Origin: a virus | Lineage: Duplodnaviria; Caudoviricetes | DNA length: 56,904 bases | IMG/VR virus record: IMGVR_UViG_3300024355_000518 | Location: 1 to 56,904 of that record | Direction: 5' to 3' (one strand) | Shown here: positions 1 through 56,904 of the stretch, one piece after another | Layout of the letters: every line of letters begins with the position of its first letter | How positions within the stretch are numbered: the first letter of the stretch is position 1 | Position numbers and translations under genes: made by a program | The notes under the pieces: model-generated | Seen by the model: only the letters and a program-made list of their open reading frames with translations | Databases searched by the model: none | What the model was told of the DNA's origin: nothing

Positions 1-127
1 TATAGCACGGGACAAGGTAGCACGGGACAAGTTAGCACCGACCAAGTTAGCACCGGACAAGTTAGCACGGGACAAGTCAGCACCGACCAAGTTAGCACAG
101 GACAAGTCAGCACCGAACAAGTTAGCA
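1..127. repeat. 127-bp terminal direct repeat (identical to 56778-56904); assembly overlap indicating a circular or terminally redundant complete genome
   Basis: Bases 1-127 match 56778-56904 base for base. 127 is a common assembler k-mer size. The overlap lies inside a tandem repeat. Confidence 0.9.
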
Positions 128-210
128 TCGGACAAGTCAGCTTTCTTCCCACCCTTACCTGTTAACCAAAGCTGGTGCTCCTCTAGTACCTGTTTTATAT
201 CGATAGTCAT
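1..210 (-). CDS. Pentapeptide-repeat protein 2, N-terminal part; continues across the junction into 56777..56454 (about 177 aa in total)
   Basis: ATG at 210-208 with AGGAG RBS reads [41 protein letters not shown]..., in frame with ORF 56454..56897 once the overlap is removed. Confidence 0.85.
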
Positions 211-350
211 AGTAACTCCTTAAGGTTGTCAGTTTGGAGGGGGAGCCCTCTTCTGCTCCGATTTGGTGGTAGACACCGAGGCTAAACTGAAGTACAATTG
301 AGAGGTATCTTTGTAGTGTTAGCAGGTATTCCCTTTACCTGTTACTTATC

Positions 351-378
351 TTATCGGTTACTTGTTGAAAAACCTTTA
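351..378 (-). promoter_or_regulatory. sigma-28 (FliA/SigD)-type promoter for pentapeptide protein 2 and downstream genes
   Basis: Minus strand TAAAGGTT-N12-ACCGATAA; FliA consensus is TAAAGTTT-N11-GCCGATAA. Confidence 0.75.
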
Positions 379-1272
379 GGGGTCGGCACGTATCGAGATA
401 ACACCGGACAAGATAGCACCGGACAAGTTAGCACGGGACAATGTAGCACTGAACAAGTCAGCACAGGACAAGATAGCACCGGACAAGTCAGCATCGGACA
501 AGTCAGCACGGGACAAGTTAGCACAGGACAAGTCAGCACGGGACAAGGTAGCACTGGACAAGTTAGCACCGGACAAGATAGCACGGGACAAGTCAGCACG
601 GGACAAGGTAGCACCGGACAAGATAGCACGGGACAAGTCAGCACGGGACAAGGTAGCACCGGACAAGTCAGCATCGGACAATGTAGCACTGAACAAGTTA
701 GCACCGGACAAGATAGCACGGGACAAGTCAGCACCGGACAAGTTAGCACCGGACAAGATAGCACGGGACAAGTCAGCACGGGACAAGGTAGCACCGAACA
801 AGTCAGCACAGGACAAGATAGCACCGGACAAGTCAGCATCGGACAAGTTAGCACGGGACAATGTAGCACTGAACAAGTCAGCACAGGACAAGTTAGCATC
901 GGACAAGTCAGCACCGGACAAGTTAGCACCGGACAAGATAGCACGGGACAAGTCAGCACCGGACAAGTTAGCACCGGACAAGATAGCACGGGACAAGTCA
1001 GCACGGGACAAGGTAGCACCGGACAAGATAGCACGGGACAAGATAGCACCGGACAAGTCAGCACGGTACAAGTTAGCACGGAATAAGTCAGCACGGTACA
1101 AGTTAGCACCGGACAAGATAGCACCGGACAAGTCAGCACGGTACAAGTTAGCACCGGACAAGTTAGCACCGGACAAGATAGCACCGGATAAATCCGCCCT
1201 CTTTCCGCCCTTACCTGTTAACCACAACTTATGGTCTTCTAATACCTGCTCTATATTAATAGTCACATTCAT
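376..1272 (-). CDS. Pentapeptide-repeat protein 1 (about 50 A[DNIT]L[SFY]x repeats)
   Basis: 298 aa. N-terminus [31 protein letters not shown] is paralogous to protein 2. Has an upstream promoter. Confidence 0.9.
   Translation of the reverse strand: MNVTINIEQVLEDHKLWLTGKGGKRADLSGAILSGANLSGANLYRADLSGAILSGANLYRADLFRANLYRADLSGAILSRAILSGATLSRADLSRAILSGANLSGADLSRAILSGANLSGADLSDANLSCADLFSATLSRANLSDADLSGAILSCADLFGATLSRADLSRAILSGANLSGADLSRAILSGANLFSATLSDADLSGATLSRADLSRAILSGATLSRADLSRAILSGANLSSATLSRADLSCANLSRADLSDADLSGAILSCADLFSATLSRANLSGAILSGVISIRADP
403..1190. repeat. 15-bp tandem repeat array (about 52 units, e.g. GGACAAGTCAGCACG) encoding the pentapeptide repeats
   Basis: 15-nt periodicity is directly visible, with variation at a few positions. 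Confidence 0.95.
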
Positions 1273-1304
1273 ATTTGCCCTTTCGCCTTTACCTGTTACT
1301 TATC

Positions 1305-1332
1305 TTATCGGTATTTTCTTTGCAATACTTTA
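1305..1332 (-). promoter_or_regulatory. sigma-28-type promoter for pentapeptide protein 1
   Basis: Minus strand TAAAGTAT-N12-ACCGATAA, intergenic, about 33 nt upstream of ATG 1272. Confidence 0.75.
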
Positions 1333-1339
1333 ATATTAT

Positions 1340-1525
1340 TTAGTCCACCGTCTTATCGTGGTAGACGTGTTCCACGGTAACTTCAGTCAGGTCACCATCA
1401 TTTGTCGATAGTTCCATCTGTTGGACTAAGGTGTCTATCTTTTTTTCAGCCTCATCAAAGGATGAAGCCTCAACCCGGAAATCTACCTTGACGAAAACCA
1501 ATGCGCTATAATAAAATGTTTTCAT
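1340..1525 (-). CDS. Small hypothetical early protein (61 aa)
   Basis: ORF with AAGGGA RBS, preceded by the TAACAGGTAAAA leader motif. Confidence 0.7.
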   Translation of the reverse strand: MKTFYYSALVFVKVDFRVEASSFDEAEKKIDTLVQQMELSTNDGDLTEVTVEHVYHDKTVD

Positions 1526-1605
1526 ATTAGTTCCCTTCGCTTTTACCTGTTAATGTAACGGGCACCAAAGGTGCCCGTCGAAAATTGAGAATGGTATTCC
1601 CTATC

Positions 1606-1779
1606 TTAGAATTTTACAACTTCAAACTGTTTTATAAAGTCATCTATGTCTGTTATCTCACCAGCGTCAACCAGTTCCCATGCCCAACTTTTTAAAAATT
1701 CCTCCGCATCGTGTGCAGATTCAAAATCTTGGAATCCCTGGTTAATTCCATGTTTTACAATTTTGAAAAATGTTTCCAT
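1606..1779 (-). CDS. Small acidic hypothetical protein (57 aa, METFFKIVKHG...EVVKF), not in the ORF track
   Basis: Translated by hand. GAGG RBS and TAACAGGTAAAA leader upstream; fills the gap in the operon. Confidence 0.7.
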   Translation of the reverse strand: METFFKIVKHGINQGFQDFESAHDAEEFLKSWAWELVDAGEITDIDDFIKQFEVVKF

Positions 1780-1835
1780 GTTTTACCTCTTTGGCTTTTA
1801 CCTGTTAAATGCACCAAACATCAAAGGTGCCCCCA

Positions 1836-2522
1836 TTATGCCGCCAGCAATAACACATGGTCTAAGAGTCCGATGTCCTTGTTCAACGCATTATATTCCG
1901 TTCTACTTCGCAGCCTGGATAGTTCGTTGACCAAGTTATACAAACCCCAAGCGGTGTGAGGATTGTCCTCAGCCCTGTGTGTTTGATTGACTATTTGGGC
2001 TATGGCTCTATCTTTTACCGTATTAGAGACGGGCAAACTAGCGACAACGTCGATAGGATTTTTTATTAGTACTTGACTAGCCTCATAGGCTGAATCAAAT
2101 ACTTCTCCCGATGTTATAGATTCAACTTGATTTTCAATCAAGGTAGGCAACTCATCTAAGAATGAGTTTATCTTAGGTCCCGAAACGTGTCTGATTCGGG
2201 CTGAAAAGAGGTCATTAAACCGCATCATCAATCCATTAGCGCAAATTAAGCGATAAAGACCAATTCCGATAGACAAAGCCTCGCCACCGGTATTGCAATT
2301 GCGGACATAGAGACGGGGAACAATATATCCGCCTAGCGATGCATCGTCTATTGCGTACTCTTTAAAATCAATGCTAGCGATAAGCCTGTCCTTAGTTTTC
2401 GACCAGTGCGCTTTTAATAGGCGATTATTGGCTACCTTGGTCAAGACCTCGAGGATGTCATTATTGTTGACAGTGATAAATTTTGGTCCGACGTTAACAT
2501 CGAGTGAGCGATTGATAAACAT
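1836..2522 (-). CDS. DUF932/DUF945-family protein
   Basis: Motif NCNTGGEALSIGIGLYRLICANGLM and C-terminal TAWGLYN match my recollection of the family. Confidence 0.7.
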   Translation of the reverse strand: MFINRSLDVNVGPKFITVNNNDILEVLTKVANNRLLKAHWSKTKDRLIASIDFKEYAIDDASLGGYIVPRLYVRNCNTGGEALSIGIGLYRLICANGLMMRFNDLFSARIRHVSGPKINSFLDELPTLIENQVESITSGEVFDSAYEASQVLIKNPIDVVASLPVSNTVKDRAIAQIVNQTHRAEDNPHTAWGLYNLVNELSRLRSRTEYNALNKDIGLLDHVLLLAA

Positions 2523-2547
2523 GAAAGTCTCCTTTGGTTTTTACCTG

Positions 2548-3195
2548 TTAAGCCACGTTATTTAATACTGCATTGCCTTTTTTAGCCCTAGCACCAAACA
2601 TAACTAGCCCAATCTTATTGTTGGTCGTTGACCAAGCTACTGTGTCATCCTCATTGGCCAAGTCGTAACCCGATTCCAGCGCTTGTTCAGTTGAGGCAAA
2701 TATTCGGGAATGTCTATCATTATTGACGTCAATCAATTTATCTTGACGGCCGCCTAAAGAAAAAATAATGATAAAATTGAGGGGCAGTGATATTCCATTT
2801 TTTTGAATATGCTTAAACATGGCAACAGATTTTGTATAAGCGTAAAAGATTATATCAGGATTTTGTTCTGCTATCGCGGTCCATTTTAAGACATATTCTG
2901 CGGAATAAAAGTCACCAGATGAATGGATACGAATGGCGACCTTGTTTCCCTTCGACTTTTTCCTCAATCGAATCAGCTCACCATTGATGGTCGGAATAAA
3001 TTCGGCAGATTTGCTTAGTTCGAACATACGATTGCGATAGCCATTCGCTGATGGATAGCGTATTTGTTCGAGCGCTGCATAGCAGAATTGTTTGCAACTC
3101 CCTGCTCCCGGGCAAGTGTTGATAGCAGGTAAGGCAAAGTTGAATGTTAAGACACTAGCTTTGTTCATTTTTTTATTTTGTTGGAAAATATTCAT
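2548..3195 (-). CDS. Phage GP88-like (radical-SAM-like Cys cluster) protein
   Basis: TCPGAGSCKQFCYA, IRIHSSGDFYS and FYAYTK motifs. Confidence 0.7.
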   Translation of the reverse strand: MNIFQQNKKMNKASVLTFNFALPAINTCPGAGSCKQFCYAALEQIRYPSANGYRNRMFELSKSAEFIPTINGELIRLRKKSKGNKVAIRIHSSGDFYSAEYVLKWTAIAEQNPDIIFYAYTKSVAMFKHIQKNGISLPLNFIIIFSLGGRQDKLIDVNNDRHSRIFASTEQALESGYDLANEDDTVAWSTTNNKIGLVMFGARAKKGNAVLNNVA

Positions 3196-3206
3196 GTTAG
3201 TGTTCC

Positions 3207-3656
3207 TTATGAAATTAGTTTTAATTTGCTAGTCCGATTAATATTTGAGGGAACTAATAATTTTCGGCCTAAGAAAAGAGACGCTAGTTCAGCTCCAGCC
3301 GCCCAATCGGGATAGTCTCCGTCACTTGATATAGTGATTCTATCCTGCAATACATCATTCAAAATACACAAGGATGCCACAACTAAAACATCGTATGGCT
3401 TTCTAGCAGTTTTACAAAAGTTAAAGGATTCATTTAACTTAAAAGTCTCTCTTAAGAAAAAATCCTCGTGGCCATTGTCACGACTGCCGTTAAACTTGAC
3501 GCCGGCATATTTCCCCGGTTTAGTATGAGCTGTATATCCCGATATGCCACCATGTTTTTGAGCATAGTCATAGACTAACATTTGTATCTCTTCTATAGCT
3601 TTCTTATAGAGTTTTTCGTTGCTTTTGTTAAACCTGAAATAATGTGTGTATCCCAT
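3207..3656 (-). CDS. Conserved hypothetical phage protein
   Basis: MGYTHY N-terminus and FNFCKTARKPYD motif; tightly packed in the operon. Confidence 0.7.
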   Translation of the reverse strand: MGYTHYFRFNKSNEKLYKKAIEEIQMLVYDYAQKHGGISGYTAHTKPGKYAGVKFNGSRDNGHEDFFLRETFKLNESFNFCKTARKPYDVLVVASLCILNDVLQDRITISSDGDYPDWAAGAELASLFLGRKLLVPSNINRTSKLKLIS

Positions 3657-3657
3657 C

Positions 3658-3924
3658 TTATTTTTCCTTTCTTAATAGAGATTCCTGCGCGAGTCTAGCA
3701 GTTTCCTTTAATATTATTTCCCTATTCGATTCTGAGTAAGTGTCACTTCTCATCCAATCGGGAACTTCTGGAGTGAACTGGTTTTTTTCTATTTTCTTTA
3801 GTTCTTTTATTATTTGTTTTATCGTGTATTTGGATACATTGCCAACTTTTGAGAATATTCCAGACAAGGCAAGATTAACTGTGTGATTTATTAATAATTT
3901 ATCCAATTGTTTGGTGCGTTTCAT
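3658..3924 (-). CDS. Hypothetical protein
   Basis: 88-aa ORF, GGGGG RBS, abuts both neighbours. Confidence 0.7.
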   Translation of the reverse strand: MKRTKQLDKLLINHTVNLALSGIFSKVGNVSKYTIKQIIKELKKIEKNQFTPEVPDWMRSDTYSESNREIILKETARLAQESLLRKEK

Positions 3925-3925
3925 G

Positions 3926-4054
3926 TTATTTTCCCCCGTGATTAGTTCTATTATTTAGTTCTTCGAGATATTCATTTTCAGAGATGAGCCCTTGTTCAAG
4001 GAAAACTTCCAGCTCGACTAGGTTATACATGGATAAATCTATTTTGATTTTCAT
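3926..4054 (-). CDS. Small hypothetical protein (42 aa, MKIKIDLSMYN...), not in the ORF track
   Basis: Translated by hand. ATGA overlap with the upstream stop; GGGAG RBS. Confidence 0.6.
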   Translation of the reverse strand: MKIKIDLSMYNLVELEVFLEQGLISENEYLEELNNRTNHGGK

Positions 4055-4218
4055 ACATTCTCCCTTTTAAATATGGTGATATTTGTTAAGTCAGTCTCTT
4101 TTACCCACCGGCATTCATATTCTGTTATAATCAAATACGCCAGCTTTTGTTTGGCTGCCGAATAATAAGAATCCATGATAAACACTGATTCATCGTTATA
4201 TATGGCATGGCCTAGCAT
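4051..4218 (-). CDS. First gene of the early arm, hypothetical (55 aa, MLGHAIYNDES...), not in the ORF track
   Basis: Translated by hand. GGAGG RBS; lies just downstream of the promoter at 4272-4298. Confidence 0.65.
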   Translation of the reverse strand: MLGHAIYNDESVFIMDSYYSAAKQKLAYLIITEYECRWVKETDLTNITIFKRENV

Positions 4219-4271
4219 ATGTCCTCCGTATCAGATATTTTTTATTTAGTGCATCACTGTGTACATAAATC

Positions 4272-4298
4272 TTTTCGGTATGCCATTAAAAAGCTTTA
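4272..4298 (-). promoter_or_regulatory. sigma-28-type promoter at the head of the minus-strand arm
   Basis: TAAAGCTT-N11-ACCGAAAA, canonical FliA spacing, about 54 nt upstream of the first ATG. Confidence 0.65.
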
Positions 4299-4583
4299 GT
4301 ACAATCTTTTAACCCGGTAAAATGATAGGGATAATAGCCCATCGAATATTAATTGTTACTATAATGTGCTAAAGTGAACCATGCTTTCTCTCCTGTGGAT
4401 ATGATGAGCTGATAAAGAGGGGTATGATGTATGGTGAGGTTATCCTTATTCCCCCTCTCTATAAAAAGGGAAACAGTGTCAGGGAGCTTGATTAGAAGGG
4501 GTACAAGTGCCGCCGCCCACCCCCCGGTACCAGTAATTTACCTCGCTACAAACTGGTTTACACACGGGGGAACCTTTCCATAC

Positions 4584-4612
4584 TTGACCCATATCCCCGA
4601 CTATGCTACCCT
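4584..4612 (+). promoter_or_regulatory. sigma-70-type promoter for the HNH gene
   Basis: TTGACC-N17-TACCCT with an extended -10 TG. Confidence 0.55.
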
Positions 4613-4629
4613 ATACTTGGAGGTACTAT

Positions 4630-5253
4630 ATGGTCATGAAGAGACGTAACCACACAGGTCATAAATATCACCACCTTATGTTACTTTACCCTACCAAAAG
4701 TGGCGGTACCGGTAAAGGCGTCTATTGGATGGCTAAATGCGACTGTGGTGAGATTAAAGAGGTGAGGGGGAGTGAGGCGGCTGCCGGCAAGATTAAGACT
4801 TGTGGAAAGTGCGAATATCATTACGGTCTCTTACGGGAGGGTGGGGAGCAGGGAGGAAAGGTACGGGGGTGGACAAAATCCATCCGCGTCCAGCATACCA
4901 GATATATTAGGTCGGCTGTCAAACGGGGTATCGAGTGGCGGCTAAGTCCTGAAGAATTCTTGCAATTAATAAAGAAGAACTGTACTTACTGTAACGCTTC
5001 CCCTCGCATATACAATAGTAAGCCCAATTTCGGCCGCGGTAAGACGGTAAAGACGTTAATGAACGGAATTGATAGGAAAGATTCCTCATTGGGTTATATT
5101 TCCGGTAACGTGGTACCTTGTTGTAGTGTATGCAATAAGATGAAGATGTCGATGGCAGAAAGTGATTTCCGGATACAAATACTAAAGATAGCAAAGTGTT
5201 ATTTAGAGAAAGCTGGATACGAATCAGATATCAGTGATGGTGATGAAAAATAG
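4630..5253 (+). CDS. HNH-type (Cys-rich) homing endonuclease
   Basis: N-terminal W..KCDCG...TCGKC zinc module and C-terminal CTYC...NGIDRKDSSLGYISGNVVPCCSVCNKMK. GGAGG RBS favours the start at 4630. Confidence 0.8.
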   Translation: MVMKRRNHTGHKYHHLMLLYPTKSGGTGKGVYWMAKCDCGEIKEVRGSEAAAGKIKTCGKCEYHYGLLREGGEQGGKVRGWTKSIRVQHTRYIRSAVKRGIEWRLSPEEFLQLIKKNCTYCNASPRIYNSKPNFGRGKTVKTLMNGIDRKDSSLGYISGNVVPCCSVCNKMKMSMAESDFRIQILKIAKCYLEKAGYESDISDGDEK

Positions 5254-5282
5254 TTGACACGTCATTTATTGTGTGATACAGT
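5254..5282 (+). promoter_or_regulatory. sigma-70-type promoter driving the 5289-5720 non-coding element and TerS
   Basis: TTGACA-N17-TACAGT with an extended -10 TG. Confidence 0.8.
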
Positions 5283-5288
5283 CATATT

Positions 5289-5720
5289 GTAGGGACGAGA
5301 ATATCGTCTCGAACGGGTTATTTGGAATCCGAGCTACCGAGGTTAGAATCACTGTTGAGTCAGTATCAAACTGAGAGTACCAACCTTGCAGGCAGGAATC
5401 GGGCCGATAATTCGGGACAGTTACTTAGAGCGAACTAGGAACTGGTCGGGTGTGGTTAGTGATTCTTTCACCGCCCTCCTCCGATTCAGGGGGCCCCACC
5501 GGGGTTCAAATCAGCAGAGCGGCATCCAGTCCTAATTAGCAACATGTAACAAGTAGCCACCTAGTCGCGAAAGCGGCCTTGGTAGGCCACACCCCTAAGA
5601 AGCAACTCATCCAGTAGGTTACTGATGAGGTGTAAAAGGTACCGATACGTCCCGTTTATCAGGGGCTAATAGTTACGGTACAAAGTAGTACCTACCTGTA
5701 CAAGTAGTACAGGTAGGACA
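5289..5720 (+). ncRNA. Putative large structured ncRNA (about 430 nt), family unassigned
   Basis: No ORF of 60 aa or more in about 495 nt of a gene-dense genome. Own promoter. Perfect long-range complementarities (5345-5353/5458-5466, 5396-5402/5481-5487, 5448-5455/5587-5594), a CGC-GAAA-GCG tetraloop and an 11-bp terminal hairpin at 5691-5717. Confidence 0.6.
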
Positions 5721-5749
5721 AGGACAACTATGTTTACGGTAAGAACGAT

Positions 5750-6277
5750 ATGAGTTTAAAAGACATCAGCAAATTACTAGAGGCGGCCCAAACTGACCTC
5801 ATCTTCACCCCGACTCCCGACATGCGGAGGGTAAAAGCTGCCTTCTGGACCAAGGTATCAGACAAAGTAACGCTAGTAGATACCTCCAACATTACCTTAA
5901 CGGCCGCCCAACAGGTAGAGAAAGACCGCCGACTAACCAAATGGTGGTCCCTACCCGGATTCCAAGAATGGTTTCAAAACAGGGAAGAGTTTAGGGAAAG
6001 GTTGGAGTACTTGGCCGATATTGCCCTCGATACTTTGGAGCAGGTATTAGTGGACCCCGCTGCTAACACCAGTGCAAAAGTCTCTTGCGCCAAGTTAGTG
6101 TTAGAGGCAGCTAGTAAAATGCCTCGCAAAGAGAACGAAAGTAGCCCTTCCAAGTTGGAAACCATGTCCCGTATCGAGCTCGAAGATTACGTCCGACGTA
6201 ATTTAAAGTACTTATCCCCCACAGAACCCTTGACAGAAGGCGAACCTTCTGCTACAGTAGAAAAAGCTAATACTTAG
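5750..6277 (+). CDS. Probable terminase small subunit
   Basis: 175 aa, helical. ..TLEQVL..ANTSAKVSCAKLVLE and ETMSRIELEDYVR resemble TerS C-termini; upstream of TerL. Confidence 0.55.
   Translation: MSLKDISKLLEAAQTDLIFTPTPDMRRVKAAFWTKVSDKVTLVDTSNITLTAAQQVEKDRRLTKWWSLPGFQEWFQNREEFRERLEYLADIALDTLEQVLVDPAANTSAKVSCAKLVLEAASKMPRKENESSPSKLETMSRIELEDYVRRNLKYLSPTEPLTEGEPSATVEKANT
6230..6258 (+). promoter_or_regulatory. sigma-70-type promoter for the 6297-9244 structural cluster
   Basis: TTGACA-N17-TACAGT with an extended TG, inside the 3' end of TerS. Confidence 0.75.
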
Positions 6278-6296
6278 GCAGGGAAAGGGAACTTGC

Positions 6297-6923
6297 TTGA
6301 TTCTGAAGACGGGATTACAAGAAATGGTAGTGAAGGCCAGCCGGACTTCGGCAGGGGTTATCACTCAAGACTTGTCGATTCAATCCGATGCCGCCCTCTT
6401 CTTCTTATGGATTAATTCAACTGAGGGAAACCTTACGGTAGAAGTATTTGCCCTCACCGGTGATGGTAAACAGGTTTCCCTTCTCACCTTCCCCACTACC
6501 AATCAACCTACCACTCAACTAATACAAAAGAGAACCGGTACCACGTCTACCCGCCTCCGAGTAGTGATAACTCACACCGCGGCTTGTGACTTGGAACTAT
6601 CGGCAAGAGCGGTATCTACCGGTAGCTCTGATACCCGCATACTAGGGGGTGCCACCCTTAAGGTTAGTCAACATACCGTCAATAGCGTTGTTTCCTTATT
6701 GGTACCCGCTTCCCTAGTAGACAGGGCAGCTATCGCCATCAAGAACTGGTCTACCTCCGGTACCATATACATTGCTGAAACGCAAGCAAAAGCCAATCAG
6801 GGACAAGGGTGGCCTATCGGACCAAAGGACGCCCTCGGTCTGGATATCCAAGCCGGTGTCGAGCTTTATGCTAGGGCAGTTGACGGTCCGTGCGACATTA
6901 GAATAATCGAAAGTGGGGGCTAA
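6297..6923 (+). CDS. Beta-rich virion structural protein (putative)
   Basis: 208 aa, Thr/Ser/Val-rich, in the late operon. Confidence 0.6.
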   Translation: MILKTGLQEMVVKASRTSAGVITQDLSIQSDAALFFLWINSTEGNLTVEVFALTGDGKQVSLLTFPTTNQPTTQLIQKRTGTTSTRLRVVITHTAACDLELSARAVSTGSSDTRILGGATLKVSQHTVNSVVSLLVPASLVDRAAIAIKNWSTSGTIYIAETQAKANQGQGWPIGPKDALGLDIQAGVELYARAVDGPCDIRIIESGG

Positions 6924-6925
6924 TC

Positions 6926-7312
6926 ATGGCAGCCGTTACCCCTTCCGGCTCATCCGGTAGTATAGTCGAAATCACAAATACAGCGGTAGCTCCCGCGTAC
7001 AACATTGTGGTAACCTCACTTCGAGTCAACCCCGGTACTAGGATATCATACACCTTTCCCGACGGCTCCACTTACCTCACTTTCCGCGTCAGACAATTGG
7101 GTGAAAAGGTACGCTTCTTTTCCGCCCTTAATGCAACTGGCTACTATACCACTGACACCTACTCTTCTGGTAGTGTTAATACTAAGCAAGTAACCTTTTG
7201 TTGGGAAAATGACAATGGCGTCGATGTCGAGCTCACCTATTGGGGTCCTGCCGGTATCGTAGAAAGTAGTGGATTTTTGCTACTTGAAACGGGAGACTAC
7301 CTTGAGCTATAA
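6926..7312 (+). CDS. Putative structural protein
   Basis: C-terminal LLLETGDYLEL is a motif typical of phage fibre-associated proteins. Confidence 0.55.
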   Translation: MAAVTPSGSSGSIVEITNTAVAPAYNIVVTSLRVNPGTRISYTFPDGSTYLTFRVRQLGEKVRFFSALNATGYYTTDTYSSGSVNTKQVTFCWENDNGVDVELTYWGPAGIVESSGFLLLETGDYLEL

Positions 7313-7333
7313 TAATCACGGAGGATTTATTAT

Positions 7334-7711
7334 ATGGCCAATAAAAAAATAAGCGATTTAGACGATTTACCTGTAGTTACCAGTGACGATTTAGCAGTAG
7401 TGGTAGATATCTCTACCCTCTCCACCAGAAAAGCCAGCATGGCTAATCTCAAGTCATACTTTCAAGATGATTTGCCACGGCCTCAAACGGAGATGATAAC
7501 AATAACTGCCAGTCATTTATCTACCAAATCTTTTTCCTTGACACATACTCCCAATGTAGGTTATAATGTGACTATCATGCCTCAAGGCGGATGTCTCCAA
7601 TTCATCAATCACGATTTCATTGTTACCGCTAATCAAGTAAATTGGGATGGCTATCAACTGGATGGCTTATTGGAAGAGAATGATATTCTTTTAGTAAGCT
7701 ATTATTATTAA
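7334..7711 (+). CDS. Short fibre/decoration-like protein
   Basis: MANKKISDL N-terminus is typical of fibre proteins. C-terminal domain resembles that of 7733..9244. Confidence 0.6.
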   Translation: MANKKISDLDDLPVVTSDDLAVVVDISTLSTRKASMANLKSYFQDDLPRPQTEMITITASHLSTKSFSLTHTPNVGYNVTIMPQGGCLQFINHDFIVTANQVNWDGYQLDGLLEENDILLVSYYY

Positions 7712-7732
7712 CTAGTTAAGTAAGGATGTTCT

Positions 7733-9244
7733 ATGTCACAGATTAAAAAGAAGTTTATCAAGAACGATGCCATTGACGGAACCAAGGTATTGTTCTTAAA
7801 CAACGAATCGTTCCGAATCAAGAACAGCTCCGGCTCTGACGTCAACCTCTTCAAACTTGACGGCAGCGACATGTTCCAAATGTTGGTGATGCCGAAAGTT
7901 AGCTCCGACCCCAGCAATAGCAACGACCTCTCCCGCAAGAGTTATGTTGATGCCGGTGACTCCGCTGTTGAGTCAGCAGCTAACGCTTACACCGACCAAA
8001 AGATTGCTGACCTCGTTGATGGTGCCCCTGCCCTCCTCAACACATTGAATGAACTTGCCGCTGCTATCAATGACGATGCCAACTTCGCTTCTACTGTCCT
8101 CGGCCAAATCTCTTCTGAAGAGACCGCTCGGATGGCGGCAGACGCCCTTATCCAATCCGAACTCGACGCTACTCAAGTCGGTGCCGGCCTCGGTTCTGAT
8201 GGAAGCTACACTTCACACTCCTCCTCCAACTACATTAAATCATCTGACTTCTCTTCCGCTAGCGTTACCGCCTCCCTCCACAATGCTGACAAACTTTTGG
8301 ATGCCGCCCTCAAAGCTGAAGTTGATGCCCGTATCGCCGATGTCGACGCTGAACAATCTGCTCGTGAAGCGGCTATCTCCGCTGAGCAATCCGCTAGAGA
8401 ATCAGCTGACGACGCTCTCGATGCTAGACTTGATACCATTGAAGGCATCGGTGAAGGCTCCATTGCTAAAGCACTGCAAGATGCCAAAGACTACGCTGAT
8501 GTTATCGATACAGACCTCCAAGGACAAATCGATACAGAGAAAAGCCGAATCGACGCCATCCTCCTCGCATCGGATGCCGACAAAGATTCCTTCGCTGAAA
8601 TCGTCTCCCTCATCAACAGCGTTGATACCACAAACGATACAGCTTTCGCTAGCTACGTTTTGAGCAATGACGCTGCCCTCGCTCAAGAAGTGTCGGACCG
8701 CCAAAGTGGCGACTCCGGACTCCAGTCCGAATTAGATGCTACCCAAAGTGGAGCAGGACTTAACTCTGATGGTAGCTACGCTGGCCACGCTACCTCCAAC
8801 TACCTGAAGACGACTGACTTCACCGCTGCTTCCCTTACCCAGTCCCTTAATAGCGCAAACAAACTCCTTGACTCGGCTATCAAAGCAGAAGTCGACGCTA
8901 GGATTGCAGCGGTATCGGCTGAGCAGTCTGCTCGCGAAACGGCTGATGAAGAACTTTCTGACCGCATTTACGCTCTTGAGACGTTTGTCCCCGCTGCCCC
9001 CACCAAAGAGAAATTCACCCTGACCAGCACTGACATCTCCAACGGCTACATCAACCTCGGTGAAGTTGTTACTCCAAACAGCGAAATGATTTTCGTAGGT
9101 TCCCTTTACATGCACCCCACTGACAGTTACACCCTGTCCACCGTTGACGGCGTTACCCGAGTTACTTGGGCTAATGAAGTCGCGGCTGGCGGAGCTACTG
9201 AGCTGGTTGAAGGTGACGTTGTTTACGTCCGTTATTACGCTTAA
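7733..9244 (+). CDS. Long coiled-coil fibre protein with an internal ~75-aa duplication
   Basis: LVDGAPALLNTLNELAAAINDDANFA fibre motif, E..AR heptad-like repeats and a duplicated QSELDATQ.GAGL.SDGSY...AEQSARE block. Confidence 0.75.
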   Translation: MSQIKKKFIKNDAIDGTKVLFLNNESFRIKNSSGSDVNLFKLDGSDMFQMLVMPKVSSDPSNSNDLSRKSYVDAGDSAVESAANAYTDQKIADLVDGAPALLNTLNELAAAINDDANFASTVLGQISSEETARMAADALIQSELDATQVGAGLGSDGSYTSHSSSNYIKSSDFSSASVTASLHNADKLLDAALKAEVDARIADVDAEQSAREAAISAEQSARESADDALDARLDTIEGIGEGSIAKALQDAKDYADVIDTDLQGQIDTEKSRIDAILLASDADKDSFAEIVSLINSVDTTNDTAFASYVLSNDAALAQEVSDRQSGDSGLQSELDATQSGAGLNSDGSYAGHATSNYLKTTDFTAASLTQSLNSANKLLDSAIKAEVDARIAAVSAEQSARETADEELSDRIYALETFVPAAPTKEKFTLTSTDISNGYINLGEVVTPNSEMIFVGSLYMHPTDSYTLSTVDGVTRVTWANEVAAGGATELVEGDVVYVRYYA

Positions 9245-9263
9245 TAATAGTTAACCCGTTATG

Positions 9264-9299
9264 AGACTAGCTCCTCCTCCGAGCTAGTCTTTTTCTTTT
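9264..9299 (+). terminator. Rho-independent terminator
   Basis: AGACTAGCTC-loop-GAGCTAGTCT followed by TTTTCTTTT. Confidence 0.85.
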
Positions 9300-9301
9300 A
9301 C

Positions 9302-9330
9302 TTGACTTTTGCCAATTATTTGGCTACACT
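9302..9330 (+). promoter_or_regulatory. sigma-70-type promoter for the TerL/portal operon
   Basis: TTGACT-N17-TACACT immediately after the terminator. Confidence 0.75.
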
Positions 9331-9360
9331 AGTAAGGAGGATAGTAGCAAGGGAGATATT

Positions 9361-9735
9361 ATGAACGCTTGGATACCTAACACAGTAACATTACCGGGAA
9401 TAGCCGCGATTGGGGCGTCTCAAACGGATTCCCCTATCAGTAAAAAATTTCCTATCACGGCTGGCGGTAGTAAAAATCTAGTCATCTGTATCACGGTGGG
9501 AGCTGCCTCTGGTACGGTAACTGCCAAACTTCGTAGTAGCCTCGGTAGCGGGACTCCGGTCGATAGTAAAACCGTTTCCATTACCGGTGCCGGTGATTTT
9601 TTCATTAAGCTAAATAGCGACTTACTTGCCGACCAAACCTACTTACCCCTCCTTTCCCTCGGCGATGTAGTGATAACTACAGGAGGTGCATCATCGGTAA
9701 CAGTAACTTCAGTACAAACTCTAATGGAAGAATAG
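9361..9735 (+). CDS. Small beta-sandwich structural protein (putative)
   Basis: 124 aa, G/T/S-rich, GGGAG RBS. Confidence 0.6.
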   Translation: MNAWIPNTVTLPGIAAIGASQTDSPISKKFPITAGGSKNLVICITVGAASGTVTAKLRSSLGSGTPVDSKTVSITGAGDFFIKLNSDLLADQTYLPLLSLGDVVITTGGASSVTVTSVQTLMEE

Positions 9736-9769
9736 TCGAGTATATCCTCCTACAACTTGTAAAGACGGT

Positions 9770-11227
9770 ATGACGAAAAAACCGGACAAATTACTCCTCG
9801 CCGCGATGGAGAAGCTAGAAAAGCTCCGTCGACAGGAGTGTTTTGACCCGGCCAATCCAGATAGTAAACCGACCCCTGCCCAGCAAGAAGTTATCGACGA
9901 TATAAATAGTCACAAGATTCAAATAATAAGGGCTGGTAACCAGTCTGGGAAATCAGCGGTAGCTGCTAGAATCACCTCTTGGTTCCTTACTGAAACTCAT
10001 CCCAAGTGGAAGAGACCAGAACAGTGGGGACAGGAGCCCCTGCTTGCCTTGGTATGTGGTAGGACTGGAAAGCAAATCGAGGAATCTCTCTTACCTAAAA
10101 TACGGTCCTACCTCGAGCCGGGTACCTACAAAGAAGTGCGAATCGGTAACATTATACAACGCTTGGAACTGGATAATGGTAACCGTATAGTTTTCCAGTC
10201 GTTAGAGAATCCCAACATGGCCCGCGAACGGATTCAATCCTACGTAGCCCATTTGGTATGGCTAGACGAGTTACCGCCTACCGTCGACATCTTGAACGAA
10301 CTTCTCATCCGGATACAGGCACGAGATGGACACTTTATTGCGTCCTTTACTCCCTTAGTCCGCAATGTCCAAGTACAAAAATTTGTAGACGGGTTAGGCG
10401 ACTCGGTAGCGAAAACGTACCGCTTCAAGATGTTAGATAATCCCCTATACAAAGACCCCCAACGACAAGGGGAAATCTTAGCTTCCCTTGCCCATTTACC
10501 AGAGCACGTTAGAAACTCCCGTCTCTTCGGCGAGTGGATGAGCGATGATAACGCCGTATTCTACTTCGATTACAATAACATGGTTCAGTTACCCATCAAT
10601 TACTCACCTCTATGGCGACATGTGGAATCGGTGGACCCTGCAGTAAAGTCTGCCCTCGGATACACCCTTTGGGCAGAGGACCCTTTAACGGGTACCTGGT
10701 ATTGCATCCGGGCTGAATACATTAAAGGAGTCTACGTACCGACTGAATTAGTTAATGCGGTGACCAAACTCAGCCAAAATGTCAACATCGTTCGGAGGAT
10801 ATCGGACCCCCACGAGGCATGGTATATCCATACCGCTGCCAGTATGGGAATCAGCTATACCGGCGTTTACAAAAAGAATGATAGGAAAGGGGAACTGATA
10901 AAAAACTTCCAAGAAGAGTTGGGGAAGTCCCTCAAAATATCCCCCACTGCCGACCTCCTTATTGACGAAATAACATCCGCTAGGTGGAGTGATAGTCGAG
11001 AAGGGAAGATAGCATCAGGCAGCGATTACCATCTCTTGGATGCCAGCCAATATTTTCAAGATGTGAAACCAAAAAGGGAAGCCGCACCTCAAACTAATAC
11101 CAACTGGCAGTCGTGGCTCTATAACGAAAACGAAAAAAGAAAAATGAGTATAGAAAAAGCTAAGATAGAACTTCACCGAAAAGCGGTTCAACGAAGGGGA
11201 GGTACTCGTGCACGACGATTCCAATAA
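9770..11227 (+). CDS. terL: Terminase large subunit
   Basis: Q motif (PAQQE), Walker A AGNQSGKS, Walker B VWLDE, SFTP, and nuclease domain VDPA...DYHLLDA. Confidence 0.92.
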   Translation: MTKKPDKLLLAAMEKLEKLRRQECFDPANPDSKPTPAQQEVIDDINSHKIQIIRAGNQSGKSAVAARITSWFLTETHPKWKRPEQWGQEPLLALVCGRTGKQIEESLLPKIRSYLEPGTYKEVRIGNIIQRLELDNGNRIVFQSLENPNMARERIQSYVAHLVWLDELPPTVDILNELLIRIQARDGHFIASFTPLVRNVQVQKFVDGLGDSVAKTYRFKMLDNPLYKDPQRQGEILASLAHLPEHVRNSRLFGEWMSDDNAVFYFDYNNMVQLPINYSPLWRHVESVDPAVKSALGYTLWAEDPLTGTWYCIRAEYIKGVYVPTELVNAVTKLSQNVNIVRRISDPHEAWYIHTAASMGISYTGVYKKNDRKGELIKNFQEELGKSLKISPTADLLIDEITSARWSDSREGKIASGSDYHLLDASQYFQDVKPKREAAPQTNTNWQSWLYNENEKRKMSIEKAKIELHRKAVQRRGGTRARRFQ

Positions 11228-11477
11228 AGGTAAGATTTCCTTACTATTACAAGTTGGGATACCTACAAGTCAACCCAAAGAAAAGAAACCTAATGTTGAA
11301 GACCACGTTCGAGCTTGTATCCAACGTATTGACGACGGTACCGGCGATGAGGTAGACTTTTTAGTGTTGAGGCGGTTGAAGTGTGACTTGATGAAAATGA
11401 AAAAAAAGAGTGAGCGGGTACAAAACTTGCTCAAGATGATTGAACCGACCCTTCGCCGATTTGGCTACTACTACTAA
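11208..11477 (+). CDS. Hypothetical protein
   Basis: 89-aa ORF between TerL and portal, GGAGG RBS. Confidence 0.6.
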   Translation: MHDDSNKGKISLLLQVGIPTSQPKEKKPNVEDHVRACIQRIDDGTGDEVDFLVLRRLKCDLMKMKKKSERVQNLLKMIEPTLRRFGYYY

Positions 11478-11489
11478 GGATGTATTATT

Positions 11490-13526
11490 ATGGCAGTAAA
11501 AGTCTCATCTTGGAACGATGACCTCGCTTCAATCAACATAATGAAACGATTTAGAGATTCTCAAGCTCAGAGGCAGCCATTTGAACAGCGTTGGCTGAAA
11601 AATGAGCAAGCAATATACGCCACCAGTACCTTGGCTAGCATGAACTTTATGACAACCTCTTTAGAGGCTAGTTATAATACTGCGATGCCTGGTATCGACC
11701 AATCTGGTGCTGATGTTAATGTAGCGTATACTTTTAAAAATCTACGCTTCCTTCACGCCCAAATGTCGGCCAACCCTCCATCGGTAGTCATGCGTCCTAC
11801 TTCCTCTGACCAAGATGACCATAGGCGGGCCGATGCCGCTGACCGCGTTGTTAGGTGGGCCATCCGTCACTACGATATGCAAGAGAAAGTGGACCAACTT
11901 TCCCTTCACGCCCTGTTATACGGAACGGGAATCTTGAAAACGGTATGGGATTCTACTAAAGGTGATATCGTCGATTGGGACGAGAAAGAGGGAACGGTAA
12001 AGCTAGAAGGGGATATCGACATCTCAGTTCCCTTTACGTGGAATGTGTTTATCGACCCCGATGCCAGGACGTGGAAAGAAGTAAAATGGATTATTGAACG
12101 GATATATATTGATTATGATGAAGCGATAGCCAAGTGGCCCGACAAAGAGGAGATATTGAAAGCTAGTAAAGTAACTCGTGATAGCAGTATCCAACATGCC
12201 GCAACTAGACAAAGCAACCTGTCTCACGACAGATTTAACTCGGTAGAACTTCTACAATATTGGGAAACGGGGTTACCAACAAATGGCTATCTTGGTAGGT
12301 TTTGTGTCATTAGTTCTGGTGGCGGCGTGGTGGAAAGTTGCCGTCCTTCTCCTTTTAAATTTCGCCATCCGGGAGCGGCTCGCAAGGTTCAAGAAAGTGG
12401 ATACCCCGATGAAGTCGTCGAAGAAAAATTAAAGAAGACACCTGAGCAGGCTATCCTGCCCTATCATATATTGACCGATATCGATGTTCCCAACGTGGTA
12501 TGGGGACGTTCCCCAGTAGAATATGCGGCTACTTTGCAAGATAGCTTGGCCAGATTAGATACCGCTGTAATGGACAATATCCAAGCCCATGGAGCGGCTA
12601 GGATGATTCTACCCGATACTGCTGAAGCGCAAGTCAATATCAGTAACTCCCCGTGGGACGTTATGAAAATTAGCGGTAACCAACCCCCATACTTTATGGA
12701 AGTGCCCCAACTAATGCCAGAAATGGTATCTACTAGGATGAACCTGATTCAAGGTATCAATGACGTCATGGGTGTCAATGATGCCATGTTCGGGGTGCAG
12801 AAGAGGGAGACTTCAGGCACTAGCATGAACTATGCCACCAATCAAGGTAACATGATTCGAAGGCGTATCTTCAACAAGTACGTCCTTGTAGTAGAGAGTA
12901 TTTACAAGGCTATCCTCAAATTAATATGCAAGCATTGGCCTGTCAATCGTACCATATACGTGTTAGGTAAAGAGAATGCATTAGAAGCGGTTGACCTAAA
13001 AGGTAGTGATATTGATGGTGGCTATGATATAGTAGGGGAGTACGGGGTATCTCTCTCCCTCGACCCGATGTCAAGGAGGGAAGAAATCTTAACGTTACAG
13101 CCCCTTTTTGAGAAGGCTGGCGTCCCCACGCGAACTTCGTTAAAGCTGCTCAAGTTGAATGAATTGGAAGGAATGTACGACAGATTGGCCCTCGCCGAGA
13201 ACAGACAAAAAGAAGTATTCGATGAGATGATTGCCACCGGTCGCTATATTCCACCCGAAGACTTGATGGACCACGAGAATATGATATCATGGGCGTTGGA
13301 ATACTTCATGACGCAAGAGTTTCAATCACTGGAGCAGCAACTCAAAGAGTTGTGCAAACAACACATTAGAGACAGGGTACAAGTAGCGGCGCAAGAAAAG
13401 GCAGCCTTAACCGGTCCCCCGCCAGGAGCTACCCCGGGTCCCGCTCCGGCCCCCGGACCGGAAGCATTACCACCTGAAGGAGAATTAGGGCAACCACCAA
13501 TGGTACCCCCAATGATAAACCAGTAG
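11490..13526 (+). CDS. Portal protein (P22-like/podovirus type)
   Basis: 678 aa after TerL. LLYGTGILKTVWD, VFIDPDAR, WGRSPVE and a Pro-rich C-terminal tail. Confidence 0.85.
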   Translation: MAVKVSSWNDDLASINIMKRFRDSQAQRQPFEQRWLKNEQAIYATSTLASMNFMTTSLEASYNTAMPGIDQSGADVNVAYTFKNLRFLHAQMSANPPSVVMRPTSSDQDDHRRADAADRVVRWAIRHYDMQEKVDQLSLHALLYGTGILKTVWDSTKGDIVDWDEKEGTVKLEGDIDISVPFTWNVFIDPDARTWKEVKWIIERIYIDYDEAIAKWPDKEEILKASKVTRDSSIQHAATRQSNLSHDRFNSVELLQYWETGLPTNGYLGRFCVISSGGGVVESCRPSPFKFRHPGAARKVQESGYPDEVVEEKLKKTPEQAILPYHILTDIDVPNVVWGRSPVEYAATLQDSLARLDTAVMDNIQAHGAARMILPDTAEAQVNISNSPWDVMKISGNQPPYFMEVPQLMPEMVSTRMNLIQGINDVMGVNDAMFGVQKRETSGTSMNYATNQGNMIRRRIFNKYVLVVESIYKAILKLICKHWPVNRTIYVLGKENALEAVDLKGSDIDGGYDIVGEYGVSLSLDPMSRREEILTLQPLFEKAGVPTRTSLKLLKLNELEGMYDRLALAENRQKEVFDEMIATGRYIPPEDLMDHENMISWALEYFMTQEFQSLEQQLKELCKQHIRDRVQVAAQEKAALTGPPPGATPGPAPAPGPEALPPEGELGQPPMVPPMINQ

Positions 13527-13535
13527 GAGAATCAC

Positions 13536-13922
13536 ATGATTAGCCGAGACGAAATCCTTAAGGGACGTGACCGTGACTACCCCCTGACCCCCGAGTTAGA
13601 AGAAAACCTTAACAAGCTGTTAGATGCCGTCAATAATATTAGGAAAGAGTGGGGGAAACCCTTAGTCGTAACAAGTGGCTACCGTCCTGGACATTATAAC
13701 AAAAATGCCCGAGGAGCCAAGAAGTCGGCCCACATGACGTGTGAAGCGGTTGACTTTAGAGACGAGGATGGCAGCTTTGGCAAGTGGTGTTTGACCAACT
13801 TAGACCTCTTGGTAAAGTACGGACTTTACATGGAAAGCCCTATCCATACCCACGAACCGCCCAATAAGAGGTGGATACACTTACAAATTCGCCCCACTAA
13901 AAATCGCGTCTTCATTCCCTAA
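13536..13922 (+). CDS. Peptidase M15 (Zn peptidoglycan peptidase), probable endolysin
   Basis: VTSGYR...SAH..CEAVD...WIH metal-binding motifs. Confidence 0.85.
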   Translation: MISRDEILKGRDRDYPLTPELEENLNKLLDAVNNIRKEWGKPLVVTSGYRPGHYNKNARGAKKSAHMTCEAVDFRDEDGSFGKWCLTNLDLLVKYGLYMESPIHTHEPPNKRWIHLQIRPTKNRVFIP

Positions 13923-13930
13923 CAAAACTA

Positions 13931-13959
13931 TTGACAACTTTCATACGACATTGTATCAT
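13931..13959 (+). promoter_or_regulatory. sigma-70-type promoter for scaffold and capsid
   Basis: TTGACA-N17-TATCAT. Confidence 0.8.
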
Positions 13960-14019
13960 TGAACTATCATTAACCATCTTATCCCTACCAATAGGCGGGA
14001 CAGAGGAGAGAAAGTTTTT

Positions 14020-15141
14020 ATGAGTACAATGTCAGCAATCGTCCAAGCAGCGCAGCAAATGAGGAGCGGTACCCCAACAGAAACGGGAGCAGTTACCTCC
14101 CAGTCCGAAACTGATAACGTCCGATATGGGGGCGATAACAGTGACGAGACTATTGTAACTACGGACCAGTCGGAAGTACAATCTTCTTTACCCGACTCCG
14201 GAAATGGAGACGACTCTCCCCCAGACCTTGAAGCGGGCAGCGAGGCAGCCCCCTCGAAAGCTCAAGCATCTGAAGGCAAAGACTATGTCACCGTTACCGA
14301 CGACAAAGGTAAGAGAAAGGTGGAAATCGACTTTAACAATAAGGACCAGATTAAGAAATACGTCCAAATGGCCCACGGTGCTAGGAAGTGGCAAGCGGAA
14401 CGAGACCAAGCTATCAGTCAGTACAAAGATGTCGAAACGAAGTACTCTACGCTGAAAAACACATGGGACTTGTTAGAGAAAGCTTATCAAGAGAACGGTA
14501 CCGAAGGTGTCATTGACGTCATTGAAGGACGGCCTGGAGCGTACAAAGATTGGGAAAAATCTAGGATTGACCGTTACGAACAACTGAAAAAAGCCTCACC
14601 CGCAGAGAGGGAACTCTTTGAAGCGAGGGAAATAGAGGCAAGACGGCAAAAAGAAATTGACCGTATCAAACAGGAAAATGAAAACTTTAAAAAGAGCGTC
14701 CAAGCGGAGCGGGAAGCTGCCGAGCTGCGCGCCTTGGAAAGTACAGTTCATCCTGCCTTTGACCGGTACCGTTTTGCTGACAAGTTGGGAGATGGCGATA
14801 CAGAACAGATGTTTGACCAAATGCTTTGGGACACTTCATTAAAACGTCTTGAGCAATATGAGGAACGTAAAGTTCCCATCACGGCTGATTTAGTAGAGAA
14901 GGAATTCAAGTCGGTGGCGACCGCTCTCAGAAAGAGGATTAACGTCCAAGCTGAGAAGAAAGCTGCCAAAGCGGTAGAACAGAAAAAACAGGAGGCTACC
15001 GAGAACGTTCAAGCTGCTGTCTCCTCTGGATATCGGAATACCTCACTCCAAAAAGAAGCTAGTGACATGTTAAGAAATGGTAACCTGACTGGGTTACTCA
15101 AACAATGGAACAAATACGGCTCGGTGTTTGGCAAAAAGTAA
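14020..15141 (+). CDS. Capsid scaffolding protein
   Basis: Acidic disordered N-terminus, then coiled coil; directly upstream of the capsid gene. Confidence 0.75.
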   Translation: MSTMSAIVQAAQQMRSGTPTETGAVTSQSETDNVRYGGDNSDETIVTTDQSEVQSSLPDSGNGDDSPPDLEAGSEAAPSKAQASEGKDYVTVTDDKGKRKVEIDFNNKDQIKKYVQMAHGARKWQAERDQAISQYKDVETKYSTLKNTWDLLEKAYQENGTEGVIDVIEGRPGAYKDWEKSRIDRYEQLKKASPAERELFEAREIEARRQKEIDRIKQENENFKKSVQAEREAAELRALESTVHPAFDRYRFADKLGDGDTEQMFDQMLWDTSLKRLEQYEERKVPITADLVEKEFKSVATALRKRINVQAEKKAAKAVEQKKQEATENVQAAVSSGYRNTSLQKEASDMLRNGNLTGLLKQWNKYGSVFGKK

Positions 15142-15173
15142 GCCAGCCGGCCAATAAAGAAAGGTAAAAATTT

Positions 15174-16559
15174 ATGTCATTCTCGAATATTGATACATTA
15201 AACTTAGGTAATTTACTTCAGATTGTGTTTTCCGACGGAGTCAGAAACCAGATTTCCGTTGACTTCCGCGACTTTGAAATGGTGAAGAGGGCAAAGGTTG
15301 GAAACAGTGTAGCTCGCGAACTCCGCTTCATGTTTCAAACAGCTCTCGGTGCCGGCGCTATCCAGTACCGGAATCCTGGTGTTGCTGACCGTGCTTTCCC
15401 CGCAGCGCAACAAGTCACGATTGGTGAAAAGATTGCCAAGTTCAAAGAATTGAATGCAACAATCGAACTCGAATACAACATTTGGGACAGGGCTCGTAAA
15501 TCTCCCGAGAAATATGCCGAGCCGCTCGCTTTAGAAATCGATAGTAAGGCATCCGCTTCCAAGCGTCGTATCGCTGCCGACCTCTACGGTGACGGAACGG
15601 GAGTTGTTGGTCAAGTTGTTTCGGCCGCCGTTACGAGCCCCACTTCTAACCAACTCGTCTTCACCCTCTCCTCAGCTGATACAGCTCGCGGCCATGTAGG
15701 CTTCTTCGAGTTTGGCGACTTGCTCGTCCTCAAAGCTGCTGCCGGTACTGCCTCGGCCCTCAACACTAACCTTGCTACGGAACCAGCTTACTGGAAAGTG
15801 GTGGAAAAAGACCGGGACAATAACACGGTTACCCTCCAAGGTCTTGATAGTAACCTTGCTCCCGTCGCCTCGATGACATCCATCTCCGCCCAACCCACCT
15901 CTGGTGACGTCTTCTACCGCTACGGTCAGCCCACGATTTACGACCTCTCCGCTATCACGAGCTCCGTTGATTATGGTACGATTACTGAAGTGATGGCCGG
16001 ACTGGAATCACTAGTTGCCAGCGATGGTCGACTCGTCCACGGTATCAATATGAGTGGTGCCACCTCCGGTTCCAAGATTGACGCTGGCGGGAACCCTATC
16101 GATGTCAAGCACATCCAAAAGATGATGGACAAGGTAAAGGTCCTCGTTGGTCAGGACAGATACCGTTGGAAGATGCTCTGTATGGCTCCCGAGACGCACG
16201 CTTCCCTCATCGAAAGTCGGGAAACTGACCGCCGTTTTCAAACCGTTGAAGACAATAAGCGCGGTATCAAATTCTTCGCCTACGTCCATGGCAATGATAC
16301 GCTGGAGTGCTACACTTCGGAATATGTTCCCAAACCTCGGATTTATTGCTTGCCTGAAACGAAGGCTGGCGAGAAAGTTCTCGAATTCCATGGAAGTGAT
16401 TTCGAAACGGTCAAGGCTCAAGGGATGTCAGACTTCCATCTGAAGCCGAGCAGCTCGGGCTACCTCAACACGGTAGTATCTTACCTCCAAGCTATTGGCG
16501 TCCTTATCTGTAAACACCCCGCTTCAGTAGGCGTCATCCGCAACTTCACCAACACTTAA
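15174..16559 (+). CDS. Major capsid protein
   Basis: 461 aa after the scaffold gene, strongly biased codon use, LYGDGTG and MAGLESLV motifs, followed by a hairpin. Confidence 0.8.
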   Translation: MSFSNIDTLNLGNLLQIVFSDGVRNQISVDFRDFEMVKRAKVGNSVARELRFMFQTALGAGAIQYRNPGVADRAFPAAQQVTIGEKIAKFKELNATIELEYNIWDRARKSPEKYAEPLALEIDSKASASKRRIAADLYGDGTGVVGQVVSAAVTSPTSNQLVFTLSSADTARGHVGFFEFGDLLVLKAAAGTASALNTNLATEPAYWKVVEKDRDNNTVTLQGLDSNLAPVASMTSISAQPTSGDVFYRYGQPTIYDLSAITSSVDYGTITEVMAGLESLVASDGRLVHGINMSGATSGSKIDAGGNPIDVKHIQKMMDKVKVLVGQDRYRWKMLCMAPETHASLIESRETDRRFQTVEDNKRGIKFFAYVHGNDTLECYTSEYVPKPRIYCLPETKAGEKVLEFHGSDFETVKAQGMSDFHLKPSSSGYLNTVVSYLQAIGVLICKHPASVGVIRNFTNT

Positions 16560-16567
16560 TAATTGTA

Positions 16568-16600
16568 GGGACGGGGAGTAGTGTCTCCCCGGTTCCCTTT
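16568..16600 (+). terminator. Hairpin / weak terminator after the capsid gene
   Basis: GGGACGGGGAG-TAGTGT-CTCCCCGGTTCCC followed by TTTT. Confidence 0.6.
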
Positions 16601-16618
16601 CATTGAAAGGACACTAAC

Positions 16619-17056
16619 ATGTTATCACCAAAGAGAACTTTAGCTGGCTCCCTAGCCGAGAAGAGAACAAACAAAAGGGAAGCTGCCGTACTCCAATTCG
16701 CAAAACAAATCTCTGCTTGTACATGGGATTTTGCCGTTGATGGGGGCGCAGTCGGTACCATTTCGTTTGGGCAATCTTTGCCTGCCGGTGCTATTGTTAC
16801 CAACATTTGGACGGATGAAGTTACTACCGTTACCGGTGCTACTGATATCACGTTAAAGGCAGGCTCCACCGCCCTTTCCGGTTCGATTGATTTTACCGGA
16901 GATAGCGGAGTGAAGGCCCGGTCGATGGCGGTAGCCGATGCAGTGAAACTGACATCAGCTAGCGAAATCAATATTGAGATTGCTACAGCTGCCGCTACTG
17001 CTGGTAAAGTAACGTTTTATATAGAATGGATGATAGTGCCGAACACGGTCGCCTAA
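16619..17056 (+). CDS. Capsid decoration/cement-like protein
   Basis: 145 aa, beta-rich (LPAGAIVT...TAGKVTFYIEW), directly after the capsid gene. Confidence 0.65.
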   Translation: MLSPKRTLAGSLAEKRTNKREAAVLQFAKQISACTWDFAVDGGAVGTISFGQSLPAGAIVTNIWTDEVTTVTGATDITLKAGSTALSGSIDFTGDSGVKARSMAVADAVKLTSASEINIEIATAAATAGKVTFYIEWMIVPNTVA

Positions 17057-17070
17057 TGTTTCTGTATCAT

Positions 17071-17230
17071 AACCGGAGGTCGATAGACCGAACGGGCTCG
17101 CGTCACCTGCGAGAGTCTACGCGACGATGTGATAGTGGTGAGTCTGCCGGGGGCTTCCCGGTCCTACCATCCCCCAATATTCTTTGTGGGGTTTCCGGGG
17201 GGGCCGGCTAGACCGGTCCCCTCTTTCTTT
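17071..17230 (+). ncRNA. Structured intergenic RNA element ending in an intrinsic terminator
   Basis: Hairpins GGTC-GATA-GACC, CTCGCG-TCACC-TGCGAG, CCGGG-GGCTT-CCCGG and CCCCA..TGGGG, enclosed by CCGGA/TCCGG, then GGGGCCGG-CTAGA-CCGGTCCCC-TCTTTCTTT. Confidence 0.5.
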
Positions 17231-17241
17231 ACGGAGAAAAA

Positions 17242-18162
17242 ATGGCAACATCATTAACTAGATATCTCAAACTAAAAATTGATAGCGCGTTATCAAGCGA
17301 TGCCAAATATAACTTGAACAAGATTGATAGCTTGGGAGCTAGTGGATTGCCGGACAATACTGGGCAAGTCAATATTCGCTCCGCTGCTAATATCCTTATC
17401 GAAGCGGAATCTCCCGATGTAGGCGGTTTGGGTAATGGTACCGGTGTAGTTCAAGTAGGGGAAAACGATAATAAGGCTGAAGTTCTTTTTTACTCGACCT
17501 CATTCAAAGTATCGTCTCCTATTCAGACAAAGAATACTTATAGTGGAAGTACCAATTACTTATCGATTACTTACAATAGTAATGATAATACAGATAGGAC
17601 GCTAACCATCGATGTCAGTGGTAACAACCGTACCTTAACTATAGCCGATAGTGGTACAATAGTAACGAAAGACGGTAGTAATAGCTTTAGTGCTGGTACC
17701 ATTACCGCTACCTTTGTTGGTTCCCTTACTGGCAACGTTACTGGTAACGCTACCAATGTAAGTGGAGTGGTAGCTATAGCGAATGGCGGTACCGGGGCAA
17801 CTACGGCAACTGCTGCCATCAATGCGTTACTCCCCTCTCAAAGTGGGAATGCCGATAAGATACTGAAAACAAACGGTACTAACGTTTCGTGGGCCGAGCC
17901 GGCAACGGGACAAGTGCAAACTGATGTCGTTACTTGGCTAAGTGGTACGTATGATGGGACTACTACCGAAGACGGAATTACCTTTTACACAAAAAGTGTT
18001 ACACATACCGTTAATACGGAGAATGTAGATGTAACTATCCGTAATGAAAACAACCAAATAATATACCTTGACATTGAAGTCATTTCGAGTAATAATATAC
18101 AATTAACCAGTTCAGAAATTCCAGTAGGTAACTGGACAATCACCATACAAGGGGCACCATAA
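17242..18162 (+). CDS. Tail fibre-like protein 1
   Basis: GSLTGNVTGNA and ANGGTGAT..AINALLPSQ fibre motifs. Confidence 0.7.
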   Translation: MATSLTRYLKLKIDSALSSDAKYNLNKIDSLGASGLPDNTGQVNIRSAANILIEAESPDVGGLGNGTGVVQVGENDNKAEVLFYSTSFKVSSPIQTKNTYSGSTNYLSITYNSNDNTDRTLTIDVSGNNRTLTIADSGTIVTKDGSNSFSAGTITATFVGSLTGNVTGNATNVSGVVAIANGGTGATTATAAINALLPSQSGNADKILKTNGTNVSWAEPATGQVQTDVVTWLSGTYDGTTTEDGITFYTKSVTHTVNTENVDVTIRNENNQIIYLDIEVISSNNIQLTSSEIPVGNWTITIQGAP

Positions 18163-19139
18163 TGATTTTTCTAGGCATCATCAAAAGAATTGTCGGCTTA
18201 TGGTTTCGTAAAGATTCTCGGGATATCAAAATTATCCCTAACCAGAATACGTACACGGGAGTCACCACTTTCGAATTGCCAAAAAGAACTTCCGGTTCGG
18301 GCACTTTGGTAGGGGAAAGTGAAACGCAAACCCTCACTAATAAAACAATCGATGCCGGATTTAATACGATAAGCGGTATCAGTAATACCCATATCGCATC
18401 GGGTGCCGCTATCAATCCGACCAAACTCAACGCGGTTGATGGACTCAACAATGAAGTAAGTATTTCTGCTGCCGAGTTAGGTACCCTTGACGGCGTCAGT
18501 AGTAATATTCAAACTCAGCTTAATGCTAAGGAAAGCTCTGCTAACAAAGGGGTCGCTAACGGGTACGCCTCCTTGGATAGCAGTGGCAAGATACCCACTT
18601 CTCAACTACCTACTTCCGCTATGGAATACAAAGGTACGTGGAACGTGGCAACTAATACCCCAGCATTGGCTGACGGTACCGGCGATACCGGCGATATTTA
18701 CATCGTCTCTACCGGCGGAACCATCAACCTCGGTTCGGGAAGTATTACTTTTGCAGCTGGTGATTGGGCTGTATACAATGGTTCCACTTGGCAAAAATCA
18801 ATCAACTCGAATGCAGTCGCTTCCGTTAACGGATATACCGGCGTCGTCAGCTTGACCACTTCTGATATCTCTGAGGGAACTAACCTCTATTATACTGATG
18901 CCAAAGTAGATAGCCGATTTGTCACTTACAAATATGGTACCGATTGGACCAGTGGTACCACCAAATTAGTAAATCACAACCTCGGTACTAGAGAAGTGAA
19001 AGCAGTGATATACGAGATTGATAGTAAAGAAGAAATTTATGTAGACTATATCCAACACACCGATGACAACAATCTTACTTTTGCCTCATCGCAAGCTCCG
19101 AGCGGTAGCGGGTGGCGAGTAGTAATCTCTAAGATGTAA
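18162..19139 (+). CDS. Tail fibre-like protein 2
   Basis: QTLTNKT, LDGVSSNIQTQL, GYASLDSSGKIP..QLP, YKGTWN, VASVNGYTGVV and EGTNLYYTD fibre motifs. Confidence 0.75.
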   Translation: MIFLGIIKRIVGLWFRKDSRDIKIIPNQNTYTGVTTFELPKRTSGSGTLVGESETQTLTNKTIDAGFNTISGISNTHIASGAAINPTKLNAVDGLNNEVSISAAELGTLDGVSSNIQTQLNAKESSANKGVANGYASLDSSGKIPTSQLPTSAMEYKGTWNVATNTPALADGTGDTGDIYIVSTGGTINLGSGSITFAAGDWAVYNGSTWQKSINSNAVASVNGYTGVVSLTTSDISEGTNLYYTDAKVDSRFVTYKYGTDWTSGTTKLVNHNLGTREVKAVIYEIDSKEEIYVDYIQHTDDNNLTFASSQAPSGSGWRVVISKM

Positions 19140-19164
19140 AGTTCGGCTAGCATTTAGCCGATAT
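19137..19164 (+). promoter_or_regulatory. sigma-28-type promoter on the + strand upstream of the S74 tail fibre, overlapped by an inverted repeat
   Basis: TAAAGTTC-N12-GCCGATAT; TCGGCTA-GCATT-TAGCCGA palindrome spans 19143-19161. Confidence 0.6.
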
Positions 19165-19232
19165 GTATCATGAGTCGGACATGGTGTCCGACTAGGATAA
19201 CGGGACAGCAATCCCTATAGAAAGGTAACAAC

Positions 19233-20933
19233 ATGAAGCTATTTGGAAGTTTGAAGGAACTAGTATCAGTAGTGTTCCGGAAAGACGGGAAAGAAGTAAC
19301 ATTAGAAGTAGGAACACAAGCTGGAACAGCCACTTCTCGCGTCTTTACTTTACCTGATATCAACAGTAACAGTCCCGTTGCTCACGAGCTCCTTACCGAA
19401 AATTCAGTTCAAGATGTAACTAACAAAACTATTGACGCGGATTTAAACACAATCACCAATATTGAAAACGCCGATATTAAAGCCGGTGCCGCTATTGATG
19501 CCACTAAGATTGGCAGTGGCACTGTTAGTAATACCGAGTTTGGTTACCTTGATGGAGTGTCTTCCGCTATCCAAACACAGCTTAATGGTAAAGCTGCCAG
19601 TGGAGCCAATAGTGATATCACTTCATTGTCTGGACTTACGACAGCATTATCAATTGGCCAAGGCGGCACTGGACAAACTACCGCTAATGCCGCCCTCAAC
19701 GCTCTTCTTCCTTCTCAAAGTACAAATTCTGGAAAAGCACTGTTGACGGATGGTTCTAATGCCACCTGGCAAACTATACCCGCCAATGGCGGTACATTTC
19801 TAGCTGCTGATGGTTTAGTAGGTTCTCCTGGAATTTCCTTTAATCTTGACAGTGATACGGGATTGTATAGAACTGGAACAGGCGGCGTGGGATTTAGTTC
19901 AAACGCGACAAAAGCTGGAGAATATAATAACTCTGGTTCATGGATTTTGGGCATCTCGCAAGCTAGTAATGGGGGTAAACACCTTTTTTATGGTACCCAA
20001 GGAACGATAGCAAACCAAAACTACGTCCTTGAATTGCGGGCAAATGATACTTCAACTAGCGATGTTGTTATCCGTTACGGGCTGGACCGAGTCAACGGTC
20101 AAGGTTTTCAAGATGTTGCAATAGCAGGTGTCGGCGGTGGTGGGTACCGTTTTGCAGCGAATACGACCGATGTCGGTGGTCATACCAGTGGCGGTGCGTG
20201 GACATTAGGACCTAGTGCGGGAACAGTTTCTCAAGCCCATGAAATTCGCAGCGAGAATAACAATGTCGGATGTTTGAAAATAACTCAAAGAAGTACGACC
20301 AGTGGCCAATCGTATGGCTTAGACATTTCGGCTGGAACAAATAGTTCTGATGCTTCTCAAAGGTGGTATAACGCAGCTGGTAGCGCACTTCTTGGCACTG
20401 TAAAAGGGGATGGTGCTTGGACCTTAGGCTCCTCTTCCGGGTCAGCAATCCACCTCGTACAAGGTGGTGCCAACTCAGGAGCGGGAATTGGTGCCCCGCT
20501 AAACCTTTTGAATACAACAGGCGGTGTTGCTTGGCGAGTGGGACCGACAAACAACAACGGTTTCGTTGTCTTGAACTCTTCTGACGTCGGACTTTACATT
20601 ACAAATGGAGCAACTAGCTGGACTGGTACCTCCGATATCCGAGTGAAGAAAAATGTAGTAGATAGTGAATTCGGCTTACAAGAAGTAATGTCTTTACGTC
20701 CCGTCAAATTTGATTACACAATGGACAGCTCAGAAGAAAGTGCTCGCGTCGGATTCATTGCTCAAGAAGTGCACGCTGTTTTACCTCACGCCGCTTATAA
20801 GCCAAAGAACGAAGAAGAGATGATGGGTGTATCTCCCACAGAAATGATTCCCGTCCTCGTGAAAGCCGTTCAAGAACTGAAGCAGCAACTCGATGAAGCG
20901 AAAGCCAAAATAGCAGTATTAGAAAGTAAGTAA
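19233..20933 (+). CDS. Tail fibre / receptor-binding protein with C-terminal S74 intramolecular chaperone
   Basis: SDIRVKKNV...LRPVKFDY...GFIAQEV...LVKAVQEL chaperone domain after Gly-rich beta repeats. Confidence 0.88.
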   Translation: MKLFGSLKELVSVVFRKDGKEVTLEVGTQAGTATSRVFTLPDINSNSPVAHELLTENSVQDVTNKTIDADLNTITNIENADIKAGAAIDATKIGSGTVSNTEFGYLDGVSSAIQTQLNGKAASGANSDITSLSGLTTALSIGQGGTGQTTANAALNALLPSQSTNSGKALLTDGSNATWQTIPANGGTFLAADGLVGSPGISFNLDSDTGLYRTGTGGVGFSSNATKAGEYNNSGSWILGISQASNGGKHLFYGTQGTIANQNYVLELRANDTSTSDVVIRYGLDRVNGQGFQDVAIAGVGGGGYRFAANTTDVGGHTSGGAWTLGPSAGTVSQAHEIRSENNNVGCLKITQRSTTSGQSYGLDISAGTNSSDASQRWYNAAGSALLGTVKGDGAWTLGSSSGSAIHLVQGGANSGAGIGAPLNLLNTTGGVAWRVGPTNNNGFVVLNSSDVGLYITNGATSWTGTSDIRVKKNVVDSEFGLQEVMSLRPVKFDYTMDSSEESARVGFIAQEVHAVLPHAAYKPKNEEEMMGVSPTEMIPVLVKAVQELKQQLDEAKAKIAVLESK

Positions 20934-20942
20934 CCCCTTCTC

Positions 20943-20977
20943 GGCACCAGCCAACTCGGCTGGTGTCTTCCTTTTTC
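20943..20977 (+). terminator. Rho-independent terminator
   Basis: GGCACCAGCC-AACTC-GGCTGGTGTC followed by TTCCTTTTTT. Confidence 0.75.
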
Positions 20978-20992
20978 TCCCTTGAGCAATGT

Positions 20993-21823
20993 ATGAAATT
21001 ACCATGTTTTTTCCTTTTTACTGTATTATCATTCATCCTTGGCTGTGGAAAGGAACATGTTGATGGTACCTTGCGGCTGACCTTACAAGGGGAATACGAC
21101 AAAAAACTAGCCGAGTTGAAAGAGAAGACCAGCAATCATGTAGCGGGGTGGCCCTCTGATGACGATTGTGATGGTGCCTTGTGGGCCGGAGTAGCCCGCG
21201 CTGCCGGTGCCGAGTGGGTCGATGTATCGGCTGCCTTACAACCTGATGGGAGACCGACTAGGAAGCCTTTCAAAGATTGCATCATTCCCTCTGAATCGGC
21301 TTCTACCACTAGCAACGATATGATAACAGGCATCATTTTAGGACTATTAATCAATAAGGATGCCAAGTCAATATTATCCCTTTACCGGTATGGGGAAAGA
21401 AATAATTGGATAATGGGGGAACCGATAACGATGATAGCGAGGGTTTTACTCCGCCCCAATGGTATCATCCTGATGGCTCGCTCCTTGTACAAGCTATCTG
21501 ACGGCGGTATCGATTACCTCATCCGACTCAGTCCTACGGTATATGGACCGGTACAAAGTGACTACGAGGGACACCTCATCTTATTGTCCCGCTACATCAG
21601 CAAGTTGGCTGGCGGTCCCCAATACGGTACCGAAGTAGCAGAAACGTTGATATCACTCCGAGATGAGGGGGACGCCCTCGCGCAAGCGATGGCTAAGAAT
21701 TACTTTAAGTCGGCATCATTACTACTAAATAATTACAAGTCGCCCTCTTACGTCAGGGGACACGATAACTATCACCTCGTCCATTGGCTCCTGGCGGCTA
21801 ACATTGTTCTCAATAATACTTGA
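20993..21823 (+). CDS. Predicted lipoprotein of unknown function
   Basis: From ATG 20993: MKLPCFFLFTVLSFILG|C, a lipobox-like signal peptide, followed by a helical domain. Confidence 0.65.
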   Translation: MKLPCFFLFTVLSFILGCGKEHVDGTLRLTLQGEYDKKLAELKEKTSNHVAGWPSDDDCDGALWAGVARAAGAEWVDVSAALQPDGRPTRKPFKDCIIPSESASTTSNDMITGIILGLLINKDAKSILSLYRYGERNNWIMGEPITMIARVLLRPNGIILMARSLYKLSDGGIDYLIRLSPTVYGPVQSDYEGHLILLSRYISKLAGGPQYGTEVAETLISLRDEGDALAQAMAKNYFKSASLLLNNYKSPSYVRGHDNYHLVHWLLAANIVLNNT

Positions 21824-21848
21824 CACCTTTTATCTTTTCTGGTACGAT
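21820..21848 (+). promoter_or_regulatory. sigma-70-type promoter
   Basis: TTGACA-N17-TACGAT with an extended TG. Confidence 0.75.
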
Positions 21849-21881
21849 GAGTACATCCCCCTTTGACTGGAGACGGACCAA

Positions 21882-22106
21882 GTGGACTTCGAACAGCTAA
21901 AGAATCATTTTGATGGCAGGTTTGACCGATTAGAGGACAAGCTTGATGTTCATGACGAAAAGCTGACTAACCACTTGGAACGTCTCAGTAAAGCGGAGGA
22001 AGCTATCCAATGGCTCCGCGGTCATGTAAAGATAGTAACTACTTTAGGGATATCCGTTGCGGGATTCTTATTAACAGCATTATGGAATTACGTCATAAAG
22101 AGGTAA
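21882..22106 (+). CDS. Holin-like / XhlA-like small membrane protein
   Basis: N-terminal coiled coil plus one C-terminal transmembrane helix (IVTTLGISVAGFLLTALW). Confidence 0.55.
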   Translation: MDFEQLKNHFDGRFDRLEDKLDVHDEKLTNHLERLSKAEEAIQWLRGHVKIVTTLGISVAGFLLTALWNYVIKR

Positions 22107-22108
22107 TA

Positions 22109-22372
22109 ATGTTAAAGAAAATGAAGATGCCGAAGCCGAAACAAATCGCTCTTGACGAGATGGTTGGTGACGAGATGGCCGATGAAATGGCTGACGAAGA
22201 GATGGCTGACGAGATGGCCGGAGAAGAGATGGACGAGATGGAGGGAGAAGAGGAGAGCGAACTAGCCTCCCTCTCCGACGAAGAGCTCTTAGCCGAAGTC
22301 AAGAAACGCGGCCTCATGAGTCAGTTAGAAGAAGAGGAAGGGGAAGAAGCTGCCGAAGACGCTTACGTCTAA
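22109..22372 (+). CDS. Highly acidic small protein
   Basis: GAGG RBS before ATG 22109; DEMA repeats and LSDEELLAEVKKRG. Confidence 0.7.
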   Translation: MLKKMKMPKPKQIALDEMVGDEMADEMADEEMADEMAGEEMDEMEGEEESELASLSDEELLAEVKKRGLMSQLEEEEGEEAAEDAYV

Positions 22373-22412
22373 CCACAGATAAACCCGCTACTGCTTATAT
22401 ACAGGGGCAACT

Positions 22413-23390
22413 ATGAGTAGGATGTTATATACTACCGATGAATTGGTAACAGCCGTCCGTTCTCGTCTGGATGAGATGAATCGTGACTCGGTAGATACCA
22501 ATCGTGACATCTTACCCGCCCTCAATCGTGCTTTAGAATATGCCGTCGACATCTATTCGAGACATTATCCGGACCCCTTCCTAGCTTACACCGTACTAGA
22601 CTTGAACGGTTCCGACCAAGACTACGATATCCCTGGTAATGTGTATGAAGACAGGATTGTCCGTATCGAGATAAAGACCTCTCGTAACACTTACCGCGAA
22701 GTGACGAGAATCTTGTATCGAGATGTGGTCAATTATGAGACGGATGGCAGTACAGCTATCCCTTACTATTATACTATAGTGGGGAGAAAGATACACTTTG
22801 TTCCGTCCCCTAGCGGTACTTACGATGCCAGACTGTGGTATATCAAAGAGCCGGAGCCATTAGTATTACAACAGGGCAGGATAACGAGAGTTAATGTAGC
22901 AGGTAACTACGTTGTTGTTGATAGTGTAGGCAATGACCTCACTACGGAATCGGACCAACTCAATAATTACGTCAATATTATTAATGGACAAACTGGCGAA
23001 GTTCGGGGAACTTTACAAATTGCATCGATTGATGGCGGCCGTATCACATTCCGCTCTACTTTGAGTAGGAGTACCGTAGTCGGATTGCCAGTATCGGCAT
23101 CATTAACCGGTATCGGTGCCGCAGATGATGACTACATTTGTGTAGCTGAAGGTACCTGTATCCCATATCTCGGTGCCCCGACTAGTAACTTCCTCATCCA
23201 ATTTGCCGTAGCAGAGATATCGAGACAACTCGGACTTAATTCCATAGAAGAAGAGCAGATATTGGATAAGTTTGAAAAACAAGTACAAAAGACGTGGGCA
23301 GGGAGGGAGACTACCATTCGCGTTGCTAAACGAAGTCAAGCTTTCGGTGTCCCCATCCGACCCTGGTTTACTGTAACGAGAGGTAGATGA
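22413..23390 (+). CDS. Head-tail adaptor / tail tubular protein A-like
   Basis: Podovirus adaptor pattern (ELVTAVRSRLDE..LNRA...PYYYTIVG.KIHFVPSP) and position before the large tail protein. Confidence 0.65.
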   Translation: MSRMLYTTDELVTAVRSRLDEMNRDSVDTNRDILPALNRALEYAVDIYSRHYPDPFLAYTVLDLNGSDQDYDIPGNVYEDRIVRIEIKTSRNTYREVTRILYRDVVNYETDGSTAIPYYYTIVGRKIHFVPSPSGTYDARLWYIKEPEPLVLQQGRITRVNVAGNYVVVDSVGNDLTTESDQLNNYVNIINGQTGEVRGTLQIASIDGGRITFRSTLSRSTVVGLPVSASLTGIGAADDDYICVAEGTCIPYLGAPTSNFLIQFAVAEISRQLGLNSIEEEQILDKFEKQVQKTWAGRETTIRVAKRSQAFGVPIRPWFTVTRGR

Positions 23391-23638
23391 TGGCCAGCGT
23401 GAAAGACTTAAAGGATAGGATGCCTTGCAACAAGCCAACTCGCGATGTCCAAGGCGGCAAAAAGTTTCGAGTCAAAGCTTGCAAGGACGGCAAAGAGAAG
23501 ATAATTCGCTTCGGCGATGCCAATATGGAAATCAAGAAAGACAATCCAGAACGGAGGAAATCTTTCCGAGCTCGCCACAAGTGTGACCAAAAAAAGGATA
23601 AGATGACGGCAGGTTATTGGAGCTGTAAAAAGTGGTAG
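23387..23638 (+). CDS. Conserved small basic phage protein (RFGD...[10 protein letters not shown]...AGYWSCKKW family)
   Basis: Motif recalled from many phage genomes; function unknown. Confidence 0.7.
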
Positions 23639-23673
23639 CCGGTTGTCAATGTAACAAGTGTGAGGAAAAAAAG

Positions 23674-23820
23674 ATGCCACTAAAAAAAGGTTCATCAGAT
23701 AAAACGGTTAGCAGAAATATCAGCAAATTGCGAGAAGAAGGCTACCCCCAAAAGCAAGCGGTAGCCATCTCTTTACAAAAAGCTGGGAAGTCGTATAAGG
23801 ACAAGGGTAAAAAGAAATGA
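23674..23820 (+). CDS. Conserved small basic protein ([17 protein letters not shown]...[11 protein letters not shown])
   Basis: Widely seen short phage motif; GAGG RBS before ATG 23674. Confidence 0.7.
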
Positions 23821-24242
23821 ACGTGTTACTCAAAATTGCTACCATGCTAAGGGCGGGGCAGCTGTATGCTCACCATGCCCACAACAATGTCAAAGGTAGC
23901 ACCTTCTTTACTGACCACGCTTTTTTTGGCGAGCTGTATCCCACCTATGAAACGGCATTTGATGGTTGCATCGAACGATACATGGGCACTTGTGATAAGC
24001 CGGCTGACACCATTGCTATCAGCAAGGAAGCTATCGACTTGATAGAAGATTTCCCCAAAGAGGGCGGAGAGGGGAATCGGGCATTTTATCAAGCATTACT
24101 CCGATTCGAGTCAACTCTCTGCTCAATGTGCGAGAAAGCGGTAACCTTGCCCATGTCGGAAGGTACCAAGCAAATGATAGGTACTTTGGCTGACGAATCA
24201 GAAATACGCCAATATAAAATGAAACAACGACTGAAACCATAA
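23817..24242 (+). CDS. Ferritin/Dps-like protein
   Basis: [23 protein letters not shown]...DGCIER resembles the Dps motif HWNVKG..F...H..F.E.Y...D..AER. Confidence 0.75.
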
Positions 24243-24253
24243 CATGGTGATAT

Positions 24254-27200
24254 ATGCCGTATCAATATACTGTAGTTGACGAAAAAGCATTCCCTTACGG
24301 CATTGATGCCCGTTCTGCTGAAAACCAGATTCGAGAAGGATTCATTCGCGATTTAGTGAATGCCGATATTATTGAGGGTCGCATCAGGAAGAGGAAGGGT
24401 TTCTTCTCTTACGCGGGTAACGTTCCGGTAAGGGTAACCTCTCTCCGATATGAAAATCCCAACAAGATATACTTTACTTTAGACAGTAGCATAGATTTGA
24501 GTAGGGTATCTTCTACTCCGCTAATCGCCTATGGGAGGAGTAATCTTTCCGCTACTACTAATCCCTTTCCTAGTAGTGGCGGACTCCGATATTACCCCTC
24601 GTGGGAGACCTCATTACGAAAGGTATTCTTAGCCAATACTACGGGAAGTATCTCCTCTCTCCAAGTTGAACACAATATCTCGACCACTAATATGTTTGTC
24701 GGCCTCGCCCTCAGTACGGGAAGTGGTACCAATTTGAGTGGGGAACTGATATCGGCTACCGACATCGTAATCAATAATAGCACGTATGACGTTACTGTCG
24801 ATTATACCAACGGTACCAATTCGGCTAAAAATGTCTTCCTCTATTACTTGGACCAGAGTCCGGTAGCCGGTTCCGTTTACGTTCAACCCGGTTCCTTGAG
24901 TAGTGGTAACAATACTTTTACCATTCCTGCTGCCACCCACAATTTGAGCAATTACCTCATTACACCGCAAGTATACGTTCGCCCCACGGGAGGGAATTGG
25001 GTACAAACTACTCCCGATTTATTTGAAATAGATACCAGCAACGGCGGAGTAGAGGTACAATTAAACAACATCAATACTGCCGTTTACAATGAGTACAAGA
25101 TAATCCTTTCCATCGTGGGTTCCACGCAAGCGGTAAACGTTTCCCTCAATGTCGGTACCAACACTATCACGATACCAGATATCCAAAGTCCTTTCCTTTT
25201 CCCCGCCCTCTATACTAGAAGTGGCAATATCCTTTCCTTAGTTCAGCCGGATGTCATTTCCTTTGATGACGACACTAAACTACTATCAATTAGTTATACT
25301 AATAATAGTGGTGCCTTATCTGGTGCCTTCTATTATACTTACGGTAATATTAGGACGAATGAAATATCCGTTACGGAAAGTGGTTCCCCCAATTTGACTA
25401 CCGGTACCGATACCTCTCCCCAGCTAACGTTATGGGGATTAGACCATGCCGATATTTATGGTAGTGGGAAGCAAGTAAATAGGCGGGGGTGGGTCAATCA
25501 TATCGACTCTTATCGGTCACCAAGTACTACACATTTGGTAGCCGGATTGGGAGGCAACTTCTTTGCCGCATTGGGTAGGGGAGAGATGCCGTCCCTATTA
25601 CAGCCATCAATACCAACATATTACGCCCGGTTACAAGGAAGGCTATCTTCCCTAACTGATATCGGTCCCGCCTTTTGCGATAATAGTACTCCAGTAGCGA
25701 GGACAAGGGGATATGCATCATTCTCCTCCGGCGGTACCAACTGGGCCACAATAACAAAAATTCAGCATCAATCAGGGCAAACGGTAAGATATTACCTCTC
25801 GATGCCGGGACTGGCTATCACTGGTGGCTCCACTTTAGCTGACATCATTTCAACTACTTCCGGACTAGAGGACTACCTCACTGTCAAAAACATGTCGCAC
25901 AGTAAACACAATGGCACCTTTAAGGTAGTCAATGTTAGTACTTTAGTGGGCGATAACCAATACATCGATGTCATCAATTCTGCTATCACTACCTCCGATT
26001 ATGACGATGACGGTACCAGGGGACTAGGTGGCATCTTCACTGACCACTTGACCTTTACCTCTACTAATGAGTTTGTTGAAGGCGATTTACTCCTTTCCTC
26101 TTCGTGGGGCAATGAAACGGAACTTGTAATAAAGTCAACTTCTGCCCTTACTTCAGTGGTTCAAAACGTATATAGTTATCGAGAACTATCTTCTGGCCTC
26201 CTCATCACGGGACAGAGGACGTCTGACGTTATCCCTTTACGAACTGCTGCTAATTCCCCCTCTACGGAGTATGTGGTCAAAGGTGACATCCTCCTCACTC
26301 CAGCAGTTCCTTATCCAGTACAAATAGTAAGTATCGATACTGTCAACAATAAGGTTACTGTAGACAGTCCCTTGTCCTTTTATGATGATGCCGCCAATAG
26401 TATTCCCTTCACTATATTCAAGAGGTGGATACCTAGAGAGATGCCGTTAAAGGATAACGGTGACAATCTCATCAATGACAAGATACCATTTTATTTTACT
26501 AATGATGGATATGATAATCAATCCTTCTTACGCTCCGCCATGGTACAAAACAATATGTACCTTACTAACGGCAGGGATGAAGTATACAAATATGATGGTA
26601 ACTCGATATATCGAGCTGGTATCATACCTTGGCAGCCCGGACTCTTTTCCACAGTAGAAGCTACAACAGCCGGTATTGCCCTAGCTCCGGCGGTGGCTAA
26701 CGATGGTGGTGGTGGGGCCGTAATAGACCTTTTAGGTAGCAGGATAAAGATTGATAAAACGCAAGCGGCATTTTTTAGTGATGGGGATACAGTACTAATA
26801 ACAGATGGTACCTTAAGTCCGGTAGCACGTTATTACGTTACTATAGCGTCTCGTGAATTGGAAGATACCGGCAATCATTATCTTTTCTCCTTCAAGGAAC
26901 CGCTACCCTTTACCACTCTCGGTTCTGGTGCTACCGTCACCATGTCAAAGGTATATCAGGCGAGATATTACTTCCGCCTCAATATCAGAGATGAGAATGG
27001 GGTAACAATATCGTCTGCCGTTACCGGGGCAGGAGATTTCTACAACAGGATATCGCCAACCGATACCGCACCCAATCAACAAAAAGTTCATATAAGACTA
27101 GTTGGATTACCAGCGTGGGACAATTACGATTACAATAATAAGAACATCGAGTTAGAGATATACCGTACCAAGTGGGCCTCATCAGAAATATCTGTTCCCA

Positions 27201-29290
27201 CTTTTTACAAGGTATCAACAAAGACGATGCCGTATGTCGGGTTAGATGGCTATATCGATTTTGTTGATTCCTACAACAATGATACCTTGACTGACGATAC
27301 CAGTGATGCCATAGCAGGGGTACTTTCCCCATCGGTAACTCCTGCTGGGTGGGATGAGCCGATGCGAGCCAAGTATGTGACGTCAGCGGGGAATAGGTTA
27401 GTGCTGGCGAATATTAAGGATTGGCCAACCCTTTCCGTTTCTTATCTTACTGCAACTTCTTTAATTAATACCGACTTCAACGGACAAAAGTTCCTCTTCA
27501 GAAAAGATAGCAGCGATACCGCTACCGATACTAATATGGTCGATAGGGTAACGTACGAGCTACGTTCTAGTGGTAGTGCTACTGTAGGGACGATTACGGC
27601 AGGAAGTCCCACCGGATTTACCTTTACTTGCAACTTTAGTGCGAGGACGCCCGTTGTCGGAGATTGGGTGTATCTTTACTTTACAAACTCCTTTTCTCAC
27701 CCCTTGACATGCTCCGGCTGGTGGCAAGTAGCTTCTGTTAGTGGTTCCTCAGGTGCTTATACTATAGGAATAAATACAGCAACTTCTGTTGTGGTACCTA
27801 TCATAGCATCTCACCCCATGCAAGTACTATTCTCAACAGCGGCTTACGATGTCCCAGTCAATATTGCAACTGACCAAAATATGGGAATGTTCAATGGTAA
27901 TTCATTATTAACACTAGCCCCCTCTACTACGATATTGAGACGGATTGGGATGGCGATAAACTCCACTATGAGGATGGTAGACCTTTCCGTTCACAATCAA
28001 TCTGCTTTCATTCCCTGGCTAGTAGCCCGTTCTGAATCGGATACTTTGGGTAACTTGATAGTGAAGCAACCTCGGGTAGAAGATACCTTACCCAGCGTCA
28101 CGATATCGGGCGGATTAACAAGTAACACATACGTTAATGGTAGTAAAGTAACGGCGTCTACTCCGATTAACGCTGCTATTACCGCCTACCCAAGTCGGCT
28201 ATTGGTAAGTTACAACAACTACCCAGAGATATTTGATTCCCCCTTTGTAACAGATGACAATGATTCCGTTTCTACTATTGATATCAACTCGTCTGACGGG
28301 CAAGAGATTACTGGCATCATTCCCTTCTTCGGGGAATCCGCTTTCGGTGCCGCCTTGCAAGGGGGCGTCATCGTCGTCTTCAAACAGAATAGTATATACT
28401 TGGTCAACTTGGACTATAAGAGGGAAGGTAGAAATCCTGTAGAAAGATTAGAGACGCAAGGCATCGGGTGTACTGCCCCATACAGTATAGCTTCGACTCG
28501 AGACGGGATAGCCTTCGCTAACGATTCCGGCATATACGTCTTACGGAGAACGCAACGGGTGGAATATTTGGGTAAGTATATGGAGAGGAAATGGCAGAAA
28601 GAAGTGGATACCTCTTACCTCGATATTATGCAAGGACATCACTACAATGTGGGAAGGCAGTACAAGCTATCGGTACCGATGATAGAAAATAGTACATCCT
28701 CTTACGCCGAGAATGGTGAAGTATATGTTTACAACCATACAAATGAAACAAATACTGAGCTCGGCGGATGGGCCAGGTATACCAACCATCCCGCTACCGG
28801 GTGGACTAACCTTTTCGACGATGCCTTCTACGCGAGCGTAAATGGGTCTATTTTGCGCGTAAACAATCAGGGGCTACCTCAAGACTATCGGGACGGTTCA
28901 GACGCGATAGAGATGGTTTTTCAAGGCCGGGCTAATGACTTCGGTCAGGCTGGCATCCGAAAGATAGTAAGTCATGTGATAGTGAATTACCGAAGTGGCG
29001 GTGTCAGCGATAATACTACGGTAGAAACGGCTCCCGATTTAATGAGACAATACGATACCACTACCCCGTTTACCGTAGTCAACATTCCCCCCGATAACGG
29101 GTTTAGTTCCTTGGCTGGACAAGATGTGACGGCAATCCGGCATAGTATATACAATAGACGGTGCATCTATATCACAGTAAAGATTATCAATAATGGATTG
29201 AATGAAGATATGGAAGTGGCGGGGATGTCATTTGTGGTAGCAGGACTAAACTCGAAAGGTATCAAGCAAGCTGCTGTTACTAAAGAGTAA
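24254..29290 (+). CDS. Large tail protein (tail tubular B / nozzle-like with inserted beta domains)
   Basis: 1678 aa. N-terminal DLVNADI.EGRIRKRKG and C-terminal propeller-like region (GQEITGI..VVFKQNSIY..GIGCTAPYSI..FANDSGIY), as in podovirus nozzle proteins. Confidence 0.7.
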   Translation: MPYQYTVVDEKAFPYGIDARSAENQIREGFIRDLVNADIIEGRIRKRKGFFSYAGNVPVRVTSLRYENPNKIYFTLDSSIDLSRVSSTPLIAYGRSNLSATTNPFPSSGGLRYYPSWETSLRKVFLANTTGSISSLQVEHNISTTNMFVGLALSTGSGTNLSGELISATDIVINNSTYDVTVDYTNGTNSAKNVFLYYLDQSPVAGSVYVQPGSLSSGNNTFTIPAATHNLSNYLITPQVYVRPTGGNWVQTTPDLFEIDTSNGGVEVQLNNINTAVYNEYKIILSIVGSTQAVNVSLNVGTNTITIPDIQSPFLFPALYTRSGNILSLVQPDVISFDDDTKLLSISYTNNSGALSGAFYYTYGNIRTNEISVTESGSPNLTTGTDTSPQLTLWGLDHADIYGSGKQVNRRGWVNHIDSYRSPSTTHLVAGLGGNFFAALGRGEMPSLLQPSIPTYYARLQGRLSSLTDIGPAFCDNSTPVARTRGYASFSSGGTNWATITKIQHQSGQTVRYYLSMPGLAITGGSTLADIISTTSGLEDYLTVKNMSHSKHNGTFKVVNVSTLVGDNQYIDVINSAITTSDYDDDGTRGLGGIFTDHLTFTSTNEFVEGDLLLSSSWGNETELVIKSTSALTSVVQNVYSYRELSSGLLITGQRTSDVIPLRTAANSPSTEYVVKGDILLTPAVPYPVQIVSIDTVNNKVTVDSPLSFYDDAANSIPFTIFKRWIPREMPLKDNGDNLINDKIPFYFTNDGYDNQSFLRSAMVQNNMYLTNGRDEVYKYDGNSIYRAGIIPWQPGLFSTVEATTAGIALAPAVANDGGGGAVIDLLGSRIKIDKTQAAFFSDGDTVLITDGTLSPVARYYVTIASRELEDTGNHYLFSFKEPLPFTTLGSGATVTMSKVYQARYYFRLNIRDENGVTISSAVTGAGDFYNRISPTDTAPNQQKVHIRLVGLPAWDNYDYNNKNIELEIYRTKWASSEISVPTFYKVSTKTMPYVGLDGYIDFVDSYNNDTLTDDTSDAIAGVLSPSVTPAGWDEPMRAKYVTSAGNRLVLANIKDWPTLSVSYLTATSLINTDFNGQKFLFRKDSSDTATDTNMVDRVTYELRSSGSATVGTITAGSPTGFTFTCNFSARTPVVGDWVYLYFTNSFSHPLTCSGWWQVASVSGSSGAYTIGINTATSVVVPIIASHPMQVLFSTAAYDVPVNIATDQNMGMFNGNSLLTLAPSTTILRRIGMAINSTMRMVDLSVHNQSAFIPWLVARSESDTLGNLIVKQPRVEDTLPSVTISGGLTSNTYVNGSKVTASTPINAAITAYPSRLLVSYNNYPEIFDSPFVTDDNDSVSTIDINSSDGQEITGIIPFFGESAFGAALQGGVIVVFKQNSIYLVNLDYKREGRNPVERLETQGIGCTAPYSIASTRDGIAFANDSGIYVLRRTQRVEYLGKYMERKWQKEVDTSYLDIMQGHHYNVGRQYKLSVPMIENSTSSYAENGEVYVYNHTNETNTELGGWARYTNHPATGWTNLFDDAFYASVNGSILRVNNQGLPQDYRDGSDAIEMVFQGRANDFGQAGIRKIVSHVIVNYRSGGVSDNTTVETAPDLMRQYDTTTPFTVVNIPPDNGFSSLAGQDVTAIRHSIYNRRCIYITVKIINNGLNEDMEVAGMSFVVAGLNSKGIKQAAVTKE

Positions 29291-29302
29291 TCCCGATTTA
29301 TG

Positions 29303-29330
29303 TTGACAGAATTCGGAAGGGCGATATAAT
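29303..29330 (+). promoter_or_regulatory. Near-consensus sigma-70 promoter reading into the non-coding GTAC array
   Basis: TTGACA-N16-TATAAT. Confidence 0.7.
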
Positions 29331-29380
29331 CAACTCATGGATTGTTTCTCTTCCGCTTCAAATATGTGCCACCGTAACAT

Positions 29381-29575
29381 ATAGTATATAGTACATATGT
29401 ACAGCTGTACTATAGTACATAGTAGTACCGTACCGAGTAGTATACTACTACGTAGTACTGTACATAGTAGTACAGTACAAAGGAGTACTGTACAAAGTAG
29501 TACTAGCCGAACTATGTCGTACCGGACTACGCTGTAACGGGGCTATGTCGTACCGGACTACGCTGTACCGGACTA
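29381..29575. repeat. GTAC-rich array with GTAC-N6-GTAC boxes and a 25-bp direct repeat
   Basis: 16 GTAC counted by hand in 29391-29568. CTATGTCGTACCGGACTACGCTGTA occurs at 29512-29536 and 29543-29567. Confidence 0.9.
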
Positions 29576-29611
29576 ACTAGTATCGGGGCCCCCCAGCGCT
29601 CCCGAAACTAC

Positions 29612-29640
29612 TTGACACTATTGTCCAAACGTGGTACAGT
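29612..29640 (+). promoter_or_regulatory. sigma-70-type promoter for the internal virion protein operon
   Basis: TTGACA-N17-TACAGT with an extended TG. Confidence 0.8.
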
Positions 29641-29664
29641 GATAAGAGACAAGAGGGGTAGTCC

Positions 29665-31947
29665 ATGGCAAAGTCTGTAACTTTATTTGACAAATTGAAT
29701 CAGAACCAGAACTCGACTCAGTCTGTGCAACAGCTATCCGCTAACCGCGGCTTGGCCGCTCCCCCCATTACCGCTTACGGTACCGGTCTCATTGGTGGTA
29801 CCCAAGACCAGGCAAAGATGGCTGGTACCCCTGCCCAAAGAGGGTCGGTGATAGCTGCCGCTACCAAAGTAGTTGCCCCTGGTGGGGAGACCGAACAAGA
29901 AAAAGAAGCTGTCCTAGCCGAGGCTAAGGAGACAGCGGAAGATGTTGCCAAAAAACAACTCGCCTCCAAGTACATGGAGTCATTAGGTACTTACGGTGCT
30001 AAAGTCAATGAGTGGATTGAATCATCTAAGAAGAGGATGACTGAGCAAACTGCCGGTGTGATAGTAGATGTTTCAGACCAAATTCTAGCCGGGTTAGACA
30101 CTGCCCAAAAAGATATTGCAATCTCTCTCATCAAGAAAATCGCCACCGAACCAGATGCCCAAAAGAGACTCGACCTCGAATTGGAACTAAACGTCGTCCT
30201 CAAGAGGGATATCAACTCAATCCTCAATGCTGAGCAAAAGGGCCAGTTGTATGACTCGATTGCCAAGAGTATTGCAGAAGCTACTACTGCCGGCGAAAAA
30301 GCCATCACTGGAGAAGATAGCAAACTGACAGCTGGTGACTTGGCTCAGCTTGGGACTACTATAGAAGATTTGTCCTCCCTCCTTAATGTACCAGTTGCTG
30401 ACTTGACCAATATGACGTTGGGCCAGTTGCAAGATAAGATTGAACAAGTTACTCAGCAACAACTTGGTACCACGGCTACTATTCAAGGTGCGATGGAAGG
30501 TGCCTTTAGTCCGACAGAGAGGGCAGCGTTGCGCCGCTATTTGCGCGATGTGCAAGCGGTCGGAGTAACTGGTGCCGAAGCGGGAGTTGCCAACATCGTT
30601 GACCAAGTGGACAAGCAGAATTCAGTAACATTTGCTGGCAAGAAATATACTATAGATGAACTTTTTGGTTCCCCTGCCTTGACTAAAGTATTTCAAGATG
30701 CCATCACTGAGATAGAAGGTACTACGAAAACAGGTCCCACTTTAGAGGCGCTAAAGAGGGATGAACCTGCGCTATATCAATGGCTCATGGATAATTACAA
30801 CGGTGTCAAATCTCTCATCGAAAAGAGTACTACCACCTCCACAGAATTTGGTACTATTCAAACAGCCAATAAAGAAGCGTTGGGCGAGATTGGGAAGTCG
30901 CAGCCAGAGCTGGCCAAAAGTTTAGGCTTTGACCCTAATCAGCTCCGTTCGACTAGAATTGACCCCAATCAACTCCCACCCGCATTCCAATTCATTAATA
31001 ACGCTCCGGCAGAACATAGAGCAACACTAGCCGCAAATTTACGTTCCCTTTCTGATGTAGCGGGTATCGACATGATAAAGGGACTTGATGCCGGACAACT
31101 CAAACAATTAGACCTTACCAATCCCTCCGGTCCATGGGCCCAGTATAGTAATGCGGTCAAAGATGTCAATCGGATGGCCAATCTGACAACTATTGACGAC
31201 ATCATCAAAGAGATATCTAGCGGAGATGAGTCATTAGACCAGTTGGATAGCGAGCTTACCGGCGATTCTTTAGCTATCGCTTTAGGTGTCCCAACCAGTA
31301 ATGTTAGAGAACTGGATGTTAGCGGTGATGGTGTTATCGACGACAAAGACGTTTCCTTACTAAAAGAAAAATACAAAGGTTCGGTACCTCCGTTAGCTGA
31401 TTTCTTGAAAGGGGCCAAGCCTCAATCGGCAACTAACACCTTTACCCTCTCCCGTCCCAAATCCAATAATCCAGTACTAGACAACGTTTTCGCTACTATT
31501 AGTCCTCTCCTCCGAGACAAGAATGTTGATGAAGGGGAAAGGAACACTATCCGAAACTTGGCTTCCCCAATGAGTGAAGATGAATTGACCTCTTTAGTAA
31601 ACAAGGATTGGAGCAAGGTACCGGGGGGAAGCGTCATTAGGGAAACGATGCAAGCCACATTGCAGGGCAAGATACAGGAAAGGTTGGCTAAAGAGGAAGA
31701 GGAACGGAGACGGAGAGAAGGAGAGGAAGAAGAGCGGAAAAGAGGGGAAACACCAAAGTTTGTAGAGAAGGGCCAAGCCGTACTCAAGAAACTTCCGGTA
31801 GTTCTCGATACTATATCTGAGAAGTGGGAAGCCGGTACCCAGCCTATTGCCGGGATAGCGCAAGCGGCAGAAACTGGGGCAGGATTAGTAGGTAAAGTAA
31901 TAAAATCCGCTCCAGGTAAAATCAAGAAAGGTAAGATAAAAATATAA
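29665..31947 (+). CDS. Internal virion (ejection) protein
   Basis: 760 aa, helical and A/Q/E-rich, follows the tail genes as in podoviruses. Confidence 0.6.
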   Translation: MAKSVTLFDKLNQNQNSTQSVQQLSANRGLAAPPITAYGTGLIGGTQDQAKMAGTPAQRGSVIAAATKVVAPGGETEQEKEAVLAEAKETAEDVAKKQLASKYMESLGTYGAKVNEWIESSKKRMTEQTAGVIVDVSDQILAGLDTAQKDIAISLIKKIATEPDAQKRLDLELELNVVLKRDINSILNAEQKGQLYDSIAKSIAEATTAGEKAITGEDSKLTAGDLAQLGTTIEDLSSLLNVPVADLTNMTLGQLQDKIEQVTQQQLGTTATIQGAMEGAFSPTERAALRRYLRDVQAVGVTGAEAGVANIVDQVDKQNSVTFAGKKYTIDELFGSPALTKVFQDAITEIEGTTKTGPTLEALKRDEPALYQWLMDNYNGVKSLIEKSTTTSTEFGTIQTANKEALGEIGKSQPELAKSLGFDPNQLRSTRIDPNQLPPAFQFINNAPAEHRATLAANLRSLSDVAGIDMIKGLDAGQLKQLDLTNPSGPWAQYSNAVKDVNRMANLTTIDDIIKEISSGDESLDQLDSELTGDSLAIALGVPTSNVRELDVSGDGVIDDKDVSLLKEKYKGSVPPLADFLKGAKPQSATNTFTLSRPKSNNPVLDNVFATISPLLRDKNVDEGERNTIRNLASPMSEDELTSLVNKDWSKVPGGSVIRETMQATLQGKIQERLAKEEEERRRREGEEEERKRGETPKFVEKGQAVLKKLPVVLDTISEKWEAGTQPIAGIAQAAETGAGLVGKVIKSAPGKIKKGKIKI

Positions 31948-32858
31948 TGGCTACACTACTTGATACATTACAGAAGACATTGGGTCAGGCTACCGCTGGT
32001 GAGGCACCAGCTGCCGGTGAAGAGACTGCCACTGTGCAAAGACTCCTCTCAGCGAAGAGAGGTATCGTTGGTGGTAAGAAAGCTCCTGCCGGATTGGCTA
32101 TCGGCGAGATGGCAGCGCAAGCCGCGGTCCAACCAGAGATGGCTAAGCTGGGACAAGCTGCCCAACTGGAATCAACTTCTTTACTACAGCAAGCAGCTGG
32201 GGAAGCAGAAGAATTACAGCAAAGAAAACAGAATATTGCCGCCCAACGTCAGCAGTCTCAACTTCAGGCCAGAATACAAAGTGATGCCATACTACGGGGA
32301 TTGGAACAGGGGAGAGCTACCCTGTCCGAAGCGCAACGCAGGAGTGGGATGGAGCAAGTAGCTGCTCAATTGCGCCTCTCCAATGATGCCTACATCACTA
32401 ACCTCGAAATGGAAGGTGCCCGTTCCCGTCTCCAAAACAAGATAGACTTTGACCAACAACTCAAGACGGACATCATGGCGGATAATATTGCTTTGCTCAA
32501 TTTAAAAATAGGCAATCAAAGAATTATCGATATGAGTGATGCCGAGTTTAGGAAAGAGTTGGCCAAGATTGATATCAATGCCGCTATCGCCATGCAGAAA
32601 GAAAATGCTGCCTTCTCTGCCCAACAGCAACAAATACAAGCATTTGGCCAGGCTGGTACTACCGCTATCGGTGCTTATGGTAAATACTCCGAAGCGCAAG
32701 AGGCCGGCAAACTTGACCCCGGGTATCAAGCTTACCGTACTAAATCCCTACAACAGGGAATACCGGAAAGAGATTTAGACAGTTATGAGAGATATTCGTA
32801 CAAAGAACAATTGAAGGGCGGACCTCCCGCTCCTGGTACCCCGTTAGGGAGGAAGTAA
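31947..32858 (+). CDS. Internal virion (ejection) protein
   Basis: 303 aa Q/A-rich coiled coil, translationally coupled. Confidence 0.6.
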   Translation: MATLLDTLQKTLGQATAGEAPAAGEETATVQRLLSAKRGIVGGKKAPAGLAIGEMAAQAAVQPEMAKLGQAAQLESTSLLQQAAGEAEELQQRKQNIAAQRQQSQLQARIQSDAILRGLEQGRATLSEAQRRSGMEQVAAQLRLSNDAYITNLEMEGARSRLQNKIDFDQQLKTDIMADNIALLNLKIGNQRIIDMSDAEFRKELAKIDINAAIAMQKENAAFSAQQQQIQAFGQAGTTAIGAYGKYSEAQEAGKLDPGYQAYRTKSLQQGIPERDLDSYERYSYKEQLKGGPPAPGTPLGRK

Positions 32859-33718
32859 TGGCGGAAACATTGACACAATCTGGGTTGGCTACTATGGCGG
32901 GACAAATGCCAATTCGCAATAAAGAGATAGCCGAACAACAGAAAGCGGCCCGTTTGTTGCAGCTCCAACAAGCGGTATCACAGATGGGACCCCAACAAAT
33001 GGGTACCCCCCAACAAGCCCAACAGATGGGGGCATCAATGGCGGGGCAAGCTGCTGCTGAGAAGGTGGGGCGCGCCCAAGAAATGATACAGACGTCATCT
33101 CAGTTGGGGAAGATGGGACAGAGGGAAACACAACTGGCTGCCCAAAGAGAACTGGGCGCATTGCAATCGCAGGCTCAACAAGAGCAACTCAATCAAACTG
33201 CTAGATTGGCCGCGCTAGATGATTCCGCGAAGAGGGAAATGTTTGATGCCGAGCTCCAGTTCAAGAAAGACCAAGCCAATAATACCCTCTTTTCTGAAAG
33301 GCAATTGGCTGATTACCAGCGACTAAAAGCTTCCCGCTCCCAAGACTTCCAAAACTGGGCGCAGAGAGCGGAACAACTTCACGCCAGAAACGTGGCGACA
33401 TTGGAAGTGATTAATGCTAGGATAAATGAAGCACTCCAACAAGAGTACCGTACCGGTAAACAAAAACTAGACCAGGAGACGACGAGGCAACTGGGTGAGA
33501 TGAAACGAGATGTTGAAATGAGACTAGCGAAAGCGAGGGCGAAAGCTGCCAATACTGCCGCTTCATGGGGCGCTGTAGGTAGTGTCCTCACAGCAGCCGG
33601 AACGGCAGCTATGTTTGTTCCAGGCGGCCAGCTAATTGGAGCGGGAATGATGGCAGCCGGTACCAGTGCCACGATGTACGGTTCCCAACAGGCGGCCAAA
33701 GAAGGGAGTAATGTGTAA
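32858..33718 (+). CDS. Internal virion / DNA transfer protein with a Gly/Ala-rich hydrophobic C-terminus
   Basis: Q-rich coiled coil, then WGAVGSVLTAAGTAAMFVPGGQLIGAGMMAAG. Confidence 0.6.
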   Translation: MAETLTQSGLATMAGQMPIRNKEIAEQQKAARLLQLQQAVSQMGPQQMGTPQQAQQMGASMAGQAAAEKVGRAQEMIQTSSQLGKMGQRETQLAAQRELGALQSQAQQEQLNQTARLAALDDSAKREMFDAELQFKKDQANNTLFSERQLADYQRLKASRSQDFQNWAQRAEQLHARNVATLEVINARINEALQQEYRTGKQKLDQETTRQLGEMKRDVEMRLAKARAKAANTAASWGAVGSVLTAAGTAAMFVPGGQLIGAGMMAAGTSATMYGSQQAAKEGSNV

Positions 33719-35514
33719 TGGCAGAGAAGTTATCAAAACTAGTTGGTAAATTTGGCACTAAAGGTGAGGGTACTTTAGCCAGCAAGCTTGGTGCAGCTAT
33801 GGGCGAGCAGGCTATTACAGCAGAACAAAAAGCAGATGAAGTTTTTAATAAGTTGGTTTGGGCTCAAGAACGAGGCGGTCCCGAAGTTTTTAGTCATGAC
33901 AAAGATGCTATTGTCACATTAGCAAAACAAAATCCAAAATTAAGTACTGGTGAGTTGGAAAATTTATATAAACAACAAATAACTCCCCCTCCCCCAGAAC
34001 CGACAGTAACTGCCCTACCTCAAGAAAAGTATAAGGGAACTGCTACCCCTCCACCAGTCACCATGGAAAATAAACCATATTCCAGTACTTTTGATGTGAG
34101 TCCTCCTAGTACCGCTCAACCAATGCCAGCTGCCCTCCCAACCGTACCCAAGTCTGGTGACATGGTAAAATTAAAAAACAAATCGGGCACTTATAAAGTT
34201 GTGGGCAGTGCGGCCGGTGGCGCTCTCCTGTTATCGGATGAGCGAAACACGGTACAGGCAGTGAAGACGGAAGATATTGAAGGTATGGAAAAGGAGAAAC
34301 CAGCTGAACCGGTTCCTCCTTCGGGGGGTACGGTACCAACTGTACCGCCTCCTGATAGTAGTTTAGCTGATAAAATTAGTCAAGGGGAAAAAGGAAAAGA
34401 AGTTGAACAAAGCGATATCAACAAAGCACTTACTGAAACTTTAAAGCTACAACAAGCGTTAGGTGCTGGAGAAAAAGTAGACCGAAGCAAGTTGGATGGC
34501 TTTTTAAACGAATTGGAAAGTATAAAGATACCCGAGCGAACTGGGGACCCCAACGCGGAAAGATTTTTACAACAGAGGGCGGAAGCGTATCGTGCCTATC
34601 AAAGGAAAGCTGATAGGAATGAGTGGCTCGACCTAGCCCAATCTTTAGTAAATTCCATTACTCAATTTGCTTCCGCGCAAGCTGCTATGGGTACCCGTTT
34701 CGCCGGTGGTCAGATACCATTGGCTGGTGTCGATTACGCGGGGAGGACTGCCCGTGCTGCCAAAGAATATGAAATGGAACTTGGTGGGGTAGAGGCAGCG
34801 GAAAGGGCGTCTGCTAAAAAATATGAGCAAGATTTCCTTAATGAAAAAGACAAGATGGAAGGAAAAAAGACTGGACTCCTGGCCAAGATATCAGCCGAGA
34901 AAGATGCCTTAGACGAGGCACAAAGGACAGCTAGTGCCAAACAACAACAATCAATTACATTATTTAAACTGATAACTGATGCCAAGTTGGAAGATGCTAA
35001 AGTAACCGCTACTAAAAATAAACTTGCTCAAGATGTAATAGCAGACCAAAAAAAGCAAACAAAAGAAACGGTAAAAACTAACATCAATTCACTTGAAGAT
35101 GAAGCTAAAAAATTACAAAATCAATTAGCCGCCGCTAATGCCTTAGCAGCTGGTAATATTAAAGATAAAGATGATAACAAAGTAAAACTAGCCAATGCTT
35201 TGCAATTGCCAGTAGATACTATTGAAACGTTAATAAGTCAACAAGAGGGCTTCTTTGCCGGCACTAAAATGCAAAATTATGCTAAAGGCATTGCTGCTGA
35301 TACACAAACAAAGTTGACACAAATTAATAGTAGTTTAAATAAGTTAAAAAGTTTATCCGGTGAGGGGGCCCCTGCCACCGTTACTCCCCCTACCCCCTCG
35401 ACAACTCCACCTCCTTCTGGTACAGTGGAGATGGTGGACCCGGAGGGTAGAACATTAAGGGTACCAATTAGTGAAGTTGCCAGGCTAGAGGCACTTGGTG
35501 CCAAGAGGAAATAA
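33718..35514 (+). CDS. Internal virion protein
   Basis: 598 aa with Pro-rich linkers, coiled coil and C-terminal VEMVDPEGRTLRVP..LGAK motif. Confidence 0.6.
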   Translation: MAEKLSKLVGKFGTKGEGTLASKLGAAMGEQAITAEQKADEVFNKLVWAQERGGPEVFSHDKDAIVTLAKQNPKLSTGELENLYKQQITPPPPEPTVTALPQEKYKGTATPPPVTMENKPYSSTFDVSPPSTAQPMPAALPTVPKSGDMVKLKNKSGTYKVVGSAAGGALLLSDERNTVQAVKTEDIEGMEKEKPAEPVPPSGGTVPTVPPPDSSLADKISQGEKGKEVEQSDINKALTETLKLQQALGAGEKVDRSKLDGFLNELESIKIPERTGDPNAERFLQQRAEAYRAYQRKADRNEWLDLAQSLVNSITQFASAQAAMGTRFAGGQIPLAGVDYAGRTARAAKEYEMELGGVEAAERASAKKYEQDFLNEKDKMEGKKTGLLAKISAEKDALDEAQRTASAKQQQSITLFKLITDAKLEDAKVTATKNKLAQDVIADQKKQTKETVKTNINSLEDEAKKLQNQLAAANALAAGNIKDKDDNKVKLANALQLPVDTIETLISQQEGFFAGTKMQNYAKGIAADTQTKLTQINSSLNKLKSLSGEGAPATVTPPTPSTTPPPSGTVEMVDPEGRTLRVPISEVARLEALGAKRK

Positions 35515-38500
35515 TGGCAGAGAAAAACGACCCATTTGCAGCGTATGTGGTAGAGCCGGAGAAGCCGGTTCAACCCGTGGAGCCTATTAAACCAACTACT
35601 CAAACCGACCCGTTTGCTGCTTATGTTGTTTCACCACAGGAACAAACGGACCCCTTTGCCAAATACGCCGTCGAAATGGAGCCCAACAAAGAGCGTTATC
35701 AAAAACTCAAAAAAGAAATGGACGTTTATGGTCCATTAGATTTAGTGACGTCGGAAGCAGCCGCTGCTCGAGGCGGTCGGATACTAACAAAGGTTACTAC
35801 TGAAGATGATATTAAAACGTTGGCTGATGAACATAAAGTAGACCCTGCCGAGTTACGCAGTTTGGCACCATATTGGATGACTCTGCCCGAGAATATGTCC
35901 GCTGCCGATGTAGCAAAGAGGATAGCCGGTGGAATAGGATACGGTATCTTTGGTGATATTCCCCAATGGTTGTACAAGAAAACGCAAGATGCTAATATGA
36001 GAGCCGCCCTTGACGACTTGAAAGAGTTATCAGAGGGAAGGATGGGAGCTGCTGAGTTCGTCGGCTGGAACTTGTTACCGGTAGGTAAGTTGGGGAAAGC
36101 TGTTACCGTACCAGAAAAAGTACTTCCCACCTTGGCCAAAGGTGTCGCTGTCGGTGCCGCCTTTGGGGTAGCCGGTTCCCGTGAGGGGCAAGAATTGGAA
36201 CAAGCCGGATTGGGTGCCGTTACTGGTGGTGCCCTCGGTCTAGCTGGCCTCGGCTTTAAACGGATGGTGAGTAAGGTGGAAAAGGGCGACCTCACTCCGA
36301 AAGGCATCGCACCGAAGGAAGATGTCACTATTAATGTAGACAAGGGTAGCGCTAATATCTCCCTAGAGTACGTCAAAAACAATGAGAGTAAGTTAGCTGA
36401 GATAGCTGATGACGCCTGGTCGAGAATAAAGGATAGTGAGACGAGTATAGCCGATGCCGCTATCAAGAAAAAAGCTCTCACCGATGATGAAGTAGAGAGG
36501 ATTATCAATGAACAACTTTCCCCCGACTCGGTACAAATTGTAAAAGAAGGGATGGCGAAGGCAGAAAAGAAATCCGCTGATGAGATATCCGATAAAGCCG
36601 TTGTTGATAAATTGATTGCCGATAGACGGGAAGCCTTTGCCAGAGAACTGGCCTCCGATTACAAGGAGTATGGGGAAAGAGTGAAGGAAGGGGGAGTATA
36701 TCGGAGTCCTATCACTGACGAGATATTGGCTCGCGCCTCTGGTATGGGCGATGAGCGGATGTACGATTCCTTCTTAGAATATGCTTATCGCAATACTGCC
36801 GTCCAACAGATAGACAAGTTAAAGATAAGGAATACTCCAGACAGTGCTCCGGTAGGAAAAATAATAGTAAATGGTATCAGTGATAGACAATTCGGTCTCA
36901 AGACGATAGATGAGATGCAAGGTTCTTCTACCTTAATTCCCTACTATCAACTTAACACCAATTACAATTTGTTCACTGGAGAAAAATCTCTTATAGAGAA
37001 ATTGTTATCTAACTCGTACAAGATAGCGAAGAGAAGTGATTTAGTAAAAGATGCCACTAATACGGTAGGAGGGGGCGGTACTCTTTTCCAAAAGATGGAT
37101 AGGGGATTAGATAATGAACTTTCTCCCGAAGAGCAAGCCGTAGCAGCTTCTTTACGAAAGATAATGGACGATGTATCGGACCGCGCCAATACCATGGAAG
37201 GGACCGGTATCACTCCACTAAAGATACAAAAAAGGGAAGACTTTGGTTTGCCCAATGTTATGGTAGACCAGGTAGATTACGTCATCAAGATGAGGCAAGC
37301 TAAAGATATAGCTAGTGCCGAGCTGCAAGAGAAAATGGGGAAGACGTTTGATGAAATAATCAGTGGAGAAGATTACGCTAAAGCGATGGAGGTGTCCCCT
37401 TCCTTTCGCGATGTCAATGCCGGTATCAGGCTATCAACAGATACCCCGATAACCGATGGCGCATCATTACGATTTGCTTTTAAAGAAGCTACCGAGAAGG
37501 GAGCTAGCAATCCTCGCCTCTATAGTGTAGCTTTTACTACATTGAAAAGAGAAGATAAAATACCCGACTTCTTGAGAGAGAAAAATGTTTTTAAGATAGT
37601 AAAGAAATATTCTGAAAATACTTTACGCAATGTTTATTTGAGGGAGCCTTTAGAGAAACTTATTACCCAGTCTAAGCTATTAAAAGCTGCTGGTAATAAA
37701 GCTGAAGCGGAATATGTGGAAAGGTTGGTAGCCGATAACTTAGGTATCAGGGCCAATTCAATGGCTCGTTTAGGTAATAGTGCTAGAATTAAGTTTGCTG
37801 AAGTGGTTGATAAAAGTCTATCTACTATCATTACCAATCCCGAGCAAAGGAAAAATGTTGTTGACAGTATCAGGCTGATGCCGGAACTGATGGCCAATAT
37901 CCAATACAATATTTACCCTAACGTACTTGGTATGAATCCTCGCGCCCATCTATCGCAATTACTACAAACATGGGCTAAGAACGCTCCCGAGATAGGGGGT
38001 ACATATGGATACTCCTTAACTGGGAAGTCCTTTTTACACGCCGTATTTGCCCTCCGGAGTGCTGGTAGTAGGGAACTCTATGATAAAGTAGCACAGTACG
38101 GACTGGAACCGAAGTCGTTTGTAAGGGAAGCTAGTGAGTCGGTAGCGGATAGTATGGAGAGATACATCCTCTTTAACACCGGTGCCAAAGCGATTAGGAA
38201 AGCTGCTGACATCTTTATGTACACCTACGGTAAGATGGATACCTTCAATCGTGGTGTCACCTTGTATATGGCGGAGAAGTTAACAGAGGATTTAAACAAT
38301 GGAGTCAAGGGAGCGATTGATGCGGTCAGCAAGATGCCGATATCAGTGAGGAGAGAGTTAGTGAGGAGGAAGGGCAATCTCAAAGAGCAAGCTTTTCTCC
38401 TCGCTCAACATTTAAACTCGACTACCCAATACAACTACAACCGTCCCTCGATGTCAGAACTGGGAGTTATTCTCGGTCCCCTGTTTTCCACCTTTACAAA

Positions 38501-38966
38501 ATGGCCCCTAGCTACCGCTGGCGATATTATTGCCGATTTAAGAACTAAGGGTATTGTGGGCGGCGGATTAAGAACGGTAGAGAAATATGGAGTCACCCTC
38601 CTCCTCGCTTCGATGATGGATAACGCTATCAGATACTCTCTCAGTGGCGAGCTCGATGTTGGTGGTGACTTTAAAGATTATGATGACGCTGTAAAAAAGA
38701 TAGTGGGAACGGGGGGACTCACCACTATGGCTCCCGGCTATTCGGTAGCAGCCCTTTTTCCCAAAGACAGGGAAAAGTCCTTCTTTACGCCGCCAGTGGT
38801 GGACGCCTTTTACAGCGGTATCCTAACTCCGATGATGACTGGCGATACCGAAAAGATGGCGGAGCAAGGAGCTCGGGTAGCCAAGACATTTATACCGGGA
38901 GCGTTTGTATATCGCTTCGTAACTGAAGATATCCCATTTTATGTGACTGGTGAAATACCAAGATAG
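35514..38966 (+). CDS. Large internal virion protein (positional T7 gp16 analogue)
   Basis: 1150 aa with N-terminal DPFAAY repeats, a Gly-rich hydrophobic segment and C-terminal TQYNY..LFSTFTKWP region. Confidence 0.65.
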   Translation: MAEKNDPFAAYVVEPEKPVQPVEPIKPTTQTDPFAAYVVSPQEQTDPFAKYAVEMEPNKERYQKLKKEMDVYGPLDLVTSEAAAARGGRILTKVTTEDDIKTLADEHKVDPAELRSLAPYWMTLPENMSAADVAKRIAGGIGYGIFGDIPQWLYKKTQDANMRAALDDLKELSEGRMGAAEFVGWNLLPVGKLGKAVTVPEKVLPTLAKGVAVGAAFGVAGSREGQELEQAGLGAVTGGALGLAGLGFKRMVSKVEKGDLTPKGIAPKEDVTINVDKGSANISLEYVKNNESKLAEIADDAWSRIKDSETSIADAAIKKKALTDDEVERIINEQLSPDSVQIVKEGMAKAEKKSADEISDKAVVDKLIADRREAFARELASDYKEYGERVKEGGVYRSPITDEILARASGMGDERMYDSFLEYAYRNTAVQQIDKLKIRNTPDSAPVGKIIVNGISDRQFGLKTIDEMQGSSTLIPYYQLNTNYNLFTGEKSLIEKLLSNSYKIAKRSDLVKDATNTVGGGGTLFQKMDRGLDNELSPEEQAVAASLRKIMDDVSDRANTMEGTGITPLKIQKREDFGLPNVMVDQVDYVIKMRQAKDIASAELQEKMGKTFDEIISGEDYAKAMEVSPSFRDVNAGIRLSTDTPITDGASLRFAFKEATEKGASNPRLYSVAFTTLKREDKIPDFLREKNVFKIVKKYSENTLRNVYLREPLEKLITQSKLLKAAGNKAEAEYVERLVADNLGIRANSMARLGNSARIKFAEVVDKSLSTIITNPEQRKNVVDSIRLMPELMANIQYNIYPNVLGMNPRAHLSQLLQTWAKNAPEIGGTYGYSLTGKSFLHAVFALRSAGSRELYDKVAQYGLEPKSFVREASESVADSMERYILFNTGAKAIRKAADIFMYTYGKMDTFNRGVTLYMAEKLTEDLNNGVKGAIDAVSKMPISVRRELVRRKGNLKEQAFLLAQHLNSTTQYNYNRPSMSELGVILGPLFSTFTKWPLATAGDIIADLRTKGIVGGGLRTVEKYGVTLLLASMMDNAIRYSLSGELDVGGDFKDYDDAVKKIVGTGGLTTMAPGYSVAALFPKDREKSFFTPPVVDAFYSGILTPMMTGDTEKMAEQGARVAKTFIPGAFVYRFVTEDIPFYVTGEIPR

Positions 38967-38975
38967 GAGATTATT

Positions 38976-39203
38976 ATGAATACTGTTATGGCAATGTTGG
39001 GAGCTGCTTTAGGGAAGGTACTCCTTTCCATGATGACGTCCCTCTTCACGGAAGCTTTTCTCAAGAAGGCAATCGTGTACGGATTGGAAAAATTGGCTAA
39101 AAAATCGCAAACCGATTTAGATGACAAGCTATTACAAGCTGCTAAAGAGGCTTGGGGAATGGCGGACAAGAAAGGAGAAGATGATGATAACGCAGTCGGA
39201 TAA
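38976..39203 (+). CDS. Small membrane-associated protein (possible lysis accessory)
   Basis: 75 aa, hydrophobic N-terminus, TDLDDKL motif, GGAG RBS. Confidence 0.55.
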   Translation: MNTVMAMLGAALGKVLLSMMTSLFTEAFLKKAIVYGLEKLAKKSQTDLDDKLLQAAKEAWGMADKKGEDDDNAVG

Positions 39204-39423
39204 GAGGAAGGCAAACCTTTCCATCTTGCAAAAACTTCGTCAACAGGGAGCACCGGTAAGGGAAGACAAGATGGACTCCATGTTTGATAGTATCTCTCCC
39301 AATGGGGAAGATATGGGAGACGAGGATGTCGGAGAAGAAGATATCGAAGATATCGAAACGGCTATGGGCGAGAAGGAAAAGAAAAAAGGGAAGAAGCTTA
39401 CTTCCCCTCCTTCAATTTTCTGA
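39181..39423 (+). CDS. Hypothetical protein (last + strand gene)
   Basis: AGGAG RBS before ATG 39181; basic-acidic-basic composition. Confidence 0.55.
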   Translation: MMITQSDKRKANLSILQKLRQQGAPVREDKMDSMFDSISPNGEDMGDEDVGEEDIEDIETAMGEKEKKKGKKLTSPPSIF

Positions 39424-39625
39424 GCAAGGTAAAGAGATAGTCCCTATTCTTTTCAGCCAAGTTAGTGGTATCGATAAGTATCGCTATCACTTTCTCCATC
39501 TCTTTTTCCAATTGCTCTACCCTCTCCTCTAAAGGAAAGTCTCTTTTAGAACTCTGCTTCTTTTTCCAACTCAGACTTACTACGTTGCTTATGGCTGTTT
39601 TGTTGTCGTCCATCTTCGTTCTCAC
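39398..39625 (-). CDS. Hypothetical coiled-coil protein
   Basis: Last gene of the minus arm; NVVSL motif and LEERVEQLE coil. Confidence 0.6.
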   Translation of the reverse strand: MRTKMDDNKTAISNVVSLSWKKKQSSKRDFPLEERVEQLEKEMEKVIAILIDTTNLAEKNRDYLFTLLRKLKEGK

Positions 39626-39779
39626 CTTTGGCCAAAATAGTGGCCAGTAGTTCTGCTCCTTTAACCATGTAATCTAATTGACCCTTTTCTCTTTCCACTA
39701 TATCTTTGAGCTTTTTTATAGCGTCTTTGATATTCATATATCTCTTCCCCATTATATCATTAGTTGGTGGTTTAAGCAA
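39546..39779 (-). CDS. Hypothetical protein (start probably 39737)
   Basis: ORF within the minus-strand operon. Confidence 0.5.
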   Translation of the reverse strand: MLKPPTNDIMGKRYMNIKDAIKKLKDIVEREKGQLDYMVKGAELLATILAKGENEDGRQQNSHKQRSKSELEKEAEF

Positions 39780-40170
39780 GTAAGGACAGTCGCACTGCCC
39801 ACCCTATCTCTTCTACCGACACCCCTTTGCGAAAGGAAACGTAGTAAGAGGGAATCATTAGTCCTTCTCCTGGCCATACCATATGACCGAAGGAGAGGCT
39901 ACCATACCGTTGGAAGGTGGGATTGTATTGTACTAATAATGGTTGACTTCCCCGTACATTAATAGTACAATCAGATATCACCTCTAAATGTTGGTTCGGG
40001 CTGGCTTTGTCCAGTTCCGTTCCATCATCTTTCATGAAGCACTTCACTGGTATCTCGACGTATTGGTAGCCGGGACCGAATTTCAAATTCTGATTGTTGT
40101 TAGGTGTTACCAGTCCCATGTAAGCTGTTACCCGGTTTCCCCTGATGAGGTTAAGGAATGCTGAATCCAT
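39772..40170 (-). CDS. Hypothetical beta-rich protein
   Basis: 132 aa, GGAG RBS. Confidence 0.6.
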   Translation of the reverse strand: MDSAFLNLIRGNRVTAYMGLVTPNNNQNLKFGPGYQYVEIPVKCFMKDDGTELDKASPNQHLEVISDCTINVRGSQPLLVQYNPTFQRYGSLSFGHMVWPGEGLMIPSYYVSFRKGVSVEEIGWAVRLSLLA

Positions 40171-40273
40171 TTTGCGTTCTCCACTATGTTGTTAATGATA
40201 TCTTGCTGACTACGATTCTTCACCAAACGAATATTATATGTTATCACTTGACCCAATTGGTTGACTACCACTT

Positions 40274-40606
40274 TCACGTCGTCTTCCCCTTCTCCTTTTT
40301 GGCAGAAACTTTCAGTTCTTGGGCTGCCTTCAGTAGTTCTTTCTTTGTTTCCCCTTTGGCCGATGCTGCCTTTAGCTGGAGGCGGGCACTCTCTTTGAGT
40401 AAGGCGTAATCGCCCCCTCTCTTATGCCCGTCTACGTAACTCTCCTTAGTAGAGTGTGGTATGGACCATACCCGTCTCACGCCGCGTTCCCCACAATTGT
40501 CGCATGTATAAAGGGTATCCCATTCTGATGCCAGTTCTCTCTCCACCAACTTGTCAGATTTGTTGGAGCACTTATCACATAAGGTATCAATACTCATCAG
40601 TCCCAT
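40274..40606 (-). CDS. Zinc-ribbon protein (FmdB-like)
   Basis: CDKC...CDNCG..VRRVWS.P pattern. Confidence 0.65.
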   Translation of the reverse strand: MGLMSIDTLCDKCSNKSDKLVERELASEWDTLYTCDNCGERGVRRVWSIPHSTKESYVDGHKRGGDYALLKESARLQLKAASAKGETKKELLKAAQELKVSAKKEKGKTT

Positions 40607-40875
40607 GATACTTTACCTCCCGTCATCTCTATTATCCATGTAGCTAATGATATAGCATCTTCCCTATTCATATAGTCAACCATAATGTGAAGCTTGTCCC
40701 GTTCCCTAGCCCACTCCGCTATATTTACATGATTTACCTTCAACATCAATTCCTTCTCCAAGGAAATAATTTGCTGTTTGATGCTATCCAATTTGCATAT
40801 CTTATCTTCCCGCTCCTTCATATGCTGTGTCGGGTTATCCATAACGTCTTTAACTTGATTAAAGTATTCCTTCAT
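40597..40875 (-). CDS. Hypothetical protein
   Basis: 92-aa ORF, coupled to neighbours, downstream of the promoter at 40927-40954. Confidence 0.6.
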   Translation of the reverse strand: MKEYFNQVKDVMDNPTQHMKEREDKICKLDSIKQQIISLEKELMLKVNHVNIAEWARERDKLHIMVDYMNREDAISLATWIIEMTGGKVSWD

Positions 40876-41387
40876 TTGTCCCCCATTGCAAAAAAGATTA
40901 TCTCATCTAAAGACACCATCAGTTTCTTATCGGCATTCTCTTCGTGATACTTGAGTAGGTGTTTTTTGGGAACGATGTAACCCAATGTAGTATAACCTTT
41001 ATTTTTTACAAGACACGCACGGAAACTTGATAAGTTTCCTTTGAGGAAGTCCACGAGGACGGCAGTTTGAAACACAAACAACTCGTCCGTACCAGGAAAC
41101 CAGTAGAGGTAGTAAGCAGCCCCATGGGCTGCGGATTGCCAAGGTCCACCGGGCTTCCCGGGCCGGTCGCCCTCCTCCATTACGGACCACCGTTCCATAA
41201 ACAAGTTGGTACTCTTGCTATAGAAGTCCGTCTTGAGTTCGATGATGGCGCGAGACCATTTTACTTGGAGGTCGCCTTTGCGGCCATCCGTTCTGACGAT
41301 GGCACCTTGACCATACTTCTCTAGGAAGTCTTTCTCGGCCTTCTTCCCCTTCTTGAGTTGGGCCGCCATCGAAAATGTCTTATTCAC
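40872..41387 (-). CDS. PD-(D/E)xK-type endonuclease
   Basis: E..F...GDL...IELKTD...NLFMERWS..KPGGPWQ pattern. Confidence 0.7.
   Translation of the reverse strand: MNKTFSMAAQLKKGKKAEKDFLEKYGQGAIVRTDGRKGDLQVKWSRAIIELKTDFYSKSTNLFMERWSVMEEGDRPGKPGGPWQSAAHGAAYYLYWFPGTDELFVFQTAVLVDFLKGNLSSFRACLVKNKGYTTLGYIVPKKHLLKYHEENADKKLMVSLDEIIFFAMGDK
40927..40954 (-). promoter_or_regulatory. sigma-28-type promoter, internal to the 3' end of the nuclease gene
   Basis: TCAAGTAT-N12-GCCGATAA (perfect -10), about 52 nt upstream of ATG 40875. Confidence 0.65.
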
Positions 41388-42813
41388 TGTCTCCCCCCTT
41401 CATTAAGCAATCTAAAAACCATTTCGGTAAGAGATGCCTTCCCTCGTTGTATAATCGCATAAAAGAATTGTCCAAGCAATATGTAACACCGTAATCCTTT
41501 TCGTGTCGGCTAACTCGTCCCCCAGCCTGTATCAATTTCTTTGCCGTCTCCCACAGATACCACTCATTATCTCGGGTAGCCAGTGCTGAAATGGCAGCAT
41601 CACCGAGACTGGGCCACGGAACCTTTAGTATTGCTTGCCACCGACCGGCATCATCTGGTAAATCAATTCCCTCATACATACCGCAAGCTATTAACACTGC
41701 TCCCTTGGTGGAGAGATACCTCTGATATACTTCTTTCTTATTATCCCTATCATGGAAAAGATATTGACTCCCCGTTAGATAATTCCTCAATATATCTGCC
41801 ATCTGATAAGTGACATGGAGTAATCCCCTTTCCCCGGCATGTCTGGGGTAAAGTACTTTGTCCACATAATTGGCCATTTCTCTAGCAGATTGTTCAATAT
41901 TATTCCATACCACAGTGCAAACGGGTTGTGCTATAAATGGTCTCCTCTCTGGCGGGATTGGAGATGGGCTATGTAAGTAAGCTACCTTCCTATCAGAAAG
42001 TCCTAACCCTTCCACATCTTTGAAGTTGATGGTAGCTGACATCAGGACTATCTTCTTGACATAATGGGGCCACATCTTTTTCCCTTGCTCCTTTACTGAT
42101 GTCGGAGTAAGGACTAAGCACTCCCTCTCTTCCGGCTCCCCCCTCTTGGTACCTTTACCATTGAATTCCCTTACTTCAACGGAGAGGGCGTAATCAGGTG
42201 ACCTACTTATTAAAGTGTTGTAGAGGAGGGATAGCTTGGTACCGTTTCTTTTCTTAGCCGGTAATGATTGTATCCATTTGAGTAGCCCATCCCGACTACT
42301 ATTGTTATACCTATAATCGTGCCGCCACAGTATCACCTCACCCAAGCTTTGTAACATTGGTATTAGTTGGTGAGCCTCGTCGACGACGAGGACATCGCGA
42401 TAGAGCCGGTGAGCCAAGTAGGCGTGATAGGTATATACTCCCGGTCCGTTTCGGTACTTAGCTCTAGCGAGCTCCGTACCGCATGTGCAGCCTCGACAAA
42501 AACCTTTCTTGATGGCTCTCACCTTGGGACAGGGTAACTGGCTATCTTCACACCAATAGGAATCTAAGCGACGAAGGGTTGACGTGTTAGGAAAAGCTGC
42601 CAAGAACTGGTCAACTAATTGATTAGTCGGTGCAATGTAACTAGCTTTATATGCAGCTTCCAACAATGTTTTCGAAACAGCGGTCTTCCCGAAAGCGGTA
42701 GGGGCCACTATGACAAAGACATCGTACTCATTCCACTTCTCCTCCAACAAGGTAAGAGTTTCCTTTTGAAACGACCTTATCATTGAGTAAGGGAAATGTG
42801 ATAATAATTCCAT
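41380..42813 (-). CDS. DinG/Rad3(XPD)-like SF2 helicase
   Basis: APTAFGKT, four-Cys cluster, VVDEAH, MSAT, EGIDLPD, KVPWP and QAGGRVSRH..DYG. Confidence 0.88.
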   Translation of the reverse strand: MELLSHFPYSMIRSFQKETLTLLEEKWNEYDVFVIVAPTAFGKTAVSKTLLEAAYKASYIAPTNQLVDQFLAAFPNTSTLRRLDSYWCEDSQLPCPKVRAIKKGFCRGCTCGTELARAKYRNGPGVYTYHAYLAHRLYRDVLVVDEAHQLIPMLQSLGEVILWRHDYRYNNSSRDGLLKWIQSLPAKKRNGTKLSLLYNTLISRSPDYALSVEVREFNGKGTKRGEPEERECLVLTPTSVKEQGKKMWPHYVKKIVLMSATINFKDVEGLGLSDRKVAYLHSPSPIPPERRPFIAQPVCTVVWNNIEQSAREMANYVDKVLYPRHAGERGLLHVTYQMADILRNYLTGSQYLFHDRDNKKEVYQRYLSTKGAVLIACGMYEGIDLPDDAGRWQAILKVPWPSLGDAAISALATRDNEWYLWETAKKLIQAGGRVSRHEKDYGVTYCLDNSFMRLYNEGRHLLPKWFLDCLMKGGDSE

Positions 42814-42831
42814 AATGACCCCCCAACATTG

Positions 42832-43011
42832 TTATCTATTCCTTCGCCTAATATCAGCCATCGTTCTCATATTATCTAGTCTGATGACAGAGATGTCCAT
42901 ATGCAGTCTCTTCATCACGTCAATCAGTTCTTGCAGTCGAATTGAAATAATGATAGTAGCTATCACTATCAGTACGGCAATAATTGCTATCATGATTTTT
43001 AATTCAAACAT
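42832..43011 (-). CDS. Small single-TM protein (59 aa, MFELKIMIAIIAVLIV...), not in the ORF track
   Basis: Translated by hand; AAGGA RBS; fills the operon gap. Confidence 0.6.
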   Translation of the reverse strand: MFELKIMIAIIAVLIVIATIIISIRLQELIDVMKRLHMDISVIRLDNMRTMADIRRRNR

Positions 43012-43171
43012 CTTTGTTTCCTTTCAATTGATATTCTTCAACTTGACAATCTTCTTCCCTTTTCCCCTCTTGTAATAAGGTAGCCCTTTTCTTATTGGCC
43101 TCCCTCTTACTAGACCAGATACTGTCAATGACACCTTCACTAAAGTCGTATAAGATGTACACCTTTTTCAT
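43004..43171 (-). CDS. Small hypothetical protein (55 aa, MKKVYILYDFSEG...), not in the ORF track
   Basis: Translated by hand; ATGA overlap with the upstream gene. Confidence 0.6.
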   Translation of the reverse strand: MKKVYILYDFSEGVIDSIWSSKREANKKRATLLQEGKREEDCQVEEYQLKGNKDV

Positions 43172-43488
43172 ATCTTGATACCTTCCCTCTCCAGTATCTC
43201 GTAAAACAGTTTCTCCAATTGAGATACCAATTCGGTAGCGACACCATAAGAATGGCCATCTATTTCTACCTTTACCTCATCTCCCTTTTCAATTAGAGAT
43301 TGAATACTTACCTCAGAGTAGCCATGCTTTCTAGCGGGGCGGAATACCAACTGACCAATTTCCATCAGCGCATATTGGTACTTGCTAGCATCTAATGCCA
43401 TCCGAAACTCGTCCCCTTCTTCAGGCAAATTAAATTCAATGATACCTTTAGCCATGTTTATAATTTCTCCCCCCGGTAAATTGTCCAA
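43168..43488 (-). CDS. Conserved hypothetical phage protein (start probably 43455, MAKGIIEFNLPEE)
   Basis: EFNLPEE motif is common in phage genes. Confidence 0.65.
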   Translation of the reverse strand: MDNLPGGEIINMAKGIIEFNLPEEGDEFRMALDASKYQYALMEIGQLVFRPARKHGYSEVSIQSLIEKGDEVKVEIDGHSYGVATELVSQLEKLFYEILEREGIKI

Positions 43489-43787
43489 TAGTCTATATCA
43501 CTAGGAGAACTATTCTCCCTCGCAAAGACTTTTAAAGCCGCCATAATATCCGACATAAGAGAGTAATCGATGTATATCTTCTTATTTCCCGACTTGGGAT
43601 TAATATATCTTATCTCATACCCATCTCCGGTATCTTCAATTGAAACTGTTATCTTATTGCAATAATATAGCGTTACCTTATTCTTGTCGTACGAAGCTGT
43701 TGTCGGCTCGTCTAAATCAGAGTGATGAAAGAAATACGTTTGCATATTGTCCCCCATAAAAATATAATTCACTATCTTACCGGACAC
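43458..43787 (-). CDS. Hypothetical protein
   Basis: ORF downstream of the RNR gene and of the promoter at 43840-43867. Confidence 0.55.
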   Translation of the reverse strand: MSGKIVNYIFMGDNMQTYFFHHSDLDEPTTASYDKNKVTLYYCNKITVSIEDTGDGYEIRYINPKSGNKKIYIDYSLMSDIMAALKVFARENSSPSDIDYWTIYRGEKL

Positions 43788-45664
43788 GCTCCCCCTTCAC
43801 ACTCCGATTCAATCGTACTAGTATCGGAGGAGAGACTGCTTATCGGTCTGACCTTAGCAATACTTGAGAGGTATTCGTCCTCACTAATTTCCTCATACGG
43901 AGCTTGCTTAAACCCGTGGTCGGAATGAAGTAAGAAGGAACATGTCTTCACCTTCTCATCATAATTCTTTTGTAACCATTCTCTGATGCCAGGCAACTCT
44001 TCCTTCTTGTAATATACCGTACATGAGACGGCATTATCTGACCAATTCTTTTGTAGCCATGATACCGTTTCCAGTTGTTCAATCGCGCTAGTAGTAGCAG
44101 ATAGTTGGGTACCTTTGGGGTAGGAGCAAGGAAAGGATACCACATACGTATTATTGTCAGGGGTACCGTCAAAGTTGTATTGGGGTTCGACATGGTATCC
44201 ATGACTGATACATACATTGAGTAAGGGACTATTGCTAGCTACCCTGATACGGCGAATGAAATATTGAGAATAGCCGGGATGACATCCTGGAGTAACTCCT
44301 GGTAACAGACTCATAGTACCGCTCGGCTTCACCGTAGTCAACTTGATGCTAGGGGGCCACCCCATCTTAGCCGAGTACTCCTTATCATATTCCCTTAGCT
44401 GTTCGTATACTGAAGGGAGCCACTCTTTTTGTTCTTTACTCGCCTGCATAAAGCCGGTGATACCAATACCCATTCTCATATTCTCGTGTACTACTTTCTC
44501 CGTTACTGGCTGATGGCAAGGTAACCGGAGGGAGTGTTTATTAATCTCATAAAGGGTAGCCGCTACCTTGAACAACTCTCCTTTTGACGATATGTTTGGT
44601 AAAAAGATTTCTGCCAAGCAGCATGTCTCCATATTGTTGAGGGACTGCTCAGCACATGGGTTAAATATCATGACACCCTTATCCGGGTATTGCGTCTCCC
44701 CAGTTCGGCCCATTGATTGGGCGAGGCGAAGATTGATGAGACCATACGGTTCCCCATTACCTTGATAGCCTAACCAAAATTGTTCAGGCAATTTATCAAA
44801 TTGATTACATACCACACTGTTGTTGCTCATCGCTCTCCAATTGGGGACATTACCCAAATCCCACCTCTTGGCGGAGAGATATTGCATATCGTCGTAATCG
44901 CCCAAAGCAATTTGCGCTGACCGTCTAACGTTACCCGCTACTACGATATATCCGATAATGTTCATGATGTCGAGAACATCAATCGGGTTGAGTTTCTTCT
45001 TTGCTCTTTTATTGAGGACGGAACATATCTTATCGATACCCCAACATAACTCTTCCGGTCCCGAGGCTAGCCCACCAAATCCCTTTATTGGAGCTCCCTT
45101 GCCTCTAATCAGAATAGTGGAGTAAGAGAATGACTTCCCCGTCTTAAAGTAAGATAACAATACCTGACGCAAGAGTTCGACCCATCCCTCTCTACTATCC
45201 GGTACAATGAAGTCGGCATCTTTGGTATCACGGCGGACAATATTGAGGGCACCTTTCACCTTAGGCAATTCGTATACATGTTCCTTTTGGATATTGTATC
45301 CCACTCCGCTCCCCAACATTAACGCGTCCATGGTCCATGTAAAGGGGTCGATGGGGCTATCGACTACTACTGCCGCACAATTTTGCAAACTAAAGAGGCC
45401 CAACCTGTCAACGGTATCGGTACCCAACTGCCACAGAAATCGACCAGCAACGGAGCCCTTCATATTGAGATGGATGTATCTGATATATTCCTTCTTCTCT
45501 TCAGAAAGATTCATTCTGAGTTGGGCATCGCACGCCGCTATAATCCTTTCCACCGTAGCAGGATACTCTTCAGTAGGAGAATTGATATCTGATTCCACTA
45601 ACCGTCTACTATACGTTCTCTTATACGTTAAATAACCCACCGGACCCCAAGGAATGTTTACCAT
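43772..45664 (-). CDS. nrdJ: Class II (B12-dependent) monomeric ribonucleotide reductase
   Basis: YKRTYSR, AGRFLWQLG, LQNCA, DSREGW, NPCAEQ, TTVKPSGT and C-terminal CEGGACPVR; no small subunit gene. Confidence 0.92.
   Translation of the reverse strand: MVNIPWGPVGYLTYKRTYSRRLVESDINSPTEEYPATVERIIAACDAQLRMNLSEEKKEYIRYIHLNMKGSVAGRFLWQLGTDTVDRLGLFSLQNCAAVVVDSPIDPFTWTMDALMLGSGVGYNIQKEHVYELPKVKGALNIVRRDTKDADFIVPDSREGWVELLRQVLLSYFKTGKSFSYSTILIRGKGAPIKGFGGLASGPEELCWGIDKICSVLNKRAKKKLNPIDVLDIMNIIGYIVVAGNVRRSAQIALGDYDDMQYLSAKRWDLGNVPNWRAMSNNSVVCNQFDKLPEQFWLGYQGNGEPYGLINLRLAQSMGRTGETQYPDKGVMIFNPCAEQSLNNMETCCLAEIFLPNISSKGELFKVAATLYEINKHSLRLPCHQPVTEKVVHENMRMGIGITGFMQASKEQKEWLPSVYEQLREYDKEYSAKMGWPPSIKLTTVKPSGTMSLLPGVTPGCHPGYSQYFIRRIRVASNSPLLNVCISHGYHVEPQYNFDGTPDNNTYVVSFPCSYPKGTQLSATTSAIEQLETVSWLQKNWSDNAVSCTVYYKKEELPGIREWLQKNYDEKVKTCSFLLHSDHGFKQAPYEEISEDEYLSSIAKVRPISSLSSDTSTIESECEGGACPVR
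43840..43867 (-). promoter_or_regulatory. sigma-28-type promoter inside the nrdJ 3' end, driving the helicase-containing cluster
   Basis: TCAAGTAT-N12-ACCGATAA. Confidence 0.65.
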
Positions 45665-45670
45665 AATACT

Positions 45671-46294
45671 TTATCCTTCCTGTTCAATTAGTTTGCCAAT
45701 CGTAGGTAACTCTCTCTTAAAGATTTCCCATACACTATCCGCTATATCTCGATGCTCTTTCTGTGTTTCTGGTGACCTCCTTATTTGTAAATAATGAATC
45801 CAACTTCTAATACTGCCCTTCATATATAACTTAGTTTGCGTAGAAAGAGGCAACAAGAAACGAGCTTGTTCCTTAGCTATTCCCTTACTTAAAGCTGTGG
45901 TGTATAAAGTACTTGTTAATTGGTGCAATTCTTTTTGCATCTGAGTAAACCATTCTTTTGTTTTACTATCCAAATCGTCAATACTATTTTGCCTGTTATT
46001 GATGTCTTGCCTTCTCGCTTCATATAATTCAAAGGATTGTACCTCTGCATATCGTTGACTAAACTCTTGAAAAGAGAATGATTTGTGACGAAGGATTTGA
46101 GCGGCAATAGCTCTACTTGTTTTTATTTCCACCGTCATGTCAGCCATTTCAAATATAGACCAATGACCGTGCTTGATACAATAGGATAGTAATTTTTCTA
46201 TTTTAGGATTACCTTGACGGGGACTACTAACCCGGGCGCAGTAGGCAATAATTCGTTCCCCTTCAGGAGTGATACTAATTAATCTTGTTTCCAT
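45671..46294 (-). CDS. thyX: FAD-dependent thymidylate synthase
   Basis: [34 protein letters not shown] and TQKEHR. Confidence 0.95.
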
Positions 46295-46656
46295 ATTTCC
46301 ACCATCTGGCTTAATAGTTCCACCAACGCATGTTCCAAACTTTGCGCGATTATCTCTTCTACTGCATCGTCGATAACGCTAGCTACCCCATTGACATAGA
46401 GAACGGCGTGCGCCCATTCATGTAAAAATACTTGCCACTGTTCACTAGGTAATAACGATGATGACACCGTTATTATTTTCTTTAACCCATCTGTCTCCCC
46501 AAAGATATCACTATCTACTTTTTTTACCTCTACTTGGAACGGAGCTCCTAGTACTAGTACTTCTTTCGGTAACGATGTGTTTGGCAAGGGCGATAGCGAT
46601 ATGTCCGATTTCTTCGGCATCTTCTTTATCTCCCTTTTTGTATTCTGGTCTAACAT
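46279..46656 (-). CDS. Small HExxH metallopeptidase-like protein (ImmA/IrrE-like fold)
   Basis: FGETD...I...[10 protein letters not shown]...EEIIA. Confidence 0.65.
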
Positions 46657-47065
46657 AATTTCTCCATGATGCGGGGTGGATGCCGAGGACGTACTCGGAC
46701 TTACTACATGCTAACACGATACCCACCGCTTTGAGAAGGGAGGCTACCGCATTCTGGTTAAAGCTACTGGTAGCGGGGATATCTTCGTATATGAGGAGGT
46801 CAAAGTTGTAAATGGAGGAGAGCACCTTGATGGAATTGCCAAGCGTTCTTGCCCTCCGCCAGAGCTCGGTACCGCTACCACCAGTAGACAAGGTACCACT
46901 GTCTAGTAATTCCCCTTGCTTGTATATGGCCCACCCCGGAGAGGAGGATGTACTCCCGATACTGGGGTCGATGACGAGCACCATACCAGTGAGAAGGGGG
47001 GTAGTTAATTTACTGACACTTTCGTACAGCTTAGTCTTCTTACTAATATCGGCTACACTCTTCAT
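46511..47065 (-). CDS. RuvC-like Holliday junction resolvase
   Basis: LVIDPS...GWAI...LIYED...PASWR...KEDAEEI RNase H fold pattern. Confidence 0.75.
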   Translation of the reverse strand: MKSVADISKKTKLYESVSKLTTPLLTGMVLVIDPSIGSTSSSPGWAIYKQGELLDSGTLSTGGSGTELWRRARTLGNSIKVLSSIYNFDLLIYEDIPATSSFNQNAVASLLKAVGIVLACSKSEYVLGIHPASWRNYVRPEYKKGDKEDAEEIGHIAIALAKHIVTERSTSTRSSVPSRGKKSR

Positions 47066-47220
47066 ACTTTTTCCTTATTGATATAGTTACTTAAATAGTA
47101 TAGGGGAACTGCGAATATAGCTATCAGTGTAACAAAGAAAAAGTAAGCAAAGATAGCGAACCCTAATAATACATATTGGGTAGCCTTTTTCCATGTGTTG
47201 ATGTTGTCCCACTCTATCAT
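47062..47220 (-). CDS. Small membrane protein (52 aa, MIEWDNINTW...), not in the ORF track
   Basis: Translated by hand; GGAGG RBS, long hydrophobic stretch, ATGA overlap with the RuvC-like gene. Confidence 0.6.
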   Translation of the reverse strand: MIEWDNINTWKKATQYVLLGFAIFAYFFFVTLIAIFAVPLYYLSNYINKEKV

Positions 47221-47221
47221 G

Positions 47222-47704
47222 TTATTTTCTCCTCCTAAAAAGATTACTAACTAATTTATTCCACTCTTCCCCTATTTCAAAATCGGATAATATATAAGTG
47301 TTCATGATATCTGTACTATCATCATAATGGTCCAGTCCCAAGGCACAATGTCCCAACTCGTGGTATATGAGGGTAATTCTAGTTTGAGCAGAGAACCACA
47401 TCCAATGGTCACGATTGATAAAAATTCCATAAGAGAAATCACAGTATCCCAACACGCCTTTACTATTCACACTTAGCTCATCGGAAAATACGGCGTATTC
47501 TGTAGGGAAGCACGGTACATTTCTCTTCCTGGCATCGATAGAAAACTTTACTATCGGCTCGTGCATCAGGGGGTCGTACCCTTTGGTAAAGAGATTGTTT
47601 ACAGTACATAGTCTTTCTGTATAGGGGGTATAAGAATAGTTGGAGATGTCTCTCCCCTCTTTACCGCACCCCGTTAATAGTATCGCTAACAATAGTTTTT
47701 TCAT
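47222..47704 (-). CDS. Lipoprotein metzincin-type zinc metalloprotease
   Basis: MKKLLLAILLTG|C lipobox; HELGHCALGLDH...IM (zinc motif plus Met-turn). Confidence 0.8.
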   Translation of the reverse strand: MKKLLLAILLTGCGKEGRDISNYSYTPYTERLCTVNNLFTKGYDPLMHEPIVKFSIDARKRNVPCFPTEYAVFSDELSVNSKGVLGYCDFSYGIFINRDHWMWFSAQTRITLIYHELGHCALGLDHYDDSTDIMNTYILSDFEIGEEWNKLVSNLFRRRK

Positions 47705-47725
47705 AGTGTCCCCTCCTTGAAACTC

Positions 47726-47753
47726 TTATCGGTAAGTTCAAGGGGAAACTTTA
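47726..47753 (-). promoter_or_regulatory. sigma-28-type promoter for the metalloprotease-RuvC-ThyX-NrdJ operon
   Basis: Intergenic TAAAGTTT-N12-ACCGATAA (perfect -35), followed by AAGGAGG RBS. Confidence 0.8.
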
Positions 47754-47764
47754 ATTGATTTCAA

Positions 47765-50700
47765 TCACTCTTCCAGCTTGATACCAGCCAAAGTTTTCGC
47801 TACTGCTGCACTCCCCTTCAGGGGACAGGTGCCACCCAGAAGGGAGTTTAACTCCCGATAGGCATCGACTTCCATTATCTTCTTAGCAGCTTCCACCTGC
47901 TCATCAGGTACCTCAATGATGGATTCATCATGCCAATCCATTACTATGGGGGTCCAACTTAGCTTTGCCTCAGTCAAGAGATGAGCAGTAATCCTCGAAT
48001 ACAATTGAAGAATATCGTGACCAGTACTTTGAACTACACGATTGAGGATATCTTTCAAGTATTTATCGTCTATACAGATAGGTCGACCATACCCATTCTC
48101 TACCCAGCCACCGTTAGCTTTCCACTCATCTTGTAACCACGTGATGTAAGACATCACTCCACTCTTTGCTTCCATCAATGAGTTATGCATCTCCTCCACT
48201 TCGCGGAGGGACATCTCGACACCGTTCAAAGAGAGTATCTTCTGTTTCTTTTTCACTCCCGAGCCGTAGTTATCTGATAGGATGAGCAGCTTCGCTATCG
48301 ACCGTTCCTTTTTGAATGCCTTCTTGGTAGCCTCTATCGCCTCCGCTGTAGGGGCGTAGGGGTCGTATCCCAATGAGGTTAGCTTTGGACCGATGCCGGC
48401 CATCATACTACCGTAAAAGAGATAGATATCATTCTTCTTAGCGGATGGTCCATATAAAGCTAGTAGATTATTGTCTTGTGATAGCTCCGCTGTCACCACC
48501 ATCTCCAGTGCATTCACGTCACAATCGACAAAGGAATGTCCCGGTCGCGAGATGAATCCTGAAAGGGTACCCCTCGTCTTCGGACATTGAGATGTCACGT
48601 AAGTACTTGTACCGCGGCGCACTAGTAGGTGTTCCGTTTCCACGCTAAGGCAGTAGACCATTCCGTCGTAAACTTGAGTAGTTACATTGGATTTTTTATA
48701 TTCGCGATGCGAGCCTTTTCGGATGTACAAGGAGTAGGCTAGTGGTCTCTTGAACTTGCGGACCCCATACCCGTGACGAACAAGTAGTGCCTGGATAGCG
48801 TCAACAACGTCTTCATGAATACAGTAAAATTCAAAGGCATCTTTAGCTGTTCCAACCTTATGCCCGTCCCAAAAGGATAGCGCTTCCACAAAAGTTTCTA
48901 CTTGATTATCCCCGAGAACAGATAAATCAAACTTCTTGTCCGCCGTCAATAGGGGATGTTGAAACTCGACACGGTACCAAGAATGGACGCCGTTAGCGCT
49001 GACATGATTGGCTGGCACTCCAACTAACTCCGTAAATTTTTGTATCTTTCGGTCTCTCTTAAAACCAAAACGCCACACATAAGGATTCTTTACCCGCGCA
49101 CTGGAGCCATCCGCTTGGACAGCGGCTGCCATCCATATGTCTCGCTCGCTAAAGAACGATTCCGTTGTAGTGCTGGGACGGATGCTGGCATGTGCCATGC
49201 ACTCCTTGGTTCTGAGTTTGTGGATGTCAGATGCCGTTGCAGTAACTCGTCTGACTCGCTCGGTTTCAGCAGCGTGGTTTAAGTCACCGATTAATAACAG
49301 CCTATGGTCTGGAGTTACAAGTAGCGGGGTGTTGTTAGCCATCCCGATAGCGACCATGTCACCCGAGTAGTGCCTTTGCGTTGTGGCTTGAACAGGTCCC
49401 CACTGACCAAACAAGGTATCAGGTTGAATGGTCCACACCAATTCACCGATTTGTAAATCCTTGATTAGTTTCCATCCAGACGGAGTTAATGCTTCGGTAT
49501 CGGGGGCAAAGCATTGTTGTAGGTTGGGACTCTTGCCAGCCAGTCTTCCCGTCACGGTACCTGGCATCTTGAAGGAGGGGTGGATAGTGGGTCGATGTTC
49601 GACTCGCTCGATATAGTCCGCCACGTAGCTGAGCTCCTTCACTTTCAGCGCCCTCCCGATAAGGATTTGACCAACATCGCCCATCGACTGGAGGGCGTCC
49701 TCACTAACGGCAGGTAGCCCACTCTCCGTTTGCAGTGATACCTTGTTATTTAGCTTATCATAGAGGAGCCATCGAAGGTGGTCTCCGGACTGCAAGTTGA
49801 ATGAGTAGCCGGGCTCGATACCGAGCTCGATACGGTGTCTCTTCCCTTCCCAGTTTTTCCAATTCTTACTCTCCTCGAGCGGCTGTCGCTCGAGCTCGTC
49901 CCATTTTAACCAGTTCTTACTTATCGTTACCCCGTCCTTTAAGAAGCGCGGGGGTTCCTTTCTTTCCTTTTTCTTCTTATGTCGGGCCGGCTCGGTAGAG
50001 AGGAACTCGGTCACCTTTGCCGTTTCAAATTCCTTGATGTGGGGGGCGACTAGAGGATGTTCTCGAAAGGAACGTTCGCTATTGACGATGGCCGCCTCTA
50101 ACTCGGTAGCATATCCTACCCAGTGCTGGCGGTCGGTCATGATGCCAGCTATCTTCTGGTCGATGTGCACTAAGACGTGAGGGAGGAAATCACATTGATG
50201 ATATTCGTCAAGCTTTGGAAACCGGCGGAGGAGGGGAGCCAAATGTTCTGTGTAAAGGAGGTACGTAGCTTCGGCATCGAGGACGCAATACCTCCCAATG
50301 ATAGCAGGTGGCGCCCTCCACATTTCTCCTTTCATCGGTGCCTTGTTCTGTTTACAATATCCATTATCCACTAACCAGGTATCTAATTCAGTTTCATTGG
50401 TATCGCTCCACATTAAGACATCTACCATCGCTTCCTTTAGTCCCCACCGCTGCCCCTCGAATCCCTCACTCGCACATTGCATATAGAGACCAAAGGTACA
50501 AGCTAACCAATTGGCATGCTGACCGAGGTCTCTCTTTATCCACCCCCCGTCAAAGTACACATTGTGTGCTATTAATCCCTTATGTTGGGTGAGCAATTGG
50601 ATTAGTTCGGCTATCGATTCATCTGATAACTGGTCCATCGATAAGTAACAGGAGCCCTCGTCCCAAGCGAGACCGACACCGACCACATACGCCTCACTAT

Positions 50701-50899
50701 CGGGAAGGGAATAATCGTTACCCCTCGTTTCGAAATCCACTGCTACTATCGGCGCGTTGACAGCTTGTCGTAGCAGTGCTGTAACGTCGGTATCAGGTGG
50801 GCAGACAAGTTGATACAATGGTCCGCTTCGGGCCGGAGTAGGTTTCGGTTCCAGTAACACGAACCGGGGGTGAGTGGTCAACGTAACATGGTCAGACAT
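47765..50899 (-). CDS. polA: Family A DNA polymerase with 3'-5' exonuclease, containing an intein
   Basis: Exo motifs DFET, AHNVYFD and YCVLDA; TVTGRL..SPNLQ; motif A DVNALE; motif B R..AK...NYG; motif C HDE. Start MSDH (50899) has an RBS. Confidence 0.92.
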   Translation of the reverse strand: MSDHVTLTTHPRFVLLEPKPTPARSGPLYQLVCPPDTDVTALLRQAVNAPIVAVDFETRGNDYSLPDSEAYVVGVGLAWDEGSCYLSMDQLSDESIAELIQLLTQHKGLIAHNVYFDGGWIKRDLGQHANWLACTFGLYMQCASEGFEGQRWGLKEAMVDVLMWSDTNETELDTWLVDNGYCKQNKAPMKGEMWRAPPAIIGRYCVLDAEATYLLYTEHLAPLLRRFPKLDEYHQCDFLPHVLVHIDQKIAGIMTDRQHWVGYATELEAAIVNSERSFREHPLVAPHIKEFETAKVTEFLSTEPARHKKKKERKEPPRFLKDGVTISKNWLKWDELERQPLEESKNWKNWEGKRHRIELGIEPGYSFNLQSGDHLRWLLYDKLNNKVSLQTESGLPAVSEDALQSMGDVGQILIGRALKVKELSYVADYIERVEHRPTIHPSFKMPGTVTGRLAGKSPNLQQCFAPDTEALTPSGWKLIKDLQIGELVWTIQPDTLFGQWGPVQATTQRHYSGDMVAIGMANNTPLLVTPDHRLLLIGDLNHAAETERVRRVTATASDIHKLRTKECMAHASIRPSTTTESFFSERDIWMAAAVQADGSSARVKNPYVWRFGFKRDRKIQKFTELVGVPANHVSANGVHSWYRVEFQHPLLTADKKFDLSVLGDNQVETFVEALSFWDGHKVGTAKDAFEFYCIHEDVVDAIQALLVRHGYGVRKFKRPLAYSLYIRKGSHREYKKSNVTTQVYDGMVYCLSVETEHLLVRRGTSTYVTSQCPKTRGTLSGFISRPGHSFVDCDVNALEMVVTAELSQDNNLLALYGPSAKKNDIYLFYGSMMAGIGPKLTSLGYDPYAPTAEAIEATKKAFKKERSIAKLLILSDNYGSGVKKKQKILSLNGVEMSLREVEEMHNSLMEAKSGVMSYITWLQDEWKANGGWVENGYGRPICIDDKYLKDILNRVVQSTGHDILQLYSRITAHLLTEAKLSWTPIVMDWHDESIIEVPDEQVEAAKKIMEVDAYRELNSLLGGTCPLKGSAAVAKTLAGIKLEE
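48587..49513 (-). mobile_element. Intein (309 aa) with a LAGLIDADG-like homing endonuclease in DNA polymerase A
   Basis: PNLQQ|CFAPDTEALTPSGW...VTPDHR...AAAVQADGS...LSFWDGH...MVYCLSV...YVTSQ|CPK. Removing it restores the PNLQxxP motif. Confidence 0.92.
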
Positions 50900-50924
50900 A
50901 CTACCTTCTCCTTTGCTGAGCAAC

Positions 50925-50954
50925 AAAAAAAGAAGGGGGAGCGCTACTTCCCCC
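50925..50954 (-). terminator. Rho-independent terminator between the SSB-like gene and polA
   Basis: Minus strand GGGGGAAG-TAGCG-CTCCCCC followed by TTCTTTTTTT. Confidence 0.7.
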
Positions 50955-50996
50955 AATACCAATCGCTGAAAGACTGGCTACTATATCTATCTTACA

Positions 50997-51293
50997 TTAA
51001 CCTTGGTTAGCTGCCTCTTTCAAGATGACAGTGTAAGGGGGTTTCCCTGCTGCGATATCTTCAGCGGAGTTCTTGTAAAGGTCAACGTACACCCGTTGTC
51101 CTGCTTTGATATCAGCACCGATTTCAGTGACGACACCTGCTTCCGCCTTACTCTTCTCTGACTTCGGCTTGAAGAGACCAGTTCTAAGAAGAACTGTAGC
51201 CGGTGCCTTCTTCTCCATGGGGCGGTTGTTACCGCTAGCTTGCGCTGGTTTGTTGCCAAAACGATTGCCTTGAGACTGATTACTGTACGCCAT
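50997..51293 (-). CDS. Small putative ssDNA-binding-like protein
   Basis: 98 aa beta-rich, highly biased codons, own promoter and terminator, next to polA. Function inferred from context only. Confidence 0.45.
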   Translation of the reverse strand: MAYSNQSQGNRFGNKPAQASGNNRPMEKKAPATVLLRTGLFKPKSEKSKAEAGVVTEIGADIKAGQRVYVDLYKNSAEDIAAGKPPYTVILKEAANQG

Positions 51294-51334
51294 AATAAAG
51301 ACCCTTTCTTAGAAACGAGGCGACATTGCCATCG

Positions 51335-51628
51335 TTAGTTCATATTACTCTTATCGGATTCTACTACAGAAACTTTAGCTTCCTCTCTAAGTATCTCAAA
51401 CACATGCTCAACTTGCTTCTTTACCAGCTTCTCTACCCGTTCAACTTGTTCGTAAGGAACCATCTCCACATAACAACTCATGGTGACATCAGTAAGGGTA
51501 GTCAACGTTTCATTGACTCCGAGTACTTGAGTCGTGCTGTTGACCCAATACAATAGGGCATCTAAAGAATTCTTTTTAAAGTACTCTAACTCCTCTTCAC
51601 TCAACACAGATTTTTTTGACTTCTTCAT
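51335..51628 (-). CDS. Hypothetical protein (start MKKSKK at 51628)
   Basis: GGAGG RBS before ATG 51628. Confidence 0.6.
   Translation of the reverse strand: MKKSKKSVLSEEELEYFKKNSLDALLYWVNSTTQVLGVNETLTTLTDVTMSCYVEMVPYEQVERVEKLVKKQVEHVFEILREEAKVSVVESDKSNMN
51351..51377 (-). promoter_or_regulatory. sigma-28-type promoter for the SSB-like gene and polA
   Basis: TAAAGTTT-N11-TCCGATAA, one mismatch from the FliA consensus at canonical spacing. Confidence 0.8.
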
Positions 51629-52568
51629 TCCAATCCTCCCATTTGTTTTCGTATTTATCACATATCCCTTGTAAGGGACAATAGGCGCAATCACTATACC
51701 CGGCTGGGGAACCATCGCTCTTCATAGCAGTAGGCCTCGAACCGAGTACCTTCTTCTCTTGCATTGAGGAAACAAATTCATAATAGCGTTGGATGTCAGT
51801 GGTCGACCACGGGGTAACAGTCCATTTGCTTTCCCCCTCCAACCTGTATTGGATGATATCTCCCTTACCAAAGCCTACTTCGTACACCGTGATATGTGGT
51901 TTGATATGTTTGGGTTTTCCTTTATCAGACAATTCTACTAAGGGATGTCCGGCAGGAAACATCTTGTGAGCCCAGTCGGGTAAAGCAAAGTTGGTATATT
52001 GGGTATACACTAATCGATAGGGTACCGCTAATTGCCACCCGTAATGGGCTGCTTGTATCAGGTGTTTCGTCTTCGGTGTCAACTCAAAAGAGACATCTCT
52101 TGCTGTCCACAGGGAACATATGGCTTTATGCTCGATACCTAATTTGGGTTGACCATTAGCATCACATAGCACGATATCGGGACGGCCGCTAACAGGCATC
52201 TTTGAGGTAGACCACTTGATGGGAATCTCTTCCTCTTGCTTGATAGTACCAGGCCATGTCCTCCTCAACTTGTCCATCCAAATACTCTCATTGGCTTTCC
52301 CCAACTCAAACATGAGCAAGTTATCTCGTTGTGGTAACTCTGTCTCCAATCCAAGAAATGACCTAACATAGGAGCGGCGATGGCAGCCCCCTACCACATC
52401 GCCACCTTTCGACATGACACCGCTATCACCTGCCCTCAAGGTGCCCACCTTGCCAGCTTCTTTGCTGACATGCTCTTTCCTATCATCAGCTATCCCGTCC
52501 CAAAATAGGTTTGTCAATTGCATAACCAATCTCCGAGCAAGGAACTTTGAATGTCCATATTCGTTCAT
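51597..52568 (-). CDS. Cas4/RecB-like PD-(D/E)xK exonuclease with Fe-S Cys motif (start probably 52523)
   Basis: GCHRR..., SGRPD...IEHK, Q...Y and C-terminal CAYCPLQGIC. Confidence 0.8.
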   Translation of the reverse strand: MNEYGHSKFLARRLVMQLTNLFWDGIADDRKEHVSKEAGKVGTLRAGDSGVMSKGGDVVGGCHRRSYVRSFLGLETELPQRDNLLMFELGKANESIWMDKLRRTWPGTIKQEEEIPIKWSTSKMPVSGRPDIVLCDANGQPKLGIEHKAICSLWTARDVSFELTPKTKHLIQAAHYGWQLAVPYRLVYTQYTNFALPDWAHKMFPAGHPLVELSDKGKPKHIKPHITVYEVGFGKGDIIQYRLEGESKWTVTPWSTTDIQRYYEFVSSMQEKKVLGSRPTAMKSDGSPAGYSDCAYCPLQGICDKYENKWEDWNEEVKKICVE

Positions 52569-52758
52569 CCCTTGCCAAATGAATCGATATCGGATTAGTA
52601 CTCCCTATCATGTATCCCAACACACTACCATTATCGCTGTCAACCTTTACTATCATCCACAATCGGGGACTGTCTCCCCTCTTCGCTATGAATGGCAACT
52701 GATTGTCCGCCATTAATTCGGCTAACGTTGCTACTTGCTCCTTGTACAGAGGTACCAT
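52486..52758 (-). CDS. Hypothetical protein
   Basis: ORF with GGAG RBS; overlaps both neighbours. Confidence 0.45.
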   Translation of the reverse strand: MVPLYKEQVATLAELMADNQLPFIAKRGDSPRLWMIVKVDSDNGSVLGYMIGSTNPISIHLARDERIWTFKVPCSEIGYAIDKPILGRDS

Positions 52759-52924
52759 TCATCTTCTCCTTTACTTGTTTTTCAGTCGCCCTCACCACAT
52801 GTTCTAGATAAGAGAGGAAAGCCATCTCGGCCAAGTCATCTATCTCTACTCGGCTATATTCTGATATCTTTCTAGCAAGTTCTGCACTATCTCCGCTCAA
52901 TTTAAATGATACCCGTAATCTCAT
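52640..52924 (-). CDS. Small possible ribbon-helix-helix DNA-binding protein (start 52924)
   Basis: MRLRVSFKLS..SAELARKISE...IDDLAEMAFLSYL strand-helix-helix pattern; GGGGAG RBS. Confidence 0.5.
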   Translation of the reverse strand: MRLRVSFKLSGDSAELARKISEYSRVEIDDLAEMAFLSYLEHVVRATEKQVKEKMNGTSVQGASSNVSRINGGQSVAIHSEEGRQSPIVDDSKG

Positions 52925-53622
52925 TACTTTTTCTCCCCTAAAAATCGTTCGTGAATATATACTATCTGATTGTAATTGAACGGGGTTACTAATGGTGCCG
53001 TGTTGAGGACAACCTTCTCCGACCACAGATTGACAATATCGTTGGTGACTTTGTCAAAGAACTTGGGTGCCATCTTGTGGAGACTGATGGCGTGATGTAA
53101 AGTTTCATTATTGTAGTGCCACATTAATTCTTTCTCCGGCATGGGTAAATGTTTCATCAAGTCAGACACTGCTACCTCATCGGCAAGTTTGAGTTGAACC
53201 ATTAGCACTTCAGCCAAAGGTGCTACAACAACGCCTTGATAGAAGACTCTTACCGGGTGCCAGAGGAGGAATGCTTTCGGGGTAGCGTATCGTTCATTGC
53301 AGTGGAGGAGAATTTGAAACGCCATACTAGCTGCCAAGTCGCGAACGACGCAGCGAAAGGTGACACCCCTCTCCTTTAGTTGTTCCATCCTGTCAATGAT
53401 GAGGCTTCCCACCGCGACACTGCCACCAGGAGAGGAGATGATGAGGTCAACTTGCTTTTCCTTTTCGAGCTCGTTCAATGCATTTAGCATGGGCAGATAT
53501 GTATTTTCTCCGATGGGACCACTTAATACAATAGTCTTCTCGGGAGAGAGGGTAACTGGTTTCCCGATAGCGGCTGTTACCGCGATAAAAAGGAAGAGGA
53601 TAGCACCTAAAAAACAACTCAT
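52924..53622 (-). CDS. ClpP/crotonase-fold serine protease with an N-terminal signal peptide
   Basis: ISSPGGSV..G, AASMAF and LLWHP motifs; hydrophobic N-terminus. Confidence 0.8.
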   Translation of the reverse strand: MSCFLGAILFLFIAVTAAIGKPVTLSPEKTIVLSGPIGENTYLPMLNALNELEKEKQVDLIISSPGGSVAVGSLIIDRMEQLKERGVTFRCVVRDLAASMAFQILLHCNERYATPKAFLLWHPVRVFYQGVVVAPLAEVLMVQLKLADEVAVSDLMKHLPMPEKELMWHYNNETLHHAISLHKMAPKFFDKVTNDIVNLWSEKVVLNTAPLVTPFNYNQIVYIHERFLGEKK

Positions 53623-54197
53623 AATTTACACCTTCTCAAGTAAGAGTTGACGCGGATAACGTAATCCGCAGTTTCCTTTACCACTCTACCGCGCTCCATA
53701 AAGGAAGTCAATTGTTTGTAACCTCCATTGTACAAGATGAGAGCCATCATGGTATCACCATCAACCTGGTTCAAGTAATAGCGGAGTAGACAGGTACCAT
53801 ACTTTACATTATGTCGAGTCTGATAAAGATGTCTCGTCTTTATCTTGGCGTACTCGCATTGGGCAACTGCTTCCCTTACTCCGATGGGGGTAAGTTGCAT
53901 CAGTCCGACCGCCCTAGAACGGGAGCGAGCCTTCTTATTGAAGGAAGACTCCGCTGCGATAACCGCCATCACCAACAACATGAACTCTTTATTCCTATCT
54001 ACACTGTGCATACCGACATCATGTAAAATGGCATGCTGTTCTTTAACAGACAAAGGGGTACCTCGTATCAGCTTTTCCCCACACTCGTACCACGCCATGA
54101 TGGGGGGATAATAGTTAGTCTCGTTCGTAGTCATCCCCTCGGCCACGTTTCCCCAAAAGATTGTAGTCATTAGTAACATGTTTGTTAGCTTTAGCAC
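53619..54197 (-). CDS. SLT-type lytic transglycosylase
   Basis: AVIAAESSFN..A.S...AVGLMQL...NVKYGTCLL...YNGG...ETADYV. Confidence 0.9.
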   Translation of the reverse strand: MLKLTNMLLMTTIFWGNVAEGMTTNETNYYPPIMAWYECGEKLIRGTPLSVKEQHAILHDVGMHSVDRNKEFMLLVMAVIAAESSFNKKARSRSRAVGLMQLTPIGVREAVAQCEYAKIKTRHLYQTRHNVKYGTCLLRYYLNQVDGDTMMALILYNGGYKQLTSFMERGRVVKETADYVIRVNSYLRRCKL

Positions 54198-54423
54198 GGT
54201 CTTCCTCCAATCGTTTCTGCTTTAATTTATACTCTTCTTCAGAGAGGAAGGTATTTATTTTGTCTATCTTCTGGTCTATTTCTTTGGTCGCCTCATTCAA
54301 TTCATGTATCATATTGAAGGTAGCTTTATCAATCCTCTCGCGAGCCAGGTTGCGGTCCTTCTTGAACTCATCTCGGAGACGTTTATCGCGTATCATTGGT
54401 ATCACATTATTTTTCTTATCCAT
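54115..54423 (-). CDS. Hypothetical coiled-coil protein
   Basis: GGAGG RBS, NVIP motif. Confidence 0.6.
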   Translation of the reverse strand: MDKKNNVIPMIRDKRLRDEFKKDRNLARERIDKATFNMIHELNEATKEIDQKIDKINTFLSEEEYKLKQKRLEEDRAKANKHVTNDYNLLGKRGRGDDYERD

Positions 54424-54592
54424 GGGAATCCTCCGTTGTTAATTCGTTTGTTAATGATGTTACTAAATCGGGATGATTCTTTAATGCGTTAGCTAAGATG
54501 TCGAACAAGTAATGACCGCTATCTTGACTGATATACATGTGTCGATATAAGATGTCAACTAATTCGCCAGCTATTTTGATATGATTGTCCAT
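54416..54592 (-). CDS. Small hypothetical protein (about 58 aa, MDNHIKIAGELVDIL...), not in the ORF track
   Basis: Translated by hand; AAGGA RBS; fills the gap after the dUTPase gene. Confidence 0.55.
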   Translation of the reverse strand: MDNHIKIAGELVDILYRHMYISQDSGHYLFDILANALKNHPDLVTSLTNELTTEDSHG

Positions 54593-54603
54593 TAAAGTTT
54601 TCC

Positions 54604-55038
54604 TTATTTGTTAGTACTACCGAAGCCGCCATCTCCCCGTTGAGTGGGGACTAAAAAAGATTGCCTATTATATATCGGTACGATGATGGGAATTATTAAC
54701 AGTTGAGCTAGGCGGTCCCCAACTTGGTACCATTCCACTTGCTTACTACTATCGATGGGCATCATTTTTATCTTGACTTCTCCCCGGTAGTCACTATCGA
54801 TGAGGCCAATAGTATTAGCCAACATCAAATTCCTGCCCGAGATACTGCTACGGGGTAGGATGAGGCCGGCGTACCCCTCCGGTATGGCCATCATTAACCC
54901 GGTATAGTAAGTAGCGATACTCCCTTCTTTTACTACGTCGGTCGAGATGAGGTCCACTGCTGCCGAACCTGGAGTGGAAGGAGACAATTGATATTGTTCC
55001 AGCTTTGATTGAACAAAAGGAATGTAAATGTGACTCAT
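54604..55038 (-). CDS. dut: Trimeric dUTPase
   Basis: AAVDL, PRSSI, GLIDSDYRGE, RLAQL and RGDGGFGST motifs. Confidence 0.95.
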   Translation of the reverse strand: MSHIYIPFVQSKLEQYQLSPSTPGSAAVDLISTDVVKEGSIATYYTGLMMAIPEGYAGLILPRSSISGRNLMLANTIGLIDSDYRGEVKIKMMPIDSSKQVEWYQVGDRLAQLLIIPIIVPIYNRQSFLVPTQRGDGGFGSTNK

Positions 55039-55046
55039 AAAATCTC

Positions 55047-55463
55047 CTATATAATGTTTGCCCTTATTAATATCGACACGAGGATAGCAAAACTAAAGCA
55101 AATATCCAGACCGAAAAATACTTGATAAGGATATCCTAAAACATGTCTTTCCCTAAGCTCTTCACCATCATCAAAGTTTTCTAAATCTTGCCAATTGTTA
55201 GCCCACACGAAACCGAAATAAATTTTCCATACCATGTAACTGAAAGCGTTGCTCATCACAGTGATGATGACTGCCAAAAACATGGCGTAAGGACCGAGTG
55301 CGTTGGCCAAAGCGGCAAAGTAAGTGGCGATAGATAACATGCAATGGTATGATAGCGTTTCCAAATCGCGCCCCTTCCACGAGATGAGGTTGGGAGTTTG
55401 CCACACGAAATTGACCAAAAAGAAACCGATACCTAACAAAATATAATCTCCAGTACTTAACAT
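55047..55463 (-). CDS. Multi-pass membrane protein
   Basis: About four hydrophobic segments in 138 aa. Confidence 0.65.
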   Translation of the reverse strand: MLSTGDYILLGIGFFLVNFVWQTPNLISWKGRDLETLSYHCMLSIATYFAALANALGPYAMFLAVIITVMSNAFSYMVWKIYFGFVWANNWQDLENFDDGEELRERHVLGYPYQVFFGLDICFSFAILVSILIRANII

Positions 55464-55498
55464 AAAGTGTCCTTTCGTATCAAATGTTATTGATGTCT

Positions 55499-55957
55499 TT
55501 ACATCATTCTCTCCACAACATAATCGGCATATCGTTCCAAGTCATCGTATCCCTCGTCGAGGGCATCCCTATACTTGAGATGGAAATGGATAACGTTGGC
55601 ATAATGCAATTGAAACCAGGACAGTTCAACCATCTTCCTAATATCGTCTATCACAACGGTATCACTATTCATCTTAGCGATATCTTTACCTGTTAACCGA
55701 CACCAGTATGAGGAGTCATTTTGACGGCGGCTTTCCCCTAGCTGAATCAATTCACCTCGTACCGATTTACCGGAAGGGAGAATGATATCCTTGTCCCCCT
55801 GTTTCTTTGACATGATAAGGCTGCGATGTTGGGGGTATATTTGAGCCAGTTCATTGCGGATACCGTCAGCCAGTGATAAGACGGGAGCATTGAAGAGATT
55901 GGCTAACGTGGTCTTCCCTGCTCCGATGCCGTTGGCACTGATGAGAATAATTTTCAT
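55499..55957 (-). CDS. P-loop dNMP kinase-like protein
   Basis: GIGAGKTT, LADGIR, R.ELIQLG...R...YW and VIDDIR..E. Confidence 0.75.
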   Translation of the reverse strand: MKIILISANGIGAGKTTLANLFNAPVLSLADGIRNELAQIYPQHRSLIMSKKQGDKDIILPSGKSVRGELIQLGESRRQNDSSYWCRLTGKDIAKMNSDTVVIDDIRKMVELSWFQLHYANVIHFHLKYRDALDEGYDDLERYADYVVERMM

Positions 55958-56172
55958 TAGTAACCTCCTTTGTTAAACCACCCATTACCTGTTAAATGAA
56001 ACGATGTTCTACTTATTAGTCGTTCCCATTCATGATATCGGACATCCCCATCGGGGGAGCAGGGAACGTCTCCGACATCCTCCCCTTCTGGTTCCCTGTC
56101 GAGGTCAGCTACCGACCTCAGAACGGTTACCAAATGACTACACTTCTTACATTTCCATTGATATAGTGGCAT
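55957..56172 (-). CDS. FmdB-family zinc-ribbon protein
   Basis: MPLYQWKCKKC...ERLIS...F.LTGNGWF. Confidence 0.75.
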   Translation of the reverse strand: MPLYQWKCKKCSHLVTVLRSVADLDREPEGEDVGDVPCSPDGDVRYHEWERLISRTSFHLTGNGWFNKGGY

Positions 56173-56187
56173 AACGTTACTCCCTTG

Positions 56188-56457
56188 TTATTCATCTTCT
56201 ATCGGAGATAAGGCAACAGTGTATACCCCATCCTCGACATAGCCTGTATTATTTTTCCATCCGAGGTCCTCTAAGAGGGAAATGATTTCATAAGGTGGAC
56301 TACCTCCCGTTGACCAATAACTACCTAAATATTCCTCCCTCATCGATACTTCGAGATAATGCTTTTTCCGTTCAACGGTAGCTTTCCATTGAGGGAACCG
56401 TTGAAAGAGTAACCTTAAATCATTTAGTACCTTTGATGAGGAGGCACTTGATGTCAT
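56188..56457 (-). CDS. Hypothetical protein
   Basis: 89 aa; ATGA overlap with pentapeptide protein 2. Confidence 0.6.
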
Positions 56458-56904
56458 AAAACGACCTTCCCTGTTAATAGTTTGTAGTACAATTTTATTA
56501 CTTGATAATGTTGGTCAATTTCTTGCTCGGAAAATTGAGCTTTTTCACCTATCTCTTTATACTTTTGCAACCATATATCCCAATCGTGCTCCTCACAGCC
56601 GATGCGAAGAGTATGGGGACTAGCTACCCCATTGAATTTGCCTATAAAAAACTGATATATGGGGTACGGTGTCTTAGCACCGGACAAGTTAGCACGGGAC
56701 AAGTCAGCACCGACCAAGTTAGCACAGGACAAGTCAGCACCGAACAAGTTAGCACAGGACAAGTCAGCACCGGACAATATAGCACGGGACAAGGTAGCAC
56801 GGGACAAGTTAGCACCGACCAAGTTAGCACCGGACAAGTTAGCACGGGACAAGTCAGCACCGACCAAGTTAGCACAGGACAAGTCAGCACCGAACAAGTT
56901 AGCA
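56454..56904 (-). CDS. Pentapeptide-repeat protein 2, C-terminal part (A[DN]LxX repeats plus a C-terminal domain with LRIGCEEH..W)
   Basis: ORF track 56454..56897 has pentapeptide repeats followed by a non-repeat domain. The true start lies across the junction at 210. Confidence 0.85.
56778..56904. repeat. Second copy of the 127-bp terminal overlap
   Basis: Identical to 1-127. Confidence 0.9.

Follow-up and report, generated by a model that had tools for sequence, protein, structure and literature searches.

Predicted sigma-28-type promoters in the replication arm and sigma-70-type promoters in the virion arm of an uncultivated freshwater phage

We found that the replication arm of an uncultivated freshwater phage contains seven sites of the sigma-28 (FliA) promoter class. 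Judging from the sequence, it is probable (roughly 0.6) that a host FliA-type holoenzyme transcribes this arm. The stretch of DNA analysed (the window, 56,904 nt) represents a complete genome of ~56.8 kb that was assembled as a circle; its 127-bp "terminal repeat" probably arose as an overlap in the assembly. The portal and adaptor are of the podovirus type and matched SU10-type Pfam families. The genome is laid out in two divergent arms:

1-4218, minus strand: minus arm, part 1, with small ORFs, a GP88-family protein, a DUF932 protein and two pentapeptide-repeat proteins
39546-56904, minus strand: minus arm, part 2, replication and nucleotide metabolism, with a helicase, class II ribonucleotide reductase, ThyX, a resolvase, DNA polymerase A with an intein, a ClpP-like protein, an SLT transglycosylase, a dUTPase and a dNMP kinase
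4603-39423, plus strand: plus arm, packaging and virion, with an HNH-like protein, a small-terminase-like lead, fibres, the large terminase, an SU10/P22-type portal, an M15 peptidase, the capsid, an SU10-type adaptor and large proteins of unassigned function

Sigma-28-type sites in the minus arm

The pattern T[AC]AAGNNT-N11/12-NCCGA[AT]AA matched seven times in the window, always on the minus strand, with 0 matches on the plus strand. The first-pass annotation had reported seven such sites, roughly 20-140 nt before gene starts, and had proposed a comparison with shuffled sequence. Its coordinates were exact, and the 7 sites compare with 0.03 expected (300 first-order Markov shuffles of the window; mean 0.033, maximum 1). 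The T[AC]AAG and CCGA[AT]AA boxes are present in 7/7 sites. The spacer is N11 in two and N12 in five, within the spacing of the sigma-28 class (TAAAGTTT-N11-GCCGATAA +/- 1). Orientation (sense) and short upstream distance (21-140 nt) are also those of the class. From the end of the -10 box to the following start codon on the same strand, six sites span 21, 32, 51, 52, 53 or 57 nt, and the site at 351 spans 140 nt. The scores below come from a matrix that we derived from 28 sites in the window and three related phage genomes (G1, G2 and G5), and for these four genomes they are circular, because the same sites built the matrix.

350-379 (pattern match 351-378), minus strand: predicted sigma-28-type promoter, CTAAAGGT-N12-ACCGATAAG, 27.7 bits
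1304-1333 (pattern match 1305-1332), minus strand: predicted sigma-28-type promoter, 27.0 bits, 32 nt before pentapeptide-repeat gene 376-1272
4271-4299 (pattern match 4272-4298), minus strand: predicted sigma-28-type promoter, first of the minus arm, 25.1 bits, in the divergent intergenic region 53 nt before ORF 4051-4218
40926-40955 (pattern match 40927-40954), minus strand: predicted sigma-28-type promoter, 28.6 bits, 51 nt before ORF 40597-40875
43839-43868 (pattern match 43840-43867), minus strand: predicted sigma-28-type promoter, 25.9 bits, 52 nt before ORF 43458-43787
47725-47754 (pattern match 47726-47753), minus strand: predicted sigma-28-type promoter, 27.5 bits, 21 nt before metallopeptidase-like ORF 47222-47704, within the 60-nt gap that follows the DNA polymerase gene
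51350-51378 (pattern match 51351-51377), minus strand: predicted sigma-28-type promoter, 29.6 bits, 57 nt before ORF 50997-51293, the ORF ahead of DNA polymerase A (47765-50962)

The seven sites cut the arm into seven co-directional units, and every minus-arm gene therefore lies downstream of one of them, in line with the earlier claim that the sites cover the early and replication genes. The gene behind site 350 is the second pentapeptide-repeat gene (Pentapeptide Pfam match), which runs from an ATG at 210 across the record junction to 56454. Three of the seven sites (40927, 43840 and 51351) fall within the 3' end of an upstream ORF, the last only if the 126-aa ORF 51335-51715 is real. For site 40926 this is ORF 40872-41387, and for site 43839 it is the class II ribonucleotide reductase gene.

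We found that five of these positions are conserved in relatives that share little alignable DNA with the window (only 574-7,220 bp by blastn). In all four genomes (the window, G1, G2 and G5) a sigma-28-type site of 17.7-30.6 bits is present in the divergent region (site 4271), before the gene preceding DNA polymerase (51350), before the orthologues of 47222-47704 (47725) and of 43458-43787 (43839), and within the 3' end of the orthologue of 40872-41387 (40926). Conservation of the last is confounded, because that stretch is coding. The CGA core is present in 28/28 sites of these genomes. Not every member of the family has the trait: G3, a complete relative with the same capsid and portal family, had 0 sites of at least 15 bits.

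The sites might instead have a role other than as promoters: decoys that titrate FliA and stop motility, replication or packaging signals, or a repeated mobile sequence. We regard this as extremely unlikely. The 5'UTRs of sites 1304 and 350 are almost identical, and this shared downstream stretch, which speaks for a role of this kind, means that these two sites partly reflect a duplication. Against such roles, the orientation always matches the downstream gene, the distances to start codons are promoter-like, and between sites and genomes the two boxes are kept while spacers and flanks vary.

The matrix built from phage sites proved selective for genuine FliA promoters. A scan of 79 kb of E. 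coli K-12 returned five matches of at least 15 bits, upstream of tar, motA/motR, fliC, flgM and flgK (5/5 matches). The tar, motA, fliC, flgM and flgK operons are FliA-dependent, and sigma-28 factors from distantly related bacteria recognise this promoter class in the same way. The spacer was N11 in all five E. coli matches, one base shorter than the N12 of 5/7 sites in the window. These comparisons support placing the minus-arm sites in the FliA/sigma-28 class by sequence, spacing, orientation and position.

Sigma-28-type arrays in other phages

Arrays of sigma-28-type sites were also present in two unrelated uncultivated phages, G7 and G10, neither of which contributed sites to the matrix. 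Only these two phages, the E. coli scan and the regular-expression count are evidence independent of that step. The 118-kb phage G7, which has a tail sheath, carries eight sites of at least 20 bits on one strand, located in an arm with rIIA/rIIB and small genes. All eight stand 19-67 nt before an ORF, which again argues against a non-promoter role. G10 (88 kb) has 14 sites of at least 20 bits, 13 of them on one strand. The shuffle mean for the sites in G7 and G10 was 0.07. In both phages the sites stand before early-type genes. A scan of IMG/VR gave many candidate phages with sigma-28-type sites.

One tentative proposal, which we hold at a little under even odds, is that several unrelated phage lineages (the 57-kb clade and the 118-kb and 88-kb phages; 28-55% G+C) gave early transcription to the host flagellar sigma factor. 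A cell would have to finish its flagellum and release FliA before the phage programme could start. This host-state gate, possibly coupled to flagellar adsorption, would give phages a general means, not described so far, of sensing host physiology with no regulator of their own.

Promoters of the virion arm

Sigma-70-type sites, of the TTGACA-N16-18-TATAAT class, exceeded chance expectation only in the virion arm, on its sense strand. The pattern TTGAC-N17/18-TAnnnT occurred nine times on the plus-arm sense strand, versus 1.04 +/- 0.98 in 300 shuffles (maximum 5), and twice on the minus-arm sense strand, versus 0.96 expected. Eight sigma-70-type sites listed in the first-pass annotation (4584, 5254, 6230, 9302, 13931, 21820, 29303 and 29612) were all found again on the plus strand, and further strong sites lie at 7284, 7538 (12/12 matches), 11329 and 18068.

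4584-4612, plus strand: sigma-70-type site, TTGACC-17-TACCCT, at the head of the plus arm, with counterparts of similar sequence in G1 and G5
5254-5282, plus strand: predicted sigma-70-type promoter, TTGACA-17-TACAGT with TG
6230-6258, plus strand: predicted sigma-70-type promoter, 39 nt before ORF 6297-6923; slot also in G1, G2 and G5
7538-7567, plus strand: predicted sigma-70-type promoter, TTGACA-18-TATAAT, 12/12, 166 nt before tail-fibre gene 7733-9244
9302-9330, plus strand: predicted sigma-70-type promoter, after terminator 9263-9291 and before ORF 9361 and the large-terminase/portal operon
13931-13959, plus strand: predicted sigma-70-type promoter, 11/12, before scaffold-like gene 14020 and major capsid gene 15174
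21820-21848, plus strand: predicted sigma-70-type promoter, TTGACA-17-TACGAT with TG
29303-29330, plus strand: predicted sigma-70-type promoter, TTGACA-16-TATAAT, 12/12; slot also in G1, G2 and G5
29612-29640, plus strand: predicted sigma-70-type promoter, 25 nt before ORF 29665-31947; slot also in G1 and G2
19136-19165, plus strand: predicted sigma-28-type promoter, the eighth, TAAAGTTC-N12-GCCGATAT, 21.3 bits

The site at 7538 is 12/12 in the window, G1, G2 and G5 and sits in coding sequence. The slot of site 13931 is occupied in 6/6 genomes. The start codon called for HNH-like ORF 4603-5253 is probably wrong, because site 4584 overlaps its ATG. We also observed a candidate conserved structured RNA 3' of site 5254. 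Conservation before orthologues had been suggested as a check, and both promoter classes keep their positions in G1, G2 and G5. Together these patterns support the presence of conserved sigma-70-type promoters in the virion arm.

The first-pass annotation had divided the genome into sigma-28 promoters for early genes and sigma-70 promoters for virion genes. Both classes are real, but the division between arms is not strict, because one tail-fibre gene on the virion side is preceded by a conserved sigma-28-type promoter. This is the site at 19136, which was absent from that annotation and lies 68 nt before tail-fibre gene 19233-20933. The fibre genes of G1, G2 and G5 are also preceded by comparable sites.

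The two promoter classes might act as a developmental clock, with FliA-driven early and replication genes expressed first and virion genes later, when RpoD dominates. The split between the arms is real and conserved, and the location of the G7 sites looks early, as a clock would have it. Sigma-70 holoenzyme, however, is present at all times in growing cells, so virion promoters with consensus TTGACA and TATAAT should not wait; they would be expected to fire at once, which leaves temporal order unexplained. The conserved sigma-28-type promoter of fibre gene 19233 and the lack of a FlgM-like anti-sigma gene to flip the switch (0/5 records) also speak against a clock. Nor is replication on FliA general, because the DNA polymerase and recombination genes of G7 are not behind sigma-28-type sites. 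We consider a clock quite improbable.

The reader of the minus arm and known systems

We found no sigma factor gene or phage RNA polymerase gene by six-frame profiles, Pfam or PHROGs, as the first-pass annotation had noted from the sequence. Sigma70_r2 and Sigma70_r4 gave 0 six-frame matches in G000-G002 at E <= 10, and the controls matched in 11 and 14 of 14 genomes. There was no Sigma70_r2 match in G003-G005 or G006-G010, no FliA_WhiG match (TIGR02479; 0/5 records) and no Pfam sigma domain among 75 ORFs. The PF00940 profile matched 0/4 records, and the controls likewise gave no match. PHROGs and Pfam gave no match to a phage RNA polymerase; a 1678-aa protein is without assignment. The sigma-28-type motif of the window is bipartite with a variable spacer, unlike the contiguous or hairpin promoters of T7/N4-type polymerases. 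By sequence, the window does not resemble a phage-encoded sigma system of the phiEco32 gp36, SPO1 gp28 or T4 gp55 type; a divergent sigma factor can escape Pfam.

Real promoters could also be read by a phage factor invisible to Pfam, either a very divergent sigma factor or a protein that retargets host polymerase, with a specificity that converged on sigma-28 or derived from it. T4 MotA and AsiA re-target host polymerase in this way. Many ORFs have no known function, and G3 lacks the sites despite sharing the virion module; 12 genes of the window are common to G1, G2 and G5 and absent from G3. Bases outside the core (C before TAAAG, a T run after it, G after CCGATAA) recur in phages of 28-55% G+C and could mean a common reader, an argument limited by the scan pattern, which itself fixed TAAAGTTT and CCGATAAG.

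Against a phage factor, six-frame searches of 11 phage records gave no sigma domain. The only protein family common to the six complete site-bearing genomes (the window, G1, G2, G5, G7 and G10; blastp E <= 1e-3) was a tail-fibre repeat family, which left no shared candidate reader. Two candidates fitted poorly. The GP88 protein and a 149-aa protein occur as a pair in the window, G5 and G7 and are missing in G1 and G2. ORF 5750-6277, the best-placed helix-turn-helix candidate, gave an all-helical low-confidence model (pLDDT 62), and its weak fold neighbours were only TetR-type regulators and small terminases, with no sigma factor among them. A host factor is sufficient in principle, because the matrix finds genuine E. 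coli FliA promoters. We judge a phage factor rather unlikely.

Because no phage sigma factor or RNA polymerase is recognisable, transcription of the replication arm is most likely carried out by host RNA polymerase with the host's own flagellar sigma factor. Seven minus-arm transcription units would each be headed by a canonical sigma-28 (FliA/SigD-class) promoter, and the plus arm by near-consensus sigma-70 promoters, with an additional sigma-28-type promoter at one tail-fibre gene. Phage development would then depend on a FliA-active, flagellated host. If this is true, infection success would be tied to host behaviour (swimming versus sessile, planktonic versus biofilm), abortive or dormant infection is predicted in non-flagellated cells, and an array of sigma-28 promoters would be a simple sequence marker for such phages in metagenomes.

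A phage that lacks a polymerase of its own would be expected to begin transcription with the housekeeping sigma factor. Coliphage N4 transcribes its late genes with host sigma-70 holoenzyme and its early and middle genes with other polymerases. The window resembles N4 in the predicted use of the housekeeping holoenzyme for virion genes and of a different specificity for earlier genes. In contrast, N4 relies on polymerases that it both brings along and encodes, and on hairpin promoters, whereas no polymerase gene was found in the window and its predicted early promoters are of the bipartite sigma type.

The C3 podoviruses phiEco32 and SU10 encode an ECF-type sigma factor, gp36, with the motif tAATGTATAtA (PMC4281155). 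They share with the window an SU10-type portal and adaptor, a lytic-type character and a second promoter class beside sigma-70. They differ in that the window has no detectable sigma gene and carries the motif of the host flagellar sigma factor. In those phages the non-sigma-70 class serves middle and late genes, whereas in the window it precedes early and replication genes.

Another related case is the flagellotropic phage Chi of Salmonella, whose infection is tied to the host flagellum. Chi (JX094499) has one 25-bit sigma-28-type site (1743-1771), 215 nt before its lysis genes, and this was the only site of at least 20 bits in the first 50 kb, with no array before early or replication genes. 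Chi resembles the window in carrying a sigma-28-type site and in a link between infection and the flagellum, which for the window is a prediction; it differs in lacking the early/replication array in that stretch and in its unrelated virion genes.

The class 3 flagellar promoters of bacteria (FliA/sigma-28 and SigD; TAAAGTTT-N11-GCCGATAA) share their boxes, the order of the boxes and the spacing class with the phage sites. The spacer is N12 rather than N11 in 5/7 of the minus-arm sites of the window. The bacterial promoters precede motility genes, whereas the phage sites precede genes for replication, nucleotide metabolism and host takeover.

Gene arms and promoter-type sites in the window

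The window corresponds to one entire IMG/VR virus record (56,904 bases) and has two divergent gene arms.

Gene arms of the window
4218 to 1, then 56904 to 39546 (-), minus arm: small ORFs, GP88-family protein, DUF932, two pentapeptide-repeat proteins, dNMP kinase, dUTPase, SLT transglycosylase, ClpP-like protein, DNA polymerase A with putative intein, resolvase, ThyX, class II ribonucleotide reductase, helicase
4603-39423 (+), plus arm: HNH-like protein, fibres, large terminase, SU10/P22-type portal, M15 peptidase, capsid, SU10-type adaptor, and six large proteins without assigned function

Bases 1-127 were identical to bases 56778-56904, giving an exact 127-bp end repeat. One pentapeptide-repeat ORF begins at ATG 210, reaches base 1 and resumes in frame at 56777, continuing down to 56454. 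Because this gene spans the junction in frame, the repeat probably arose where the assembly of a circular or permuted genome of ~56.8 kb overlaps itself, and a true terminal repeat is less likely. Assemblers commonly use a word length of 127. We found no tRNAs in the window and no match to any Rfam family across its whole length.

The first-pass annotation had proposed that the minus (early/replication) arm is transcribed from sigma-28 (FliA)-type promoters and the plus (virion) arm from sigma-70 promoters. We found that its sigma-28 pattern, T[AC]AAGNNT-N11/12-NCCGA[AT]AA, matched seven times on the minus strand, at exactly the coordinates it had given, and not at all on the plus strand.

Sigma-28-type sites
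351-378 (-)
1305-1332 (-)
4272-4298 (-)
40927-40954 (-)
43840-43867 (-)
47726-47753 (-)
51351-51377 (-)
19136-19165 (+), an eighth site, 68 nt 5' of tail-fibre gene 19233-20933

The minus-strand sites carry a CCGATAAG box. Seven matches compare with a mean of 0.033 (maximum 1) in 300 Markov shuffles, and each of the seven lies 21-140 nt 5' of the next minus-strand gene start. Together they divide the minus arm into seven co-directional units, so that every minus-arm gene has a sigma-28-type site upstream.

The eight sigma-70-type sites listed for the plus strand (4584, 5254, 6230, 9302, 13931, 21820, 29303 and 29612) were all present; the one at 4584 overlaps the called start of ORF 4603. The pattern TTGAC-N17/18-TAnnnT had 9 sense-strand matches in the plus arm (expected 1.04 +/- 0.98, maximum 5, in 300 shuffles) and 2 in the minus arm (expected 0.96). 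The best minus-strand sigma-70 candidates in the minus arm matched at only 9-10 of 12 positions and had poor first hexamers. The division of promoters by arm was not strict, because the plus-strand site at 19136-19165 precedes a tail-fibre gene. That gene encodes a Peptidase_S74 chaperone domain, and no other virion gene had a promoter of the sigma-28 type.

Comparison with E. coli promoters and with related phages

We compared the phage motif with flagellar promoters of E. coli. A matrix built from 28 sites of the window and three related phages (G1, G2 and G5, below) was applied to a 49-kb and a 30-kb stretch of E. coli K-12. Scores of at least 15 bits occurred at five places only.

Matrix matches of at least 15 bits in E. 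coli K-12
31 nt 5' of tar
5' of motA, beside the MotR sRNA
5' of fliC
43 nt 5' of flgM
33 nt 5' of flgK

All five belong to textbook FliA-dependent operons. Weaker matches included one 5' of fliD (12.1 bits). Five of the seven minus-strand sites in the window have one more spacer base than the E. coli sites. Because matches of at least 15 bits fell only upstream of FliA operons, the phage motif is, as judged by sequence, indistinguishable from a flagellar sigma promoter, apart from this one spacer difference.

We found that the sites were conserved in some relatives. An IMG/VR helicase search and a capsid-alignment search yielded five longer relatives, which were analyzed as whole records.

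Relatives of the window (ORFs with a match in the window; mean identity; DNA alignable with the window by blastn)
G1: 41/75; 62%; 7,220 bases
G2: 40/84; 58%; 4,267 bases
G5: 43/87; 54%; 574 bases
G3: 28/76; 42%; none
G4: 22/55; 45%; none

Five minus-arm slots had a sigma-28-type site in all four of the window, G1, G2 and G5 (17.7-30.6 bits, scores that are circular for these four genomes), and the spacers of these sites differed among the four.

Conserved sigma-28 slots on the minus arm (each in 4/4 genomes)
Slot 1: divergent region at the head of the arm
Slot 2: 5' of the small gene preceding DNA polymerase
Slot 3: 5' of orthologues of 47222-47704
Slot 4: 5' of orthologues of 43458-43787
Slot 5: within the 3' end of the 40872-41387 orthologue

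Conservation of slot 5 is confounded because the slot is coding. A sixth slot lies 5' of a tail-fibre gene in the same four genomes, with fibre genes that are only partly orthologous. The sigma-70-type sites were as fixed, 5' of orthologues of 6297, 7334, 7733, the portal gene, 14020 and 29665. The site 5' of 7733 orthologues matched at 12/12 positions in four genomes, and that 5' of 14020 orthologues was present in all six. G3, a complete genome, had no sigma-28-type site of at least 15 bits, and G4 (~70% complete) had one of at least 20 bits. K-mer enrichment for a promoter motif of G3 and G4 gave nothing clear.

Several other features were noted along the genome. A block AACAGGTAAA(A/G)G... 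is repeated on the minus strand at ~320-345, 1273-1300, 1526-1560 and 1780-1810, directly 5' of four successive minus-arm genes, and the two pentapeptide-repeat genes have almost identical 5'UTRs. In the divergent intergenic region (~4440-4560), one non-coding block is kept in G1 and G5 and a second is common to G2 and G5; the conserved sequence may serve as an origin or a packaging site, or may encode an RNA. A candidate structured RNA of ~300 nt (5282-5610, +) lies immediately 3' of the sigma-70-type promoter at 5254 and contains a 49-aa ORF (5386-5535). This region aligns among the window, G1, G2 and G5, genomes that are otherwise hardly alignable. RNAalifold predicted 68 base pairs; for 25 of them, one or more of the four sequences showed a compensatory change. 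The candidate had no Rfam match. An RNA-library contig covers 5306-5606, with an adapter-like loose end at 5606.

The DNA polymerase A gene (47765-50962, -) probably contains an intein, given weak Hint/Intein_splicing Pfam matches; residues 480-869 had tblastn matches in stretches annotated under phage ribonucleotide reductase genes, and the G1 orthologue is only 738 aa. Two conserved minus-strand ORFs, 51597-52568 (323 aa) and 40872-41387 (171 aa), have PD-(D/E)xK-like consensus motifs, judged by eye, and may be nucleases of this class; the larger has a C-terminal cysteine cluster and, also by eye, a Cas4/RecB-like look. Proteins of 1678 aa and 1150 aa had no sequence relative in the PDB.

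Candidate readers of the sites, and the host

The first-pass annotation had noted no phage sigma gene, and our searches agreed. Pfam found no sigma domain in the 75 ORFs, a re-scan of 17 small ORFs at E <= 5 found no sigma domain and nothing relevant, and six-frame profile searches were negative.

Six-frame profile searches (records with a match; controls)
Sigma70_r2, records G000-G002: 0/3 at E <= 10; controls positive 11/14
Sigma70_r4, records G000-G002: 0/3 at E <= 10; controls positive 14/14
Sigma70_r2, records G003-G005: 0/3
Sigma70_r2, records G006-G010: no match in any
FliA_WhiG (TIGR02479), five records: 0/5
FlgM, five records: 0/5
T7-type polymerase (PF00940), four records: 0/4; controls positive, none

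The PF00940 negative is weak because no control was positive. The motif is also bipartite and has a variable spacer, which speaks against a single-subunit polymerase. It is possible that a very divergent phage factor reads the sigma-28-type sites. The best-placed helix-turn-helix-like candidate, ORF 5750-6277, had only a small-terminase/helix-turn-helix lead in the protein atlas; its AlphaFold model was helical and of low confidence (pLDDT 62), with no Foldseek match at E <= 0.001. ORF 6297-6923 had no lead in the atlas. Because the sigma searches were negative and the motif argues against a single-subunit polymerase, the most economical reader is the host's own FliA-family sigma factor. The sites in the window are testable with standard sigma-28 reagents.

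How the phage would use such a factor was also considered. The first-pass annotation had suggested a developmental clock, in which the host's switch from FliA to RpoD times replication and then virion genes. The two-arm layout of the promoters is consistent with this notion, and we found no support for it beyond the layout; it also has to account for the consensus sigma-70 promoters, which should fire immediately. A gate would be simpler than a clock: replication genes would be made only where FliA is free.

The host was sought through sequence matches, none of which pointed to one. When 25 kb of the window was compared with cultured phages by megablast, the sole match was 38 nt in ThyX. In tblastn, the portal matched only Arthrobacter phages (19% identity), and the DNA polymerase matched nothing beyond intein-like stretches, which are annotated under ribonucleotide reductase genes. 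By these comparisons, no cultured phage appears close to the window. The tail fibre, searched against one genome per species, matched 61 loci scattered across many phyla. In a 47-kb contig labelled as a Nanoarchaeia MAG, 24 proteins of this phage family have relatives; a phage contig was probably placed in the wrong, archaeal bin. A lead towards Bdellovibrio-like hosts was not supported: five such genomes had 0-1 strict sites each, and 17.9 kb of DNA searched against 401 genomes of the phylum gave only ThyX-like matches (66-89% identity over 35-393 bases). Shine-Dalgarno-like 4-mers precede 50 of 70 genes; with the canonical sigma-70 boxes, they would be in keeping with a host whose promoters and ribosome-binding sites are of the standard kind. 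The stretch 42001-52000 was present in 20 RNA-library runs from 18 studies, and contigs covered all 30 bins of 1-20000 in 4/4 RNA-library runs (these are assemblies, with DNA carry-over possible).

Site arrays in other phages and in known systems

We found similar sites in other uncultivated phages. A scan of IMG/VR with TAAAGTTT-N11/12-NCCGATAAG (16 fixed bases) matched at least 119 stretches. Among the matches listed (80 loci, 761 kb), there were 105 matches to the looser first-pass pattern, 18 loci had two or more sites, mostly on one strand, and 10 had any protein similarity to the window (1e-8). Neighbours among these listed matches were phage genes (terminase, homing endonucleases, ligase, ATPases and fibres). 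Megablast found no cultured relatives of the other site-bearing phages.

Two complete genomes outside the clade of the window carry arrays. G7 (118 kb, 39% G+C, with tail sheath and baseplate genes) had 8 sites of at least 20 bits, all on one strand within 83.5-91.8 kb and each 19-67 nt 5' of an ORF, in an arm with rIIA, rIIB, a GP88-like protein and many small ORFs. Its rIIA reached at most 34% identity in the search for cultured relatives. G10 (88 kb, 31% G+C) had 14 sites of that strength, 13 of them on the same strand; the genes around them include Erf, exonuclease, methylase and ATPase genes. In shuffles of G7 and of G10, such sites averaged 0.07 and never exceeded 1. Among the six complete site-bearing genomes, the sole family common to all was a tail-fibre repeat family. 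The G7 DNA polymerase and recombination genes did not lie behind sigma-28-type sites, so the common theme, as read from gene content, is early-type, non-virion genes and not replication.

A two-gene pair encoding a GP88-family protein (PF17338) and a 149-aa protein (2548-3656, -, in the window; 88910-90754 in G7, inside its array) is common to the window, G5 and the unrelated G7 and is absent from G1 and G2.

The nearest described system identified, phiEco32/SU10, encodes its own sigma factor with a different motif (PMC4281155). In contrast, we found no sigma gene in the window, and its motif differs from that one. Phage use of host holoenzyme is known. A full-text literature search, which covered few subscription journals, located no account of early phage genes driven by FliA promoters, and within that scope such an arrangement appears new.

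Phage Chi is a classic flagellotropic phage of Salmonella. The first 50 kb of Chi (JX094499) had a single sigma-28-type site (25.2 bits; 1743-1771, +), compared with ~0.03 expected per 57 kb in shuffles of the window. This site falls within the 3' end of chi_001 and precedes the lysis genes by 215 nt. Chi, over these 50 kb, has one site and no array, whereas the window has an array of sigma-28-type sites.

Follow-up and report, generated by a model that had tools for sequence, protein, structure and literature searches.

Between an HNH-like gene and the first gene of the structural arm of an uncultured freshwater phage lineage lies what we consider, with a probability of roughly 0.9, to be a previously undescribed structured RNA. 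Its conserved core occupies ~240 nt on the + strand (5312-5551; alignments A2 and A3) of the window, by which we mean the whole stretch of DNA analysed, a complete virus record of 56,904 bp, and consists of two domains and one pseudoknot. The conclusion is carried by the comparison of 16 related sequences, in which bases on both sides of many pairs have changed together while the pairing itself has been kept. A first-pass annotation had proposed a large, promoter-driven and pseudoknotted phage RNA that matches neither tmRNA, RNase P nor a group I or II intron, and this description is borne out. The same annotation had put its length at about 430 nt; a structured RNA is indeed present, but the conserved fold accounts for only ~240 nt of that length.

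Genomic setting

The record carries a terminal repeat of 127 bp, which has the length of an assembly overlap, so that the record ends are uninformative on the physical ends of the genome. The region of interest (5254-5749) lies in the + arm between two ORFs. It had been described as the largest ORF-free stretch of that arm, which is correct for gaps between + strand ORFs of at least 100 aa, and the only ORFs within it are of 33, 38 and 49 aa. Immediately upstream is an HNH/endonuclease VII-like gene (4603..5253, + strand, 216 aa), with PHROGs matches to phrog_1035 (E 1.9e-16) and phrog_3118 (E 1.7e-13); searches of Pfam and NCBIfam gave no match at E<=1, and the product is thus HNH-like by PHROGs only. 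Immediately downstream is the p175 gene (5750..6277, + strand), which encodes a helical protein of 175 aa belonging to no known family.

The p175 ORF had initially been called TerS, a name that is unproven and goes back to weak leads. Its ESM Atlas neighbours include Terminase_2 clusters at 0.90-0.91, which we treat as a lead only, and the Foldseek rows for the TerS proteins of PaP3, NV1 and Sf6 are non-significant (E 1.5-2.8) and were obtained with an AF2 model of poor mean pLDDT (63). Foldseek returned nothing at E<=0.001, Pfam, NCBIfam and PDB sequence searches with p175 were empty altogether, and PHROG gave no match to a TerS. The large terminase (TerL, 9770-11227) is found about 3.5-4 kb downstream of p175, with five ORFs between the two, and the portal lies at 11490-13526. 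The best match of TerL among deposited phages is 24% identical; judging from sequence, this is a phage lineage without a close cultured relative. The gene order common to the relatives runs orf72, HNH, gap, p175, p208, p128, p125 and a tail-fibre-like gene.

Relatives and conservation

Relatives were sought with the flanking proteins and a conserved DNA motif, both in IMG/VR and in metagenome contigs. This recovered 15 viral stretches, 10 of them homologous and 5 due to chance, and 16 metagenome stretches, comprising 13 homologous ones (many duplicates) and 3 non-homologous ones, while a protein search contributed 2 further divergent copies. The final set holds 16 sequences (15 distinct rows) that fall into three clades, all of the uncultured freshwater phage lineage. 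The core was found by nhmmer in every relative (E 1e-37 to 1e-73) and measures 240-251 nt in every sequence; the flanks are variable in length, with 1-413 nt upstream of the core and 198-306 nt from the core to the start of p175. Between the window and its relatives, identity amounts to 48-78% in the core, 18-46% in the post-core region, 56-67% in p175 and 44-61% in HNH.

A scan for the motif pattern, with each of 185,579 prokaryote species represented by a single genome, yielded 0 copies, and with them neither a prophage copy nor a clue to the host. A looser pattern applied to viral contigs brought back the L051 contig again together with 8 loci of one unrelated sequence, and when the gap was compared by blastn with 50,697 deposited phages, nothing matched. 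One nhmmer match at the end of locus L033 (E 3.5e-4) was judged to be chance or undecidable.

The HNH gene next door raises the question of whether the RNA has a protein partner, as the first-pass annotation had considered. Adjacency as such is confirmed, since the HNH-like gene lies upstream of the RNA in 15/16 loci (the 16th, L032, has merely 287 nt of upstream sequence), but the whole neighbourhood is syntenic, so that this linkage says little. The single more distant relative recovered with upstream sequence, L076 (p175 47% identical), is without the HNH gene and without the RNA, and through this locus the two could be linked, as a single case within a syntenic block. By analogy with phi29 pRNA and the RNA partners of IscB, the RNA might be a packaging RNA or a partner of the HNH nuclease or of a TerS-like protein. 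Such a role, which we consider unlikely, is in keeping with L076, with an overlap between the promoter and the HNH ORF end in 6 of the 15 sequences with the HNH stop on record, and with the weak TerS-like leads for p175. On the other hand, HNH relatives 31-61% identical in other phages (L008-L012, L014) come without such an RNA. The resemblance to phi29 pRNA and HEARO/IscB omega RNA is that of structured RNAs working with packaging or HNH proteins, here with an adjoining HNH gene, but neither pRNA nor HEARO was matched in Rfam, and 4-6 kb away the phage encodes a TerL and a portal of the ordinary kind. Furthermore, IscB-type proteins comprise RuvC plus HNH in about 400-500 aa, whereas the neighbour protein has 216 aa and family matches to HNH/endonuclease VII PHROGs only.

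Fold of the core

From the aligned sequences, the core is predicted to fold into a domain 1 made up of H1, Hx and H2, and a domain 2 in which H3 and H4 lead into a three-way junction, the other two branches being H5 and the H7/H6 arm. Just ahead of the core stands the 5'-proximal hairpin P0 (5292..5310, + strand), whose sequence is variable while the hairpin is retained: when the 47 nt preceding the core are folded by MFE, a hairpin that stops right in front of H1 results in 16/16 cases, from unrelated sequences.

Domain 1 is closed by H1, a G-U-rich long-range helix (5315-5325/5403-5413, + strand) with both-side changes in 7/9 pairs and 90.9% of cells paired, which closes the domain in 16/16 MFE folds. 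Hx (5338-5344/5382-5388, + strand) encloses the 5' strand of the pseudoknot and H2; it shows GC/CG and GU/UG swaps at two pairs with just 70% of cells paired, and is less secure, its register being shifted or ambiguous in clade B. The hairpin H2 (5360..5374, + strand; UCAGU-loop-ACUGA) has 100% of cells paired and covaries at 2/5 pairs.

Domain 2 is closed by H3, a long-range helix (5420-5424/5546-5550, plus 5430-5431/5539-5540, + strand) with 95.6% of cells paired and 4/6 pairs changed on both sides. Inside it, the bulged helix H4 (5437-5445/5526-5533, + strand) reaches 95.6% of cells paired on A2, with compensatory changes at 5/7 pairs; the 75.8% obtained for it on A3 arises because its outer part is misaligned there. 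H5 is a GGUG/CACC stem (5449-5452/5469-5472, + strand) with 100% of cells paired and a GC to AU swap in 6 rows, and its 16-nt loop contains the 3' strand of the pseudoknot (5458-5466). The H7/H7b/H6 arm (5473..5523, + strand) is composed of the closing helix H7 (5473-5478/5517-5523), an inner helix (5483-5486/5509-5512) and a variable hairpin (5491-5507). Folded alone, this arm closes at its ends with a helix and contains a hairpin further in, in 16/16 sequences, and depending on the clade the closing helix reads GCCCUC/GAGCGGC, GUCGUC/GACGAC or GCUUCGCC/GGCAAGC. For Hx, H7 and H6, support is to be understood as per-sequence folding only. The loop nucleotides of the core are invariant in the alignments.

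The pseudoknot itself is a helix of 9-10 bp, AGAAUCACU/AGUGAUUCU (5345-5353/5458-5466, + strand), which connects an internal loop of domain 1 to the H5 loop, with 93% of cells paired and both-side changes at 6/10 pairs. Clade B has GUAUUAUCU/AGAUAAUAC at the corresponding strands, and L051 has GCAUUGUCU/AGACAAUGC.

Much of this architecture had been read from the window by the first-pass annotation, and all of the strings that it named are present in the sequence, with the correction that AGGAACTGG begins at 5437 and not at 5438. The pairing AGAATCACT/AGTGATTCT (5345-5353/5458-5466) and the bulged helix at 5437-5445/5526-5533 both show compensatory changes in the relatives, which likewise uphold the hairpins at 5292-5310 (16/16) and 5360-5374. 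Three crossing helices had been proposed under the description "multiply pseudoknotted", but one alone survives the comparison. The long-range pairing GAATCGG/CCGATTC is formed in clade A only, CCGATTC pairing locally in H7b, and GGGTGTGG/CCACACCC is an exact 8-nt complement in 2/16 sequences. Nor do the relatives favour a 5'/3' closure by GGGACG/CGTCCC, as GGGACG pairs locally inside the 5' hairpin; the strands of the supposed hairpins 5314-5331 and 5404-5415 pair with each other as H1, and the T-loop-like string near 5503 sits in the variable H6 hairpin and is not conserved.

Taken over the whole core, RNAalifold returned 41 pairs, 23 with compensatory changes. When the crossing helix was added, the 44 pairs in 14 sequences were 95.4% paired (24 compensatory), against 32-44% in slid controls, in which the partner is displaced by 1-3 columns. 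For 16 sequences, 51 pairs were 88.6% paired against 34-43% when slid, and 32 of them had changed on both sides against 8-12. In both the 14-sequence and the 16-sequence set, 0/500 shuffles matched the observed pairing values; since all 16 sequences belong to one lineage, shared ancestry inflates the significance from this control, and the slid controls together with the double-change count are the stronger argument. G-U cells outnumber A-C cells (68 vs 27), which points to the + strand as the folded one.

The statistical case for an RNA from the single sequence is weak. Compared with shuffles, the whole gap folds with MFE z-scores of -3.71 (+ strand) and -2.61 (- strand), but the conserved core alone (5307-5558) scores -0.20. 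Such a value would fail the refutation test set by the first-pass annotation, under which a fold that does not beat shuffled controls counts against the RNA, and it is the comparison of relatives that rescues the core. Perfect inverted repeats of at least 9 nt number 2, against 0.36 expected, with 20/300 shuffles reaching 2, and those of at least 8 nt number 3, against 1.37 expected (45/300 dinucleotide shuffles); for repeats of at least 7 nt there is no enrichment (4 vs 5.7 expected).

Downstream of the core

The core is followed by a variable linker (5552..5632, + strand) that contains the local hairpins CGC-GAAA-GCG and 5606-5629 and belongs to the post-core stretch with its 18-46% identity. 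Then comes what we call module 2 (5633..5666, + strand), composed of a purine-rich UAAAAGG, a hairpin and CAGGGGC, with the consensus AGAAAGGGG - hairpin - CAGGAGC. Module 2 is recognisable in all three clades, while consensus folding of module 2 and, clade by clade, of the post-core region found no shared structure. The idea of a Rho site was tried and set aside, the post-core region being C-rich by eye in clade C but not in the window (C 32, G 36 of 139).

The last feature before p175 is a run of GTAC-rich repeats (5678..5717, + strand), an inverted self-match that includes the 11-bp hairpin at 5691-5717. The string GTACAAAGTAGTAC from this run has an exact copy at 29490-29503, and copies that differ by 1 mismatch start at 29415, 29460 and 29475. 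These recurrences fall within 29415-29503, in a second intergenic region that also bears a promoter, and the exact copy is part of a 15-nt tandem array there. The relatives have GTAC/CTAC-rich repeats at the equivalent place. Given this recurrence, the motif looks like a dispersed protein-binding DNA motif and not like an RNA fold, and the repeats may act at the DNA level.

Could the conservation of the gap as a whole come from DNA signals, such as cos/pac or operator sites, or from chance, with no RNA function at all? The recurrence of the GTAC-rich repeats (5678-5717) in another intergenic region, their likeness to protein-binding DNA sites and the weak single-sequence statistics would all fit. 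However, neither the compensatory double changes (32/51 pairs vs 8-12 slid) nor the excess of G-U over A-C is expected for a double-stranded DNA signal, which speaks against such a DNA-only reading and makes it, in our view, highly improbable.

Comparison with known RNA families

The first-pass annotation had left the RNA without a family, and a check against Rfam agrees, with no family match in the window or in 8 relatives. At gathering score, Rfam 15 (4227 models) gave no match in the whole window, and at E<=10 the search of 5150-5850 and 8 homologous loci produced miRNA, IRES and sRNA noise outside the core only. Accordingly, there was no Rfam match to RNase P RNA, GOLLD, ROOL, raiA, OLE, HEARO, pRNA, riboswitches or small ribozymes, and ARAGORN found 0 tRNA/tmRNA genes in the whole window. 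We found no description of this RNA in the literature, although PMC10690425, a catalogue that reports more than ten thousand candidates for structured RNAs from viruses and phages, may contain it.

A ribozyme, be it one that processes the leader by self-cleavage or what is left of a group I-like intron, appears quite improbable to us. The crossing of the pseudoknot with H4 resembles the P3/P7 arrangement of group I introns, with the order 5'A-5'B-3'A-hairpin-3'B and a bulged A in the P7-like helix; a contig with a sharp end at 5307 (described below) might indicate cleavage; and the HNH gene next door is an adjacency typical of many intron-encoded endonucleases. In the group I core, however, the P3/P7 pseudoknot encloses a self-contained P4-P6 domain, whereas here the strands between the crossing helices (H1 3' and H3 5') pair outside that interval. 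No intron or ribozyme model matched even at E<=10 across 9 sequences, and RF00028, the group I intron model, found no match in the window at gathering score, nor in 5150-5850 and the 8 homologous loci at E<=10. Moreover, group I introns sit inside a gene and leave it by splicing, whereas the flanking ORFs here are complete and collinear with those of the relatives from residue 1, and no joints were seen in the contigs of 4 RNA-library runs, bearing in mind that contigs can miss rare forms. As for position 5307, it falls in the variable P0, outside the conserved core.

In its intricate, multi-helix and pseudoknotted fold, recognised by covariation before its function is known, the RNA is akin to ROOL, GOLLD, raiA and OLE, from which it differs in being smaller (~240 nt), in forming the leader of a protein gene and in having no tRNA genes in the window. 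Like many copies of ROOL and GOLLD, it is carried by a phage (see also 10.1101/2024.12.08.627333). With cobalamin and lysine riboswitches and the T-box, our RNA has in common a complex fold after a promoter, a gene in the same direction, a variable stretch and long-range loop pairing, but there was no match to their models, and no terminator or RBS-masking helix was found here. Among phage leaders, HK022 put RNA and the lambda pR' 6S leader lie directly downstream of a promoter that heads late or structural genes; put is made up of two stem-loops of ~70 nt, and in lambda an intrinsic terminator closes the 6S leader. The present case differs from both in its 240-nt pseudoknotted fold, in having no terminator-like site and in the presence of further promoter-like sites in the + arm.

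Promoter and transcription

The promoter TTGACA-N17-TACAGT, which had been placed ahead of the ORF-free stretch, is found at 5254-5282 (+ strand); it is of the sigma-70 type, with TG before the -10 hexamer and 10/12 matches. An arrangement of TTGAC[AG], a 17-18-nt spacer and a -10-like hexamer stands 24-51 nt before the core in 16/16 sequences. Similar promoter-like sites occur in several intergenic gaps of the + arm. The next gene after p175, p208, has a promoter-like site of its own at 6230, and the leader would thus serve p175 specifically. We found no terminator-like site in 4000-7000, and neither a terminator nor a further promoter before the ORF at 5750, for which reason the RNA has to be the 5' leader of p175.

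Most of the stretch is covered by 19 runs whose records list them as RNA libraries; the majority are riverine ones of 2018-2019, and a single campaign may lie behind them. In the four runs examined, contigs from the leader onward have depths of 26-68 and downstream contigs of 31-68, while HNH-gene contigs, of which 3 of the 4 runs have one, show depths of 3.5-4.6; these depths cannot rank the parts of the stretch, other strains may add to them and DNA is possible in RNA libraries. Contigs reaching from the leader into p175 are seen in X14 (5128-5751) and in X18 (5413-7000), where leader and p175 form one contig, and the leader contig is shallower than the downstream contig in X14 (26 vs 50) and X17 (35 vs 67). 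Parts left uncovered, such as 5301-5412 in X18 and 5574-5755 in X19, are no evidence of absence.

Run X19 holds a separate 276-nt contig of depth 471 on 5307-5558, with zero differing letters and against a downstream depth of 30.9. An adapter-like loose end abuts 5307, and both ends of the contig lie ~7 nt outside H1 and H3. Given the caveats on contig depth, we take this contig, from 1/4 runs, as a hint only that the core accumulates as a discrete species.

Such a species is what one would expect of a stable trans-acting RNA, a close rival to a leader acting in cis and one to which we give a real but clearly minority chance. The core would be released from the leader by cutting or trimming and build up as a separate particle of ~250 nt. 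Acting elsewhere, it might for example scaffold a ribonucleoprotein, serve as a decoy for a host defence or an RNA-binding protein, or assemble itself into multimers. Besides the X19 contig, the fold, which is more elaborate than most cis leaders, and its invariant loop nucleotides argue for this possibility. Nevertheless, the discrete contig is confined to one of the four runs, the leader being shallower in X14 and X17 and joined to p175 in X18; contig depth is no measure of RNA level; and neither a terminator or conserved processing site nor a partner was found.

Discussion

While we are confident in the RNA itself, its role can be put forward only tentatively, and our first choice, at somewhat short of even odds, is that it acts as a cis regulator of p175, the first gene of the structural arm. 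The conserved fold sits between the promoter and p175, on the same strand, in 16/16 sequences. The order of a conserved core and then a variable stretch matches that of cis regulators, in which an aptamer precedes a variable platform, and this is what places the cis reading first; it is further favoured by the synteny in all relatives, by the conserved promoter and P0 and, as a hint, by the contigs that run from the leader into p175.

In the reading of the RNA itself, to which we give a probability of roughly 0.9, host RNA polymerase is expected to start at TTGACA-N17-TACAGT, and the transcript opens with P0 and then folds into the ~240-nt core, the two domains of which are locked together by the 9-10-bp helix. 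In the cis-regulatory reading, the folded core would then bind a protein or small-ligand factor, and such binding would set how far transcription or translation continues into p175 and the genes after it. What persists of the core, being nuclease-resistant, would be a by-product.

Several observations weigh against regulation in cis. No terminator, anti-terminator, RBS-sequestering or other switch helix was identified in the leader and post-core region across the clades, and p175, a protein of no known family, suggests no regulatory logic. The depth of the X19 core contig (471 vs 30.9 downstream) is explained no less well by a stable RNA acting in trans. Moreover, the folding z-score of the core is -0.20, and sampling from one lineage inflates the shuffle control.

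A more far-reaching and, to our mind, doubtful idea is that of an autonomous RNA machine, in which the inter-domain helix would form between molecules and build multimers, or in which the RNA would be a subunit of a packaging or nuclease complex together with the co-inherited HNH and TerS-like proteins. Multimers have recently been seen for ROOL, GOLLD, OLE and raiA.

In terms of novelty, we rate this as a new RNA family among the ornate phage and leader RNAs, a kind already known. Pseudoknotted RNAs of such complexity and size are seldom encountered, and those that have been solved are usually ribozymes, riboswitches or the cores of RNA-protein machines. The present RNA stands out for its strong comparative support, its conserved promoter and its contigs from many freshwater RNA libraries, which make it a concrete and cheap candidate for biochemical work, and it can serve as a marker for a phage lineage without a cultured relative. 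If it is true that it controls the first gene of the structural arm, it would give phages a new means of setting the timing or the dose of a late function; if it is instead an autonomous machine, it would represent a new class of abundant phage RNA particle in the infections of rivers and lakes.

Sequence upstream of the RNA and of p175 in related phages

In four related contigs that carry the RNA (L015:1578-1900, L051:1632-2046, L031:1756-2030 and L017, oriented 1195-1427), 230-410 nt of additional non-coding DNA separates the stop codon of the HNH gene from the RNA promoter, and in L015 and L031 this extra sequence includes a second TTGACA. In the more distant relative L076, both the HNH gene and the RNA are replaced by a small ORF and a promoter-like TTGACA site, situated upstream of the p175 homologue (L076:900-1545).

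Repeat arrays and other genes of the window

Long arrays of the 15-nt unit TAGCACCGGACAAGT (3-141, 396-1188 and 56674-56904) span the junction of the record. They also lie within a minus-strand ORF (376-1272), seven stretches of which match repeat-rich PHROGs of unknown function and whose product looks like a five-residue repeat protein. Gene order is unusual in that a tail-fibre-like gene (7733-9244; phrog_1197, E 7.9e-17) precedes the large terminase. The middle segment (residues 586-804) of the 1065-aa DNA polymerase, encoded on the minus strand at 47765-50962, matches a ribonucleotide-reductase PHROG and may be an inserted element, for example an intein.

Promoter-like sites and a second long intergenic region

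Near-consensus TTGAC[AG]-N16-18-TAnnnT sites occur along the + arm at 6230, 7538, 11329, 13931, 21820, 29303 and 29612. The last two fall within a second long intergenic region (29290-29665), where they flank a tandem array of six GTAC-rich 15-nt units (GTACAAAGTAGTACT) and a 31-nt direct repeat. Positions 5678-5691, between the RNA core and p175, reproduce one of the array's units exactly; the common motif may be operator-like, or the region at 29290-29665 may be another structured leader. The near-consensus sites lie within or adjoin intergenic gaps of the structural arm, and their distribution suggests that this arm is served by many host-type promoters rather than transcribed as a single late operon.
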